From positions 303-64,302 of the forward strand of contig JASNZL010000009.1 of NCBI GenBank assembly GCA_048499675.1: a stretch of 64,000 nt of DNA, read 5' to 3'. The notes below the pieces were generated by a model. The model did no database searches. It had not been told where the DNA came from and saw nothing but the letters and a program-made list of their open reading frames with translations. Positions 1-64,000 of the stretch are shown one piece after another; the stretch's first letter is position 1; each line of letters starts with the position of its first letter. The position numbers and the translations under genes were made by a program. This DNA is from Candidatus Zambryskiibacteriota bacterium (GTDB lineage: Bacteria; Patescibacteriota; Minisyncoccia; Phycocordibacterales; WO2-35-19).

Positions 1-8776: not shown

Positions 8777-9345
8777 GATACGAAAACTATGCGAAAGTTA
8801 CGAAAAACTACGAAAATTGTTCGGAATCAATTCTGATAATTCTTGTAGGCTTCATAAATTTTTCTCTGAAATTAACCAATAAACCCAGTTTAACTTTAGC
8901 ATGCTGTAAATAATTTTGTATTTGTCTGTAATGATCCTTCAATACGAATCTTGTAGCCTTTAATTCTAATACAATTTTATTATCAATAATAAAATCAATA
9001 ATATTTCCAGTATTTCCAATTGTAACTTCTCTACTATATGGTATGTTTTTTTCTTTAAGTTTTTGCTCAATCATATCCCCATACTGCTTCTCTCTAGCAA
9101 ATTGTCCTAATTCTTTTTTAACTTCAAATAAAACACCATTAATTGTATAGGAGAGTTCTGGATATATAACCTTACTACTATAAACTCTATTTTCTATTTT
9201 TTTACTATTACTTACCATAATGTTTATTTGCCTTTATTTTAATACTCACGGGAATTTTAATTCCTGCACATACACTTTTGGGCCACCATATTGATCTTTT
9301 GAATTTTCGTAACCTTTCGTATCTTTTCGCACGATTTTCGTATCC
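8777..9345. mobile_element. MITE-like element with ~42-bp terminal inverted repeats (aattttcgtaNcttttcgtaNctttcgcaNNNttttcgtat) carrying a GxxExxY gene. It is inserted exactly between the permease stop and the ATPase start.
   Basis: Left end 8779-8822 (reverse complement) and right end 9301-9343 align at about 85% identity. A solo copy of the same sequence occurs at 43035-43135. Confidence 0.5.
8808..9218 (-). CDS. GxxExxY-family protein (TIGR04256-like, PD-(D/E)xK nuclease-like fold)
   Basis: Motifs INGVLFEVKKELGQFAREKQYGD and IVLELKA match the GxxExxY family. 136 aa. Confidence 0.55.
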   Translation of the reverse strand: MVSNSKKIENRVYSSKVIYPELSYTINGVLFEVKKELGQFAREKQYGDMIEQKLKEKNIPYSREVTIGNTGNIIDFIIDNKIVLELKATRFVLKDHYRQIQNYLQHAKVKLGLLVNFREKFMKPTRIIRIDSEQFS

Positions 9346-9349
9346 CGTT

Positions 9350-10645
9350 TTACCTACCAAGTATCGAATCGAGCGTATTTCTCTTGACCACAATCCGCGC
9401 CGGTATATAACCAGCAATAATAGTAGCAAGCATTAACAGAAATACTCTTGTAAATGTCGCCCCTAATTCTGCCACTAATATACCGTCACTAAACGGAAAC
9501 TTTATTGGATTTGCATCAAAATACGGAACAAGAAGTCCGTATAGGAGTAAAAGTCCTACCCCTATACCAACTGTTGCATAAAATAATGATTGAAAAACAT
9601 AAGCAATTTCAATGGCTTGCGAACTTATACCTATACCTTTAAGAATTCCTATAAATTTTTTCCTTGTAATTGCATTTACAAATATAACAATAAATATGGT
9701 AATTGATGCAACCACGAGACCAATAGAACCGACCACATTACCAAGTAGTGCAAAAGTATTTTTAATATCAATTACGAATTTTGGTAAAGCATCTTCTTCT
9801 GTTTGAACTCTGGCTGTTTCTCCAATTCCAGTTTTTAGTAATGAATCTCTTACAAAGACAGGGTCAACCCCAGCATTCAATCTAACTGCCATTTCTGAAA
9901 TATTGTAGTCAGTTATACCTGCCATGTTTCGGAGCATTGAATCAAGCATATAAGCTCTAAAATCAACTTCATCAGCCTTGGTTTGAATTATACCTTTTAC
10001 TGTAAATTCTCTCGTATTTTGTCCGATTGTTATCCTAACTCTTGTTCCAGGTTCTACATTTTCCAAAAATGAAAAACTTGCTGATTCTATCGGTACATAT
10101 TTTTTTAACATACTTGATCCAAGTAAAACATATTCGGTATCGTCTGGATTTAGAAATTCTCCTTCCACAACTTTTGAAGCCAAGTTTGAAGTTTGGTTTT
10201 CAAGTACCGGATTTATCCCAGCTATTGCTCCAGCTACACTGTTTGGTGAATCTGTTAATCTAACTCTCTCTTTGTATCCGGCTTCTACAATTCCAGATTG
10301 TAAATATCTTGGTGAATATGCTCTAACCCACTGCATATTTTTGACTGTTTCTATTATTGTAGGACTATTTTCAATAAAATTCTTTTTTGGAAGTCGTGAT
10401 ATAAAAATCTCTCCAGTTGAATGTTCTCTATAAACTCTAATTGAACCCTCTATAAGACCAACGAGAACTCCTCTCACCACCACAAGATTGAGAAAAGTGA
10501 GCGTCATCACAAATATAATGAGAAACGTAGTTGCTTTACTTGATCTTTTGATTTGGCGAAATGCCAAAAAAAACCCCACCTTAAGTGAAATCAAAAAACG
10601 CTCAAATTTTCTTTTCTGTCGCTCCATAGTTTTATTATAACACAA
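9350..10645 (-). CDS. ABC transporter permease, FtsX/MacB-like
   Basis: N-terminal TM helix, large extracytoplasmic domain, three C-terminal TM helices. Same operon as the ATPase and adaptor. Confidence 0.6.
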   Translation of the reverse strand: MCYNKTMERQKRKFERFLISLKVGFFLAFRQIKRSSKATTFLIIFVMTLTFLNLVVVRGVLVGLIEGSIRVYREHSTGEIFISRLPKKNFIENSPTIIETVKNMQWVRAYSPRYLQSGIVEAGYKERVRLTDSPNSVAGAIAGINPVLENQTSNLASKVVEGEFLNPDDTEYVLLGSSMLKKYVPIESASFSFLENVEPGTRVRITIGQNTREFTVKGIIQTKADEVDFRAYMLDSMLRNMAGITDYNISEMAVRLNAGVDPVFVRDSLLKTGIGETARVQTEEDALPKFVIDIKNTFALLGNVVGSIGLVVASITIFIVIFVNAITRKKFIGILKGIGISSQAIEIAYVFQSLFYATVGIGVGLLLLYGLLVPYFDANPIKFPFSDGILVAELGATFTRVFLLMLATIIAGYIPARIVVKRNTLDSILGR

Positions 10646-10677
10646 AAAATACCCACTAATTACTAATATTCACCTGC

Positions 10678-10760
10678 CCGCAATGCTACCGCATAAGCGT
10701 TGCAGGCGGACCCGCCCGCCATTGCCACACTTCAGGCATTGGCAGGCGGGCGAATAAAAA
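10678..10760. repeat. GC-rich REP-like palindromic element (family 1: cacctgcccgcaatgctaYcgcataMgcgttgcaggcgg)
   Basis: Imperfect GC palindromes in an AT-rich intergenic region. Near-identical unit at 60793-60880. Confidence 0.55.
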
Positions 10761-11056
10761 CGAAAGACACAAATAGAAAAAATGTAAAATTATAATTTAA
10801 AAATCTTACAAAATAAGAGTTGAATTAGGAAGAAATATATAAAAAATAAGAGGCGTAAGTTAGGATAAAAATTTTTAATTATCAAGAACCAAATTCCCTA
10901 AAATAAACCGACCTTATTCGTTTGAGTTAAAAAGCACTTAAATATAAGTGAATTAATGGTTGATTACTTAATTATAATTACAAACATAGATCAATCTATA
11001 GTTATGAAAGGAGGTTGATTTTTACTACAAAAAATATGGTGTTCGTGGGCGCTTTT

Positions 11057-12259
11057 TTATATATACCCTCTAGTTCCTTTATTTAACTTCGGATACGCAT
11101 TGTTATAAAGTTCATTCGCCATTTCTTTTGTTAGTGTTTTATCAGGATGTCTTAAAATTATTTTAACAAGGACATTATCCTGATCTTCAAGTGCACCAAG
11201 CTTTTCCCGTGCGATAGTAGACAGCTTCTCAAAAGGAGTTCTTTCTAAAATTTCGACTTGCTCTAATAATTCACTCTCATTACCAAAAGCATCTTTAATA
11301 GCTTCGCAAATGTCCTCCTCTGTATCATCTTTATTTATGCAGTAGGACATATCTCTGGTAATGGCCGGCTGATCAGACACAGGCTTAAACTCTTTCATAT
11401 CAAACATCTGCTTAAGAATTCTTGGATCAGTTGAACGAATAAGTCTTATATCTGGAAGATTTTTCCTTGCCATTATTAGTCTTTCTACTCCCATTCCTAA
11501 AGCCAATCCGGAATACTCATCGGGGTTAATACCCGCGTTTCTTAATATACCTGGATTAATTAATCCAGCCTCAAAAACTTCTATTTCTTTTCCATTTACT
11601 CTCGCATACACCTCAATACCATTGATGGTATAAGGATGCATAGCTTCATAAACAATCATTTCAGCATCCGGACAAGCTGCTTCAAAAACAGCTTTAGCAA
11701 GTTGGAGTAGATTTTCTCTGTTAACATTTCCATATTTTTTGTTGTTTTGTAGAGTCCAAATGTCTATTTGATGAAAAACATCTAAATGTCTAGGGTCGAT
11801 AACGTCTCTTCTATAAACCAAACCGGGGAATACAAAAGTTGAGCGGTCAACATCCCTTTCTAATTTTCTGAAAGTTGAAGGCACTAACGCTGATGTGTGC
11901 GTTCTCAGAACATGATTTTCATCAGAATATCGAGTATAAGTAGAAGACCTGCCCGGATTTCCCGATGAAAATAATAGATTATCAAAATTATCCCTTGCAT
12001 CAACTACAGGATTACCCCTTATAATGCGAATGTCTGAAAAATTATACTCACTTAACTTGTTTACAACATTATCATATATCCTCCCAACAATATTTCTTTC
12101 TTGTTCATCTTGATTTGGTGTAGGCAGAGTTAAATCATTAACCGATAATAGTTTATTAATAATCTCTGTGGATGAAACCTCAAATCTCAACCGCATAAGT
12201 AAATCTGGGTTCTCTTTCGGCACTTCTATACTTGCTTTTTTTATAGCTGATTCTTTCAT
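11057..12259 (-). CDS. pheS: phenylalanine--tRNA ligase alpha subunit
   Basis: Class II aaRS motif 2 FPGLVYRRDVIDPRHLDVFHQID. Motif 3 GLALGMGVERLIMARKNL. Confidence 0.8.
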   Translation of the reverse strand: MKESAIKKASIEVPKENPDLLMRLRFEVSSTEIINKLLSVNDLTLPTPNQDEQERNIVGRIYDNVVNKLSEYNFSDIRIIRGNPVVDARDNFDNLLFSSGNPGRSSTYTRYSDENHVLRTHTSALVPSTFRKLERDVDRSTFVFPGLVYRRDVIDPRHLDVFHQIDIWTLQNNKKYGNVNRENLLQLAKAVFEAACPDAEMIVYEAMHPYTINGIEVYARVNGKEIEVFEAGLINPGILRNAGINPDEYSGLALGMGVERLIMARKNLPDIRLIRSTDPRILKQMFDMKEFKPVSDQPAITRDMSYCINKDDTEEDICEAIKDAFGNESELLEQVEILERTPFEKLSTIAREKLGALEDQDNVLVKIILRHPDKTLTKEMANELYNNAYPKLNKGTRGYI

Positions 12260-12260
12260 A

Positions 12261-13433
12261 TTAAAAATATTTATTTAAGAACTCTTTAACCTCTTTAAGT
12301 TTGACAGGGTCTGCATATTGACTCGGGAATATATTATAGTTGCTTTCTTCAAAAAGTTCCGGCCACTTATCCACAAATATCTTGCGTACCCCCTCCATTA
12401 AAGAAAGGCCAAGGTTTGGGTAAACATCTTCCACACTATGAGCTAGATAATAAATGATGTTGCGCTGGTACGTACTTTGTTCGTCTTGGCGTTCTTGGTA
12501 ATTAGACAGGCTGTATTTAGGGTAACAAGCATCCAAAATAATTTTTGGTATATCCCACAAAGGCATTAGGAGTCTTGTTGAACCAAATTTCCGTACTGGG
12601 AATTCAAGAGGTTTTTGTCCATTCATAATCGAAAACAATAAATCTGAAAGTAAATCTTCACGATTAAAGCCCAGTATATATTCATTGGCATTGTATTTCT
12701 TACAAAGTTTTCGCGCGACAATAGAGATAAGATAAGTACCAAAAAAGTGACTTGTATTACTACCAAACTTTTCACAATACTCATTATAGAAATCACTTAG
12801 AGATTTTTTCATCTTTAACAGCTCCTCTATTTCCTTATTATTATAGACATAATGTGTCAAATTATGATCGGCACAAAGTTTAGAAGCTCGTTCTGCTGCA
12901 GATGCAGGCCATATTGGCTCAAAGACGATAGTAAAAAAAATAAATTGTTTACCAATTAAGGTTTTGAGCCCTTGTGCAAGAGTATTACTATCTCCTCCAC
13001 CAGAAATACCTACAATCAAAGTTCTGCTTTGACTATTTTTTTTAATAAAATCAGTAATTTTTTCTTTTACTAAATTCTTTGCAGAATCAGGATTTAGCTC
13101 ATGAATTATTTCTCTACAGCCCTCATTTCCAAAATTAAATTCAGGAACAACTATCACCGGGTTATCGACCTTGCTATACGTGGTACTCTGTGGAAGCACA
13201 TCACGCAAGTCGGTATTCCTAATACAATGTAAAAAAATTTTTTCTTCTGGAGGAATAGCGAAAATAAAAGTATTAAGTGGAATTGGACATGTTTCCTCTT
13301 TTGTTTTTATATAACCTTGAAAAAGGTTTGGAGGAATTCGTTTTGTTCGGAGAACATCCTCTAGAGTGAGGGAATCGTCCATTTCTACCACTATCTCTTC
13401 AGAAGCGGTTTTTATAATGATACTTCTTAACAT
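12261..13433 (-). CDS. PP-loop superfamily ATP pyrophosphatase (TilS/ThiI/TtcA-like tRNA-modification enzyme candidate) with ~140-aa N-terminal extension
   Basis: SGGGDS PP-loop (LIVGISGGGDSNTL). Immediately upstream of pheS and probably co-transcribed. Confidence 0.45.
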   Translation of the reverse strand: MLRSIIIKTASEEIVVEMDDSLTLEDVLRTKRIPPNLFQGYIKTKEETCPIPLNTFIFAIPPEEKIFLHCIRNTDLRDVLPQSTTYSKVDNPVIVVPEFNFGNEGCREIIHELNPDSAKNLVKEKITDFIKKNSQSRTLIVGISGGGDSNTLAQGLKTLIGKQFIFFTIVFEPIWPASAAERASKLCADHNLTHYVYNNKEIEELLKMKKSLSDFYNEYCEKFGSNTSHFFGTYLISIVARKLCKKYNANEYILGFNREDLLSDLLFSIMNGQKPLEFPVRKFGSTRLLMPLWDIPKIILDACYPKYSLSNYQERQDEQSTYQRNIIYYLAHSVEDVYPNLGLSLMEGVRKIFVDKWPELFEESNYNIFPSQYADPVKLKEVKEFLNKYF

Positions 13434-13894
13434 ATACTAACAAGTGCAAAATACTAATTGAACGCCGCAAGGGATGATGTACACATTATATGTTCTATCT
13501 TAGTATCGGTTAAACTACATAATCCTTTGTCAGCTAAGGAAATAAAAAGGTTCTTATCGGTATTCTCAGAAATGATCCCAATCTTACGAATTTCTTTTTT
13601 AGCTAATGTAGAAGAGTTTTTCATATTATATATTATTAAGTTTATTAATAAAAACTAGATGAAATCGCATTTATGCACGAAACGCGAATACACATATTTA
13701 TAATACACGGAGTTATAATATTGTCAATTTTTTGTATAACCACACCCATTTTTACACTCGACTCGTAGTTTAGAAACAAATAACTGGAACAGGAAAGAAC
13801 CTTTAGTGAGGTTAGTTTTTTGAAAGAATAGTGGAATCGTTTGATATTGTAGAACAAAAAATAATTTACCATCTTTCTTATTAGCATGATTCGC

Positions 13895-13985
13895 CCGCCT
13901 GCAACGCCTGGAGCGTAGCACTGGCGGGCAGGCCCGCCTGCCAGCGCCTGAAGCGTAGCACTGGCGGGCAGGCCCGCATTAGCGG
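13895..13985. repeat. GC-rich REP-like element, two tandem ~43-bp units (family 2: gcccgcctgc-N-agcgtagcactggcgggcagg)
   Basis: Direct tandem duplication of a GC palindrome in an AT-rich intergenic region. Confidence 0.55.
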
Positions 13986-14037
13986 ATTGGTGAGTAACTT
14001 TACAAACTTTCTAACTTGCGCCTTTCTAACTTTCTTA

Positions 14038-14541
14038 CTATTTAAGTCCTTTACAATTGCTCGCTGGTGTATAACCTTTTGCTCTCGCCTCCTCTATAGA
14101 ATTAAAAGTAATCAAATTTTTCTCTGCAATTTGTTTTGCTCCAGCACACCATGGATAATGATACTTAGTTCCATTTTTTGAACCAACAACAATTTCAGAT
14201 GGATTTTGATTCGAATTTTCTATATTAACAACAGAGATAACCGCTGAAGCCCCATCTTTTGCCCTTTCTGTATTTATTTTCTGTTGCCCATCTAAATTTT
14301 GCAGATTTTGTACATTTCCATTTATTACCTTCACTGGAACTTTTTTATCCTCCAGACCAGAAATTCTACCGAGCGAAAAGGAAGAGATAGCAACCAAAAT
14401 GACACAAGCGACAACAAAACTCCTACTATCCAAAAAATTTTCCAACCTTTCTTTTGGTGTAAGTTTTAGATTTTCATCAAAATATAGAGAGTCCACATAC
14501 TCTTCAGTTACGTCTAAATTGTCCTTTTTAATATCACTCAT
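14038..14541 (-). CDS. membrane-anchored protein with C-terminal Cys-containing small domain (YHYPWC...NCKG), unknown function
   Basis: TM helix at residues 40-60. Conserved-looking YHxxxC/..C C-terminal motif. Confidence 0.35.
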   Translation of the reverse strand: MSDIKKDNLDVTEEYVDSLYFDENLKLTPKERLENFLDSRSFVVACVILVAISSFSLGRISGLEDKKVPVKVINGNVQNLQNLDGQQKINTERAKDGASAVISVVNIENSNQNPSEIVVGSKNGTKYHYPWCAGAKQIAEKNLITFNSIEEARAKGYTPASNCKGLK

Positions 14542-14879
14542 ATATAAAAGTAATAACTATATTCTACATTGATTTTTTACGATTTGCATTTTATCTAACT
14601 TTGTATAACCCTAACTCTCTACATCTAAAACCTCTCACCTCCAAGCTCCAACCTTCTTTCTTCCCATTTAGAATAATTAGGTTAATTAGTATAATTCTAT
14701 TATCTTCCCTCCCACCTCTGCCCCCAATCCTTTAAATCATATGTCTTATTTCTTACTTCTTATCTCTTTCGAGCTTGCATTATCCCCCAAACTATATTAT
14801 ACTTTTTTCAAGTCAATACTTTTTGACTTTTTCGTTTTTACTTTATAAACTTTACACTTTATAACTTTTAACTAATTTT

Positions 14880-15152
14880 ATGGCACATAAAAAAGCCGCA
14901 GGAACAACAAAAAATGGTAGAGATTCCAATCCAAAATATCTCGGTATCAAACTAACTGATGGAGCAGTATGTAAAGTTGGTTCTATTATAGTACGACAAA
15001 GAGGCTCAAAAATACTTCCCGGAAACGGTGTTAAACTGGGCAAAGACTACACACTATTTGCTGTAAAAGACGGCAAAGTAAAAATGTCCTCAAAAAGAAA
15101 AGTTCACTTTGATGGCACAACAATAATCAAAAAGGTAGCGAGCGTAGTCTAA
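14880..15152 (+). CDS. rpmA: 50S ribosomal protein L27
   Basis: [22 protein letters not shown]...IIVRQRGSK is a near-canonical L27 N-terminus. Confidence 0.9.
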
Positions 15153-15219
15153 AAAATACTTCTAAAAGTTATCACAAGAAAATCTGGAACTCTCCAGATT
15201 TTCTTGTATAATTTTATTA

Positions 15220-15768
15220 ATGACAGGAACAAGAATAGCATCGACCAAAGGCTTTACTCTTATAGAATTATTAGTTGTGATTGCTATTATTGGAGTTTTA
15301 TCTGGGATAGTTTTTTCTGGAATAAACAACGCCAGAGCCAAAGCTAGAGATACGCAGAGAATTGCAGAAATAAGATCAATAATGAACGCATTGGAATTGT
15401 ATCGTAGTACTAATGGCTCGTATTTGGTATCTGGTAACTGTGGCGCAACAGTACCAAACAGTGCTTGGTGTAACAGTGTTCAATCATTAAGTAATGATCA
15501 TTGGATAAGAAACGGAACAACAAACTTATCACAATTCATAAGCAAAGATCCGATTGATCCCCAGCAGGGCTCCACTGCGGTTTTTGGAGGTGCTACATAT
15601 TCTTATTACTCACCTTCTGGAGGCGCATGGTATATGATAGTGTATAGACTTGAGAATCCAAATAAAAAACTGGAAGATATTGACGGTATAAAAAGTTGTA
15701 CAGGCACAACATACCACTACGGAAACGGAACAAACGGTATTCTAACTGTCGGAACGAGTTGTATTTAA
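15220..15768 (+). CDS. type IV pilin / pseudopilin-like protein with prepilin N-terminal methylation domain
   Basis: KGFTLIELLVVIAIIGVLSGIV: class III signal peptide with a G|F cleavage site. Confidence 0.7.
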   Translation: MTGTRIASTKGFTLIELLVVIAIIGVLSGIVFSGINNARAKARDTQRIAEIRSIMNALELYRSTNGSYLVSGNCGATVPNSAWCNSVQSLSNDHWIRNGTTNLSQFISKDPIDPQQGSTAVFGGATYSYYSPSGGAWYMIVYRLENPNKKLEDIDGIKSCTGTTYHYGNGTNGILTVGTSCI

Positions 15769-16208
15769 GAAGCATTTACACTCAAAACAAACTCCGCTTT
15801 GTTATTTCCTACTACAACAGGAATCTTGTGTTCCCCTATTTCCTTTATCGGCACAGTAATATCCAAATAATCAGAATCCAAACTAATTCTTGCTTGCTCG
15901 TGCAAAGCTTTTACTATTTCATCATTATGAATTTTTTCAAACAAATGACCTTTTTCGTTGGCTTTTTTTGATATAGTAACCTTAACATCTTTTAGCATTT
16001 CAATTTGTTTCTTTGCTAAATTTTCTTTTATTTCCATCTCTGCAATATTTGTCTCTTGTTGTATTTTTGCATTTTTGATAGCTTCAGGACTTGCATATAC
16101 TGCTAGTTTTTTTGGTATCAAAAAATTGTTTGCGTATCCATCTGACACATCTTTTACATCATACTTTCTACCAACTCCTTTTATATCTTGTTTTAGAATT
16201 ACTTTCAT
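15765..16208 (-). CDS. rplI: 50S ribosomal protein L9. The likely start is MKVILKQ, internal to the ORF-track call.
   Basis: MKVILKQDIKGVGRKYDVKDVSDGYANNFLIPKKLAV matches the L9 N-terminal domain. Confidence 0.8.
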   Translation of the reverse strand: MKVILKQDIKGVGRKYDVKDVSDGYANNFLIPKKLAVYASPEAIKNAKIQQETNIAEMEIKENLAKKQIEMLKDVKVTISKKANEKGHLFEKIHNDEIVKALHEQARISLDSDYLDITVPIKEIGEHKIPVVVGNNKAEFVLSVNAS

Positions 16209-16262
16209 ATAATTTAGCGAAATCATGTCGCACAATACCACACTTTGAGGTGCAACCTAGAT

Positions 16263-17513
16263 TTAGTTAATAGTTAATAAATATTCAACTGCTTTTTTGA
16301 AAATCACATCACCATCTTTTTCCTCCCCCCTTTCAACTACAATATCAGGAGTGAGTCCCCCTTCAGATATAGAATTTCCAAGTGGAGTAAGCCAATGAGC
16401 CACGGTGACTTTTAGAGAAGTCTCCCCAGTAATAGACACGAGCTCTTGAACAGAACCCTTCCCAAAAGTTTGTCGGCCTATAATTATAGCTTTGTTATGC
16501 TCTCTTAGAGCACCCGCCAAAATCTCGGAAGCAGAAGCTGAACCTTCATTGACCAAAATTACCATCTTCAAATTATCATTAAATATATTGTATCCCTTGC
16601 TTCTATATTCTTTGTTATTTCTTTTGCCACCAAAATCTTCTACCACCACCACTTTACCGGTTGGCAAAAACCAACTAGCCATATCAAGTGAAGCTTCCAA
16701 AAAACCTCCGGGATTATTTCTCAAATCCAAAATCAATTTGCCCGAACCTGACTCGATAAATTCACGAAGAGCGCTCCTAAAAAGATTTGGCGAAGTAGCT
16801 GAGAAGTTATAAAGTTCAATTACAAATATCCCCTCTTCCGTCATTTTTGTATTAACAGTGGGAATCTCTATATTGGCTCTAACAATATCTTTAACAATTG
16901 GCTCAGGAATTTCTTTTCTGAGAAAAGTTATAGTTACTTTTGTGCCACTCTCTCCTCTTATAAGACCTATCGCTTCGTCTGTCGTCATATTAATAGCTGA
17001 CTTTCCATCAATTTCTACAATTTTGTCTCCCGCCAAAACTCCCGCCCTATATGCAGGTGTGTTTTTGAGCGGAGCAATTACGGTAAGTAAATCGTCGGCA
17101 ATACCTATTTCCATTCCAACTCCCCCAAAACTACCGCTGATTTCTTCTTCAAATGCTTTAGATTCAACAGGAGGAAAAAACACGGTGTAAGGATCATCAT
17201 ATGAACTTGCAAGCCCCGCAATGGCCCCCCATATTCTTTCTTGTCCTGAGATAGACTCGGATGTGGTAGATGCGGGTGTAAATTTTTCTTCCAAAATTTT
17301 CCACGCCTTCCAAAACGGAGCAAGGTCTACTACTTCTGACTCTATACCTTCTGTATTTACAAACTCAACAGAAGTGATTTTTGATTTTTCCCTACCACCC
17401 ACAAAAAATCCAGTCGCAAAAAGTGCGACGGACATCACGAAGGATAATATTATTTGTGTGTATCTTTCATTCATCATTTTCTGATATAATATATCATACT
17501 TAATACATATCAA
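16263..17513 (-). CDS. carboxyl-terminal processing protease (S41 family, CtpA-like) with PDZ domain
   Basis: S41 signature LILDLRNNPGGFL. Catalytic region GSASASEILAG..K. N-terminal TM helix. Confidence 0.75.
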   Translation of the reverse strand: MICIKYDILYQKMMNERYTQIILSFVMSVALFATGFFVGGREKSKITSVEFVNTEGIESEVVDLAPFWKAWKILEEKFTPASTTSESISGQERIWGAIAGLASSYDDPYTVFFPPVESKAFEEEISGSFGGVGMEIGIADDLLTVIAPLKNTPAYRAGVLAGDKIVEIDGKSAINMTTDEAIGLIRGESGTKVTITFLRKEIPEPIVKDIVRANIEIPTVNTKMTEEGIFVIELYNFSATSPNLFRSALREFIESGSGKLILDLRNNPGGFLEASLDMASWFLPTGKVVVVEDFGGKRNNKEYRSKGYNIFNDNLKMVILVNEGSASASEILAGALREHNKAIIIGRQTFGKGSVQELVSITGETSLKVTVAHWLTPLGNSISEGGLTPDIVVERGEEKDGDVIFKKAVEYLLTIN

Positions 17514-17522
17514 AAAATAAAT

Positions 17523-18425
17523 ATGATAACAACATACTCACAAAACGAACAGACATGGACTGATATAAGCTCCCCAACAAAGGATGAGCTCGATTCCCTT
17601 ATTATGGCTCAAAATTTGGACCCTTTGATAGCAAAGGACCTAAATACCCCAACACCAAAGCAATACACCAAAAAATTTGATAATTCTGTTTATGTTGTTT
17701 TGCACATACCTTTTTTTAAACATTCAAACAGAGAAAGTCTAGAGCAGGAAATTGATTTCATAATTTCAAAAGATGGTCTTATCACCGCTAGATACGACAG
17801 CATTGATGCACTTCACCACTACTCAAAATATTTGGAGGCAAACGAGACATTTAACAAACCCAGCGATTCTCACATATTTGTGGGGCTAATGAAAGAAGTG
17901 TATAAGTTTTTGTTTGATGAAATAGAATATATGAAAGACTGGACCAAAGAGATAGAAAAAAGAATTTTTCAAGGCAAAGAAAAAGATATGGTTTTTTCTC
18001 TGTCAGAAGCATCAAGAAATATTTTAGTATTTCAAAGAAACATAAAACCTCATGGGGATGTTTTCAAAAAAATGATGGAATTTAGTAAAGATATTATATC
18101 CAAAGATTTTGAAAAGGATATGACTACCCTTATAGAAGAGTGGAATAGACTAATTATTGAAACTCAAAATACCAAAGATATGCTCGACGAACTAAAAGAA
18201 ACAAACAATGCCCTCTTGTCCACCAAACAAAATGAGATAATGAAAATTTTTACAATTCTTGCGTTTGTTACTTTCCCACTATCTCTAATTGCTTCAATTT
18301 TCGGAATGAACACCAATTATATACCTCTAGTTGGACTGCCAAATGACTTTTGGGTAGTTATTGGAATTATGACTATAATGAGTATTGCTATGTTTATCTA
18401 TTTCAAGTATAAAATATGGATATAG
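17523..18425 (+). CDS. corA: CorA-family Mg2+/Co2+ transporter
   Basis: Two C-terminal TM helices with the GMN motif (FGMNTNYIPL). ~300 aa. Confidence 0.7.
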   Translation: MITTYSQNEQTWTDISSPTKDELDSLIMAQNLDPLIAKDLNTPTPKQYTKKFDNSVYVVLHIPFFKHSNRESLEQEIDFIISKDGLITARYDSIDALHHYSKYLEANETFNKPSDSHIFVGLMKEVYKFLFDEIEYMKDWTKEIEKRIFQGKEKDMVFSLSEASRNILVFQRNIKPHGDVFKKMMEFSKDIISKDFEKDMTTLIEEWNRLIIETQNTKDMLDELKETNNALLSTKQNEIMKIFTILAFVTFPLSLIASIFGMNTNYIPLVGLPNDFWVVIGIMTIMSIAMFIYFKYKIWI

Positions 18426-18532
18426 GAGAGTTAAAAGTTAAAAGTTTTAAAGTTCATCAAGTAAAAAAGAATTTGATATTGTTTAATTTTCACTTTTTAA
18501 CTTGCGCTTTTATAACTTTATAAACTAAGCTT

Positions 18533-19918
18533 ATGCAAATAAAACTATACAACACCCTAACCAACAAGAAAGAAGAGTTTGAGCCTTTAGATAATAAGGA
18601 GGTCAAAATGTACAACTGTGGACCTACAATGTATGGCAGACAACATATAGGCAATCTTTCTATGTTTGTGTTTACTGACATATTAAGAAAAACTCTAGAA
18701 TATGGTGGTTATAAAGTAAGGCAAGTAATAAACATTACAGACTTTGGTCACCTCTCAGGCGATAATCAAGGTGATGCTGATCACGGAGAAGATCGGATGA
18801 CTATGGGACTCAAAAGAGAAAAGATGGCACTTACAGTACCCAACATGAGAGTCCTTGCTGAGAAATATGCAAAGACTTTTTTTGAGGAAATCAAATTACT
18901 AAGCATTGACTCAAAAAAAATTACTTTTCCTTTTGCATCGGACTATGTCAAAGACCAGATAAAAATGATTGAAAAATTACTCGAAAAAGGTTTTGCTTAT
19001 GAAGGTAAAAACGGTGTATATTTTGACACATCAAAATACCAAAATTACGGCAAATTAGGCAAAATAAACATAAAGGGTTTGAAAGAGGGCGTGAGGGTAA
19101 GTAAAAGCGAAAAGAGAAATCCTACTGATTTTATTTTATGGAAAGGAGATAAAAGTCTGGGTTGGGAGTCACCTTGGGGTTTTGGTTTCCCCGGATGGCA
19201 CATAGAGTGTTCCGCAATGATTATAAAAATTCTAGGTGATCAAATTGATATACACACAGGAGGTATAGAACACATTGGGGTGCACCACAACAACGAAATT
19301 GCTCAGTCAGAATGCGCGACGGGCAAATCCCCTTTTGCAAAATATTGGCTTCATAGAGCACATATAAAAATAGACGATAAGAAAATATCCAAATCAGAAG
19401 GAAATACGCTCTTTTTAGAAGATTTTAAAAAACATTTTATTCACCCAATTTCTTTTAGATTTTGGCTTCTCTACTCTCATTATCGCAAACCATCCAACTT
19501 TACTTGGCAAAGTGTTTCGGGTGCTCAAAATACCTTAGAGAAGATTATATATTCATATAATGATTTCCCCACAAAAGACGAAACCGATAACGGAGTATTA
19601 AAAAATTTTGAAGATGCCATTTCTGATGATTTAAATACCCCTATCGCAATCTCCATACTTCAGGAAGCCAAATCAAAAAATGTAATAGAAAAGATGGATA
19701 AAATTTTTGGTTTAGGAATCAAAGATTTATCAAAACAAATACATAGTGATTTTCCGGAAGATATTTCTGATATGAAATCAGAAAGAGACTTGGCAAGAGA
19801 GAAAAAAGACTGGCAAAAAAGTGATGAATTAAGGAAAGAAATAGAAAAAGCTGGATTTGTTTTGGAAGATAGAGAAAAAAAGACAATTCTTAGAAAAACT
19901 CTTTCTTCGCTTGTTTAG
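18533..19918 (+). CDS. cysS: cysteine--tRNA ligase
   Basis: [16 protein letters not shown] (HIGH region). KISKSEGN (KMSKS). Zn-binding residues for a class I aaRS. Confidence 0.9.
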
Positions 19919-20134
19919 CTAATAAATACAACATAGTCACCTCTTTCTTTGTTGTGCGGGTAGGGGTAATCGAACCTTCAACTTTTTGTTCGTCGTCACT
20001 CACAAAAGTTTAGGCACCAACTCGCCTGTTTTTGTTGGTACAAAAACATGGCTCCGTTGGTTTCGATCACCCCGCAAAGCAGAGCAGTCTGCTTTGCTCT
20101 ACCACGCACAACATAGTCACTTCGTTCCTTGATG

Positions 20135-20205
20135 TGCGGGTAGGGGTAATCGAAACCCCGTCTCAACCTTGGGAAGGTCGCATTCTACCACTAAACTATA
20201 CCCGC
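20135..20205 (-). tRNA. tRNA-Gly (anticodon CCC), no encoded CCA
   Basis: Hand-folded cloverleaf. Acceptor stem GCGGGTA/TACCCGC. Anticodon stem CGACC/GGTTG with loop TTCCCAA. T-arm GGGGT-TTCGATT-ACCCC. Discriminator A. Confidence 0.7.
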
Positions 20206-20472
20206 ATTGTTTTTTAAATATTTTTGAATTCTTTTCTTTACATAACCTCTACCAAAACCTGTTTTTAGTTGAAGTTCTCTTTTCCTGGAATCTGTCTTAT
20301 CTAGGCATGCCTCATAGTAAACCAGTGTAATTTTATCAAACTTTTTTGTTGTTTGAACTTCCCCTAGTTTATGCTCTCTTAATCTATTAGGTAAATCACT
20401 TGTTGAGCCGATATAAAAATTGCTTTCTTTTGTTCTCAAATTTTTACAATGTAGTACGTAAGTATAAAACAT
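20194..20472 (-). CDS. small GIY-YIG (URI-domain, YhbQ/COG2827-like) nuclease. The probable start is MFYTYV, and the 3' end overlaps the first ~12 nt of tRNA-Gly.
   Basis: FYTYVLHCKN...FYIGSTSDLPNRLREH is a GIY-YIG motif. ~92 aa. The stop TAG lies inside the tRNA D-arm. Confidence 0.6.
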
Positions 20473-20618
20473 ATTATTTCTTGCCCGCCAAAAGGTTTGC
20501 AAAACCATTTTGGCGGGTCCGCCACAATGTCCGCTTTGCGGACTTTGGGCGGAGGAAGGTCGCATTCTACCACTAAACTATACCCGCAATATTATATTTT
20601 ATATAATAAAAACCTTTA

Positions 20619-21833
20619 TTATTCCATATCCAAATAAGAATTTATGTAATGTATCGCAATACCTCCATAATTCCTATTCTTCGCAAACTCTGCTTCTATT
20701 TTTTCTATCTCTGTGTACAAATGACTTCTGCTCTTGCTATGAAAAGTTATATAAGGCGGTGGAAAGTCCCCCGTCTCTTGAGCAATGATTAATTTTGTAT
20801 TTTTTGCCTTCCTCTTGAAAGTCTTCATCTCATTTTTTGAGACTTCAATTGAACCATCTTCCCCATCTGCAAAATTCCTATAGGACATCACAATTACAGA
20901 ATTACCTTTTCTCTCATCTAGAATATTTATCAAATGAGGGATTACGTATTCGGACAAACCATTATAATAAAATTTTTCAGTCACCTCATCTTTTTTATCA
21001 TAAAAATCTGGAATAACTACCGAAAATCTAATATCTGTATCCTTAAAAAAGTTTTCTGTTTTGTGTATTAATTCCGTAAAATTACGGAGCACATCCGATT
21101 GTTCTGTTTGAAATCTTTCCAAAAGGTAAGGTTCTACATCATACTGAAAACCTCTAAACTTATAACTACTTTCTTCATTAAAATCTTTAACAAAATTCAC
21201 AACCGCATAAGGTTTATACAAATTCCCCTCCTCTGCCCAATTTTTCCATCCCGCAAGGGCATCTACCTCTATATCATTTTCATTAGCAATTTTTATAAAA
21301 TTCTCTATTTTATTTTTAAAATCTAGTTCTCTATTTATTTTGGTCTGAGATTCTTCCATAACAAATATATCCAAATAAGAATCAATTGAGAGGTATATCG
21401 TATTTATTCCCTTTTCTTTTGCACCTAATACAATTTCTGAAACATAATCATTCGTAAGATACATAGTTGGGGTCCAGAGCCAACTGCCTTTTTCTTTTGG
21501 TTCTAAATCGGAATTTTTTATCAAACTCAAAAGGTAGTCAAATATCGTGATATTTTTTATTGAATGAAAAACCGAGGCCACTTGATAAGCAAAAGGGTTT
21601 ATATCTTTTTGTTCTAATTCCTCAAAAGCTAAATGACTGTATTCTTGATTTGTTTCAGTAATGCTCAAACTTCTTGTTTGTTCCCTATTTAATGACAAAC
21701 TCAAATCAATATTGTTTTTGTGTGGTACCGACTCTATACCATTAACAACACTAAACACAAACAAAAAAATCAAAAATACAACTGGCACAAAGACAAGGTG
21801 CTTGGTATTTAATTTTTTGGTTTTCTTTCGCAT
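20619..21833 (-). CDS. secreted hypothetical protein, possibly TIM-barrel glycoside-hydrolase-like
   Basis: Signal/TM N-terminus. 404 aa. Weak resemblance to GH-like families (GINTIYLSID, GGIAIHY). Confidence 0.3.
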   Translation of the reverse strand: MRKKTKKLNTKHLVFVPVVFLIFLFVFSVVNGIESVPHKNNIDLSLSLNREQTRSLSITETNQEYSHLAFEELEQKDINPFAYQVASVFHSIKNITIFDYLLSLIKNSDLEPKEKGSWLWTPTMYLTNDYVSEIVLGAKEKGINTIYLSIDSYLDIFVMEESQTKINRELDFKNKIENFIKIANENDIEVDALAGWKNWAEEGNLYKPYAVVNFVKDFNEESSYKFRGFQYDVEPYLLERFQTEQSDVLRNFTELIHKTENFFKDTDIRFSVVIPDFYDKKDEVTEKFYYNGLSEYVIPHLINILDERKGNSVIVMSYRNFADGEDGSIEVSKNEMKTFKRKAKNTKLIIAQETGDFPPPYITFHSKSRSHLYTEIEKIEAEFAKNRNYGGIAIHYINSYLDME

Positions 21834-22220
21834 CTAATTATTACCATTAAAGAATTTTTTAAAGTTCTCTTTTATTTTTTGGAAATAGGTTTTTTCTGGA
21901 ACAACATCTTTATTCTCTTCTTCTTCGGTTACAATAATCGCCACACTCTCACCCTCTGAAGCAACGTTGAGTTTTTTTCTAAGCTCAAATTCCAAACCTT
22001 CGTTTGTTTCTAGCCTAGCAAGTGAGGCCTCCAAATTTTTTCCCCTTTGCTCCAAAAGCATCATCTCTTCCTGCATTTTTGCCAAAACCTCTTCTGCTCC
22101 TCTTTTCTTTTTGTAAACTCGAAAAACAGAATTTACTAGAACAAGAAAAATAATCAACAATATAAAAAATATCGTAATTCTTCTAAACTTAGAGCCGTCT
22201 CTACTTTTTACCCCTCTCAT
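21834..22220 (-). CDS. FtsB/DivIC-like septum formation initiator (TM plus coiled coil)
   Basis: TM helix. Coiled coil LAKMQEEMMLLEQRGKNLEASLARLE. C-terminal EFELRKKLNVASEGE motif. Confidence 0.45.
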   Translation of the reverse strand: MRGVKSRDGSKFRRITIFFILLIIFLVLVNSVFRVYKKKRGAEEVLAKMQEEMMLLEQRGKNLEASLARLETNEGLEFELRKKLNVASEGESVAIIVTEEEENKDVVPEKTYFQKIKENFKKFFNGNN

Positions 22221-22460
22221 GCTAATATATTACTATAAATATATTAAACATTATAATCAAAAATTATGCTTTGGGACCCAAGAGTTAGAAAAGTTACAAA
22301 AATCACCTCTATTGTTATATCTATTTTGGTTATTTTGGCTATGGTATTGGCTTACCTACCATTTTACTAATAACCAAGTAACAGAAGAAACCCCTACTCT
22401 TTTTTGTTTCCTTAATTCATTAAAACACTAGAGCCTTTCCTAAAAACTTTATATTTAAAA

Positions 22461-22988
22461 TCATCTTTCAAATGAACCTGTTACCCACGCAAATTCATTT
22501 TGCCAATTTCTAGAAGGGCAACTCCACCCGGGACTTGTAGGCCACGTCCCACTTTTTGACTCCATCCGACCTATTCCCAATACATAAAAAGCACCTTTTG
22601 AAGAGTCACACCCCGCAGTCCCCGCTCCATATTTATAGTAGTAATAAGCACCACTTGTACACCCCGTAACACTTGCTGGGTCACCAGGTGTATCTATAAA
22701 CCCTTGAGTCTTAAGTGGTTGTATAAAAGTATCAGTAGAAGCGCTCCCATTAAAACCTATATCCCAACCACTGCAATCATTGTCTGTATTGTTTGGATAA
22801 GTATTGTTGTTTGCATAATAATAAAGTTCTAGAGCATTTCTTATCTGTCTAACATCAGAAAGTCTTTTTGTATCTCTTGCTTTCGCTCTTGAGTTATTAA
22901 TCGCTACCAAAACAATGGAAGAAAGCACACCGATTATAGCTATAACCACTAGAAGCTCAATTAAAGTAAATCCTTTTGAATTTTTCAT
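22461..22988 (-). CDS. type IV pilin / pseudopilin-like protein, paralog of 15220..15768
   Basis: KGFTLIELLVVIAIIGVLSSIV prepilin N-terminus. Confidence 0.7.
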   Translation of the reverse strand: MKNSKGFTLIELLVVIAIIGVLSSIVLVAINNSRAKARDTKRLSDVRQIRNALELYYYANNNTYPNNTDNDCSGWDIGFNGSASTDTFIQPLKTQGFIDTPGDPASVTGCTSGAYYYYKYGAGTAGCDSSKGAFYVLGIGRMESKSGTWPTSPGWSCPSRNWQNEFAWVTGSFER

Positions 22989-23040
22989 CTTTTTAGATTC
23001 TAAACGTTAAATTTATTATATTACAAAAAACACCACTAAC

Positions 23041-23455
23041 CAATAAATTTTGTCGTATTAGTTTTATTGGTTGTATTAGTTTTATTGGTCGTATTAGTTT
23101 TATTGATCGTATTAGTCCTATTGGTCGCATCCTTCTTATCCTTCTTATCCGTCCCTAGTCCCATTCGTCCAATTTTCCCTCCCCGCCCCATTCGACCTAT
23201 TCGTCCTATCTGTCTTAATTGGTCCTATCAGTCCCGTCTCCTCTTTTCTCCACTTTTTTCTTTCCTTTTTCGATTCGTCCTATCTGTCCTATTCGTCCTA
23301 TCTGTCTTATTGGTCCTATTTTCCTCCCCACCCCATTCGTCCTATCTGTCCAATTTTCCCTCCCCGCCCCATTCGACCTATTCGACCTATTCGTCCTATC
23401 TGTCTTATTAGTCCTATTTACTTTTTAAAAACCTGCTCCACCCATTACTTCGTAT
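23041..23455. repeat. degenerate 9-bp tandem repeat array 1 (YNGTCCTAT on the + strand). It begins with 4x an 18-bp unit (cgtattagttttattggt) and contains conserved internal blocks.
   Basis: Directly visible periodicity. Fills the whole intergenic gap upstream of lepA. Confidence 0.8.
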
Positions 23456-23490
23456 CCAATTTTTATGCTATATTAGCTCTAAACTCCATT

Positions 23491-25332
23491 ATGAAAAATA
23501 TCAGAAACTTTTCAATTATTGCCCACATAGACCATGGTAAGAGCACCTTGGCTGATAGAATGTTAGAAATTACAGGCACAATAGAAAAACGTAAAATGCA
23601 CGACCAAGTGCTAGACTCTATGGATTTGGAAAGAGAACGTGGTATCACCATAAAAATGCAACCTGTCCGAATGATTTACAAACCCCAAACCCAAGTTTCA
23701 GAAATTTTAAATTTTGACTTTTACATTTTAAACTTAATAGATACCCCTGGCCACATCGACTTCTCTTACGAAGTTTCAAGGGCCCTAAAAGCCGTTGAAG
23801 GTTCTATCCTTCTTGTTGACGCAACTCAAGGTGTCCAAGCCCAAACTCTCACCACACTTAATATGGCTCGGGAAGCAGGCCTCGTCATTATCCCCGTCCT
23901 TACAAAAATAGACTCCCCTCTTGCCAGAGTAGAAGAAGTCAAAGAAGAAGTTGTAAAACTTTTATCATGCGATAAAGAAGATATTCTTTTGGTATCGGGC
24001 AAAACCGGCGAAGGTGTAAAAGATTTACTCCACGAAATTGTTGAAAAAATTCCACCACCAAACAAAGAAGAAAGTTTGGAAAACAAAGAAAGTGATTTTA
24101 GCTCCTTGGTTTTTGATTTTCAATATTCTACTCATAGAGGTGTAATTGTTTTTGTTCGAGTAATGGAAGGTAAGATTAGCAAAAACTCACCACTCATTTT
24201 TAAAGTTGCCAACGAAAAATTCAACGCTATTGAAGTTGGAATATTTGCACCCGACGAAAAACCTGTAGAAAGTTTGAGTGCTGGTGAAATCGGCTACATC
24301 GTAACCGGCATAAAAGAACCGGGTATTGCATCAGTTGGAGATACTGTCAGCCACTTAAATAATACAAAAGGTCCTTTAGCTGGATATTTTTCTCCCAAAC
24401 CAGTCGTCTGGGCATCAATTTATCCAGAAAGCCAAGACGACTTCGTACCCCTCAAACAAGCGCTCGGCAAACTTAAACTTTCTGATTCTTCATATACCTA
24501 CGAAGAAGAATCTTCAGGTGCTTTGGGGCGTGGTTTTAGATGTGGTTTCTTGGGAATGCTCCACCTAGAAATTATTACCGAGAGACTCAGACGAGAATTC
24601 GATTTAGAGCTTGTAGTCACAATGCCTACAATCACATACGAAGTCACTTACAAAAATCCAAATGGTTCAAAAGGAGAAGGTAAAAAAGAAATAATTTATT
24701 CTCCCGCAAACTTTCCTGACGATGGAATAGTTGAGTGTGTTTTTGAGCCATGGGTTTCTGTTTTCATTATTACCCCCATTACTTATGTCGGTTCTCTTAT
24801 GCAACTTCTCTATGAACACGAAGCGATACTAATTGATACAACAAACTTTGGTGATGACAAATCTGAGTTAAAAATAGAAATGCCTCTCCGTGAACTAATG
24901 CGAAACTTTTTTGACAAACTAAAAAGTTTGACTTCCGGATACGCCTCTATTTCTTACGAAATACAAGGTATGCGCGAGGCAAACGTAACAAGGCTTGATA
25001 TTTTGGTTGCAGACGAAGTCCTACCTGCTTTCTCAAGAGTTGTATCAAAAAGAATAGTAGCTGAGGAAGCCGAAAATGCTGTAGAAAAACTTGCAGAGAT
25101 AATACCTAGACAAATGTTTGCAATGAAAATACAAGGCAAAGCACTTGGTAGAATTATTTCTTCAAAAGCTATTAGCGCATTTAGAAAAGATGTCACCCAA
25201 CATATGTATGGGGGCGACATTACCAGAAAAATGAAGCTTAGAGAAAAACAAAAGAAAGGCAAGAAAAAAATGCAGGCCCGAGGAAAAGTTAATATTCCTC
25301 ACGAAGTATTCCTAAAGATGATGAAAAACTAA
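23491..25332 (+). CDS. lepA: elongation factor 4 (LepA)
   Basis: NIRNFSIIAHIDHGKSTLADR G-domain. LepA-specific C-terminal domain. Confidence 0.9.
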   Translation: MKNIRNFSIIAHIDHGKSTLADRMLEITGTIEKRKMHDQVLDSMDLERERGITIKMQPVRMIYKPQTQVSEILNFDFYILNLIDTPGHIDFSYEVSRALKAVEGSILLVDATQGVQAQTLTTLNMAREAGLVIIPVLTKIDSPLARVEEVKEEVVKLLSCDKEDILLVSGKTGEGVKDLLHEIVEKIPPPNKEESLENKESDFSSLVFDFQYSTHRGVIVFVRVMEGKISKNSPLIFKVANEKFNAIEVGIFAPDEKPVESLSAGEIGYIVTGIKEPGIASVGDTVSHLNNTKGPLAGYFSPKPVVWASIYPESQDDFVPLKQALGKLKLSDSSYTYEEESSGALGRGFRCGFLGMLHLEIITERLRREFDLELVVTMPTITYEVTYKNPNGSKGEGKKEIIYSPANFPDDGIVECVFEPWVSVFIITPITYVGSLMQLLYEHEAILIDTTNFGDDKSELKIEMPLRELMRNFFDKLKSLTSGYASISYEIQGMREANVTRLDILVADEVLPAFSRVVSKRIVAEEAENAVEKLAEIIPRQMFAMKIQGKALGRIISSKAISAFRKDVTQHMYGGDITRKMKLREKQKKGKKKMQARGKVNIPHEVFLKMMKN

Positions 25333-25334
25333 AA

Positions 25335-25690
25335 CTTTTCTATCTATCCTACTTCTTCTGTCTCATCCCCCTTTTCTTAATTCGTCGCATCCATCTTATT
25401 TTCCTTCCCCTTCCGTCAAATTCGACTTATCCGTCCTATTTGTCCCATTAGCCCTATGCGTCCAATTCTTTTTTTATTCGTCCCATTAGTCCCATCCGTC
25501 CTATTTGTCCTATTAGTCCTATTTCCCTCCCCGCCCTATCAGTCCTATTCGACTTATCCGTCCGATTCCCTCTCTCTTTTTCTTTCCTTTTTCGATTCGT
25601 CCCATCCGTCCCCTATCCGTCCCACTAGTCTTATTAGTCCTATTCGACTTATTTGTCCTATTTCCCCACCATCTCCCTGCTCTCCAAAAT
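25335..25690. repeat. 9-bp tandem repeat array 2 (same family and orientation)
   Basis: ccgtcctat/tagtcctat units plus conserved blocks tatttccctccccgccc and ctctctttttctttcctttttcgattcgtcc. Confidence 0.8.
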
Positions 25691-27292
25691 TTTAAAAACA
25701 AAAGCGGTCGCTAAAATCCCTATCGTTCCAGCAATAAACCCGTGTCCCAATACACCCCAAAAAGTCTCAAGTGTAAAATAGTCAGAAAATACCAAAAGAC
25801 CCAAATAAACTCCAACCCCACAACCCAAAGCTCCAACCAAACTTTCAACAATAGTTCGCCTTATAGAAATCCAAATATCAAATACTAGTTCTCTACCAAG
25901 ACCAAAGAAAAGCAAAAGGGCGCTAAAAATACTCCCCAAAGAAAAAGCAAAAGGCAAAGATAGAATTTTTAAAGACAAATCAGGCACTTTTAAAATATCA
26001 GCAACTAAAGCAAAAAAGACTCTAAAATCCTCAAAATATTTATAAAACAAAACTGCAAACAAAACCGATACTACACCACCTAAAATGTTTCCGTAAAATG
26101 GCCATTTAGTTCTGCCAAGTGCATAGTGCGAACGAGACAAAAACAAAACTATACTTTGAAAAACGATTGAAAGAGCAAAAATAGCAAGCGACGCAGAGAC
26201 AAGCCTAGTAGAAAGCCAATCAAAAGACCCAGAACCCAAAACAACTCTGGTAATGTGAGCTCGCAAAAGTATTATAAAAACTGTAAAAGGGAGGGACCAA
26301 AAAATGATTTGCCTTAATCCGTGAGAAATCTTTTCTATTACACCAACCATATCTTTTTTTGCATAAGATAGTGCAAGAGCCGGAAAAGCCGCCAAAGAAA
26401 AACTAACACCAATAAGAGAAATTGGAGCCGATTGCAAATTCCAAGACAGATTAAATATCGCAATAGAACCAGTTTCCATTCTAGAAGCAAGAACAGCAAA
26501 GAAAAAACCAACAAAACTTGTAATAGAAAGGGCAAGTGTTCGTGGAACCGACAATTTTCCTACTTCTAACACATCTTCCCATTTAATTCTTTTAATAAAT
26601 CTCGGCCTGAGTTTTGACCGCATTACAAAAATTGCCTGAAGCAAGAGATGCATAAAAGCTCCGAGTATCACTCCAAAAACCGCTGAGGAAATACCTATTT
26701 TTTCGCTCAAAGCAAAAATTCCAATGATAATACCAAGGTTATAAAGTATCGGACTTATTGAATACAAAATAAATCTTTTTTCATACTGGACTATACTGCC
26801 AAAAAAATTAGAAAAACCTAAAAGAAGCGGCGATAAAAGTAAAACTCTTGATAAGAGAATTATTTCATTAATCGTATTTAGAGAAAGGGTAGAATAAAAA
26901 AAGTTAACTATAATCGGCATCAAAAAATATGCGAGTCCACAAAACAAAACAATAAGAACCGAAAAGATACTAAACACCGAATCGGTTGCATCCTTCAAAT
27001 GTTTTTCACCTTCCGTTTCTTTTTTTGCAAACAAGGGCACCAAGGCAGAGATAGAAACCAAAGAAGCAACAGTCACAAAAATCAAATCCGGTACTTTAAA
27101 AGAGGCATAATATATATCAAGCTCAAGTCCTGCACCAAAATTATGAGCGAGCATCCTATCGCGAAGGAGTGCCAAAATAAGTGAAAAGAAAGAAAAAAGA
27201 GCTAGCCAAAATGCCGCCTCTCCTACTCCGTTAATTTTTAGCGCTATAGAGTTTACTATCCTCTTTACCATTATTAATAAAAAATAGCACAA
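25658..27292 (-). CDS. murJ: lipid II flippase MurJ (MviN). The true start is possibly the internal MVKRIV.
   Basis: About 14 TM helices. N-terminal motif RDRMLAHNFGAGLELDIYYASFKVPDLIF matches the MurJ family. Confidence 0.65.
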   Translation of the reverse strand: MCYFLLIMVKRIVNSIALKINGVGEAAFWLALFSFFSLILALLRDRMLAHNFGAGLELDIYYASFKVPDLIFVTVASLVSISALVPLFAKKETEGEKHLKDATDSVFSIFSVLIVLFCGLAYFLMPIIVNFFYSTLSLNTINEIILLSRVLLLSPLLLGFSNFFGSIVQYEKRFILYSISPILYNLGIIIGIFALSEKIGISSAVFGVILGAFMHLLLQAIFVMRSKLRPRFIKRIKWEDVLEVGKLSVPRTLALSITSFVGFFFAVLASRMETGSIAIFNLSWNLQSAPISLIGVSFSLAAFPALALSYAKKDMVGVIEKISHGLRQIIFWSLPFTVFIILLRAHITRVVLGSGSFDWLSTRLVSASLAIFALSIVFQSIVLFLSRSHYALGRTKWPFYGNILGGVVSVLFAVLFYKYFEDFRVFFALVADILKVPDLSLKILSLPFAFSLGSIFSALLLFFGLGRELVFDIWISIRRTIVESLVGALGCGVGVYLGLLVFSDYFTLETFWGVLGHGFIAGTIGILATAFVFKILESREMVGK

Positions 27293-27299
27293 AAAACCT

Positions 27300-27850
27300 T
27301 TTTTTAAAACGCAAAACTCACTTCCCTAGTTCCATTATCCAATCTTCCTTCTACTTTTTTCTTCTTTTTTCCCTATCCAACTTATTTTCCTTCCCCTTCC
27401 GTCAAATTCGACCTGTCTTATTTCCCTCCTCCGCCTTATTCGTCCTATTAGTCCTATCCGTCCTATTAGTCCCATCCGTCCGATTCCCTCTCTCTTTTTC
27501 TTTCCTTTTTCGATTCGTCCCATCCGTCCCATCCGTCCTATCTGTCTTATTTCCCTCCTCTGCCTTATTTGTCCTATCCGTCCTATTCGACCTATAAGTC
27601 CTATTTGTCCTATTAGTCCTATTTCCCTCCCCGCCCTATCAGTCCTATTCGACTTATCCGTCCGATTCCCTCTCTCTTTTTCTTTCCCTTTTTAATTTGT
27701 CCCACCGTCCTATTAGTCCTATCCGTCCTATCCGTCCTATCTGTCTTTTTTGTCCTATTTCCCTCCTCTGCCTTATTTGTCCTATCCGTCCTATTCGTCC
27801 TATCCGTCCTATCCGACCTATTGGTCCTATTTCCCTCCGCTTTCTTCGTC
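27300..27850. repeat. 9-bp tandem repeat array 3
   Basis: Longest array. Several copies of the conserved blocks. Its 3' part overlaps the acidic C-terminus of the 27827..28489 gene. Confidence 0.8.
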
Positions 27851-28489
27851 CCCTTTTCCTTCTTCGTCATCTTCAATTGGAACCACCCTACCGTCTATCA
27901 ACCTCTTACGACCGTTCTCTTTTAAAATCCTAGCGTACACCTCATCATCATTCCCAAAAATCTGCTCCTTTTTCACCTCCCTCTTCCTATCATTAAAATC
28001 CCCATTCACCTTAAACTCTTCCTCCAAAACTTTTATCTGATTATCAAGCAAATAATTGGTTTGATTAATAAGACAAAGCAAACAATTCCCAGCAATTTCT
28101 GGATGCTTCATATAAGCCGAGTATGTTTTACTCGTCTTTTCGGGCAATCTCGCAATCTCCCTAATCTCAATCGTTCGAGGATCGTCCTTCTTCCAAATTG
28201 AGAGGTTGTTTACTCTCAAATAATCCAAAATGTCGTTTTTTAATTCCTCCTGACTACCTCTGGCAACATTCAAAAGCCTAATCTCGGTTTGTTTTGAGGT
28301 AGCCGAATTTAAACTACCTTCGCTTATGTTTTGTTTGCCCGCTCTCGCCGCCCCCTCCATCTGTTCTTTCATTTTAAACGATTTGACGTAAAGTTTGCAA
28401 AATTCAAAAGTTAAATCAAAAACTATTTCGGCGCTCTGAAAAGATTTGAGTTTGTTGTAGCCACCATGTTTTGCAATTAAATCAGTCAT
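27827..28489 (-). CDS. four-helix-bundle protein (23S rRNA IVS protein / Avd-like family) with ~90-aa acidic C-terminal extension
   Basis: KSFQSAEIVFDLTFEFCKLYV...NISEGSLNSATSKQTEIRLLNVARGSQEELKNDI matches the TIGR02436/PF05635 pattern. Confidence 0.5.
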   Translation of the reverse strand: MTDLIAKHGGYNKLKSFQSAEIVFDLTFEFCKLYVKSFKMKEQMEGAARAGKQNISEGSLNSATSKQTEIRLLNVARGSQEELKNDILDYLRVNNLSIWKKDDPRTIEIREIARLPEKTSKTYSAYMKHPEIAGNCLLCLINQTNYLLDNQIKVLEEEFKVNGDFNDRKREVKKEQIFGNDDEVYARILKENGRKRLIDGRVVPIEDDEEGKGDEESGGK

Positions 28490-28539
28490 TTTTTTAATTT
28501 AATTTTTAATTTTAATTCTAATTTTATTCTAATTCAAAT

Positions 28540-28960
28540 TGTAATTCTAATTTTATTTTTAATTCGTCCCATCCGTCCTATCCGTCCTATTCATTTTTTA
28601 TTTGCCCTATCCGACCTATAAGTCCTATTTCCCTCCTCTGCCTTATTTGTCCTATCCGTCCTATTCGACTTATCCGTCCTATCAGTCCTATTCGACTTAT
28701 CCGTCCGATTCCCTCTCTCTTTTTCTTTCCTTTTTCGATTCGTCCTATCCGTCCTATTAGTCCTATCCGTCCTATTTCCCTCCTCTGCCTTATTTGCCCT
28801 ATCCGTCCTATTCGACTTATCCGTCCAATTCTCTCTCTTTTTCTTTCCCTTTTTAATTTGTCCTATCTGTCCAATTTTTTTATTTACCCTATCCAACCTA
28901 TAAGTCCTATCTGTCTTATTTGCTCCATCCGACTTATTGGTCCTATCAGTCCTATTTCCC
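28540..28960. repeat. 9-bp tandem repeat array 4
   Basis: Same units and blocks. Preceded by an AATTCTAATTTT AT-rich repeat at 28495-28560. Confidence 0.8.
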
Positions 28961-30991
28961 AATTAGATACAACTGCTTCACCTCCTCCGCCGACAACGCT
29001 CGATTATAAATCCGCACGTCGTCAATCGAGCCGTTAAAAAATCTATTTAACCCATTCCATTCAGAACCAATAGCTAAATTATTTGCATTAACTGTAATAT
29101 TACCAGTTGCAGAAATAAATTTATCTAACTGTCCATCAATATATATACTGAAACCTGTTTGGTCTATCGTGCACAAAATATGATACCACCTGTTAGTTTC
29201 AAGAGTGGCACCAGAACTATGATATCCTGCTGGACTTTTACCATATGCAAAAACTTCAATTTTCCCTGTTGGTACAATTGTTAAATAATATGTACCTTTA
29301 ATTATTACTCCCCTTCTATCCGCACCAGCCCAGGAATTTCCCTTTACCCAAGCGGACATAGTAATTTTTGTAACATCCAAATTGTCGCTATCATTTATTA
29401 TTACGTATTGATTTGTTCCATCAAACTCCAACGCCTGACCTATCTTACCAATAGTTGGTTTTGCACCAGTGATCGTTCCATTGTTCCCCTGCCCGCTCCT
29501 ATCATAAGCAGTCGTGCCCGAAATATCCTTACCATCAAAACTCCACAACCCAACCAAACCATCAGTCATTTTATTATTTTGGGAAGAGTTTATGGTCGCA
29601 CTACTCTGTTCATAAAGTTTTTGTATTTCTCCGGCTGATAAAGCTCGGTTGTAGATACGAACATCGTCTATTAGTCCGTTATAAGAGTAATCGCTATTAT
29701 GATAGTCTCTGCCAATTTTACCAAAAGTGGATATATTAACAGTTATCTGACCAGAATTTATAGGGCTATAAGCAACACCGTCAATGAATATTGTTACTGT
29801 CCCAGCATTGTAATCATACACGCCGGATACAAAATGCCATTTCCCGTCATTTACGTTCGCATTAACAAAAGCTTCATAAGCTGATGAGCCGTTACCAACC
29901 CATAAACCCACACGGTTAATATTTTTATATGTCATCAATTTTACTCCGTATAGATAGGTATTGTCTGTTGCCAAAACCGTTTGATGAGGTTTCCCAGTCG
30001 GTGGCCCGTTAGATTTCATCCATGCCGAAATAGTTTGAGAGCCTGTCAGTCCTGAATTTATTAAATTCACATCAACATAACTATTAATTCCATCAAAACT
30101 TAAAGCCTTCCCTCTCTTTCCATCCGTCCAAGTGGCGCCAATGATGGTCCCATTATTCCCATTCCCACTACTGTCTCCCGCAACTGTTCCAGCTCCTTCA
30201 TCAAACGACCAATACCCAACAAGTCCTTGATTAGAAACTGTTTTCCTTGTCGCTTGCCCGCTTGAATAAAGCCTTGCAATCTCTCCAGATGACAGCGCTC
30301 GATTATAAATCCGCACGTCGTCCAAAAATCCATCCAGTCTAAACGAATGAGTACCGAAAGTTAAATTTGCATTATTCGAAATAGATCCACTTCGACTTGA
30401 TATATTCACCGTATGCTTTAGAGTTCCATTTATGTAAAACTCCGCATCAGAACTCCTTCTATAATTCACCGTAACAAAATTCCACTCATTGTTCCCAACA
30501 TAAGTATTACCTGATGTGGTATTACAAGCAACATTACTAGAGACATCTTGGAAATGAGTACAAACTTCACCATTAAACATTCTGACAACAAAACCAGTGG
30601 TTACTGACCCATTACTACCATATTTATTAATTATACCAACATTACTTCTTGAATCATTTGTTTTGATCCAAAACGAAACTGAAAAATCTTGCGTCCCAAA
30701 GTTAAAAGAGTCTTTATTCCCAGCATTTACATACCCACTACTTCCATCAAGTTTTAATGCCTTCCCCCTTTTTCCATCTGTCCATTCTACACCTCCAACG
30801 AGTGTGCCATTATTCCCATTCCCGCTACTATCCCCCGCAACTGTTCCAACCCCTTCGTCAAAATTCCAATACCCTACCAAACCAAGGTTTGATGGGGGGC
30901 GCGCCAAAACCGCAGCAGTCGCTGTACGCGGAGTTGGTAAAGCTATAAACAGCAAACTAAATATGATTATTTTGATGAGAGCTTGTTGCAT
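28952..30991 (-). CDS. secreted protein with four LamG / concanavalin-A-like lectin domains (Laminin_G_3 type)
   Basis: Signal peptide. Fourfold repeat of the diagnostic motif (L/I)DDVRIYNRALS..EI..LY. Confidence 0.65.
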   Translation of the reverse strand: MQQALIKIIIFSLLFIALPTPRTATAAVLARPPSNLGLVGYWNFDEGVGTVAGDSSGNGNNGTLVGGVEWTDGKRGKALKLDGSSGYVNAGNKDSFNFGTQDFSVSFWIKTNDSRSNVGIINKYGSNGSVTTGFVVRMFNGEVCTHFQDVSSNVACNTTSGNTYVGNNEWNFVTVNYRRSSDAEFYINGTLKHTVNISSRSGSISNNANLTFGTHSFRLDGFLDDVRIYNRALSSGEIARLYSSGQATRKTVSNQGLVGYWSFDEGAGTVAGDSSGNGNNGTIIGATWTDGKRGKALSFDGINSYVDVNLINSGLTGSQTISAWMKSNGPPTGKPHQTVLATDNTYLYGVKLMTYKNINRVGLWVGNGSSAYEAFVNANVNDGKWHFVSGVYDYNAGTVTIFIDGVAYSPINSGQITVNISTFGKIGRDYHNSDYSYNGLIDDVRIYNRALSAGEIQKLYEQSSATINSSQNNKMTDGLVGLWSFDGKDISGTTAYDRSGQGNNGTITGAKPTIGKIGQALEFDGTNQYVIINDSDNLDVTKITMSAWVKGNSWAGADRRGVIIKGTYYLTIVPTGKIEVFAYGKSPAGYHSSGATLETNRWYHILCTIDQTGFSIYIDGQLDKFISATGNITVNANNLAIGSEWNGLNRFFNGSIDDVRIYNRALSAEEVKQLYLIGK

Positions 30992-31171
30992 CGTAATTAA
31001 CCTAATTATACTAATTAACCTAAATAAATCCTAAACCCTAATTAGAAATTAAAAATTCAGTAAAAATTTTTCCCTATACTTCTGCATAAGTTCAGAAACA
31101 TATGAGACTCTGATTTTTGATTTTATATGTCTTTTTATCTTAAATCTTAAATCTAATTTATTAACACACTC

Positions 31172-31702
31172 CTAAAACGAAAAACTCTCCACAAACATCT
31201 TAAGCAACTCCTCTTCTCCTTCCTCGCAAGTTACTTGATACAAAACTCCTTCCTGAATAAACCAAACATCCCAAACTCTTCCCATTGTCTCGTGTTCTGA
31301 AGCAAAACTCACAGCAGAAATTTTTGCCTTTGGTAATTCTATATCCAAAAGTGATTCTATTTTTTCACCCGCCAAATCTCTCCTTACAGTATTTGAATCA
31401 ACTTTTACACTAGTATCAACTTCCGAAATATAGACTTGCATTCCCTTTCCTTCCCTCAAAACCAAAATACCCTCACCAAATCCATCTTCTACAATAGATA
31501 GGGTGTGAGAACTTGGATAATCAAAACTAAAACCAAGTGTTGAATGGACAAATACCAACATCTCGGTTTTGCCATAAACCCCTTTTGTATCTATATCCAA
31601 AATATCACCAAGACTTCTAGGACCTTTTTCACCACCACTAAAGTAAATTATTATTAGAATAACAATCACCACAAACAGTCCTGTGTAAATCACCTTTTTC
31701 AT
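31172..31702 (-). CDS. membrane-anchored/lipoprotein-like small protein, unknown function
   Basis: N-terminal TM/signal segment. 176 aa. Confidence 0.35.
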   Translation of the reverse strand: MKKVIYTGLFVVIVILIIIYFSGGEKGPRSLGDILDIDTKGVYGKTEMLVFVHSTLGFSFDYPSSHTLSIVEDGFGEGILVLREGKGMQVYISEVDTSVKVDSNTVRRDLAGEKIESLLDIELPKAKISAVSFASEHETMGRVWDVWFIQEGVLYQVTCEEGEEELLKMFVESFSF

Positions 31703-31744
31703 ACTTTTGTTAATTTCTTTTTTATCTCTTTAACTTTACCGTTT

Positions 31745-32230
31745 CAACTCTCCCCTTTTATTTTATCTTGCCCCAATTCGTCCTATTTGTTTATCCACCC
31801 CATCTTCCTTTTTCCTTATCTGTCCTATTTGTCCTATGAGCCCCATCCGTCCTATTTCCCCTCTCTTTCCTCATCGGTCTTATACGTCCTATTTCCCTTC
31901 TCTGCCTTATTCGTCCTATTAGTCTTATTGGTACTATTTCCCTCCCCGCCCGCCATTCGTCCTATAAGTCCTATTTCCTCTCTCTTTTTCTTTCCCTTTT
32001 TAATTTGTCCTATCCGTCCGATTAGTCTTATTAGTCCTATTCGTCCTATTCGACCTATCGGTCCTATTTCCCTTTTATACGTCCTATTTGTCCTATCCGT
32101 CCGATTAGTCTTATTAGTCCTATTCGTCCTATTCGACCTATCGGTCCCATTTCCCTTTTATACGTCCTATTTGTCCTATCCGTCCAATAAGTCCTATTTC
32201 CCGCCCCCCTTCCTTCCTCTTACAACAAAC
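31745..32230. repeat. 9-bp tandem repeat array 5
   Basis: Contains an internal ~90-bp duplication (32030-32110 and 32111-32190). Confidence 0.8.
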
Positions 32231-32290
32231 CCATCCATTACCTCATAGTGATAATAGATGGGTTTTAATATCATATCCTTACCAAAAGCA

Positions 32291-34618
32291 CTACTCCTCT
32301 AACGGAAGTTCTGATCTTGATTGCGGATCCACATCAATTGGAGGAGTTGCTCCAGTAAAAGGATCTCTACCCGCCCTCAAATTATCAAGAATAAGAGAAA
32401 TTTCTTCACTGTCTGGATTTGTTGTAAGCACAGTTTCAAACACTGCAATTGCTTCAGCATCTCTACCCAGTTTATCGTAAGACAAACCTAAGAAATATTT
32501 TGCGTTGGCAAAATCTGGAACTAAAACAATTGCTCTCTCAAAAGCTTGGGAAGCTCCCAAAAAATCATCCCTATTATATTTTAGAAGACCCAATTGAAAG
32601 AATAGTCCAGAATTTGACGGGTCGACAATAGTTGCAGACTCTACAGACCTAATCGCGCCTTCTATATTATTTGTAGCCACCTCTATTTGAGCCAAAGTAA
32701 AATATGCATCGCTATAATTATTTTTCATTCGGAGAGCTTCAGCAATGTAATTTTTTGCTCCTTCCAAATCATTCTCTAGTGCACTAATTCTAGAAAATGC
32801 CAAAGGAATTGCTGGGTTATTTGGCGCTCTGTTCAATGCTTCTGCGTAAGCGCTCTTTGCATTCTCCAAGGAACCCTCTATTCCACTACCACCCAAAATC
32901 TCATACACTCTTCCCAGCGCAAACCAGTTTTGAAAATCCTTATTGTTCCAATTAATAGCCTCTCTTGCTGAAAGGATGGCATCTGATATTGCGCCCTGTA
33001 TTTCGTTTCTATCTGCCTCAGAAAGTTGCTCTGGATTAGATGCCCTACTTGCTATCTCAGAAATTCTTGCAACAGACAGTTCAGCCACACCTCTCCAGTA
33101 AACATCATTTTGAGTCAAATTAATCGCGCCTAACGCATTACCCTTCTGGAACATAGAAGTAGCGACCACCCTCTCCCACACAAAATATCCTCCGGCAATC
33201 GAAGAAATGAGAAGCACCACGATTACAAAAACCGAAGCAAAATTTGCTTTTGGATTTCTGAATATATTGAATTCCATATTTTCTGCAATTCCCTGCGCCA
33301 CCAAAGTCCCCGCAAAAATACCTGTAAAGATAAATGCCAAAGCCAAAAGCGCGATACTAGGAACATAAACAAACGCCATCACCCAAATAAAGAGGGATAT
33401 AAAGAACGTTGTAGTAGAGACAAATCTATTTCTCGAATCAGAACTTGAAGAAAATATTGCTTTATACCCCGAAAGAATATACAAGCCAAAGAAAAACAAA
33501 ATTGACAATATACCCAGCAGACCGATAGTTGAGAATAAAGTAAACACAAAACTAGAACCAAAGGCAAATTCAGAAGCCCAAAACTGCGTTAAGTTTATAT
33601 CAACCGGTCTTTGCAAATCCCACAACTCTTTAAACATATTAGGACCAACACCAAACACAGGATTTACCGAGAGAGAGTCACCAACAAGACTTAAGGTGGT
33701 TAGAGTATTTGGTCTAACTTCTACCATATTAACATTAAAAATATTAGACAAATATCCAGACAAAGCCCCCCCAGAGAGAATAAACACTACAGAAAGAATC
33801 AAAACGAAGAGTGAAGGAAATGATGCTTTTTGTGTTCCCTGAGTTCCTGACTGTGAAATATTATTCTGTGACCCAACTGACCAAGCAAAAGTGTAAACAA
33901 AATATATTAGAGAAAATAAACCAATTACAACAATTGCTGGCATAAATCCAGAAGCTCCAATAAACAAAACAGCAAAAGCAAGGACTACATACATTAGATA
34001 TTTTGTTCTATTGCTCAACGTAAATGTGTTTAGAATTGATAGGAGAGCAATCACAACAACACCCAAAAATATTGTGGTATCTATCATGCCACCAACCAAA
34101 AAATTAGGGATTCTCATACCAAAACTTTCTGGCAGTGACCCTGCAAAAATTCTAAGTAAAAGGTGGAGTATAACTACAACCGAAGACAACAGAAGCGCAT
34201 ATATTGATTTAATACCAATCCGCGCTTCTCCTCTTGACGCAAATATTGCGATGAAGAACAGGAGCGATAGTATAAAGAGTGAACCAGAAGTTCCTAAATC
34301 AAAGACTACACCCGCAACAGATTTTGATATTGCACCCGAGAAAAAAGAAGATATTAGAGCAAAAAGTGGCAACAGAGCAACTGGGATTAGAAACTTTGAT
34401 TTAGGAAAAGATATTTTCCCAGTTGAAAGAGTATTCCCCAAAAATGCCCCCAGAAACACAACGATTATAGTTGCCAAAAAAGCAACTTTGACAGAATACA
34501 AAGACAAAAAGAAGCTAGGTATAAATATAAGAGGAGTTAAGAAAACTAATAATAAGAGACAGTATTCAAAGATTTTTCCAAAATCAAACTTTGAATGCAT
34601 TTGAGTATTTTCTTCCAT
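32291..34618 (-). CDS. polytopic membrane protein (O-antigen-ligase/Wzy-like N-terminal domain) fused to C-terminal TPR repeats
   Basis: At least 12 TM helices over the first 450 aa. The C-terminus carries about 6 TPR-like repeats (AYAEALNRAPNN..., AKYFLGLSYDKLGRDAEAIAVFE). Confidence 0.5.
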   Translation of the reverse strand: MEENTQMHSKFDFGKIFEYCLLLLVFLTPLIFIPSFFLSLYSVKVAFLATIIVVFLGAFLGNTLSTGKISFPKSKFLIPVALLPLFALISSFFSGAISKSVAGVVFDLGTSGSLFILSLLFFIAIFASRGEARIGIKSIYALLLSSVVVILHLLLRIFAGSLPESFGMRIPNFLVGGMIDTTIFLGVVVIALLSILNTFTLSNRTKYLMYVVLAFAVLFIGASGFMPAIVVIGLFSLIYFVYTFAWSVGSQNNISQSGTQGTQKASFPSLFVLILSVVFILSGGALSGYLSNIFNVNMVEVRPNTLTTLSLVGDSLSVNPVFGVGPNMFKELWDLQRPVDINLTQFWASEFAFGSSFVFTLFSTIGLLGILSILFFFGLYILSGYKAIFSSSSDSRNRFVSTTTFFISLFIWVMAFVYVPSIALLALAFIFTGIFAGTLVAQGIAENMEFNIFRNPKANFASVFVIVVLLISSIAGGYFVWERVVATSMFQKGNALGAINLTQNDVYWRGVAELSVARISEIASRASNPEQLSEADRNEIQGAISDAILSAREAINWNNKDFQNWFALGRVYEILGGSGIEGSLENAKSAYAEALNRAPNNPAIPLAFSRISALENDLEGAKNYIAEALRMKNNYSDAYFTLAQIEVATNNIEGAIRSVESATIVDPSNSGLFFQLGLLKYNRDDFLGASQAFERAIVLVPDFANAKYFLGLSYDKLGRDAEAIAVFETVLTTNPDSEEISLILDNLRAGRDPFTGATPPIDVDPQSRSELPLEE

Positions 34619-34772
34619 TTTTTATAAATTATTAATATTAATTCCTGTTATTATTATATCACTATTTGTATATTTATTTATCAAGTTTTCCACACATATT
34701 TACGCTTACATAATAATAAGTATTTTCATATTTATGCTAGAATTAAATTAAGATTAAAACTAAAATATATAT

Positions 34773-35288
34773 ATGAATGAAATAAGATTCAGCCAACAAA
34801 ACAAGTCTCCAGAGATACAGACGGGACCCAAAGACAGCCTGTCACAAAAAGAAAATGTTCCAACCAAAAAAAGAGGCTTTTGGGTTATGTTAAAAAAAAT
34901 ATTTTTTACTCTATTTTTTATTTTAGTTATTTTACTCATTATCTTTTTTGCTAGAGACATTACAGTTAAATTATTAACAAAAGAACCAAACAATTATTCT
35001 GCAGTATTTCTTTCAAACAATCAGGTATATTTCGGTATAATGATAAAAAATTCAAAAGACGAACTTGTTTTAAAGAATGTTTTTTATGTTCAAGCAAATG
35101 AAAGTAATGACGGTGCAGGTACCCCCATCCAAAGTATTAACCAACCAAGATTTAATTTAGTAAAACTCGGCAATGAAATTCATGGGCCAACCGACAGTAT
35201 GCATATAAACAAATCTCACATAATGTTCTACGAAGACTTAAGAGAAGACAGTGTAGTGGTCCAAGCAATTAGAAACTACAAAGAATAA
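34773..35288 (+). CDS. membrane-anchored hypothetical protein
   Basis: TM helix at residues 40-60. 171 aa. Confidence 0.35.
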   Translation: MNEIRFSQQNKSPEIQTGPKDSLSQKENVPTKKRGFWVMLKKIFFTLFFILVILLIIFFARDITVKLLTKEPNNYSAVFLSNNQVYFGIMIKNSKDELVLKNVFYVQANESNDGAGTPIQSINQPRFNLVKLGNEIHGPTDSMHINKSHIMFYEDLREDSVVVQAIRNYKE

Positions 35289-35289
35289 A

Positions 35290-35460
35290 ACTTATTAGTT
35301 CCATTCGTCTTTATTTGTCCTATTTTCTCTTTTCCTTCCTCCTATTTCACTTTTCTGTTTCTTAATCAGACCTATTCCCCCTTTTTTCATCCGTCTTATT
35401 CGTCCAATAAGTCCTATTTTTTGCTCGTCCTATTGGTCCATTTAGTCCTATTACCTTATC
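35290..35460. repeat. 9-bp tandem repeat array 6 (short, degenerate)
   Basis: gtcctat/gtcttat units, same orientation. Confidence 0.65.
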
Positions 35461-37798
35461 TGAATTTCACTCCCCCTCTCACATTCACCGGCTTCGCCGG
35501 CGCACCTCCACTACCTGTCTCCCTATTCAAAGACTCAAGCCCCCCATATCCATAAAACGAACTCGGACTATTTTGGTTGTTGTATTCAGTCATCACCCAG
35601 TCACTACTTCTAACTCCTGCATACACCCTCATATTATCTATCCTTCCATTAAAAGTTCTTGCACCTCCAGTTCTATTCCCAATAAAAGCTGTATCAGGAG
35701 CATCAGAAACAATTGCCGTCACCCCATCCGTACCAGATGAATAAGCCGCCTCTACTCCATCAACATATATTTTTAATCCTGTGGCGCTCAGCGAACCATC
35801 CCACGTACCCACAACATAAGCCCACGAATTTCTAGTATAAATATCATTAACTGTTTCTCTAACAGGACGCCCAGCAGACCCAGATGAGTTAAAACCAAAA
35901 CCTATTCTATTTTGTGGATTTGGGTTATCTACAGTCAATATTCTTGGACCATCTGAGCTTCCTGATGGTGTTTTGCTGTAAATAAAGCCGAAACCATTTT
36001 GTCCAGCCCCAACAACATATATCCAAGAACTCATTGTTTGTGATCCAACGTCATCCAACGAAGAAGCAGAGCCGACATTAATTGAAGAAGTGCTTCCATT
36101 AAACGAACCCGCTCCATCAATTTTACCTGCAACAGCAGTAACATTAGAAGCAGTGCCATTATTAGCATTTGATGTAGAATCATTAGAATTTAAAGTCGTC
36201 CCATCTTTTAAATGCCAAGCTCCTCTATAACCCGTCCATACATTTGCAATATCTTGCTGGTCACTCGCCCCCGAATTCCCGAAGTACATATATATAGGTG
36301 TCTCCGAATTGTATGAAAGAGTCGGTATCTTCACCCAAGCAACTAGCTCTCCTGTAGAAGATACATATCTTTCAATCTCGTGACTTAGTTTGGTTGTCCC
36401 ATCACTTGAGGTAAATAATATATCTGTCCCGTCTGTCTTGCCCACCTTTCCACCACTTCCAGTGTGTCTCAAATCGCTGTCTGTGACAGATACGAGCATT
36501 GGGAAATCTGTTAGGTTTGATGAGCCAGAGACTTTGGTATTGTCTACGGTGATTAGTTTTCGGTGAGTCCATGTGCCTCCGGTCGAGTACCAACCATAAC
36601 TTATGTCTTTATTCCTCACTAAAACATTTGGGACAGTGTCAATTGGAGGCTCTTCCTCAGAAGAAAAAGTATAAAAAGTACTTGGACTATTCATATTGTT
36701 ATATTCAGTCGCTATCCAATCAGCTCCTAAAACATTTGTAGACAATCTCACTTCGTCTATTCCATCATCCCAAGGGTTTGTGGTTGCATTTGTCCTATCA
36801 CCAATTGCAAAATTGTTTGTGTTAGTTGGAATAGCGCTAGTAAAAGCACAAGTGCCAGCTTGTGAACCATCTGTATACAATCTAATATTAGAACCATCAT
36901 AAGTAACTGAAAATTGAGTCCATTTATTATGCATAAAATTTAAACCACCAACTCCTCCATAAACAGAACAACTGGCACCAGTAGTAAAACTCGTTTGAAT
37001 CAATTGTGAAGCGTGGTTAACAATTAAACCATACGTCCAAATAGATGAAGTTTTTCCTAATATATTACCAGAGTTTGTTCCTCCATCATCATATACCCAA
37101 GCTTGCATCGTTATACTATAACCTCCAATACTCAACGCTGCTTCGTGGTTTCTATATAGCCTGTCATCTGTTCCATCAAAATCTATAGCTCCAGCAATCT
37201 TGCCAGCAATCAAATCTCCCGTTGTCATAGAACCATTACTTGTAAGATGTAGAGCATTCGGTCCAGAATCAAGCATTTGAGGTGCAGAGCCAGAAGGGTC
37301 TTGGTTTAAGTGCCACACCCCAACATAATTACTCCAGACAGAGGTAATGTTCTGCTGATCACTCGCTCCCGAATTACCATAATAAATATATATCTCAGTA
37401 TCGGTGTTGTATGAGAGTGTTGGTATCTTCACCCAAGCAACTAGCTCTCCTGTGGTTGATACATATCTTTCAATCTCGTGACTTAGTTTGGTTGTCCCAT
37501 CACTTGAGGTAAATAATATATCTGTCCCGTCTGTCTTGCCCACCTTTCCACCACTTCCAGTGTGTCTCAAATCGCTGTCTGTGACAGATACGAGCATTGG
37601 GAAATCAGTCAGGTTTGATGAGCCAGAGACTTTGGTATTGTCTACGGTGATTAGTTTTCTGTTTGTCCAAGTGCCTCCGGTCGAGTACCAAGCACCCTCA
37701 GCCTCTCTCGTACTAAACAAATCCGTAAACACAATAACCGAAAGCAAAGTTCCCAGAAGTATCGTGATTATTATTATTTTTTTAAAATTTCTTTTCAT
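35456..37798 (-). CDS. secreted protein with two tandem DUF2341 + LamG-like modules
   Basis: Signal peptide. WYSTGGTWT.RKLITVDNTKVSGSSNLTDFPMLV (DUF2341-like) occurs twice. C-terminal DEVRLS..ADWIATEYNNMNSPSTFY LamG-type motifs. The two modules share ~280 bp of near-identical DNA. Confidence 0.5.
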   Translation of the reverse strand: MKRNFKKIIIITILLGTLLSVIVFTDLFSTREAEGAWYSTGGTWTNRKLITVDNTKVSGSSNLTDFPMLVSVTDSDLRHTGSGGKVGKTDGTDILFTSSDGTTKLSHEIERYVSTTGELVAWVKIPTLSYNTDTEIYIYYGNSGASDQQNITSVWSNYVGVWHLNQDPSGSAPQMLDSGPNALHLTSNGSMTTGDLIAGKIAGAIDFDGTDDRLYRNHEAALSIGGYSITMQAWVYDDGGTNSGNILGKTSSIWTYGLIVNHASQLIQTSFTTGASCSVYGGVGGLNFMHNKWTQFSVTYDGSNIRLYTDGSQAGTCAFTSAIPTNTNNFAIGDRTNATTNPWDDGIDEVRLSTNVLGADWIATEYNNMNSPSTFYTFSSEEEPPIDTVPNVLVRNKDISYGWYSTGGTWTHRKLITVDNTKVSGSSNLTDFPMLVSVTDSDLRHTGSGGKVGKTDGTDILFTSSDGTTKLSHEIERYVSSTGELVAWVKIPTLSYNSETPIYMYFGNSGASDQQDIANVWTGYRGAWHLKDGTTLNSNDSTSNANNGTASNVTAVAGKIDGAGSFNGSTSSINVGSASSLDDVGSQTMSSWIYVVGAGQNGFGFIYSKTPSGSSDGPRILTVDNPNPQNRIGFGFNSSGSAGRPVRETVNDIYTRNSWAYVVGTWDGSLSATGLKIYVDGVEAAYSSGTDGVTAIVSDAPDTAFIGNRTGGARTFNGRIDNMRVYAGVRSSDWVMTEYNNQNSPSSFYGYGGLESLNRETGSGGAPAKPVNVRGGVKFR

Positions 37799-37799
37799 T

Positions 37800-37985
37800 T
37801 TCTTTTTTTAATTGACCCTTTCTGACTTATACGTCCTACTTGGTCTTATTCGTCTTATTGGTCCTATTTGACCTATCCGACTTATTCGACCCATCGGACC
37901 CATTCGTCTTATTGGTCCTATTTGACCTATCCGACTTATTCGACCCATCGGACCCATTCGTCCTATCGGTCCTATGGATTTTCTG
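37800..37985. repeat. 9-bp tandem repeat array 7, including 2x a 54-bp unit
   Basis: tcgtcttattggtcctatttgacctatccgacttattcgacccatcggacccat appears twice. Confidence 0.75.
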
Positions 37986-40900
37986 TAGAAGATGGCTCAA
38001 CCGGAGCTTCTACAACCGGCTCCTCAACTACTGGTTCCTCTACCGACTCCTCCACTACCGGCTCTTCAACCGCCGGTTCCTCTACTGGCTCCTCAACCGG
38101 TGTTTCCGAAACTGTGGTCCCATCACTTACTGTTTCCTCACCCGAAGTATCATCGCTTGTAGTATTATCGTCAGTACTACCTCCCCCTGATTCACCTCCC
38201 GAAGTTCCACCATCAATTGCCGGACTCTGCCCTGCCGAATTCAAAATCTGTTGTAACTCAGTCTTTGTAATACACACATCATCCAAGCACAACACTTCAG
38301 TCTCCACTCTTTGCGCAGTAATTTTTTCTACAACTAGATTAACAAGTTTTACAAAATTATTTCCAATCTCCAAACCGATTTTCTTCAAGAAATTAAATAG
38401 CCCAGCAAACACAGTCGGTACTTCCAAACTTTCGCCACCATTCAAATCAGCAATTTCTACACCTCCAACATCTCTCCAACCTTTTTCTACCAAAACTATA
38501 GTAATCTCACTTGTTGTCGTAATCCCGTCCACCACTTTTTCAGTTGTAGTCGCAAGAGTCAATGCGCGCCCAACAGTATATCCACTTTCTATCATTTTAA
38601 CAGCAACCCCCGGAGTAGTTGATGATAATGTCAAATAATCACCAACTGCAATATCTCCATTCTCATTTGAAACTTTTACTGGCACCTGTCCGACCAAAGC
38701 CACAAGGACATTGTATTTTTCGTAATTAACATCACAATCAATATCACCCACCTTACACACTGGACCATTTCCAACAAATCCGGGATTTGTGGAAACAATT
38801 CCAACCGGTTCGTTCATTCCCAAAGTTTGGTAATCTGCTCTCAAAACAGCATTTTCTCCAACTTGATCGAGCATTACAATCTCACCCGCAACAGGCAAGT
38901 TATTTGTATCTGCCACTCTGAAGTATTCGGCCAAGTCAGCGCCTGATGTTGTATATGCGACAGCACTTGCACCTCCTTGGATTTTACCGGCCACAGTTCC
39001 CGCACCATCAGAAAATCCAATAAAGTAGTTGCCCGTTGTTCTGCTTGCATTTGCAACACCAAGCGAAATCAAAAGTCCATCTGCTCCAGTACCTGTGTTT
39101 TTGTTATTTATTCTAGCGATATAACTTGAAGCACTATCTCCGTCTACATTCAAGGTGTAAGTAAGAGTACTTGTTCCTATACCAACGCTTTGACTTGCGC
39201 TATTTACAACAAGAGCAGTAGAACCAGAACCATTCTGAATATTTAACGCTGTTGTGCTTGAAATATTCATAAACAAACCTCCTGAAGCAGTAAATCCAGA
39301 CAGGAATGTTCCGCCAGAAGAAAACATATTTAACAGATTTGATGTCTGCCCCGCAGACGCAGTTATGTCTATACCAGAATTATTCGTTGATGAAGTATCT
39401 ACCTCAAAAACAGGAGAACCAGCAGAAGTTTGAATAGAGAAAGCGGTCGTAGATGAAAGTCTTTGAATAAAAGAGCCCCACTGATTAACTTCAATCACGG
39501 TCCCACCTGTTGAGGTTGCAATTCTAAATATATCCGCGGAAGCAGAACCTTGTATAGCAAGTTTGGCTCCCGGTGAAACAACACCAATCCCCACATTTCC
39601 TCCCAAAGGATTTAATGTCATATCAAGAGCGATGCCTCCCGCTGTTTTTGTTCTAGCTTGAATCCAAGAAGCATTGCCACCGTTAACACCCAGAGCCAAG
39701 ACTGCATTCGTTGTACTATTTCCAAACAAAGCGCCTCTCGTTGGAGCAACTGAGAGTGCTTCTATCGCACCATCTCCCGCGTTGTTTACATGAAAACCAA
39801 CATTTGGAGTAGTGGTGCCAATCCCCACATTTCCATCTTGATTTACAATGATTCTGTTTTGATTATTAGTCCAAATGCTTGCCGTTGTTGCATCCACATT
39901 AAATCTCTGATTTTGAGTAGTTGAATCTCTAAGTCCACCACCAGCCCCAACAATATAATTTCCGGTCACATAAGCCGTTCCAATAACAGTAAGTTCTTGA
40001 GATGGGCTTGCAGTTCCTACTCCAACTTTCCCATTATTCAAAACAGTAAAGAGTGAAGTTGTTGCGCTTCCAGTTGAGCTTGCAATATTGAATAGTGTTG
40101 TATTTGTCTCACCATTGTTTGCGTGAATAGAAAGTTTTGCGTATGGTGATGTGGTGCCGATTCCGACGTTGCCATCATTTTGTCTTATATATAGTTGCCC
40201 AGAATTAAAATTAAAATTACCTGCCCCACTTATTGTTAGTCTCTGGTTTGCTCCACCTGTTCTAAATATAACAGAACCACTTCCAAAGTTATCAAAATAT
40301 AGTCCTCCTTGACTTGTTCTAAACACCATATTTCCTGCTTGGTCTAAAGAAAATATACCCGCACCCCCAACTGTTTGGAATGAGATTTCTGCCTGAGATG
40401 ACAGAGCTGTAGATTGTGCTTTAATTTTCGCACTACCAACAGTTGAATATACATGCAACATTTCACTCGGACTCACCGTCCCCACCCCAACATTCCCATT
40501 ATCCAAAATAGTAAATCTTTCTGTGTCAGCACTGTCACTCACTGCAAATGCTCTACCTGTAGTTGTCCCACCACCTTTGACTGATAGTTTTGCACTTGGG
40601 CTAGTTGTTCCAATGCCGACGTTACCTCCGCTTGCTTGAATCACAAAATTTCCATATCCCGTACCTGTCTTTGCTCCGTAGTAAGTTAGTGTTCCGTTAC
40701 CGGTGGTATTAAATGTAAACCAACCACCCACTTCCCCAGTATTCAAACCTTGCCCAAACATTAATCCAGCAGTTGATGCGCCGTACAAATGTAGGTTACT
40801 CTGAGGATTTGTCGTCCCGATGCCAACCCTACCAGAATTTTGCTGAACTATAAATTGGGAATTGCCAACAGTGAAGCCACCTGTTGAGATGGTTGATGTA

Positions 40901-42879
40901 GCGGTAGTTGAAGTAGCATTGAAATTACCAAATGTTGGAGTTGAGGTGGCTGTGATAATTCCTGAAGCGTTTGTTGAAAGAAGTGAATTAATTGCAACAG
41001 ATGAAAGTGTAGTGTTGCCAGAAACAGTGAGTCCTCCGCTTAGAGTTTGGAGAGCAGTAAATGTATTTGCTGTGTATGTTTTTGGAATTGTGGTTGATGC
41101 GTGGATGTAAGCATTGACTACTGAGTCAGAGTACGAAGTCAAACAACTACCTGCGATTGCAAAACATCCACCCGATAGGTTGATGCCGACATTTGAAGTG
41201 GTGGTTGCTTGACCGGAGATGTTTAATCCTGAGAGAGTGGTCGTACCAAAACCAAGTGCTGATACAGAGAGTTGTGTCGCTGTCGATGAACCGATGACGA
41301 AGCTGACCACATCACCCGCTACAGGATTGACTGAAAGTTTTGCAAATGGAGTAGTTGTCCCTATTCCAATCCTGCGGTTTTGGGTTCCACCGACCCCGTC
41401 TGATTCGGAGTAGATAGTAAACATTGGGTTGCCGTCTATCTGAGCGGTGTATGAATTGACAGTACCCAAAGTCGAAGCCGAGGTGACAGGCATATCAATC
41501 CAAGAGACGATTCCTGAATCAGCTTCAAAATTTATATTTCCGAGCGCCAAGTTATCAATTGATGTGACACCAGTTGAGGAATTGTGTGTCAAAGCGCCAC
41601 CGCCTACACTCAAATTTCCTGCGATTGTCGTCGTGCTGGTAGTCCCATACGCGGTAAAGAATTGAGCCAAAGTTTCGCCTTGGACAGAAAGAAGTGCTGA
41701 TGGGCTTGTGCTCCCTATTCCCACTCTGCCACCCAAAGTCGCAAGGTATGTATTGCCGGTCGCTGTGAGTTCTGTAGTTGTAGCGCCTCCGTTGAATATT
41801 TGTAATTGTGACCAAGTGTTTGCGGTGGTCGTGCCAAAAGCAAGGGAGATGTTGTTGGAAGATATTTGAAGAGGATAGAGAGCGCTCGTTATCCTATTTA
41901 TATATGCAATGTTCCAATCAGTAGTGCTTGCAGTTAGGGGTATGTTGTAGCCAGAAGTTGGGGCGATGTTGTTTGCTGTCCTTGTGAGTCCTCCAGAGAA
42001 AGTAAGTGGCGCTTCAAAATCTGTACCAAGAATCGCAGGAACAACCGAGCCAGAAGCGTTTGTTTTGAGCAGTGAGGAGGTAATGTTTGTGATGGCAAGA
42101 TTTGTCGTCGTTGCTTGTCCGGCCATTATATTTTGCAGTGTTGAAAGTCCGGAGATATTTAAGGTGCTTGTGCTCGTAATTCCGCCACCAAAGAAAGCGG
42201 TGCCTGATATATATGAATTACCATTTACGCTTAGTGTCGCATTTGGAGTGGTAGAACCAATACCAACTCTACCAGTCGATGTTACAGAAAGAACACTTGA
42301 GGAGCTTGGACCAAAAAATTCTGCAATTTTGCCCGCGCCATTTTGAATTATTGTAAAGTAGGTGCTTGCAGTTGTTGTAGCGTTTACAGCATCGCTTCGT
42401 AGGAATTGCTCGCTTGATAAACCATCAAGTCTATCTGCTTCAAAGGAGGCAGGGACCGCACCGAGTTTTTTCCTTGGCGACAGAGTCTCCCAAGTGACAC
42501 CGTCGGTACCGCCAATTTCTACCTCAAGCCAGAGGTCTTGATTGAAGTTTACTGATGTGAGAGGAGTGGAAGAACCGAGCAAAACAGAGAATAATCCATT
42601 TGTTACATTTATCCTATTACCAACAACTGCCGAACGATCATCTTCCCATATATGACTACCGCCCACTGCCTGTGTGTAGAGTCTAAACTTCATATGGTAT
42701 AGACCATCGGCAACAGCGGTGTTTGAGGAATTGGTTAGTTTACCTTGATAATTTATTTGTTCATTAAAATTAGCAGATGCAATTTCTGGAAAAGCAAAAC
42801 CATAAGGGAAAAGAAGTCCCACTATTATTATAGTGTTGATGATTTTGTGATATGTTGTTTTGCTAATAAAATCTTTCAT
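37972..42879 (-). CDS. giant (1635 aa) secreted/surface beta-repeat fibre-like protein with acidic PEEPV-repeat C-terminal tail
   Basis: N-terminal signal/TM segment. More than 12 copies of G(N/R)VGIGTTSP.AKLSV.G. Gly/Thr/Ser-rich. C-terminal (EEPV)n. Confidence 0.55.
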   Translation of the reverse strand: MKDFISKTTYHKIINTIIIVGLLFPYGFAFPEIASANFNEQINYQGKLTNSSNTAVADGLYHMKFRLYTQAVGGSHIWEDDRSAVVGNRINVTNGLFSVLLGSSTPLTSVNFNQDLWLEVEIGGTDGVTWETLSPRKKLGAVPASFEADRLDGLSSEQFLRSDAVNATTTASTYFTIIQNGAGKIAEFFGPSSSSVLSVTSTGRVGIGSTTPNATLSVNGNSYISGTAFFGGGITSTSTLNISGLSTLQNIMAGQATTTNLAITNITSSLLKTNASGSVVPAILGTDFEAPLTFSGGLTRTANNIAPTSGYNIPLTASTTDWNIAYINRITSALYPLQISSNNISLAFGTTTANTWSQLQIFNGGATTTELTATGNTYLATLGGRVGIGSTSPSALLSVQGETLAQFFTAYGTTSTTTIAGNLSVGGGALTHNSSTGVTSIDNLALGNINFEADSGIVSWIDMPVTSASTLGTVNSYTAQIDGNPMFTIYSESDGVGGTQNRRIGIGTTTPFAKLSVNPVAGDVVSFVIGSSTATQLSVSALGFGTTTLSGLNISGQATTTSNVGINLSGGCFAIAGSCLTSYSDSVVNAYIHASTTIPKTYTANTFTALQTLSGGLTVSGNTTLSSVAINSLLSTNASGIITATSTPTFGNFNATSTTATSTISTGGFTVGNSQFIVQQNSGRVGIGTTNPQSNLHLYGASTAGLMFGQGLNTGEVGGWFTFNTTGNGTLTYYGAKTGTGYGNFVIQASGGNVGIGTTSPSAKLSVKGGGTTTGRAFAVSDSADTERFTILDNGNVGVGTVSPSEMLHVYSTVGSAKIKAQSTALSSQAEISFQTVGGAGIFSLDQAGNMVFRTSQGGLYFDNFGSGSVIFRTGGANQRLTISGAGNFNFNSGQLYIRQNDGNVGIGTTSPYAKLSIHANNGETNTTLFNIASSTGSATTSLFTVLNNGKVGVGTASPSQELTVIGTAYVTGNYIVGAGGGLRDSTTQNQRFNVDATTASIWTNNQNRIIVNQDGNVGIGTTTPNVGFHVNNAGDGAIEALSVAPTRGALFGNSTTNAVLALGVNGGNASWIQARTKTAGGIALDMTLNPLGGNVGIGVVSPGAKLAIQGSASADIFRIATSTGGTVIEVNQWGSFIQRLSSTTAFSIQTSAGSPVFEVDTSSTNNSGIDITASAGQTSNLLNMFSSGGTFLSGFTASGGLFMNISSTTALNIQNGSGSTALVVNSASQSVGIGTSTLTYTLNVDGDSASSYIARINNKNTGTGADGLLISLGVANASRTTGNYFIGFSDGAGTVAGKIQGGASAVAYTTSGADLAEYFRVADTNNLPVAGEIVMLDQVGENAVLRADYQTLGMNEPVGIVSTNPGFVGNGPVCKVGDIDCDVNYEKYNVLVALVGQVPVKVSNENGDIAVGDYLTLSSTTPGVAVKMIESGYTVGRALTLATTTEKVVDGITTTSEITIVLVEKGWRDVGGVEIADLNGGESLEVPTVFAGLFNFLKKIGLEIGNNFVKLVNLVVEKITAQRVETEVLCLDDVCITKTELQQILNSAGQSPAIDGGTSGGESGGGSTDDNTTSDDTSGEETVSDGTTVSETPVEEPVEEPAVEEPVVEESVEEPVVEEPVVEAPVEPSSTENP

Positions 42880-42939
42880 CTATCTGCTTTTTTGTTTTTT
42901 ATGTTTTGTTTTAAACTTTTACCCACTAATTACTGTTGA

Positions 42940-44679
42940 CTATTGACTCTTATCTCTAAACTCTTGCTCCTCAACTATTGACTGTTGACTCTCAACTGTT
43001 GACTCTTCATTCGTGTCGAGTTTAGTGTCATTTGAAAAATTTTCGTAGCTTTTCGTATCTTTCGCCCGCCTGCGAGCGCCTGCAGTCGCAGACAATGGCG
43101 GGCAGGCATAATTTTCGTATCGTTTCTTTTTCTTAAACAACAGCAACCAAAATTTTCTAAACAACCAAATCAAGAGTAGAACAAAAAGTATGAACCAGAA
43201 GTATTCAGACAAAATAATTAGAAACCCTGTTATTTTGTCAGCCAAAACAAAATTGTTTGATAGAGCAAGTGATGCAACAAGATTCCCGTCTATTTTTTTT
43301 AGTCCTTGATTTTTGTGATCGAGAATAGATATATGCATTCCGTAATTTCCAGATCTGCCAAGTGGAGCAATCACCGCCTCATAACCATTTTTTTCTTTGT
43401 TTATCCTCAAAAGGAAAGAGAATACTTTTGATGGATCTATCGGGTCGTAGAGTGTGATACTAATTGTTTTTAAAACTTCAGGAACTTTTTCGTAAGGCAG
43501 TCTGACTGTAAATGGTTTATCGCCAATAAGAGAAACTGTGTTTTTTTCAAATGGAAGTATTTTTCCTTCTTGAATAAATTCAAAATCTAACAAAGACAAC
43601 TCTTCTATCATTTGATCTACAATCGGGGATTTTGGGAGGAAGTCATATATATAAGGAGTGTGATCTACTATTTCCCCCGGTAGCGCTATGCGAGCATGAG
43701 CAATCGCTCCAGACGCATAATTTCCATTTTTATCTACCGCAAAAATTGTATAGAAATACAATTTTCCTTTTTCTACATCTCTATCAACATAAGATTCGCC
43801 TAATCCTCTATAAATTTCTTTTCCATCTAATATGTCCTTCGGGTAAAAAATGTCTGAACGGATTATCCTCACTTCTCTTAGATCTTTATCTGGTGGATTG
43901 TTCCAAGACAAATCTATCGACGAATCATTTTGTATTGCAACAAAATTTATTGGGTTTGAAGGTGGAGTAAAGTCAGGCAATGATTTTGTTTGGAATGTGG
44001 TTTCGGCAACCACCTGTCTACCAAAAGCATCTACTGATTGTATCTTTATATAGTATGAGGTATCACTCTCAAGATCTGAGATTTTTATATTGTGTGCCGG
44101 AATATATAATTTGCTTTGTATAGAACCCAACTCATAGTCTTTTGTTTTTCCCCAGAAAACCGTTCCCAAAGTAGCCCTGTTTGTTATCCAATTAATGACT
44201 GCAGAATCTGGCTGTGTAGCAATGTTTATATTGATAAAAATCAAAGAACTTCCACCGGGAGGCCCGACTACAGGTTTTGGAGTTGTAACAAGGACCGAAT
44301 CAGAAAGAGGCGATTCATTTGTTGCATTATCTACGGTAGACACTCTATATTCATATAAAGTATCTGCTTGTAAGTCAGTGTCGTAGAAAAATAAATCTGG
44401 AGTAGTTCCTATAAACACACCGTCTCTATATATCTTGTAATGAAGAATTCCAGCCGAAGCTGTCCCAGCATCCCAAGAAAGGTTGATTTGGCTCGTCGAT
44501 ACTGCTGTAGCGACGAGGTTGGTCGGGGCAGTTGGTGGTATACCATCTGTCACTGTTACACTCACCTCAAAAGTGCTCTCAGAAGCATAGACGTTTTTTA
44601 CACCAGAAAATGAACCAAACAAAAGAACGAGACAAACGTAGGCTGATATTATTTTTTTACTTTTTGAATTTAATTTCAT
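42940..44679 (-). CDS. membrane-anchored surface protein with fibronectin type III domains. Its C-terminal tail is encoded partly by an inserted REP/TIR sequence.
   Basis: Signal peptide. FN3 motifs (PTAPTNLVA...INLSWDA...YEYRVSTVDNATNES). C-terminal TM helix and KKKKR stop-transfer. The tail codons ACPPLSATAGARRRAKDTKSYENF derive from the GC palindrome at 43065-43112. Confidence 0.55.
   Translation of the reverse strand: MKLNSKSKKIISAYVCLVLLFGSFSGVKNVYASESTFEVSVTVTDGIPPTAPTNLVATAVSTSQINLSWDAGTASAGILHYKIYRDGVFIGTTPDLFFYDTDLQADTLYEYRVSTVDNATNESPLSDSVLVTTPKPVVGPPGGSSLIFININIATQPDSAVINWITNRATLGTVFWGKTKDYELGSIQSKLYIPAHNIKISDLESDTSYYIKIQSVDAFGRQVVAETTFQTKSLPDFTPPSNPINFVAIQNDSSIDLSWNNPPDKDLREVRIIRSDIFYPKDILDGKEIYRGLGESYVDRDVEKGKLYFYTIFAVDKNGNYASGAIAHARIALPGEIVDHTPYIYDFLPKSPIVDQMIEELSLLDFEFIQEGKILPFEKNTVSLIGDKPFTVRLPYEKVPEVLKTISITLYDPIDPSKVFSFLLRINKEKNGYEAVIAPLGRSGNYGMHISILDHKNQGLKKIDGNLVASLALSNNFVLADKITGFLIILSEYFWFILFVLLLIWLFRKFWLLLFKKKKRYENYACPPLSATAGARRRAKDTKSYENFSNDTKLDTNEESTVESQQSIVEEQEFRDKSQ
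43035..43135. repeat. solo copy of the MITE terminal repeat (ttttcgtaNcttttcgtatctttcgc...attttcgtatc) split by a family-2 GC-rich REP palindrome (43065-43112)
   Basis: Aligns with the right inverted repeat at 9301-9343. The 3-nt 'acg' is replaced by a 46-nt palindrome gcccgcctgcgagcgcctgcagtcgcagacaatggcgggcaggc. Confidence 0.5.
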
Positions 44680-44682
44680 CTT

Positions 44683-45462
44683 CTAGATTGGCAACAAAGT
44701 TAAGGTTGTAGTAGCTGTGTATGTGCCCTCCGGCTGATTTCCTCCGTATATAACTTCTGCTTGGAATTTTATTGTGGTAGTTGCACCATTTGGATGATTA
44801 CCACTATTTCTAGTACTTATTATTTTTTCTGTAGTACTTAAACCGTCCCAACATTTATTTTCATTTGAACTAGTCCCAGCATTACAAGAAAAACCATTAT
44901 TTTTGTAAGCATTTGAAACATCCAAACCATACGGATTGAATCCGAAGTGAGAAACAGTAGGTTGATTAAAGTCTAGATCGGGATCTGCTCCTATTGGTGA
45001 GTAGTCAGCAAAACTGTTTGCTCCCCAAGTCAATGCAGGAGAACTAAGAGCCTTTATTGACAACTCATAACCAGAAGGACTATCTGTCGTTACAACAACA
45101 GAAGTAGTGCCCGAAGCAATACCGCCTGTGATTCCAGCAATTGATGGTAGTAATACAACATCTGGAGCAGAAGTCATTGCTAAATAAACTTCTTGCATTT
45201 GTTGATAGCCTGCTTTTAATCTGTATGAAGTGCTTCCCGATTCACCCGTAGCTATTTCTCCAAAAGTATCTTCGATTATGTAGCTTGCAGAATCAGAGTA
45301 AGCTCCTCCAAAATTTATGCTATCACTTTGTATTTTATAACTACCACTAGACATAACCTGTCCAAAAACTTGACCAAAGGAAAAAATGTTTACTACAAAC
45401 AAAATTAAAAATGGAATATAAAATTTAATTTTGTTTAATTTAATTTCTTTTTTTAAAAACAT
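44683..45462 (-). CDS. secreted beta-rich surface protein, WxL-domain-like (paralog of 46475..47155)
   Basis: Signal peptide. Shared motifs with the paralog (GxTGGxxxGxTxVVVxTxxxxGY, TATTTLT C-terminus). Confidence 0.3.
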   Translation of the reverse strand: MFLKKEIKLNKIKFYIPFLILFVVNIFSFGQVFGQVMSSGSYKIQSDSINFGGAYSDSASYIIEDTFGEIATGESGSTSYRLKAGYQQMQEVYLAMTSAPDVVLLPSIAGITGGIASGTTSVVVTTDSPSGYELSIKALSSPALTWGANSFADYSPIGADPDLDFNQPTVSHFGFNPYGLDVSNAYKNNGFSCNAGTSSNENKCWDGLSTTEKIISTRNSGNHPNGATTTIKFQAEVIYGGNQPEGTYTATTTLTLLPI

Positions 45463-45481
45463 TTTGTTTTGTTATGACAAT

Positions 45482-46465
45482 TTATTTCCTTTTAATCTCA
45501 AATTTAGACATAACCAATTTAATCAGAGTAATCACTATTACAAAGAACACGAACACGAGACCTACGAGCATCCAAGGTATTACGTAAAACGTAACAACTT
45601 TTGTGTCAATTATGTTGTCATAACCTCTATTAACGTTAAGTTCAGCATCATATTTCCCAAACAAAAATGATGGGCTCCAAGACACCTCTCTTAACCTAAG
45701 AGAACTCGGCATCGCAAACCATGGCTCTATTTCTACAAGACCAACCTCCTGACCAAAAATGTTTTTGATTGAAATCTCTCCATATGGATTCAAGTGAACA
45801 GAACCTTCGTTTCTATAAAGAATCTGGAAATTAACTGGCGAACCTGATATGAATTTTTTATCACCAACAATTTTGAAATCTGTAACTTCTCCTTTTTCAT
45901 TGACGTCCCCTGGGACTCTAACAAAAAAGAGTATTCCTATTCTAGAAACTATTGCAGTACCACCGGTTGCACCCGATACTTCTCGCCCTTGGTTTAGTGT
46001 TGTTGTTGTAACAAGAATAGTTCCATAATGACCCCCCGGTTCTACATCTTGAGGAACAGATATTTTAACTGGAATTGTAGCTCTTTCATTGTTTTTAAGC
46101 TCAAATCTTTTTGGCTCAAAAATAAGATAGTCTCTTAGTGAATACGGACCTTTTTCATCTCCAAGCAATACGACAGTTTGGTTTGTAGATTCAGAACCAA
46201 TAAAATCTTCTACTTGGAGTTCGAACATTCTATCCTCACCCATTCTATTACTTACATATATATCGATTGTTCGTGATTCACCAGGACTCAATAAAACATC
46301 AACTTTCCCAGGGCCAACTACAAAATCTCTAGTTCCAGAATATTCTCCCAATTGTTCAATTTTGTAATTTGCGTAAACAGATGCAGAAGGAACAACAAGA
46401 AACAACAAAAACATTAAAGCAAGGAATGGTTTCTTTATTCTTTTTTTAATTTTTATTTTTTCCAT
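45482..46465 (-). CDS. surface protein with N-terminal signal peptide and C-terminal TM anchor (DUF916/CscA-like partner of WxL proteins?)
   Basis: 327 aa. C-terminal TM helix VGLVFVFFVIVITLIKLV followed by basic residues. Sandwiched between the two paralogs. Confidence 0.3.
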   Translation of the reverse strand: MEKIKIKKRIKKPFLALMFLLFLVVPSASVYANYKIEQLGEYSGTRDFVVGPGKVDVLLSPGESRTIDIYVSNRMGEDRMFELQVEDFIGSESTNQTVVLLGDEKGPYSLRDYLIFEPKRFELKNNERATIPVKISVPQDVEPGGHYGTILVTTTTLNQGREVSGATGGTAIVSRIGILFFVRVPGDVNEKGEVTDFKIVGDKKFISGSPVNFQILYRNEGSVHLNPYGEISIKNIFGQEVGLVEIEPWFAMPSSLRLREVSWSPSFLFGKYDAELNVNRGYDNIIDTKVVTFYVIPWMLVGLVFVFFVIVITLIKLVMSKFEIKRK

Positions 46466-46474
46466 ACTCGTTTG

Positions 46475-47155
46475 TTAATTTGTTGTTGCTGTTAGTGTGG
46501 TTGTTGCTGTGTATACGTCTTCAGGAATAAGTGGTATTGGATTTGGGTTTATAGTTAGTCTGAATTTTAGAGTTGTAGTAGATCCGGAAGTTGGTGTGAA
46601 TGTATTCCTGTTTACTAAGACATAGTTTGTTGTTGTTGCATTAAGCCAACATCTATCTGCTGTATTTGATGATCCGGTTCCACAAGCTGAAGTACCGTTA
46701 TCTAACCAACTTGGCGCTAGGTCAGAAGTTGTACTTGCTTCTACGGAATAACCAAACTCAGCAGTATTTGCGGGTACCGAAAAGATAAAGTCAGGTACAC
46801 CGGGAGTTGTAGGTGTGTAGTTTGGAATTACTCCACCCTGTGTATGCCCTTGCATTGCAGGAGTCGAACTTGCTTTCAGTGTCATTGTGTATCCCGCGCT
46901 ATCGTTTGTTACAACCACAACTTGTGTTTGTCCGTTTGACGTACCTCCAGTCAAACCGGGAATAGAAGCTAGTGTTACATCTGTGGCGGGAACCGAAAAG
47001 GCAACTTCAGACGTAACAGAAACGCTTACCGTAAACTGATCTTCTATAGCAAGCAAGTTGGTTGGTTCTAAAGTTGAGAACCCAGCAAAGCTTATTAGGC
47101 TTAATATGAGGGCCCCAACTATAATTTCTTTTGTGTGTATTTTTTTTGCATTCAT
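46475..47155 (-). CDS. secreted beta-rich surface protein, WxL-domain-like
   Basis: Signal peptide. PSWL...CWL motifs. Confidence 0.3.
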   Translation of the reverse strand: MNAKKIHTKEIIVGALILSLISFAGFSTLEPTNLLAIEDQFTVSVSVTSEVAFSVPATDVTLASIPGLTGGTSNGQTQVVVVTNDSAGYTMTLKASSTPAMQGHTQGGVIPNYTPTTPGVPDFIFSVPANTAEFGYSVEASTTSDLAPSWLDNGTSACGTGSSNTADRCWLNATTTNYVLVNRNTFTPTSGSTTTLKFRLTINPNPIPLIPEDVYTATTTLTATTN

Positions 47156-47205
47156 TTTAATAAATTAATAATTTGAACTAATAATTTTTAAAAGAGTTGA
47201 AGAAT

Positions 47206-48441
47206 TTATTCTTTCTCTTTCATCGGCACCAAAACATACATATAATCTTCTCCTCTTTTTTCCCTAAAGACGGGTGTAATTGTGCCTGACACACCATCTT
47301 CATCGACCTTTATTTCAACTTCATCCGAAAATGAACTTTGAATGTTGTTTGTTAATGTCTGTCTTACACGCTCATCTTCAGCGTAAGGTAAGACGACCAA
47401 ACCATTGGGATAATTTTGTGAATCTCTTTCAGCCGATATATTTGTAACCGCCGTATCTCCATCATAAAAAAACTTATCTCCAGAATTAGCAGGAGTATTT
47501 ACTGCCACATTACTTCCAAACATAACTTTTATGACAGCCATTCTGATTTTGTAATTCCAGAAAGAAATTTTCTTTTTTGCTTTACTAATAAAATTATCTG
47601 TACTTTTTAAGTCATACTTGTCGGATCCATAGTCAGTACTCAAAAATACACCTGCAACTACAGACGCTTTATTTGAAACTCGATCACCAAACATATCCAA
47701 TTTTTTTGAAATCTCTCTCAAATCAAAACTTTCTTTTATCAGAGATGCCCTTGTTGCAAATTGTGCATCTATCAAACTTTCTTCATTTTTTGACCAGACA
47801 AAAATAAGCAACAAAACCGCCATGAGAGAAACACCGACAGTGTTTCTAAACATTCGAAGATTAAAAATTTCACTGTTTTTATTTTTTTGAATGACTGTTG
47901 GACTAGTTTTTGAATGCAAAAACTTATCTGCGTTTGCTTTGGTAATCTTTGGGAAAAGAAAATACTCATCCTCTAATTCATACGTAATGAAAGTATTATT
48001 GCTCTTTACAATCTTGAGTGAAGGAAGGTATGTGTTTTTTTCATATAAGGTTTTGCGGATAAATGACAAATCCTCAGTAGAACTGTCGAGCACAGTTTGA
48101 TTAATTGAAGTGGCTTCAGGAGTAGCTCCTTCAACATCTTCTGTTTGAAAATATTTTTTATTATGGTCTTGGTTTTCTTGACTAACAATTTTTTTAGTTG
48201 TATCAATTTTTTTAACCGATCTAAGTGATTTATATTTTCTTCTAGCTAATCTAGTTTTTGCAGATTTCTTGTGGTTAATCAAATCACTCTCAGAGACAAA
48301 CCAAAAGTGTCCGATCATAATTCCATCTACTTTTTTTGATCTACAAAGTTGGCCTATGTAATCGGTCGTGTAGCCAAAAATTTTTTCGGCACTACTAGCC
48401 GAGATATACTTTTTCCCTTTTTCAAAAATAGGCTTATCCAT
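47206..48441 (-). CDS. single-pass membrane protein with cytoplasmic N-terminal domain, unknown function
   Basis: TM helix near residue 200 (GVSLMAVLLLIFVW). 411 aa. Confidence 0.3.
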   Translation of the reverse strand: MDKPIFEKGKKYISASSAEKIFGYTTDYIGQLCRSKKVDGIMIGHFWFVSESDLINHKKSAKTRLARRKYKSLRSVKKIDTTKKIVSQENQDHNKKYFQTEDVEGATPEATSINQTVLDSSTEDLSFIRKTLYEKNTYLPSLKIVKSNNTFITYELEDEYFLFPKITKANADKFLHSKTSPTVIQKNKNSEIFNLRMFRNTVGVSLMAVLLLIFVWSKNEESLIDAQFATRASLIKESFDLREISKKLDMFGDRVSNKASVVAGVFLSTDYGSDKYDLKSTDNFISKAKKKISFWNYKIRMAVIKVMFGSNVAVNTPANSGDKFFYDGDTAVTNISAERDSQNYPNGLVVLPYAEDERVRQTLTNNIQSSFSDEVEIKVDEDGVSGTITPVFREKRGEDYMYVLVPMKEKE

Positions 48442-48857
48442 TAAGGATATTATACTATCTCGGATACACGAGATACTAAATATTTCTGTGGATAAATAAG
48501 GTAAAAAAATTTAGTTTAAATTATATCAAAAAAGTGATAATGAACCATCAAAAATCTTTATAAAAAAACATACAAAAAAGTGCCAGATTACACTCACACC
48601 ATCACCAACTCAAAAAAGGTTCTATGAGCAAAATTTCTATCCAAAAACGAACGTTCTAACTCATAAATCAAATAACAGTCCGATCTACCATAATATTTAA
48701 CTTAATTTAATTCACTATTTAATTAATCTATCTGCTATCAAATTTCATAACCAATAAAACAAGAAAAAATTCTGATGTATTTATAAAATCTTATCCACAT
48801 AACTTATTGTTAATCGTTGTAATTTTTGTATAATGATTAGTAACGTTTAACAAGCTT

Positions 48858-49094
48858 ATGGAAAACTATATAACTATAAAAAACGCGGCTTCAATTTTGG
48901 GTGTATCAAAAATGACACTTAGAAATTGGGACAAATCTGGTAAACTAACCGCCCTTAGACACCCACTCAACAATTACAGAGTTTACCGAATTTCTGATAT
49001 AGAAAGAATAATTGAACTTATTGAAGCGAGTCCTCTTGTCATACAGAGAAAAAAAGATGAGATTAAGAAGCTATCGGTGAGACACCTAGATTAG
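48858..49094 (+). CDS. excisionase/MerR-family helix-turn-helix DNA-binding protein
   Basis: ITIKNAASILGVSKMTLRNWDKSGKL matches the Xis-family HTH (TIGR01764-like). Confidence 0.5.
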   Translation: MENYITIKNAASILGVSKMTLRNWDKSGKLTALRHPLNNYRVYRISDIERIIELIEASPLVIQRKKDEIKKLSVRHLD

Positions 49095-49675
49095 TTTTTC
49101 TCTGATTTAAAAATTAAAAACATATCATATATGATATGTTTTTAATTTTTAAAATATAGATTTTTCAAATTTTACAGATTCTGTAGGAATACTATAACAC
49201 TACATTATAGACGAGTTAAACAAAACTTACTTTTAATCAATTCTTCTTTGTCCACCATATTCAAATTACAACACTAGGCTAGTAGTATAAACTCACCAAA
49301 AAAACCGCATATCAAAATTATATAATTCTTATGAATTTTCATTGATACAGATTTACATCTTTGAGTAATTTTTAATACCAAATACAAATACCATCAAATA
49401 TTACTGGCATTTATAAACAAGGCATACCGCTCAACTATCTTTTGTATTTTGTATCTAGTTCTACTATAAAATTTATTCATACCCCCTATTTAGTATATGC
49501 TTAAATGTACCCAAAAAGTCAATTTTAAATTTAAACACACATAAAAAAGTTTTGTGTTTTGATCATAGACAAGAAATGTACTTTTCTAATGACCTCAATT
49601 GACTATTTTTACAAAAAATCACGATCATTTTATTATCTTTTTTGACAATAAATTTCATAACTATGTAATAAAAAT

Positions 49676-49720
49676 CTTATTGTATCCATATCAAACCCTC
49701 AGGGATTGATATGACAACCT
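49676..49720. repeat. 15-bp-arm inverted repeat (tatcaaaccctcagg-N14-cctgagggtttgata), IS200/IS605-like subterminal hairpin
   Basis: Perfect palindrome 70 bp upstream of the HUH transposase gene. Confidence 0.5.
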
Positions 49721-49791
49721 GAGGGTTTGATACTTATCCACACCCCAAAACACATCCCCCCATTAACCTGATATTATTAAATTATCAAAAT

Positions 49792-50454
49792 ATGAGATAC
49801 GAAACATTTACAAGTAATGAATATTATCACTTATACGCTCGTGGTTCTAATCAAGAGAATATTTTTATTGACGAGCATGACAAAGTGCGTTTTATTTTTT
49901 TGTTATGTCTTTACACTTCCCCAACACGGATCAACAACACTTTTTGGTACGTAAACAATTTCATTAAAAAAGGCGTTTTTGGTTTTAAACCAGACAAACT
50001 TTCGGATGTGACCAAAGATAAAAGCTTGGAACTTAACTGCTTCTGTGTTATGGATAATCATTTTCATATATTAGTCCGCAACGTGGAAGATAATATGATT
50101 TCTGTGTATATGCATAGAGTACTCACTGCATACAGTAAATACTTTAATGCAAAGTATCGGAGAAAAGGTCATGTTTTTGATGGACCATACAAGGCTGTCC
50201 ACATTAAAAACAACAACCAAATACTTCATTTATCAGCCTATATACACAAGAATCCTAAGGATATAAAAGAGTGGTCAAATAAGTATGAGAAATACCCTTG
50301 GTCCTCTCTCTCAGACTACATAAGTACAAATAAGTGGGGTAATTTTATAAGTAAGGACATAATACTTGGTCAATTCAAAACACAAACAGATTACAAAAAT
50401 TTTGTGTCCACAAGCACAGCAAAAGAATATTTATTTGAGGATTTGCTCAAATAA
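49792..50454 (+). CDS. IS200/IS605-family Y1 HUH transposase-like protein (RAYT-like), 220 aa
   Basis: HuH motif DNHFHILV. Catalytic-Tyr region LHLSAYIHKNP. The 3' end overlaps gatB convergently by 24 nt. Confidence 0.55.
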   Translation: MRYETFTSNEYYHLYARGSNQENIFIDEHDKVRFIFLLCLYTSPTRINNTFWYVNNFIKKGVFGFKPDKLSDVTKDKSLELNCFCVMDNHFHILVRNVEDNMISVYMHRVLTAYSKYFNAKYRRKGHVFDGPYKAVHIKNNNQILHLSAYIHKNPKDIKEWSNKYEKYPWSSLSDYISTNKWGNFISKDIILGQFKTQTDYKNFVSTSTAKEYLFEDLLK

Positions 50455-51831
50455 ATCTTTTAGAATTTGAGGATTTGCAGAGCCTTTTGATTCTTTCATG
50501 CCTTGTCCAACAAGAAATTGTAAGGCGCTTAATTTGCCAGCTTTATACTCTTTTATGACTTCTGGATTCAAAGAAATCACCTTATTTACAATGGTTTTGA
50601 GAGATTCCTCATCATTTTTTTGAATTAAACCCTCTCTGAGAGCTATGTCTTTTGGGCTTTCGTCCTTTATGTACATTATTCCGATTATATCTTTAGCTCC
50701 TCGCGAAGATATCTCCCCTTTTTCTATCATTAAAATAAGTTCGGCAAAATTAACAGGATTTATATGACAAAAGTCCTTACCAGCAATATCACTGATTATA
50801 TAATTTGATAATAATTGATATGATTTTTTGTTTATCTTCTCACTAACTTTTTCAAATAAATCAAAATAATCAGTATTTTTTATGTAAAATTCAATATCTT
50901 CTTTCTTTACTGCATACTCACCCAGAATCCTTTTCCTTCTATTTTCTGGTGTCTCTTTTAGATCCTTTGTTAGCGACTCATAAGAAAATTCTCCAATATC
51001 ACCTAGAGCGAGTTTGGGCAGATCTGGATCTGGAAAGTATCTATAGTCGTGAGAATCTTCTTTGGATCTTTGTGAAAATGTCTCTTGTTTTGCCTCGTCC
51101 CATCCCCTTGTTTCTTGTTTGATTTCTCCGCCATTTTCAATTGTTTCTATGTGTCTATTTATCTCAAACATGACAGCTCGTTCTGCCGATCTAAATGAGT
51201 TTAGATTTTTTACCTCAACCTTAGTGCCCAATTTTGGACTTCCTTTCTTTGACACAGAAATATTTGCTTCTAAACGCATTTCGCCCTTTTCCATATTTGC
51301 ATCTGACACACCCAAATATTGCAACAACAACTGTAACTCCTCTCCAAATTTTACTACTTCAGAAGCACTGTGAATAACAGGTTCTGTAACAAGTTCCAAG
51401 AGTGGAACTCCTGCTCTATTAAAATTTACTAAACTATTACCACTTTCTCCATGGGAAGAACTAGCTGTATCTTCTTCTAGATGAATCCTTGTCAACAAAA
51501 CTCCAGCCAATTCCCCACCCGACACAAGAGGATATTTATACTGACTAATTTGATAACCTTTTGGTATATCTGGGTAAAAATAATTCTTTCTATCAAATTC
51601 TGATTTATCTGCCAATTTACCTCCAACAGCCACGCCCACCTTCAATATATGCTTTACAGCCTCTTTGTTGATTACAGGAAGCGTGCCGGGGTGCCCCATA
51701 CAAACAGGGCAAATATTCCAGTTTGGCCTTTCCTCATCTGGATTATTCTTGCAAGCACAAAACATCTTTGTTTGTGTCTTTAATTCTGCATGAACTTCTA
51801 GACCTATTGTTGGTATAAATTCAGAACTCAT
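50431..51831 (-). CDS. gatB: Asp-tRNA(Asn)/Glu-tRNA(Gln) amidotransferase subunit B
   Basis: IGLEVHAELKTQTKMFC and NWNICPVCMGHPGTLPV are canonical GatB motifs. Confidence 0.9.
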   Translation of the reverse strand: MSSEFIPTIGLEVHAELKTQTKMFCACKNNPDEERPNWNICPVCMGHPGTLPVINKEAVKHILKVGVAVGGKLADKSEFDRKNYFYPDIPKGYQISQYKYPLVSGGELAGVLLTRIHLEEDTASSSHGESGNSLVNFNRAGVPLLELVTEPVIHSASEVVKFGEELQLLLQYLGVSDANMEKGEMRLEANISVSKKGSPKLGTKVEVKNLNSFRSAERAVMFEINRHIETIENGGEIKQETRGWDEAKQETFSQRSKEDSHDYRYFPDPDLPKLALGDIGEFSYESLTKDLKETPENRRKRILGEYAVKKEDIEFYIKNTDYFDLFEKVSEKINKKSYQLLSNYIISDIAGKDFCHINPVNFAELILMIEKGEISSRGAKDIIGIMYIKDESPKDIALREGLIQKNDEESLKTIVNKVISLNPEVIKEYKAGKLSALQFLVGQGMKESKGSANPQILKDLFEQILK

Positions 51832-51839
51832 ACCATTAT

Positions 51840-52757
51840 TTATACCTTTTTTATTACCCTTTTTGCAAGTTCAAGTGCCGCTTCTTTTGTCTTCGCACTT
51901 GCAAAAAATAAACCTTTGTGGCAAAAAATAGCATCTTTTACGCCTGATACTCTTACTAATTCATCATATGATTTTCCTGCCCACTCTACTGGAAAATCGG
52001 CTCTATTTGATAAATAGTCATTTATATTAGAACGCGCTACTTGTACACCCCAATTTTTACCAACAAAATCTGGGTAAACAACTACATAAACTTTTCTAAA
52101 ATCACTTACCACTCTTTCCCAAGGCAAATATTTATCAAGAACAAGGATTTCTGGTTCGGATTGTTTCTCTATATATTTTAGTACCAAATTCTCCCCTTTT
52201 ATAATACTTTTAGCAATTTCAATTTCTCTTTCGATAATCTTCACTGCAATTTTTAATATTTCATTAAAATTTTTGTCTATATTGTGAGCCCCCTCATCCC
52301 AAGTTGACCTAAACAAATTCATTATATCTACACCAAAGGTGTATTCAGAAATATCATCGTAAATATTTTTTGATAGATTCACTCCATTATCATGGGCATC
52401 AATTGGTACTACAAGCTTTTTATCAATCATTTTTAAAATTTCATCATTTCCGCAAATATTCTTTCCAAACTTTTTCCACACCAAACCAAAAGAGGCATAG
52501 GGAATATTGTTTTCTCTTACCATCTCAAATCCATTTTGGTGATGGTCAAATCTGTTTAATCTTTCGTCATAAGAACCACCCACATCTATTACAATATCTG
52601 ATTTAACAATAACAGATTCTTCTCGAGTTCTAATTATTTTTATCTTTTTATTATTTTTGTTTGCCCACATCATTACCACAGCGCAAGCAAAAACATCATC
52701 GGCATGAAATTGACCGTCGTGAGTACACAATATCAAAGGTTTGCTGAAATTAAACAT
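51840..52757 (-). CDS. MYG1/UPF0160-family metal-dependent hydrolase
   Basis: CTHDGQFHADDVFACAV and DVGGSYDERLNRFDHHQ match UPF0160 motifs. Confidence 0.55.
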   Translation of the reverse strand: MFNFSKPLILCTHDGQFHADDVFACAVVMMWANKNNKKIKIIRTREESVIVKSDIVIDVGGSYDERLNRFDHHQNGFEMVRENNIPYASFGLVWKKFGKNICGNDEILKMIDKKLVVPIDAHDNGVNLSKNIYDDISEYTFGVDIMNLFRSTWDEGAHNIDKNFNEILKIAVKIIEREIEIAKSIIKGENLVLKYIEKQSEPEILVLDKYLPWERVVSDFRKVYVVVYPDFVGKNWGVQVARSNINDYLSNRADFPVEWAGKSYDELVRVSGVKDAIFCHKGLFFASAKTKEAALELAKRVIKKV

Positions 52758-52772
52758 AATGAAGTAATTTAA

Positions 52773-55439
52773 TTAACGTTTAATGCTAAATATTATTTTT
52801 CTTATCTCTTCTACTAGAAGGATCGAAGACGCAACCGCTATGGCAATAGCCCAATCATATGGGTCCAATGGGACAAGTCGTAATATGTTTTGCATAAAAG
52901 GATTATAAACTGCAAAAATATGCGACCCTACGGCACCAAAAAGACCCAAAACCAAATACTTATTGGTAAATGGTTTATAAAATGCAGAGTTGGTTTCCGA
53001 CCTCACATTCCAAGCGTTAAACCACTGAAATGCGGCTAAGACAGTTAGCGCCATGGTCCACGCTTTTGCACTACCCATATTGTAATATACAGAAAATGTA
53101 ATGAGAGCAAAAAACGCCATTGTACAACTCATAAGTATTGCTCTAATCCCACCAATTTTTGTCAAAATATTTGTTCCTCTATCACCTTCTTTTAGAGAAA
53201 TTTTTGGCTCAAAACCCAAAGTAACGACCATAAAACCATCAGTAACCAAGTTTAGCCATAATATTTGGCTAGGATAAAGAGGTAAAGGTAAACCAATTAC
53301 CAATGAACCTGCAATTGCAAAAAACTCCCCAAGACTTGTTGAAATCAAATAAAGAACAACTTTCTTAATGGTTGCATATATAGAACGCCCCTCTTCAACT
53401 GCTGCTATTATGCTCTTGAAATTATTATCGAGCAAAACAATGTCCGAGGCATCTTTGGCTACATCTGTACCACCTTTGCCCATAGCAATACCTAGATGGG
53501 CCGCTTGTAGCGACAGCGCATCGTTTACACCATCACCAGTCATACCAATAATATCGCCTCTTAGCTTGTAAGCTTCTACTATTTTAAATTTATGTTCGGG
53601 TAAAACTCTGGCAAAGACAGACACATTTTTTAGCCTCTTTGAAAGCTCTTCCACACTCAATATATCTATTTCTGCCCCCGTAATAACCTTATCTCCATCT
53701 TTATAAATATTTGCCTCTTTGGCAATAGCTTTGGCTGTCCCAACAAAATCGCCCGTTATCATCACTACTCTTATATCATTTTTTTGTACCAGAGAAACAG
53801 CCTTTGAAACTTCTTCTCTCAATACATCCGCCATTGCATACAATCCACCAAAAACAAGTTTGGGCATATTCTCCAAATCAATAGAACTATCATTGTCTTT
53901 GTTATAAGCAAAAGCAAGGACTCTCAATCCCATAGATGAAAATTCTTCAATTTTTGAGTAAATATCGTTCTTATCATTATTATTTATTTCTCTTACTCCC
54001 TCATTTGTCCAAATATGTGAAATTCTAGAAATTATACTTTCAGGTGCACCTATTATTGATAATTTGTATTCTAAATCTTTTATTTTATGAATAGTTGCGT
54101 GAAATTTGTATTTAAAATTAAAAGGAATATCTAAAACTAGTGGCTCTTCGGATTCCAATTCAGATTTTCTAAAACCTGTCTTTTCTCCAAACACAACGAG
54201 CGCCGCCTCGGTAGGATCGCCAAGTATTTTTATTTCATCATTGTGCGTAGACTCGACACTGGCACTGGAACAAAAAGTTGCAATCTTACCTGCAAACAAT
54301 ATCTCTTTATGGTTAGATACCTCTATTGGTTTATCATTAAGAATAATATTACCATCCGAGTTAAACCCCGAACCCAATACTGTGTAAGTTTTGGAATCAA
54401 CATAAACCCTCTCCACCATAAGCTCGTTTTTTGTTATCGTCCCTGTCTTATCTACCGCAATAACATTTGCTTGCCCCAAAGCTTCGACCGCCTGCATATT
54501 TTTTACAAGTGCGTTTCTCTTCGCCATCTTGTAAACTCCCCGTGCTAAAACCAAAGTAATAACAATTGGCAATCCAGCAGGTATCAAAGAGACGGAAACT
54601 GCTGTTGCTGTGAAGAATAGTTCATAAAAATTTAGTCCCCTCATATAACCAACTGAGAGCATAAATATTACTCCAACAAAAACAGAAACCCCGACCACTT
54701 TTGAGAACTGACCTATTTTCTCTTTTAATGGCATCTCAGTATCAATGTCAATTAATTGCTCGGAAATTTGTCCAACATAACTTGATGCCCCTGTTTCGGT
54801 TACAATCGCTCTTGCTTGTCCGGAAACACACAAAGTACCTTTAAAAATCATATTTTTCCTGTCAGGGATAGGAGTTTCTTCATCTATTAAATCTATATTT
54901 TTAGCGACAGACGTTGATTCTCCAGTCAAAGCAGACTCGTTTATTTTTAAATCCTGTAGAGAAATAAGTCTTGCGTCCGCAGGTACTTTGTAGCCATCTC
55001 TTATAACAATCAAGTCCCCAGGAATTAATTCTTCATCCAAAATTTCATACTCTTTTCCATCTCTTACAACTACCGCCAAACCTCTTGTAAATTCTTTTAG
55101 AGAATCTATCGTTTTTCTTGCTTTAAACTCTTGTAATGTGCCGACTATAGAATTAACAAATAAAACAAAAACAATTATTATACCATCAGTAAATTCTCCA
55201 AGAAAATTAACCACGACTCCGGCTATTATTAAAACGTATATTAGAGGATCCTTAAACTGACTAAAAAAAATTCCTATCAAAGTTTTTTTCTTCCCCTCTG
55301 GTATCGAATTTTTTCCATATTCTTTTAATCTCTTTTCTGCCTCTTTTTCTGACAATCCACGATCTGTGGTATTTAGTTTTTCTAATAATTCTTTTTCGTT
55401 CAAAGAATGCCAATTTATTTTTTTTGAAATTTTTTCCAT
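52773..55439 (-). CDS. cation-transporting P-type ATPase (type IIA/IIB-like, Ca2+/Mg2+)
   Basis: DKTGTIT phosphorylation motif. TGDFVGTA. GDGVNDALSL. 10 TM helices. Confidence 0.85.
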   Translation of the reverse strand: MEKISKKINWHSLNEKELLEKLNTTDRGLSEKEAEKRLKEYGKNSIPEGKKKTLIGIFFSQFKDPLIYVLIIAGVVVNFLGEFTDGIIIVFVLFVNSIVGTLQEFKARKTIDSLKEFTRGLAVVVRDGKEYEILDEELIPGDLIVIRDGYKVPADARLISLQDLKINESALTGESTSVAKNIDLIDEETPIPDRKNMIFKGTLCVSGQARAIVTETGASSYVGQISEQLIDIDTEMPLKEKIGQFSKVVGVSVFVGVIFMLSVGYMRGLNFYELFFTATAVSVSLIPAGLPIVITLVLARGVYKMAKRNALVKNMQAVEALGQANVIAVDKTGTITKNELMVERVYVDSKTYTVLGSGFNSDGNIILNDKPIEVSNHKEILFAGKIATFCSSASVESTHNDEIKILGDPTEAALVVFGEKTGFRKSELESEEPLVLDIPFNFKYKFHATIHKIKDLEYKLSIIGAPESIISRISHIWTNEGVREINNNDKNDIYSKIEEFSSMGLRVLAFAYNKDNDSSIDLENMPKLVFGGLYAMADVLREEVSKAVSLVQKNDIRVVMITGDFVGTAKAIAKEANIYKDGDKVITGAEIDILSVEELSKRLKNVSVFARVLPEHKFKIVEAYKLRGDIIGMTGDGVNDALSLQAAHLGIAMGKGGTDVAKDASDIVLLDNNFKSIIAAVEEGRSIYATIKKVVLYLISTSLGEFFAIAGSLVIGLPLPLYPSQILWLNLVTDGFMVVTLGFEPKISLKEGDRGTNILTKIGGIRAILMSCTMAFFALITFSVYYNMGSAKAWTMALTVLAAFQWFNAWNVRSETNSAFYKPFTNKYLVLGLFGAVGSHIFAVYNPFMQNILRLVPLDPYDWAIAIAVASSILLVEEIRKIIFSIKR

Positions 55440-55491
55440 AAGATTATTTGATTGTTATTTAAACAATTTCTCGTATCGAAATAACAAAAAA

Positions 55492-57459
55492 CTACTCGTG
55501 AATTATTTTTATGCTTGTTTTTAATACTTCGCTCTTTTTTGCACACAGAGCTATTGTTCTCACAAATTCAGAATGGCTCCACACAAGTGGCATAGCAGAT
55601 ATTGGGCTACCTGTATACGGATTTATTTGCTCTGATAAAACAGAATTTTTTGAATTTTTAGTAACCCATTCTATATCTTCAAAGACTTTTTCTAGATCAT
55701 TAACAGAATTAGCACAAGCAATTTTATACTGAGTCAGCCACAAAGTGGTCACGAACCAAGGATTACCGAGAGCTTCTCCACCCACATTTGCATAAGCATC
55801 ATTCTCATATCTTGGAACGCCACCTACTATATTTCCTTTTTTTAACCTCTGATTCAAAACTTCAAACGCCTCTTTCATTTTAGGATCTTCGGGAGACAAA
55901 ATACCATATCTAAATACTCCATAAAAACTACTAACATCTAGATTTGGATCTTTTTCTAATTTTTCACCAACCAAATTAATAAATCTTTTTTCGTTATCAT
56001 CCCATAAATAATTTAATATAGAACTTCGAAGAGACTCAGCTTCTTTGTAAAAATTAGCCATATCTTCCTCTTTTCCAAGTGTTTTAGCAAAATGTCCGGC
56101 AGAAATTAACGCACCATACACAACTGATGCCGTATACGAAGACACCCCGTACTTTTCTTCCCATAAATCATAACTAGGCAGAGGTAGTCCCGTATTAGCA
56201 TCTCTATAGCGAATCATAAACTCCGCAGATCTTTTTATAAATCTATTATATATACTTTCAACAAACTCCAAATCCTTTGCTCTAGAATAATGCTCCCACA
56301 ACCCAACAAGGAGGATTGCTGTCTCGTCTTCCTGAATAGCAAGCTGTCTTCTACCATCCTTTACCCATGGATGCCACGAGCTTCCTAAAGAATAATCTGG
56401 CTGATATTTATGCAAAATATAACCATCTTCTGTTAATACTTCATCTGCAAATTCATAAAATTTTCTTGATAAATCATAAAATCCTACCAAATCAAAGGTC
56501 CATGCCGTATAACACGCATCTCGTGGCCAAACATAACTATAAGTATCCCCACCATACTGAACATTACCAGAATCAGCCGAAGCCAAAATACCACCTCTGT
56601 TATCGGTATGAGTTCTCATAACAAACAAAGAATCATAAAACAATTTTTTTGATTCTTCAGATAAACCATAAAATGGTATTGAAACTTGATTAACCCACGC
56701 TTGCCAAAAATCCTGAGTAGAATCAATTAAGTGTTCGCCTGATTTATTGAGTACATAATCCAAGAGTTCACAAACCTCTCTATAAGTCTCACCAACTGCA
56801 ATCCAGTAATAAACTGTGACTGAAGAATTTTCCGGAATTTCTCTTTTCCACGATATAACAGAATCAACTATGCCATGCTCTATTGGATTTTTTGACAACA
56901 ATCCATCTTCCGCATCCCTCCAAGTCCCCTCTTTACCTTCTATACCACAAAAACCTATACCATAATCATCAAAAGGTTTGTTTTCGCAAACCCCTCCTAC
57001 CAAAAAAACCCTTCTACCCTTATAATGTATTATTGACTCAATGGTACTTGAGAAATATGCAGTATCTGCATGATTTGTATCACCAATTTTGAATTGTTGA
57101 TTAAGGAAAATACTGATTTCTCTTTTTTTATTACTATCATTATTTATTTTAATTTTCCTAAGGAAAATGTTTTTTTCATTGTATACCACATCAAAAGATT
57201 CAATTGAGACATTAATTTTGTCATTACGCAAAGTAACGTTACTCACCATTGTGTTTTTTTGATATTCTATTTTAGCTTTCCAATCCCCATTATCAACCCA
57301 ACTAATTACTCCATCAACAAAAACCCCAATCCTATGAACTTGGTTTTGGCCTACATGATTTTCGTGACCAACATATGGAAAATAGAAATCCCTTACTTGT
57401 CCATAATTATCTAAACAAACAAGTGAATTGCCATTACCCAGAACTAATGAACGTGCCAT
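55492..57459 (-). CDS. glycoside hydrolase family 15-like (glucoamylase/glucodextranase/trehalase-related)
   Basis: YSYVWPRDACYTAWTFD and (alpha/alpha)6-barrel-type motifs. 655 aa. Confidence 0.55.
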   Translation of the reverse strand: MARSLVLGNGNSLVCLDNYGQVRDFYFPYVGHENHVGQNQVHRIGVFVDGVISWVDNGDWKAKIEYQKNTMVSNVTLRNDKINVSIESFDVVYNEKNIFLRKIKINNDSNKKREISIFLNQQFKIGDTNHADTAYFSSTIESIIHYKGRRVFLVGGVCENKPFDDYGIGFCGIEGKEGTWRDAEDGLLSKNPIEHGIVDSVISWKREIPENSSVTVYYWIAVGETYREVCELLDYVLNKSGEHLIDSTQDFWQAWVNQVSIPFYGLSEESKKLFYDSLFVMRTHTDNRGGILASADSGNVQYGGDTYSYVWPRDACYTAWTFDLVGFYDLSRKFYEFADEVLTEDGYILHKYQPDYSLGSSWHPWVKDGRRQLAIQEDETAILLVGLWEHYSRAKDLEFVESIYNRFIKRSAEFMIRYRDANTGLPLPSYDLWEEKYGVSSYTASVVYGALISAGHFAKTLGKEEDMANFYKEAESLRSSILNYLWDDNEKRFINLVGEKLEKDPNLDVSSFYGVFRYGILSPEDPKMKEAFEVLNQRLKKGNIVGGVPRYENDAYANVGGEALGNPWFVTTLWLTQYKIACANSVNDLEKVFEDIEWVTKNSKNSVLSEQINPYTGSPISAMPLVWSHSEFVRTIALCAKKSEVLKTSIKIIHE

Positions 57460-57662
57460 ATTCTAATAATACAGCTTTTCCTTTGTTTCAAAAAGTTTTT
57501 ACTGGGAATAATGAGTTAAAAAGATCTTGTAATTTTTAACCAATTTTAATTTTCAATCATTTAATTTTCAATTCTAATTTTCTTTTTTACTCTGATACCC
57601 AGATTCAAAATTCCAGACTCTATCTTCTTCTTATCTCGTATTTCGTATTTCCTATCTCTTAT

Positions 57663-58763
57663 TTAAATTCCTTCTGCTTTTAGTTTATTTACTGCTTCTT
57701 TTGCAGATTTAGATATTTTCTTAGGAATTTCTACTTTTACTTTTATGAGTATATCTCCTCTTTTTTTATTATTATCTGGCACACCCTTGCCTTTTATTTG
57801 TAAAATATCGCCAGTATTAACTCCTTCTGGGATATTTAGCTTAGAAATTCCGTCAAGTGTAGCCACTTCATAAGTTGCACCAAGAAGAGCGTCAGAAAGC
57901 TTAACGTCCAAATTCATAACCAAATCATTACCTTCTTTGTGAAATATTTTGTGTTTTTTGACATGAGTCTTTACATACAAATCACCTGATACACCACCCT
58001 TGATTGCCTCCCCAGCACCAGAGAGTCTTATCATTTCTCCATTTTCTATACCAGCTGGTATTTTAATTTTTACTTCTTCTTGTTTTTTGTTTATTCCAAG
58101 ACCGTCACAAGTATTGCATTTTTCCTTTGGAACTTTGCCTGTACCACTACAAGTTTCGCAGTTTTTTGTCATTTCTATTGAGCCAAAAATTGTTCTCTTT
58201 TGTTCACGGATAGAACCCTTGCCGTTACAAGTATTACAAGTAATCATTTCGGTTCCCTTTTTTGCACCACTTCCGGAGCAAGTATCACAACTTGATACTT
58301 TATTAATCAAAAACACTCTCTCAACTCCAAAAACCGCTTCCTCAAAAGTAAGTTCTACATCTATCGATATATCTCTCCCACGCTTAACTCTAGAACCACG
58401 TCCTCCTCCAAAAAATTCTCCAAATATATCACCTATGTCAAAGTCAGCACCGAATCCTCCTCCATTCGCAAAACCAGAAAAATCAAAACCAGATGCCTGA
58501 CCACCCCCCGCCCCAGCAAAATCATTCCAATTAAAACCACCCGCTCCACCCTGTCCAGATGTATACTCTCCATATGTATCATATTGGGCTCTCTTCTTTT
58601 CATCAGAAAGCACACTATATGCCTCATTTAGTTCTTTAAACTTGTCTTCATTACCACCCTTTTTGTCTGGATGGTATTCATGAGCCAGCTTTCTAAAAGC
58701 CTTCTTTATATCGTCTTTTGAGGCTTTTTTGTCAACACCTAGAATTTCATAGTAGTCTTTCAT
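57663..58763 (-). CDS. dnaJ: molecular chaperone DnaJ
   Basis: J-domain YYEILGV...HPDK. Gly-rich linker. Four CxxCxGxG zinc-finger repeats. Confidence 0.9.
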
Positions 58764-58860
58764 CCCGTAGTAGATTTTGGCAATGTTATAATAACGATTC
58801 CGTAGGAATTATTGCCAAAATTCACTACGGGATTCATATTGTCCTAATTATAGCAGAATT

Positions 58861-60750
58861 TTAACTTTTTGTCTCGTCTGGTTTGTCCTCTGTTTTTGGT
58901 TCTTCAGACTTATTTTCTTCGACTGGATTCTGACCACTCGATTCTGGATTATTTTTCTTCATCTCCTCACCTATTTTTTGCATTTCTTTTGAGAGTTCCT
59001 CGGTTGCTTTCTTGATTAGATCAATATCTTCACCTTCTTTTGCTTTTTTAAGCTCATCTATTTTTGAATTTATCCCCGTTTTTACTTCATCAGATACCTT
59101 TCCTTCTGCATCTTTAAGTGCTTTCTCTGCAGTATAAACCATTTGCTCTGAAAGATTTCTTGCTTCTGCCAAATCTTTTTTCTTTTGGTCCTCTGAAGCA
59201 TGAGCTTCTGCCTCCTTTTGCATTCTTTCAATGTCTTCCTTTGAAAGACCAGATGAACCCTCAATCTTGATAGATTGCTCTTTTCCACTTGATTTGTCTT
59301 TTGCTTTGACATTCAAAATACCATTTGCATCAATATCAAAGGTAACTTCAACTTGTGGCACACCTCTCGGAGCTGGCGGAATTCCATCAAGAATAAATCT
59401 ACCCAAAGACCTGTTGTCGTTTGCAAGAGGTCTTTCTCCTTGAACTATATGTATTTCAACACTTGTTTGATTGTCAGCTGCCGTTGAAAAAACTTGAGAA
59501 CGGGACGCTGGAACAGTTGTATTTCTTTCTATAAGTTTTGTAGCCACACCTCCCATTGTCTCAATCCCCAAAGATAGTGGAATGACATCCAAAAGCAAAA
59601 TATCTTTTACATCTCCTGCTATAATACCTCCTTGAATAGCAGCACCGAGTGCCACCACTTCGTCTGGGTTGATAGATTTGTTTGGTTCTTTACCAAAAAA
59701 TCTCTTAACTTCTTCAACTATTTTTGGCATTCTTGTTTGACCTCCCACCAAAACAACCTCTTCTATTTCGTTTACCTTGAATGGAGAAGCTTCTATTGCC
59801 CTCTTTGTTATATCTATTGCTCTTTGTATAAACTCGTCAGCAATTTCCTCCAATTTAGCTCTCGTCATTTTTATTAAGAGGTGCCTTGGACCACTTGAAT
59901 CAGAAGTAATGAATGGAATATTTACTTCTGTTTCCATTGCTGTTGAGAGTTCTATTTTTGCTTTTTCTGATGCCTCGTCCAATCTCTGCAAAGCAAGCGG
60001 GTCTTTTGTGATATCAATTCCCGACTCTTTTTTGAATTCCTCAGCAAGCCAGTGAATTATTTTTTGGTCTATATCTTTTCCGCCCAAGTGACTATCACCA
60101 TCTGTTGATTTCACCTCAACCACATCATCTCCAACTTCTAGGATTGAAATATCAAAAGTTCCACCTCCAAAGTCAAAGACGGCAATTTGTTCGTTTTTCT
60201 TTTTGTTAAACCCATAAGCAAGCGCTGCCGCTGTTGGTTCGTTAATAATTCTTTTTACATCAAGGCCAGCAATTGCGCCTGCATCTTTTGTCGCCTTTCT
60301 TTGAGCATCATTAAAGTATGCCGGCACAGTGATTATCGCTTCTGTAATTTTCTCTCCCAACTTTGCTTCTGCATCTGCTTTTAGTTTTGAAAGAATCATT
60401 GCCGATATTTCTTCTGGTCGATAATTCTTTTCTCCTATTTTTATGTTTACCCCACCTGTTTCTGACTTAGTCATTTCATACGGCACAGTTTTTAAGTCCT
60501 TTTGAACAGCTTCTTCTTCAAAATTGTGCCCTATAAATCTTTTTATGCCGAAAACTGTGTTTTTTGGATTTGTAACAGCTTGTCGTCTTGCAAGAAGACC
60601 CACCAATCTCTCTCCAGTTTTTGAGACAGCAACAATAGAAGGAGTCGTTCTCGCACCTTCTGCGTTTTCAATTATTTTTGGATTTCCTGATTCCATTACA
60701 GCTACTGCGCAGTTTGTTGTTCCTAAGTCAATTCCTATTATTTTACTCAT
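58861..60750 (-). CDS. dnaK: molecular chaperone DnaK (Hsp70)
   Basis: [22 protein letters not shown] and other Hsp70 signatures. Confidence 0.95.
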
Positions 60751-60792
60751 ATCTTTTTTTCATTAATTTATAATAATTAATTGCGACACTTA

Positions 60793-60880
60793 TCCACCTG
60801 CCCGCAATGCTATCGCATACGCGTTGCAGGCGGGCCTGCCCGCAATGCTATCGCATACGCGTTGCAGGCGGGCGAATTCA
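60793..60880. repeat. GC-rich REP-like element, two tandem 43-bp units (family 1)
   Basis: cctgcccgcaatgctatcgcatacgcgttgcaggcgggc x2, about 95% identical to 10678-10720. Confidence 0.6.
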
Positions 60881-61082
60881 TCCAACTTCGCTCCGAATTC
60901 GCGAAGCTACGTTGGACAAGTGCGAATGACACGAATAAAAAATCAATTTCATCTCTTAAATTAGTGTCATTCGAGTTAATTCGTAATTCGTATCGAGTAT
61001 AAATTATACTCCCGACCACCCTCTTTGTGCACTTGCATTTTTACTTCAAATTTGGTATAATATAGGTAGGAGGTTTTGAACC

Positions 61083-61346
61083 ATGTATGCTGCTTATGCC
61101 CTGTTTGGCTTTTCGCTACTCAGTGTTGTGCTTGGGTTGATTTGTCTTTTCAAGGACTCACCTGATCAGGGTTACACAAAATCAGTCAACGTTTCAGTTC
61201 TCTTTTTCTCTGCCGGCTGCCTGTCGATTGTGGCAGCAGTGGCCAAATATCTCTTCGGGTGAAGAACATGAATTTGACGGAACCCATGAGCTGCCAAGAC
61301 ATCAAACCGGCGGCTTTTTTCTTGTCTAAAACCTCCAAGCTCTTAG
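61083..61346 (+). CDS. small hydrophobic protein, 87 aa by my reading (N-terminal TM helix). Not present in the supplied ORF track.
   Basis: Extended -10 TGgTATAAT at 61052-61059, -35 TTACTT, RBS AGGAGG 9 nt upstream of ATG. GC-richer cassette next to REP. If I miscounted by one base the ORF would end at TGA 61261 (59 aa). Confidence 0.35.
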
Positions 61347-61388
61347 CTCCGAACTTCTTCGATATTTAATTTTTCAATTTTCAATCTT

Positions 61389-61970
61389 TTAATTTTCAAT
61401 TCTGTATTCCCCCACCTTCACCTTCGGCGCCCTTATTATTCTATCCTGTAATTTATAACCCACACTCACCACCTCAATTATTTTGTGATCATCTTCCTCC
61501 TTTTCTACCTCTACACTCTCTACCGCCTCATCTCTCTCTGGATCAAATTTTTCTCCAAGTGGATTTACCACCGAAACACCATGATTTCCTAAAACATTCA
61601 AAAGTTGACTATGAATATATTCAACCCCCACTCTCCAATTCTTATCAACCTTCTCCCACGCTTCTTTGTTTTTAAAAGCACTCTCAAAAGAATCAAGAAC
61701 AGGAATTATTTCGGTTGCAATATCTTCCTTGGCAAATTTAGCAAAATCTCTCTTTTCTTCTTCCAGTCTTTTTCTTAGATTCACACCGTCCGCTCTCTCT
61801 TTTTGCCAACCAGTCAAGTATTCCCTATTCTCGGCCTCAAGCTTCTTGATTTTTTCTCGTAGTTTCTTTATGACACCAGACTGATTCCCTTCTTCACCAT
61901 CTTCACCAATATTGTCATCAAAAACAACATCTTCTCCTATGTCTTTTTTTTCTTCTTTATCCTTATTCAT
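61389..61970 (-). CDS. grpE: nucleotide exchange factor GrpE
   Basis: Coiled-coil N-terminus. C-terminal GEKFDPERDEAVESV...VVSVGYKLQDRIIRAPKV matches the GrpE signature. Confidence 0.8.
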   Translation of the reverse strand: MNKDKEEKKDIGEDVVFDDNIGEDGEEGNQSGVIKKLREKIKKLEAENREYLTGWQKERADGVNLRKRLEEEKRDFAKFAKEDIATEIIPVLDSFESAFKNKEAWEKVDKNWRVGVEYIHSQLLNVLGNHGVSVVNPLGEKFDPERDEAVESVEVEKEEDDHKIIEVVSVGYKLQDRIIRAPKVKVGEYRIEN

Positions 61971-62183
61971 AGAAAATACTTTAAATTATTTTTAACCTTT
62001 ATACAAAAGTATTATTCAATATTTTTAGAATAATTAGGTTAATTAGAACAATTAGAAATTTTATTCTATCGTTTTGACCACTGCGGAGCCTTCCTTTTCC
62101 CGTAAAGCAAGCAGAGCTTGCCACGGGACTGCGGAAGGCTAACGTGATTTTAACAATGTGCAAAATATGTTGCAAATCGTTAA

Positions 62184-62588
62184 CTAACGCTTTGACCACT
62201 GCGGAGCCTTCCTTGCCTTCTTCAGGCCGAATTTTCTTCTTTCTTTTGATCTTGGATCTCTCTTTAGATAACCTGCTTTTTTTAGTTTTTCTCTAAGTTC
62301 TGATTCATTTTTTATCAAAGCTCTTGAAATAGCCTGTCTTAGCGCCTCGGCTTGAGAATGAACTCCTCCACCTTTGAGTACAACAGATACAGAAAATTCT
62401 CCGGCCTTCGCTTTGTTTATTGGACTTTCGATTATTTTTCTCAACTCTACAGTTGGAAAATACGTATCCAAATTTCTGTCATTTATTATGTAAGAAGTTT
62501 TTGAAGAAGGGGTAATTCTCGCTCTTGCGACAGATGTCTTTCTTCTTCCAATGCCTTCTATGTATTTTGTATCTTTTGTTACAGTCAT
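62184..62588 (-). CDS. rpsI: 30S ribosomal protein S9
   Basis: GRRKTSVARARI...RDPRSKERRKFGLKKARKAPQWSKR is a canonical S9 C-terminus. Confidence 0.9.
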   Translation of the reverse strand: MTVTKDTKYIEGIGRRKTSVARARITPSSKTSYIINDRNLDTYFPTVELRKIIESPINKAKAGEFSVSVVLKGGGVHSQAEALRQAISRALIKNESELREKLKKAGYLKRDPRSKERRKFGLKKARKAPQWSKR

Positions 62589-62592
62589 CTTA

Positions 62593-62970
62593 TTAATCTT
62601 TTATTACTAAGTTTTTCATCATTCTATCTCTTAATTTGTTTTTGGGAAGCATACCTTTCACAGCAATCCTTAGTGCCTCTTTCATTCCCTTCTTCTCCAC
62701 TGTCTTTTTCATTGTTACTTCTTTAAGACCTCCTGGGTAGCCAGAGTAAGTTTTGAAAACTTTGCTCTCCATCTTTCTGTTTGTTGTAGAAATTTTAGAA
62801 GCATTCTCAATTTTAACTTTTGTATCTGGGATAGCATTTCTAACAAAATCTGTTCTATTTTTCCCCATTAAATACGATGCTGCTTGGCTCGCAATTCTTC
62901 CCAATTTTTTTCCTTGTGCATCTATTGTATGTTCCATAATTTTGAATTTAAATTTTGATTCTTTATACAA
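62593..62970 (-). CDS. rplM: 50S ribosomal protein L13
   Basis: IDAQGKKLGRIASQAASYLMGKNRTDF matches the L13 N-terminus. Confidence 0.8.
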   Translation of the reverse strand: MYKESKFKFKIMEHTIDAQGKKLGRIASQAASYLMGKNRTDFVRNAIPDTKVKIENASKISTTNRKMESKVFKTYSGYPGGLKEVTMKKTVEKKGMKEALRIAVKGMLPKNKLRDRMMKNLVIKD

Positions 62971-63310
62971 AACTTATAATGGCCATCTTACTCCCATCAG
63001 ACAATCTTCTAGGTAACTTGTTTATTCTTGTGTAGCCACCATTTCTCTTCTCATATCTCTTTGAAAGGTCATCAAACATAATTTTCATAGCTTTTGGTCC
63101 AACCGCCGTTACAACATCTCTCTTTGCTGAAACTGTTTGAAGTTTTGATTTTGTCACCAATTTTTCAATAAAAGGTCTTAGCTCTTTTGCTTTTGCTTCT
63201 GTAGTTTCTATTTTTTCATGCAACACCAAAGATCTAGCAAGCGAATTAATTAAAGCTTTTCTAACTTTTGTTACTCTTCCAAATTTTCTGTTTTGATTGT
63301 GGTGTCTCAT
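62963..63310 (-). CDS. rplQ: 50S ribosomal protein L17
   Basis: MRHHNQNRKFGRVTKVRKALINSLARSLVLHEKIETTEAKAKELR matches L17. Confidence 0.85.
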   Translation of the reverse strand: MRHHNQNRKFGRVTKVRKALINSLARSLVLHEKIETTEAKAKELRPFIEKLVTKSKLQTVSAKRDVVTAVGPKAMKIMFDDLSKRYEKRNGGYTRINKLPRRLSDGSKMAIISFV

Positions 63311-63359
63311 TGTTGTTATTCTTCTTTACTTTATGAACTTTCTAACTTTTAACCTTTTA

Positions 63360-64000
63360 CTACTTAAGTGTTATCCCATTCTCTGCCAATACTCTTTTTA
63401 TTTCTGCAACTCCCTTAGCGCCCAACCCCTCGACTTCTAGAATATCTTTTTCTTTCTTTCTTACGAGTCCGCCGAGCGTCCTTATGTTTGCACTTGAAAG
63501 AGCATTAAGTGTCCTAGCACTCAAATCCATACTCTCAATGCGTGTTTTCAAAAACTCTGGGTCCAACTTCTTTGTATCTGTGTGAGCTCCCTCGTCACTT
63601 GAATCTTCTTCTGATTCAGATGAATTCAACTCTTCTGATTCTTGAATATCTTCAAAACCTGTAATGGCTTTTAGTTGACCTATCATAATATTAATAGATT
63701 GTAGCAATGCATCTTTTGGTGAAATACTTCCATCTGTCTCTATATTAATTCTCAATCTGTTGAAATCAGTTCTGTCTCCAACTCTCATATTTTCAACCTC
63801 ATAACTAACTCTTCTGATTGGTGTGAAGTTTGCATCCAAAACTATTGTTCCTATATCAACTTTATCTTTTCCTACATTATCTCTAGCTATAAAACCCAAA
63901 CCTCTCTCCACTGTCATTTCTATATTTAACTCAGAATTTTTATCAGTAAGAGTAGCCAAAACAAGATCAGGATTAATAACTTCTACTTGACCAGGTACAG
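63360..64000 (-). CDS. rpoA: DNA-directed RNA polymerase subunit alpha (C-terminal part; the gene continues beyond the window end)
   Basis: Alpha-CTD motif LSARTLNALSSANIRTLGGLV..EVEGLGAKGVAEIKRVL. The frame is open to the window edge. Confidence 0.8.
   Translation of the reverse strand, partial: VPGQVEVINPDLVLATLTDKNSELNIEMTVERGLGFIARDNVGKDKVDIGTIVLDANFTPIRRVSYEVENMRVGDRTDFNRLRINIETDGSISPKDALLQSINIMIGQLKAITGFEDIQESEELNSSESEEDSSDEGAHTDTKKLDPEFLKTRIESMDLSARTLNALSSANIRTLGGLVRKKEKDILEVEGLGAKGVAEIKRVLAENGITLK

Follow-up and report, generated by a model that had tools for sequence, protein, structure and literature searches.

A conserved gene core of Patescibacteria for a putative Sec-dependent surface filament or complex based on beta-strand complementation

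The window analysed here, that is, the whole stretch of 64,000 nucleotides, contains a conserved gene core (47155-42940, extended upstream by 48441-47206 and downstream by the fibre gene, 42879-37972) which, in the reading that we consider reasonably probable, codes for a surface filament or complex that depends on Sec and is held together by beta-strand complementation, without usher or sortase. Sequence comparisons and structural models suggest that this core could be regarded as a minimal system linking Pam pili with WxL clusters. An earlier note on the same DNA had described the region 28952-47155 as a single attachment/cell-envelope island, a view that had to be abandoned: a conserved core is formed by the triad with the FN3 anchor and, in most cases, a giant fibre, and only the LamG and DUF2341 genes are variable. 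Every ORF named in that note was found at the same coordinates in the ORF list, and each of them has near its N-terminus a hydrophobic segment of signal or anchor type (hydrophobicity check). Together with the finding of no enzymes, this agrees with the proposal of surface or secreted adhesion-type proteins, and the block products are supported as extracytoplasmic proteins of that type. The ten consecutive minus-strand genes became nine, plus one ORF on the plus strand (34773-35288). The functional unit reaches upstream past 47155 to 48441, with the 411-aa gene, and its upstream limit is probably the divergent 78-aa HTH gene at 48858-49094. From p411 to the fibre, the genes are spaced by only 3-60 nt (ORF coordinates). 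The features of this part are:

42.9-48.4 kb, minus strand: core operon with pil226, chap327, pil259 and the FN3 anchor, and p411 at its upstream end
48858..49094, plus strand: small DNA-binding protein of MerR/HTH_17 type, 78 aa, divergent from the operon
47206..48441, minus strand: p411, 411 aa, first gene of the operon; HTH_17-like N-terminus predicted to be cytoplasmic, TM 197-219, extracytoplasmic C-terminal domain
46475..47155, minus strand: pil226, 226 aa; signal peptide and short conserved N-terminal segment, followed by a single Ig-like domain; Cys pair C158/C169
45482..46465, minus strand: chap327, 327 aa; signal peptide, two beta-sandwich (Ig-like) domains, C-terminal TM helix 298-321
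44683..45462, minus strand: pil259, 259 aa, PamT-like; signal peptide, conserved N-terminal extension of ~50 aa, Ig-like pilin domain 88-259, Cys pair C193/C204
42940..44679, minus strand: FN3 anchor, 579 aa; signal peptide, three domains of FN3 type and one more beta domain, TM 482-516
37972..42879, minus strand: tail-fibre-like protein, 1635 aa; N-terminal hydrophobic segment, conserved module (~30-246), repeats, mosaic distal part

Judged by its sequence, chap327 is a homologue of the Enterococcus WxLIP (DUF916-DUF3324-TMH). The window protein matches Pfam WxLIP_PGBD with 19.5 bits, 33 of the 34 members of its family give WxLIP_PGBD/DUF916 matches, and its profile matches the solved E. faecium WxLIP (PDB EfmWxLIP1) with E=7e-9. 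The AlphaFold model of chap327 (pLDDT 86) comprises two beta-sandwich domains and the TM helix, with a disordered loop at residues 160-170. In Foldseek, the top matches of this model are WxLIP 9i1y and 9i25 (1.6e-12), followed by RbmA and then by CfaA, CsuC, Caf1M and FimC, the chaperones of chaperone-usher systems, which the predicted fold also resembles. AlphaFold2 models predict that WxLIP completes the beta-sandwich of WxL with a loop that becomes ordered upon binding (PMC10599100). A static WxL-type surface complex, in which the WxLIP homologue would hold the two small proteins by strand complementation as an adhesin platform on the wall, with no filament, is a possible explanation, to which we give roughly one third of the weight of the preferred reading: it is with WxLIP, and not with any Pam model, that the central protein shares its strongest homology, and one WxLIP with two small secreted paralogues is the commonest type of WxL cluster (PMC10599100). 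Moreover, two-domain major pilins of the PamA/PamB type are absent from the locus, so that a long filament is not assured.

What argues against such a static arrangement comes mostly from the proteins at both sides of chap327. The earlier note had seen here two paralogous proteins flanking a C-terminally anchored one, and this is confirmed by the comparison of pil226 with pil259 (35% identity, HHalign probability 100%) and by the TM helix of the 327-aa protein. The resemblance to WxL/DUF916 operons, on the other hand, stands for the middle protein but not for its neighbours, which show no W-x-L motif, no Pfam WxL domain and no WxL sequence match in PDB. Their fold matches pilins instead, although weakly for pil259, whose best PDB folds are FimA, FimF, FimG, CfaB, the PapG pilin domain and CsuA/B (E 0.016-0.1, with no chaperone-usher pilin at E<=0.001); of the structure predictions proposed in the earlier note, the one for chap327 gave a WxLIP-like result and the one for pil259 this weakly chaperone-usher-pilin-like one. 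The model of pil259 has a pLDDT above 90 for residues 88-259 and of ~40 for residues 35-87, and in the family alignment this extension shows three SxxYx[IL]-type segments with many invariant columns, which means that the most conserved segment of the protein is the N-terminal stretch left disordered by AlphaFold. A long extension that is conserved and yet unfolded is what would be expected of a donor strand and what a polymerising subunit needs. In addition, pil259 matches NCBIfam CPR_pilus_PamT (E=4e-9, 36 bits, far below the 240-bit cut-off), as do all 37 members of its family (best 6e-15); this is the only family with a PamT match, and none of the Pam NCBIfam models is matched by the pil226 family (34 members) or by the chap327 and FN3 families. 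The conservation of a dedicated FN3-TM terminator/anchor would also be at odds with a static complex.

This last protein was rightly described as an FN3 protein with a TM anchor: Pfam gives fn3 and the FN3-like Pur_ac_phosph_N, PHROG gives FN3-type matches up to residue 325, and the TM segment lies at 482-516. Its N-terminus holds a beta-strand-like segment (STFEVSVTV), and its cytoplasmic tail is unconserved. Downstream of it, the giant fibre has the announced GxVGIGTxxP...L.V repeat and, at residues 1594-1623, an acidic tail of (P/V)EE type, but the repeat occurs in 11 copies and not in more than 12. It matches a PHROG tail fibre (4e-14) and the Bdellovibrio protein Bd2133 in PDB (1.5e-5), and its homologues carry the name 'tail fiber domain-containing protein' and in many cases Peptidase_S74 as well, the shared part being mainly the N-terminal module. 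A prophage tail module surviving as a remnant, with a tail fibre and LamG-bearing virion proteins, would account for these names, since PHROG also labels the LamG protein as a virion structural protein and the FN3 domains as tail proteins. The matches, however, fall on shared domains (FN3, LamG, fibre repeats), no other phage genes were found within the window, and the locus is chromosomal and syntenic in many species, which makes a phage origin very improbable.

The comparison across relatives that the earlier note had proposed was done with 87 related Patescibacteria loci (Paceibacteria, Kaiserbacteria, Nomurabacteria and others), and it separates the core (77-87/87 loci) from the LamG/DUF2341 genes (5-6/87). 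The gene for chap327 is present in all 87 loci, pil259 in 85, pil226 in 84 and the FN3 anchor in 77, and where present they nearly always keep the same order (rearrangements occur in a few loci, among them L066 and L072). By BLAST, a giant protein matching the fibre adjoins the core in 48/87 loci, and p411 lies directly upstream of the pilin gene in 45/87. The chromosomal place of the core is often constant in related genomes, between GatB and the pair formed by the TPR protein and MurJ. In the closest relative, chap327 (80% identity), pil226 (79%) and the first 246 aa of the fibre (81%) are better conserved than GatB (65%), whereas the rest of the fibre is ~28% identical. The 780-aa DUF2341-LamG gene, on the contrary, was found in only 6 loci and the 679-aa LamG gene in 5, and both were inserted, specifically in this lineage, into the conserved backbone of fibre, TPR protein and MurJ, whose features in the window are:

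37843..37975, minus strand: array of the 9-bp repeat ATAGGACNN, whose first TAG serves as stop codon for the fibre gene
35456..37798, minus strand: secreted protein with 2x(DUF2341 + Laminin_G_3), 780 aa (Pfam); candidate accessory adhesin
35393..35451, minus strand: short array of the same 9-bp repeat, just downstream of the 780-aa gene
34773..35288, plus strand: putative gene of 171 aa with one TM segment (35-70)
32291..34618, minus strand: polytopic TPR membrane protein, 775 aa; ~12 hydrophobic segments and C-terminal TPR (Pfam, NCBIfam)
31822..32197, minus strand: 9-bp array with a higher-order unit of 83 bp
31172..31702, minus strand: membrane-anchored or secreted protein of 176 aa, without family assignment
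28952..30991, minus strand: secreted protein with 3x LamG (Laminin_G_3), 679 aa (Pfam); candidate accessory adhesin
28566..28955, minus strand: 9-bp array, the first TAG of which terminates the 3xLamG gene as stop codon
25658-27292: MurJ, conserved neighbour of the TPR polytopic protein
22461-22988, minus strand: type IV pilin paralogue
15220-15768, plus strand: type IV pilin paralogue

The two type IV pilin paralogues were thus correctly noticed. The first half of the block does contain the arrays, as had been pointed out, but they are not confined to it: they span 23.1-38.0 kb, where MurJ and LepA, two housekeeping genes, are likewise flanked by them. Regarding the minor ORFs, the 171-aa one has no family match and no counterpart in the 87 loci, and homologues of the 176-aa protein adjoin fibre or DUF2341 genes in L024 and L087. 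An adhesion island gathered loosely by horizontal transfer, with surface proteins that have no function in common, would fit the scarcity of the LamG/DUF2341 genes, the genome-specific repeat arrays around them and the mosaic fibre. For the core, this idea is largely refuted and we regard it as unlikely, in view of the synteny, of a conservation above that of GatB, of the gene fusions described below, which functionally link chaperone, pilin and LamG modules, and of a GC content in the block (0.35-0.44) that is not atypical, in contrast with a region of 0.52 at 2-4 kb.

The 775-aa gene belongs to the conserved backbone and is not an insertion, given that the order fibre, TPR protein and MurJ is seen in L006, L010, L020, L021 and L030. 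Its description as O-antigen-ligase-like plus TPR survives in the second part only: the N-terminal 520 aa match neither Wzy_C nor any other Pfam family at E<=0.05, and NCBIfam gives TPR-type matches only. With regard to the inserted genes, Pfam confirms the tandem DUF2341-LamG architecture of the 780-aa protein, and the 679-aa protein has three LamG domains and not four (three Pfam stretches, three DDVRIYN and three LVGxWxFD motifs); it also matches the LamG part of NCBIfam TafC, with 128 bits against a cut-off of 410. The window LamG and DUF2341 proteins lack a pilin domain, and a donor strand cannot be recognised in them. Among the top 150 pilin-family representatives, however, 48 are at least 330 aa long, and these comprise ~18 chaperone-pilin fusions, ~17 proteins with LamG or DUF2341-LamG plus pilin, and 13 with other or unassigned N-terminal parts. 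The fused modules either precede the pilin or are inserted behind its N-terminal extension, ahead of the pilin domain. One of the chaperone-pilin fusions was confirmed as a genuine ORF, in frame throughout and consistent with an out-in-out topology, and in L091 a DUF2341-LamG pilin takes the slot of pil259. Such fusions, together with the neighbourhood, would tie the free-standing LamG genes of the window to the pilin system, where these adhesins probably serve to grip host cells. A role of the TPR protein and the lectin-like proteins in wall or glycan assembly, and not in attachment, could be proposed from the conserved vicinity of MurJ and from the LamG folds of glycan-acting enzymes (Pfam 'lectin/glucanases superfamily'). 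It seems improbable to us, as most relatives do without the LamG/DUF2341 genes, these modules are fused to pilin domains elsewhere, and no block protein matches a catalytic family in Pfam or NCBIfam, a result that also speaks against the ordinary enzymes that the earlier note had considered as an alternative.

At the upstream end, the genes of 78-80 aa found at the same position in related loci (identical or orthologous) give Pfam MerR/HTH_17 matches, and the 78-aa protein is a candidate regulator of the operon. The alignment of the p411 family shows conserved N- and C-termini, and Pfam HTH_17 is detected in 7 of its 22 members (best E=9e-15), the window protein being below detection; p411 may be a membrane-tethered regulator or a base component.

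Returning to the filament or complex that we favour, its formation would start with the export of all components via their signal peptides. The chaperone chap327, kept in the membrane by its C-terminal helix, would then cap with one of its strands the incomplete Ig-like fold of both pilins, in the manner of WxLIP and the PamC/PamD chaperones, the candidate donors being the disordered hairpin loop 160-170 or the conserved DFVVGPGK strand. The unfolded N-terminal extension of a pilin would displace the chaperone strand in the next subunit by donor-strand exchange, producing a chain of pil226 and pil259 subunits, which the N-terminal strand of the FN3 protein would terminate and anchor to the membrane, as proposed for PamR. 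The conserved N-terminal 246 residues of the fibre would dock to the cell or to the filament, with its mosaic distal part recognising the host surface. Finally, the LamG and DUF2341-LamG proteins would be the lectin-type adhesin modules of the system, present here as separate, recently inserted genes, and p411, with its HTH and TM parts, could regulate the whole together with the small HTH protein of 78 aa.

As compared with known systems, the locus resembles WxL clusters in having a WxLIP homologue and two small secreted paralogues, but these paralogues lack WxL features. The closest described system is the Pam pilus of CPR, to which pil259 shows a sub-threshold PamT likeness. Whereas pam loci are reported to have ATP-synthase genes as neighbours, none lie around the window locus; on the other hand, the conserved Cys pair reported for Pam pilins (2026 preprint) is found in both window pilins, and the architecture of the 579-aa anchor is that of PamR, the protein proposed to end and anchor the Pam chain (2026 preprint). 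The Pam pilus has only just been described (2026 preprint), and the window locus would represent a smaller variant of it, in a genome of the ultrasmall CPR/Paceibacteria type.

The block of surface-protein genes placed by the earlier note at 28952-47155, and read there as one attachment island, comprises two different things, a conserved core and LamG/DUF2341 insertions, as indicated by a comparison of 87 loci around homologues of the chaperone-like protein chap327. The genes concerned are:

47206-48441, minus strand: p411, 411-aa HTH-TM gene
46475-47155, minus strand: pil226, 226-aa secreted pilin-like protein
45482-46465, minus strand: chap327, 327-aa membrane-anchored chaperone-like protein
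44683-45462, minus strand: pil259, 259-aa secreted pilin-like protein
42940-44679, minus strand: FN3, 579-aa anchor protein
37972-42879, minus strand: fibre, 1635-aa tail-fibre-like protein

Relatives of the chaperone were confirmed in at least 263 GTDB species representatives, 80 of which, together with contigs obtained by exact look-up, supplied the 87 loci. BLAST searches detected chap327 in all 87, pil259 in 85, pil226 in 84 and FN3 in 77 of them, with the same gene order in nearly all loci where these genes are present and a few rearranged cases (e.g. L066 and L072). Two arrangements were found. The one that includes the window reads GatB, a small HTH gene on the opposite strand, p411, pil226, chaperone, pil259, FN3, giant fibre, TPR protein and MurJ; in the other, a giant LamG-containing protein (up to 3000 aa) is encoded upstream, and FN3 is followed by genes of central metabolism. 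The genes downstream of the core in Kaiserbacteria-type loci, considered as additional pilus genes, encode GAPDH, RpiB, Rpe and transketolase, and the core is therefore limited to four genes. A giant protein matching the fibre by BLAST adjoins this core in 48 of the 87 loci, and LamG and DUF2341 genes occur in only five to six. Those of the window are insertions between the fibre, the TPR protein and MurJ, three genes that stand next to each other in L006, L010, L020, L021 and L030. With respect to the closest relative, identity reaches 80% for chap327, 79% for pil226 and 81% for the first 246 residues of the fibre, compared with 65% for GatB and about 28% for the fibre past residue 246.

The conserved unit runs on upstream of the original block to 48441, through p411. 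In the p411 family a single TM segment separates a conserved N-terminus, HTH_17-like in 7 of 22 members, from a C-terminal domain on the outer side that is likewise conserved. Both p411 and a conserved, divergently oriented 78-aa MerR/HTH_17 gene are candidate regulators. A scan for promoters and terminators gave no enrichment over shuffled sequences and was thus uninformative. The 3′ end of the FN3 gene holds a 21-bp tandem repeat of 3.5 copies (42932-43004), encoding part of an unconserved cytoplasmic tail. Near the other side of the unit, an IS200-like Y1 transposase gene (PF01797; 49792-50454, plus strand) overlaps the GatB 3′ end convergently by 24 nt, with no 9-bp arrays adjoining it. 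Its conservation at the same place in the closest relative, with 59% identity, speaks for domestication, possibly as a RAYT-like gene, and against a mobile IS.

The window has a G+C content of about 35% and carries one tRNA, two type IV pilin genes and housekeeping genes (GatB, DnaK/DnaJ/GrpE, LepA, MurJ, CysS, PheS, S9). The two pilins had been recognized as paralogues. Both ORFs contain KGFTLIELLVVIAIIGVLS, with the N-terminal methylation motif G-F-T-L-I-E of type IV pilins, and the gene at 22461-22988 matches PF07963 (E=2.8e-10). Upstream of the region, a MacAB-like exporter (6568-10645, minus strand) is composed of an HlyD-like membrane-fusion protein, an ABC ATPase and an FtsX-type permease. 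Two tandem minus-strand genes (1824-2990 and 3181-4356), in a segment whose G+C reaches about 52% as opposed to the 35% of the genome, encode highly similar proteins (388 and 391 aa), each with a signal peptide and neither matching a Pfam family; this looks like a secreted protein recently acquired and duplicated. Homologues of the block proteins with source names derive from Paceibacteria, Parcubacteria, Kaiserbacteria, Nomurabacteria, Zambryskibacteria and 'Patescibacteria group' MAGs. The label 'uncultured Candidatus Saccharibacteria', which many TPA assemblies bear, the closest relative among them, is taken as generic because the same synteny is found in named Paceibacteria. Short contigs from two sequencing runs carry identical proteins.

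The ORFs and most of the domain calls made previously were correct, including the tandem DUF2341-LamG architecture of the 780-aa protein (PF13385, 119 bits, and PF10102, 87 bits, each over two stretches and above the gathering score). Some details have to be amended: the 679-aa protein contains three LamG domains rather than four (PF13385, 257 bits over three stretches, above the gathering score), the repeat motif of the fibre is counted 11 times and not more than 12, and the ORF at 34773-35288 lies on the plus strand in a block described as entirely minus. The 775-aa protein, formerly called O-antigen-ligase-like, shows about 12 hydrophobic segments followed by TPRs, with neither Wzy_C nor any other family; its N-terminal 520 aa gave no Pfam family at E<=0.05, NCBIfam yielded only TPR-type matches for the protein, and for lack of Wzy_C the ligase reading was rejected. 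Searches of all ten block proteins against Pfam, NCBIfam and PHROGs retrieved no enzymatic family, and the fibre, both pilins and the ORFs p176 and p171 matched no Pfam family.

Within the core, the WxL-like triad proposed earlier holds for its central protein, which is a WxLIP homologue. Pfam WxLIP_PGBD (DUF916, PF06030) matches 33 of 34 chap327 family members (best 7e-7), chap327 itself scoring 19.5 bits, under the gathering score of 27.3, and the family profile retrieves the solved E. faecium WxLIP (PDB 9i25_C and 9i1y_A) with E=7e-9. The AlphaFold model of chap327 (pLDDT 86) consists of two beta-sandwich domains, with disorder in the loop at 160-170, and a TM helix at the C-terminal end (298-321), and its best Foldseek match in the PDB is WxLIP (1.6e-12), with about 270 columns aligned across both domains. 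The protein thus displays the WxLIP architecture of DUF916/PGBD, DUF3324/HBD and TM helix, although Pfam DUF3324 was undetected in it despite the alignment of the fold over those columns. The following fold matches are RbmA and then the chaperones CfaA, CsuC, Caf1M, FimC, DraB, SafB, EcpB and CupB2, with E-values to chaperone-usher chaperones from 1e-8 to 1e-6. [quoted passage not shown]

The flanking proteins of the triad are another matter. [quoted passage not shown] They are paralogues with one conserved Cys pair each, and the PamT matches of pil259 point to the Pam pili of Ca. Mycosynbacter amalyticus, where Sec-exported Ig-fold pilins are joined by donor-strand exchange and are accompanied by membrane-anchored FimC/PapD-like chaperones (PamC/D), a tip pilin (PamT) and a FnIII-plus-TM anchor (PamR), in loci with a tail-fibre-like protein and ATP synthase genes as conserved neighbours (bioRxiv 10.64898/2026.03.03.709456). 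The NCBIfam PamT model NF058579 matches pil259 with 36.1 bits (E=4.4e-9, model positions 8-127 of 241) and all 37 members of its family (best 6.2e-15), always under the equivalog cut-off of 240 bits, which at the sequence level indicates that pil259 would be a distant PamT homologue and not an equivalog. The model for Pam pilin C (NF058581) matched a single relative of pil259 out of 37 and, among the 34 of pil226, none, and the chaperone, pil226 and FN3 families gave no matches to the NCBIfam Pam models. In the AlphaFold model of pil259, the domain 88-259 is confident and the N-terminal segment 35-87 has a pLDDT of about 40, and this segment carries a dense run of invariant residues; to be conserved yet disordered is as would be expected for a strand folding only in a partner. 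In the PDB, the folds that come closest to pil259 are nearly all chaperone-usher pilins, although these matches are weak (E 0.016-0.1). The main rival reading, a non-polymerising WxL-like platform, would account for the WxLIP-type chaperone and would have to accommodate partners of pilin-like fold, one of them PamT-like; we regard it as unlikely. A strand-complementation surface system built with pilins is preferred here.

Regarding the fibre, it matches PHROG tail-fibre families and Bdellovibrio Bd2133 (PDB 8ond). Its homologues share mainly an N-terminal module (about residues 30-250, varying by homologue) with 50-65% identity, and their distal parts are mosaic, carrying Peptidase_S74, DUF5011, LVIVD or beta-helix. 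Many of them have a C-terminal Peptidase_S74 (PF13884), of which Pfam found no match in the fibre of the window.

Gene fusions connect the components of the system. A pilin profile search of 1.8 billion representatives retrieved 1680 relatives, which are themselves representatives of 50%-identity clusters. Among the best 150 of the 1680, 48 reach a length of 330 aa or more: in about 18 a chaperone is fused to the pilin, about 17 bear LamG or DUF2341-LamG, and 13 have other or unassigned N-terminal parts; one relative has LamG plus CBM_4_9. The LamG and DUF2341-LamG modules are located either before the pilin or between the N-terminal extension and the pilin domain.

In-frame fusions of WxLIP-like chaperone and PamT-like pilin: L213 410-2146; P0363, P0365-P0368 and others
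Pilins of the pil259 family with LamG, DUF2341-LamG or LamG+CBM_4_9: L091 8001-9803; L089 4596-6350; L090 8001-9434; P0381, P0424, P0430, P0447, P0461

One chaperone-pilin fusion was checked on DNA and proved to be a genuine in-frame ORF in which two hydrophobic segments are encoded, which rules out a gene-calling artefact in this case. The fusions keep the TM helix of the chaperone as well as the signal sequence of the pilin, consistent with an out-in-out topology. In L091, a DUF2341-LamG pilin fills the slot of pil259, and LamG-pilins are found ahead of the operon in L089 and L090. The existence of pilins bearing LamG and DUF2341 suggests that DUF2341 is a pilus-displayed adhesin module.

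The repeat arrays form a separate subject. They reach far outside the block, to the first half of which they had been assigned, extending from 23.1 to 38.0 kb. The 9-bp unit ATAGGACNN (minus-strand sense) gave 110 matches against 0.29 expected in a 16-mer search, always in one orientation, which is unchanged even around the plus-strand LepA gene. The arrays occupy seven spacers:

23106-23417, minus-strand sense, ATAGGACNN array
25424-25661, minus-strand sense, ATAGGACNN array
27433-27830, minus-strand sense, ATAGGACNN array
28566-28955, minus-strand sense, ATAGGACNN array
31822-32197, minus-strand sense, ATAGGACNN array
35393-35451, minus-strand sense, ATAGGACNN array
37843-37975, minus-strand sense, ATAGGACNN array

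Five of them begin at, or no more than 5 nt from, the stop codon of the upstream gene, and in the former case this stop is provided by the first TAG. Higher-order units, 54 and 83 bp long, show 96-97% identity, and same-strain contigs break at the arrays. Read-through of the upstream gene into a collagen-like coding repeat is excluded because its frame has a stop every third codon in the arrays, and the G-R-I frame closes at stops wherever it is read. The arrays fold better than shuffled sequences (z about -6), as repeats of GGACC/GGUCC units would anyway, and do not correspond to a known RNA family, with no match in Rfam. Nor are they a feature common to relatives, with no array present in any of the 90 related loci. 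The exact triple unit (ATAGGACNN)x3 is present in at least 120 metagenome contigs (JGI, L093-L212) with G+C contents from 24 to 77%, for example:

L095 503-597, triple-unit match
L130 4406-4497, triple-unit match
L116 2815-2895, triple-unit match

Some of these matches, in low-GC contigs, are collagen-like G-P-I coding repeats, and many are short spacer arrays or inverted-pair hairpins just after stop codons in high-GC genomes. The conservation of an AT-rich heptamer in high-GC genomes with such hairpins suggests a widespread extragenic element. No neighbouring protein recurs at the metagenome loci listed (at least 120), and these elements too are without a match in Rfam. A 220-aa protein with a weak match to 23S_rRNA_IVP (four-helix bundle, Avd-like; 27827-28489, minus strand) has arrays on both sides, and a four-helix-bundle ORF also lies within the pilus locus of another genome (L089 6415-6813); the arrays as companions of such genes were discarded, these being found in only three of the 120 metagenome loci listed.

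Taken as a whole, the locus probably encodes a minimal strand-complementation surface system of the Pam/WxL type, together with a tail-fibre-like adhesin and modular lectin adhesins. The subunits would polymerise in a given order, and the fibre and the free LamG proteins would be attached to the structure. As a more tentative idea, one that we find somewhat less probable than its opposite, the Paceibacteria-type locus could be the minimal form of one ancient usher-less, sortase-less strand-complementation superfamily, joining the WxL clusters through its WxLIP-type chaperone and the Pam pili through its PamT-type pilin. Host specificity would then be swapped in a modular way, by insertion of LamG/DUF2341/CBM into the pilin and by recombination of the distal fibre beyond a conserved 246-residue N-terminal docking adaptor. 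CPR/Patescibacteria make up a large share of bacterial diversity, and to our knowledge every member cultivated to date lives attached to other microbes. How they recognize and hold their hosts is, as far as we know, largely obscure, with only type IV pili and, in a 2026 preprint on Saccharimonadia, Pam pili described so far. A compact four-gene relative of Pam is widespread among the sampled Paceibacteria/Parcubacteria-type genomes, and its chaperone, as a WxLIP homologue, offers a connection, in evolution and in mechanism, that can be tested with the WxL virulence clusters of Enterococcus, Listeria and lactobacilli, which are poorly understood. The searchable literature, including that on WxL and the Pam preprint, contains no link of DUF916/WxLIP to CPR bacteria or Pam. 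The LamG- and DUF2341-bearing pilins, together with the fibre, point to where host specificity is encoded, and the proteins of the locus are concrete targets for multimer modelling, cryo-EM of enrichments and host-range prediction from metagenomes.

Among known systems, chaperone-usher pili (Fim, Pap, CFA/I, Csu, Caf1) have a similar chaperone fold and a weakly similar pilin-domain fold, and donor-strand complementation and exchange would be common to both. However, the window locus works without outer membrane or usher, a family absent from all block and flanking proteins, its chaperone is membrane-anchored, and there is no detectable sequence similarity. The LamG-pilin fusions parallel the two-domain lectin-plus-pilin adhesins FimH and PapG of these pili, and follow the same logic as TafC of the haloarchaeal Tat-fimbriae (tafi: TafA, TafC, TafE, TafF), a strand-donation filament in which this adhesin subunit combines a pilin-like and a laminin-G domain and the membrane protein TafF anchors the filament (PMC11821415, PMC12337348). 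Unlike the window locus, Tat-fimbriae are archaeal, Tat-exported and have no chaperone homologue, and the 3xLamG protein of the window matches the TafC model in its LamG part only (128 bits versus a cut-off of 410). As for the fibre, a conserved N-terminal module with a mosaic distal part is also typical of phage tail fibres and of the mosaic adhesive trimer (MAT) fibres used by Bdellovibrio, a bacterium attacking other bacteria (PMC10769870), but its gene is embedded in a pilus-type operon instead of a phage tail or predator vesicle context.

With the Firmicutes WxL clusters (PMC10599100, PMC9772566; PDB 9i1y, 9i25), the locus shares the composition of one WxLIP and two secreted paralogues, the homology of the central protein in sequence and fold, the association of large adhesion domains with the system and, as a further likeness, the predicted complementation of the partner by a WxLIP strand becoming ordered upon binding. 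It differs from them in that the partners are non-WxL proteins with a pilin-like fold, and in the addition of the FN3 anchor, the fibre and the HTH-TM gene. The comparison with Pam, found mainly in Saccharimonadia and Microgenomatia (bioRxiv 10.64898/2026.03.03.709456), also has two sides. The window locus has only two pilins, both small (226 and 259 aa) and each with one structured domain, lacking the two-domain PamA/PamB/PamE-type pilins, and one chaperone instead of two; its homologues with source names come from Paceibacteria/Parcubacteria-type genomes, it is preceded upstream by the HTH-TM gene and a small HTH gene, members of its pilin family have LamG or DUF2341 inserts, and no ATP synthase gene occurs within the 64-kb window. 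The FN3 protein would fit the PamR type in its fn3 and FN3-like domains, in its TM segment (482-516) and in a short segment conserved at the N-terminus, but it has three FN3-type domains and an extra one, whereas PamR (RbmA-like, with an N-terminal strand and a C-terminal TM) has two, both being compared by description. Both systems occur in CPR bacteria, all their parts are Sec-exported and neither has an usher, sortase or ATPase. They have in common a chaperone of PamC/PamD-type architecture with two Ig domains and a C-terminal TM helix, pilins with a strand region at the N-terminus and Cys pairs in Ig-like domains, a putative anchor of the FN3 type ending in a TM helix, and a tail-fibre-like gene as conserved neighbour.

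Follow-up and report, generated by a model that had tools for sequence, protein, structure and literature searches.

A GC-rich hairpin element nested in a solo terminal repeat at the tail-coding end of an FN3 surface protein gene in Candidatus Zambryskiibacteriota

The 3' end of a gene for an FN3-domain surface protein of a Candidatus Zambryskiibacteriota bacterium is probably a landing zone for small selfish repeats through which the open reading frame reads straight on. Directly after the KKKKR of the protein lies a solo copy of an array-type terminal repeat, the one that also brackets a GxxExxY cassette, and a 42-nt GC-rich hairpin element (HP) is inserted in this copy after TTTCG with no target duplication. 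HP adds exactly 14 codons, none of them a stop codon in this GC-rich sequence, so the frame is kept; HP is read as CPPLSATAGARRRA, and the tail grows to 59 residues. The window, that is, the whole stretch of DNA analyzed, has 64,000 nt (GCA_048499675.1, contig JASNZL010000009.1, positions 303 to 64,302).

Results

The FN3 gene and its tail

The FN3 gene (42940..44679, minus strand; ORF list and Pfam) encodes 579 aa, with a signal peptide, FN3 and Pur_ac_phosph_N-like domains (Pfam fn3, 8.9e-13; Pur_ac_phosph_N, 1e-07), a C-terminal transmembrane (TM) helix, and a tail whose cytoplasmic location is predicted from the positive-inside rule and whose translation is predicted from the open frame. 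The protein has 302 homologs, for the most part in Patescibacteria. The TM helix (residues 492-515; codons at 43135..43206, minus strand) is directly followed by the KKKKR stop-transfer signal (residues 516-520; 43120-43134, minus strand), after which come the 59 residues of the tail (521-579). HP encodes residues 526-539, and the composite of repeat and palindrome is indeed where the original prediction had put it, inside the 3' end of the ORF after the TM helix and KKKKR. The further claim that mobile-repeat DNA encodes this tail was borne out by the in-frame HP and the solo repeat around it.

The distal part of the tail (…ESTVESQQSIVEEQEF…) is encoded by a 21-nt tandem array of 3.5 copies (42932..43004; Tandem Repeats Finder) that extends beyond the stop codon at 42940-42942. 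This stretch could not be aligned with the locus of the closest ortholog, L001, though the flanks are >90% identical. The 15-mer TACCCACTAATTACT at 42920..42934 matches the end of a small, MITE-like carrier (ACCCAC…/…GTGGGT) found in L001 and in another genome, L242, and a second exact copy of it at 10650-10664 adjoins an HP doublet.

A solo copy of a cassette repeat

In alignments to both repeats of a cassette elsewhere in the window, the outer part of the solo copy (43107..43121; CATAATTTTCGTATC) encodes YENY(A) directly after KKKKR, and the inner part (43034..43064) ends in TTTCG and encodes KDTKSYENF. The two terminal inverted repeats of this element (8776-9350) both align with the solo sequence, which is a third copy of the repeat and matches it as had been proposed. 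Minus the insert it reads GAAAAATTTTCGTAGCTTTTCGTATCTTTCG/CATAATTTTCGTATC, compared with CAATTTTCGTAGTTTTTCGTAACTTTCG/CATAGTTTTCGTATC in the left cassette repeat, an identity of 39/43, and the two have in common the unit order and a variant second unit, TGCGAAAG. Within the window the 28-mer AATTTTCGTAGYTTTTCGTAWCTTTCGC has just two occurrences, 8791-8818 on the minus strand and 43038-43065 on the plus strand, and 100 shuffles gave 0 matches. The region is of low complexity, TTTTCGTA-like words recur in it, and tandem arrays are abundant, all of which would favor a chance likeness to the terminal repeat; an assembly chimera would be the other nonbiological explanation. Neither is credible, however: the shuffle test and an independent Logan assembly (L004), which contains the same FN3 protein and composite, refute them, and the shared order and variant of the units point the same way, as does the HP family itself, which recurs in hundreds of contigs produced by many projects with many assemblers.

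The parent of the repeat had been taken for a MITE, which it is not, because it carries a gene and a MITE has no coding capacity. The element (8776..9350, minus strand; alignment, Pfam, and ORF list) consists of a GxxExxY / PDDEXK_3 gene of 136 aa (8808..9218) between 45-nt inverted repeats (8776-8822 and 9296-9350) with four TACGAAAAT-like units each. It fills the spacer between an FtsX permease gene and an ABC ATPase gene, from 5 nt past the FtsX stop codon to the ATPase ATG, and relatives have other cassettes or fillings at the same site. In L243, which together with L242 is closest to the window by FtsX, a PF05635 gene bracketed by inverted repeats of its own (1394-1842) occupies a site identical to that of the window cassette. 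Both elements are thus small PDDEXK_3 or PF05635 genes bracketed by long inverted repeats, and the split repeat comes from a cassette of the class of the 23S rRNA intervening-sequence cassettes (PF05635 four-helix-bundle protein; TIGR04256 GxxExxY protein). Those cassettes lie in rRNA, whereas the one in the window lies in an mRNA spacer. The copy in the FN3 tail differs again: it is a solo repeat, one arm only of the cassette repeat pair, that carries no gene and, lacking its partner arm, is unable to pair into the long stem.

Filled and empty sites

HP in the FN3 gene (43065..43106, plus strand, read on the minus strand) has exact limits, can be taken out with the frame left intact, and scores 38.2 bits (E 4e-06) with the covariance model. 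The palindrome had been described as 46 nt long and as a replacement of a central "acg" of the repeat, and both details need correction: it has 42 nt, the left cassette repeat has CGC-ATA-G at this place, and HP sits cleanly between TTTCG and CATA, with no bases replaced and no target duplication. The two HP-less terminal-repeat paralogs in the window read TTTCG/CATAG and TTTTCG/CACGA where the solo copy reads TTTCG[42 nt]CATAA, and excising the 42 nt restores the sequence of these paralogs. A second filled/empty pair agrees, in which the carrier reads CATGATTCG/TGAAGATTCG in L001 and TATGATTCG[HP]TGTAAATTCG in L242, with HP again after TTCG. The comparison of filled and empty sites supports the nested insertion that the original prediction proposed, in which HP would have inserted into a resident terminal repeat. 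The search for further terminal-repeat copies that it suggested yielded the two HP-less cassette copies and a position for HP after TTCG. Target-site duplication was rejected as the source of the direct repeats that flank HP, since neither of the two HP-less/HP-bearing pairs contains a duplication. At the L27 spacer, L242 also carries an insert of 122 nt with an HP in it, which is missing from the window, and at the positions of intact window doublets it has only a decayed HP. For a single event, a length divisible by three, such as 42, has a one-in-three chance.

The covariance model finds exactly 7 HP units in the window, at 4 loci, of which 3 are intergenic and 1 is intragenic; a search for GCCCGCCTGC with ≤1 mismatch gives 8 matches against 0.66 expected. 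The intergenic loci are tandem doublets at 10673..10750 (minus strand), at 13894..13972 (plus strand, inverted relative to the 10.7-kb doublet), and between grpE and dnaK at 60797..60872 (minus strand). The units of all three abut directly, head to tail, and TTCG directly precedes HP, on the HP strand, at 4/4 loci. The family has the form CCCGCCTGC…GCGGGCAGG, a short imperfect GC-rich palindrome of 36-44 nt able to form a stem-loop. The pairing of its arms (9+9 nt) includes a C·A and a T·G, each always at the same position.

The HP family

HP matches were found at >117 genome loci, at >120 metagenome loci, and in 71 viral stretches; they are widespread in CPR metagenome-assembled genomes (MAGs) and occur in some other MAGs, metagenomes, and phage-like contigs. 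Copies were collected only where the 9+9-nt arms matched exactly, and the near-invariance of the arms is to be read with this sampling in mind. Covariation is found in both inner helices (score, 0.165 versus 0.082±0.015 in shuffles, with 0/500 as high). HP copies lie in phase within short tandem arrays, and direct repeats are common to the HP flanks in 42-50% of cases versus 14% of control positions. Rfam returned only a tRNA for the whole window and has no family for HP, and our literature searches on the arm sequences, on GxxExxY, and on REPs in Patescibacteria found nothing relevant.

About a quarter of the copies (30/126) lie within frames of at least 250 codons, in host genes that include GatA, PyrG, DnaX, SecA, and UvrC, and they are read in at least four combinations of frame and orientation. 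The length of HP is divisible by three in 27/30 intragenic copies versus 46/96 elsewhere (Fisher p=2e-5). This in-frame bias opposes a reading of intragenic HP as spliced RNA. Family-wide, it suggests that an HP that lands inside a gene would survive only if its length is a multiple of three and would hence be translated, as in the Rickettsia palindromic elements. The GatA insertion of L070 rests on by-eye reading of the sequence together with Pfam coordinates, and a phmmer alignment of this protein to PDB chains opened no gap at the insert.

We tentatively suggest, at somewhat less than even confidence, that HP is an undescribed and very widely spread GC-rich hairpin element. Its arms would be near-invariant in MAGs labelled as many Patescibacteria classes, in some PVC-group and other MAGs, and in phage-like contigs, and it would have two interleaved covarying inner helices. 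Such an element would target short tandem arrays, whatever their sequence in almost every case, and enter them in phase; it would also enter the loops of tRNA pseudo-copies, and it would be translated in essential genes (SecA, DnaX, PyrG, and GatA) when its length is a multiple of three.

Comparison with orthologs

The closest ortholog of the FN3 protein (P0001, in L001) is 92% identical, and its pilus/FN3 locus is near-identical to that of the window, yet L001 is distant genome-wide (GatB, 73%). After the helix it reads KKKKR-CEN-LSNDT, where the window reads KKKKR-YEN-[YACPPLSATAGARRRAKDTKSYEN]-FSNDT, the difference being a 72-nt in-frame block of 24 codons (43048..43119 in the alignment of the window with L001). 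The block is composed of HP and about three 10-nt repeat units, and L001 keeps one TGCGAAAAT unit; because TACGAAAAT is repeated at both ends, the limits of the block can slide by up to about 9 nt. The L001 tail has 30 residues, and the ACCCAC…GTGGGT carrier supplies the codons for the last 14 of them (SNPQITRIFTNHDE) together with the stop codon. Distant orthologs (about 45% identity) have short, unrelated, K/R-rich tails that extend 10-30 residues past the membrane helix, and the protein database contained no third close relative, the next match being 48% identical. No ortholog with the same tail was thus found, and a repeat-driven remodelling of the coding terminus, as originally suggested, is supported by the 72-nt block and by the unrelated tails of the distant orthologs. 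The absence of the block from L001 could equally be the result of a deletion between the TACGAAAAT direct repeats.

An unlikely alternative to successive insertions is that the whole block, with repeat units on one side of HP and a repeat unit on the other, arrived in one step as a single mobile module at a preexisting TRCGAAAAT unit, so that array, HP, and array would transpose or convert as one. L001 lacks the entire 72 nt while retaining one unit, both HP flanks are units of the same short array in many genomes, and in PyrG (L093) and SecA (L079) the array units beside HP are likewise additions when compared with the family profile or the E. coli sequence. However, the four-unit repeat occurs twice in the window without HP, the inserts in GatA and DnaX are HP only, with no array, and the L001 and L242 carriers differ by HP alone. 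The overall distance of L001 and the possible deletion also weaken the argument from the missing block.

A role in the transcript

Another alternative is that HP was selected as an RNA element, kept as a 3' stabilizer, an RNase target, or an attenuator before the next gene, with the effect on the coding sequence as a by-product. On the mRNA strand, HP and its immediate flanks (54 nt, 43060-43113) form a stable fold (-27.5 kcal/mol; z -3.3), HP lies about 120 nt before the FN3 stop codon, and the gene downstream is very large (1635 aa). REPs are known to affect mRNA stability in other bacteria (PMC3733652). We nevertheless regard this explanation as quite improbable: no U-tract follows HP, it is absent from the L001 ortholog and from Rfam, and the family-wide in-frame bias reflects a constraint on the protein rather than a positional RNA function. 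In the window HP occurs in both orientations relative to transcription, which argues for an element that acts at the DNA level. Within the preferred reading of successive selfish insertions, HP may still act as a stability or pause element where it is transcribed into mRNA.

Target and candidate mobilizer

TTCG was rejected as a universal target of HP, since a metagenome scan free of flank requirements showed diverse 5' flanks, with about 2/124 copies following TTCG. On the 5' side of the filtered copies, TTCG (within the last 10 nt) occurred in 4/55, GTAG in 4/55, and CGTC in 0/55. The TTCG rule holds only for the window lineage and for the genome scan, which was itself TTCG selected.

The only candidate mobilizer in the window is a Y1_Tnp gene (IS200-like, with the HUH tyrosine transposase fold) at 49792..50454 (plus strand; Pfam Y1_Tnp, 4.6e-09). 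Its product scores 40 bits against NCBIfam REP_Tyr_transpos, for which the cut-off is 80, and a PDB sequence search with it gave no match. No HP flanks the gene within kilobases. L001 has a syntenic copy that is 75% identical, and no HP was found in 18 kb of L001, though the gene is present there. When about 120 HP loci were searched by tblastn for homologs of the GxxExxY protein and of Y1_Tnp, only 2 of them, L001 and L011, gave matches, both for Y1. No gene family is linked to HP in these loci, the nearest neighbors being ordinary housekeeping genes, and the HP-rich phage-like contigs carry capsid, Mtd_N, and methyltransferase genes and no transposase. We infer that HP may move as single-stranded DNA through a hairpin-recognizing enzyme of the REP/RAYT or IS200/IS605 type, which would insert it 3' of a short target, TTCG in the window lineage. 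The filled/empty pairs, with their TTCG target and lack of duplication, are a starting point for finding this enzyme.

Discussion

The insertion in the FN3 gene is probably a tolerated selfish event in an unconstrained cytoplasmic tail and not an adaptation. Mobile repeats encode this tail, and in the sister genome the stop codon too, and it differs between near-identical loci; it should be neither taken for a functional motif nor used for orthology.

Palindromic elements of Rickettsia are selfish DNA that lies in frame within protein-coding genes of unrelated kinds, housekeeping genes among them, and is translated into a peptide insert (PMC10969869). HP likewise forms in-frame inserts in genes, with 42 nt here and 27/30 intragenic copies in frame. 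The Rickettsia elements are about 100-150 bp long, AT-rich like their host, restricted to Rickettsia, and read as a conserved peptide, whereas HP has 36-44 nt, is GC-rich although its host is AT-rich, can be read in more than one frame and in both orientations, and occurs in MAGs of Patescibacteria and of other groups; the two are unrelated in sequence. HP appears to work like a Rickettsia palindromic element but is not a member of that group, and the copy in the FN3 tail is genuine, with a precedent in the Rickettsia genes that contain such elements.

The original prediction had called the palindrome a REP, and the likeness to the REP/REPIN and RAYT systems of E. coli, Pseudomonas, and Stenotrophomonas is considerable. 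Those systems too have GC-rich imperfect palindromes of 35-44 nt with fixed non-Watson-Crick positions, often paired and polymorphic in presence between relatives. Their many copies lie mostly between genes, and the same may be true of HP, with 3 of its 4 window loci intergenic. Some copies are intragenic, as with HP, and the window contains a Y1_Tnp gene. The name holds as far as the stem-loop palindrome goes and fails on the tag, on the inverted pairing, and on the linked RAYT gene. REPs carry a GTAG or CGTC tag, whereas HP has none, being preceded by TTCG in the window genome and by no consensus across metagenomes. A REPIN is two inverted REPs that form one larger hairpin, whereas HP doublets are head to tail; and a RAYT gene is flanked by REP copies, whereas the Y1_Tnp gene of the window is unflanked and below the RAYT cut-off. 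REP families are usually species or genus specific, whereas the arms of HP are identical or near-identical between MAGs assigned to different phyla, and in phage-like contigs as well, and HP copies sit in phase inside short tandem arrays. For intragenic REPs, PMC3733652 reports many in replication and repair genes.

If the broad view of the family that we tentatively propose is true, HP would represent, across the CPR, what has been called "selfish DNA in protein-coding genes," and a broadly shared recognition machinery would drive it. Small GC-rich palindromes in AT-rich, streamlined CPR genomes are active enough to differ between close relatives. HP-like palindromes enter even essential genes and, by persisting when in frame, are a source of peptide insertions in CPR proteins. 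Such insertions are a trap for gene callers and for domain boundaries and possibly a strain marker.

Two further systems share features with HP. IS200/IS605 elements and the nonautonomous PATEs are, like HP, defined by hairpins. They insert 3' of a short specific sequence with no target duplication, and in the window lineage HP does so after TTCG, in two pairs, though its 5' flanks are diverse across metagenomes. HP differs in being nothing more than the hairpin, so that a left end and a right end cannot be told apart, in having a target that is not constant across lineages, and in having no tnpA or tnpB linked to it. The mobile G+C clusters of yeast and of other fungal and algal mitochondria differ from HP in being organellar and unrelated in sequence, and they are not known to be associated with arrays. 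They are short GC-rich palindromes in a very AT-rich genome, single or in tandem, with preferred short targets, and they are occasionally found within coding sequence.

RESULTS AND DISCUSSION

The FN3 protein (ORF 42940..44679, minus strand, 579 aa; fn3 and Pur_ac_phosph_N-like domains) ends in a hydrophobic helix (residues 492-515), KKKKR (516-520), and a tail of 59 residues. On the plus strand, the DNA beneath the start of this tail reads GAAAAATTTTCGTAGCTTTTCGTATCTTTCG [42 nt] CATAATTTTCGTATC, the 42 nt (43065-43106, CCCGCCTGCGAGCGCCTGCAGTCGCAGACAATGGCGGGCAGG) being one copy of a GC-rich hairpin element, here called HP. HP contributes 14 codons, read as CPPLSATAGARRRA (residues 526-539), and its removal in silico gives …KKKKRYENYA|KDTKSYENF… with the downstream frame and the stop codon unchanged. 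The distal part of the tail is a 21-nt tandem array. The FN3 locus is a clear example of a protein terminus that is written by nested selfish repeats.

Both halves of the repeat split by HP align to the two ends of a parent element at 8776-9350. Without the 42 nt, the solo copy is identical to the left end of this element at 39/43 positions and has the same order of four ~10-nt units, including the variant unit TGCGAAAG, and the 28-mer consensus is found in the window only at 8791-8818 and 43038-43065, with 0 matches in shuffles. The original prediction of a solo MITE terminal repeat thus holds for the repeat match but not for the label, since the 45-nt inverted repeats of the parent element enclose a 136-aa GxxExxY/PDDEXK_3 gene (Pfam, 1.1e-20; TIGR04256, 5.7e-20). 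HP-less repeats read …CTTTCG|CATAG… and …TTTTCG|CACGA…, so nothing was replaced or duplicated. The proposed nesting of a palindrome in a terminal repeat is therefore supported, but it is a 42-nt insertion and not the replacement of a central "acg" by 46 nt.

The parent element occupies the spacer that separates the FtsX permease gene from the ABC ATPase gene. In the same spacer, locus L243 (FtsX 95% identical; 1394-1842) has a PF05635 "23S rRNA IVS protein" gene with its own, different AT-rich inverted repeats, and L242 (FtsX 93% identical; 11279-11489) has no gene, only CACGAAT/GTTACGA arrays around a mini GC hairpin. These different fillings in close relatives place the split repeat in a class of exchangeable small-gene cassettes. 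Each of the three fillings stops precisely where the ATPase gene begins (ATG). Elsewhere in L242 (1-1390, minus strand), a PDDEXK_3 (GxxExxY) domain is reported within the GTP_EFTU domain of a 765-aa LepA-like GTPase, apparently an entire cassette gene that is read in frame inside a housekeeping gene.

The closest FN3 ortholog, P0001 (loci L001 to L003; 92% identical, 550 aa), reads KKKKR-CEN-LSNDTNNEVEKSESNPQITRIFTNHDE, and the L001 DNA lacks a 72-nt (24-codon) block corresponding to window positions 43048-43119 while retaining one TGCGAAAAT unit. Downstream of this block, the window and L001 are unalignable, yet the flanks are >90% identical. The three extra repeat units would reflect either a gain in the window genome or a loss in L001; no third close FN3 relative was found in the protein database. 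Orthologs with ~45% identity extend 10 to 30 residues past the helix in unrelated K/R-rich tails, so the tail is not common to orthologs. Together with the 14 in-frame codons and the block missing from L001, this supports the predicted repeat-driven remodelling of the C terminus, and the observation as a whole is confirmed once its coordinates and labels are corrected.

In L001, a small, MITE-like carrier, whose ends are ACCCAC…GTGGGT and which has CACGAAT units inside, encodes the final 14 residues of the FN3 protein and the stop codon of its gene (HP-less copy, ~11620-11690). A 122-nt copy with HP inside lies at another site in L242 (8672-8795) and is absent from the window (~14800). A window 15-mer, TACCCACTAATTACT (10650 and 42920), matches the end of this carrier.

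Overall, the L001 genome is not closely related to that of the window (GatB, 73% identical; MerR-like protein, 53%), whereas the pilus/FN3 proteins are 92 to 98% identical, a difference which suggests that this surface-structure locus was recently exchanged between lineages. The pilus-like genes at 44683-48441 are near-identical to those of L001, and adjoining housekeeping genes encode proteins with 73% (305 aa) and 56% (411 aa) identity. The window also gave a weak match to PamT of the CPR pilus. It is AT-rich (~35% GC), and its genes, among them dnaK, grpE, those for ribosomal proteins, and the FtsX/ABC pair, are typical of Patescibacteria.

Seven HP units occur in the window: tandem doublets at 10673-10750 (minus), 13894-13972 (plus), and 60797-60872 (minus), and the single unit in the FN3 gene. 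TTCG lies directly 5' of every HP locus there (HP strand), and insertion is clean, after TTCG, and without duplication. The mRNA strand of the 54-nt stretch 43060-43113, which contains HP, folds at -27.5 kcal/mol. Pairing of the 9+9 arms includes one C·A and one T·G, each at a fixed position. The arms are highly constant among the collected copies, but the scans demanded exact arms, so divergent copies fall outside the sample. Among unselected 40-mers, two interleaved inner helices both have compensatory changes (covariation score of 0.165 versus 0.082±0.015 for shuffles, 0/500 of which were as high; slid controls were lower). No Rfam family matched HP, and copies occur in both orientations relative to transcription.

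Pattern scans gave at least 117 HP loci in species-representative genomes, including some chance matches in GC-rich genomes, and at least 120 in metagenomes when the flank was omitted from the pattern. The matches listed for the former include MAGs labelled as at least 12 Patescibacteria classes, Lentisphaerae, Kiritimatiellia, and Prosthecobacter, a breadth that is provisional since MAG labels may be unreliable. A search of IMG/VR gave 71 HP stretches, with at least 8 copies on some phage-like contigs. Six phage-like contigs (L251, L254, L261, L282, L293, and L312) have capsid and Mtd_N genes and carry one 36-nt HP variant many times over, with GGACACAGA direct repeats at its sides. As judged from these scans of MAGs, the family picture appears more interesting than the single FN3 locus.

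Genes adjoining HP are ordinary housekeeping genes, and HP is polymorphic between relatives. Its flanks are enriched in direct repeats, a shared word of ≥6 nt within ±24 nt being found for 19/45 and 29/58 copies versus 14% of control positions. HP lies in phase with 7- to 14-nt arrays, between their units, and the array sequence varies by locus. In the TTCG-selected set, whose search pattern did not include the 3' side, HP removal leaves a perfect TTCG|YA unit. Among 55 copies of the flank-free set, no common 5' tag was found, and T at position +1 (26/55) was the sole standout. Some copies (L149, 1437-1700; L027, L054, and L062; L183 and L232) lie within D-, anticodon-, or T-loops of tRNA copies that are partial or disrupted, with intact tRNA genes adjoining; in L149, a disrupted tRNA-Thr contains two HPs as well as an entire tRNA-Thr(GGT) enclosed by HP-like arms.

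HP survives in frame inside genes. Of 126 copies in low-GC contexts, 30 were in open frames ≥250 codons long, and the HP length was divisible by three in 27 of these 30 versus 46/96 elsewhere (Fisher P = 2e-5). Hosts include GatA, PyrG, DnaX, SecA, UvrC, and O-antigen-ligase-like proteins, with HP within Pfam domains. GatA and DnaX without HP fit their families as judged by eye, phmmer having opened no gap at the insert. Rickettsia palindromic elements (RPEs) are palindromes found in frame within genes, and the behavior reported for them there is that of intragenic HP copies (PMC10969869). REPs inside genes have likewise been described (PMC3733652). Conceptually, the FN3 locus is of this REP- or RPE-like kind.

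HP would move as a single strand through hairpin-directed transposition of the REP/RAYT (REP-associated transposase) or IS200/IS605 type. Among the genes of the window, a Y1_Tnp gene (49792-50454) is the sole candidate for the enzyme; it scores under the RAYT cut-off, no HP copies flank it, and HP-free L001 has it too, so its link to HP is weak. A perfect-stem palindrome unrelated to HP (49690-49733, ATCAAACCCTCAGGG…CCTGAGGGTTTGAT), ~60 nt upstream, could be this gene's own hairpin.

A 3.1-kb segment of the window (10650-13996) contains genes for a monomeric PheRS-like protein (11057..12259) and a PP-loop ATPase (12261..13433) and is enclosed by a pair of mutually inverted HP doublets and by TACCCACTAAT/ATTAGCGGATTGGTGAGTA motifs. 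The segment, which looks like a composite element that carries cargo, is absent from the orthologous L242 spacer, where there is only a decayed HP. Inverted 43-nt arrays of AACTTTA-like units (14831-14873 and 18429-18471; 84% complementary) enclose 3.5 kb including the L27 gene, a stretch that may be another array-bounded segment. A region of ~50% GC in this 35% GC genome (1733-4414) has two paralogous ORFs (1824..2990 and 3181..4356; 388 and 391 aa) that lack Pfam matches and whose upstream stretches are 86 to 88% identical. A 9-nt periodic, CGTCCTATT-like repeat recurs in very many copies across several large ORFs at 23050-32220 and 37830-38000, and its minus-strand reading would give collagen-like Gly-X-Y triplets.
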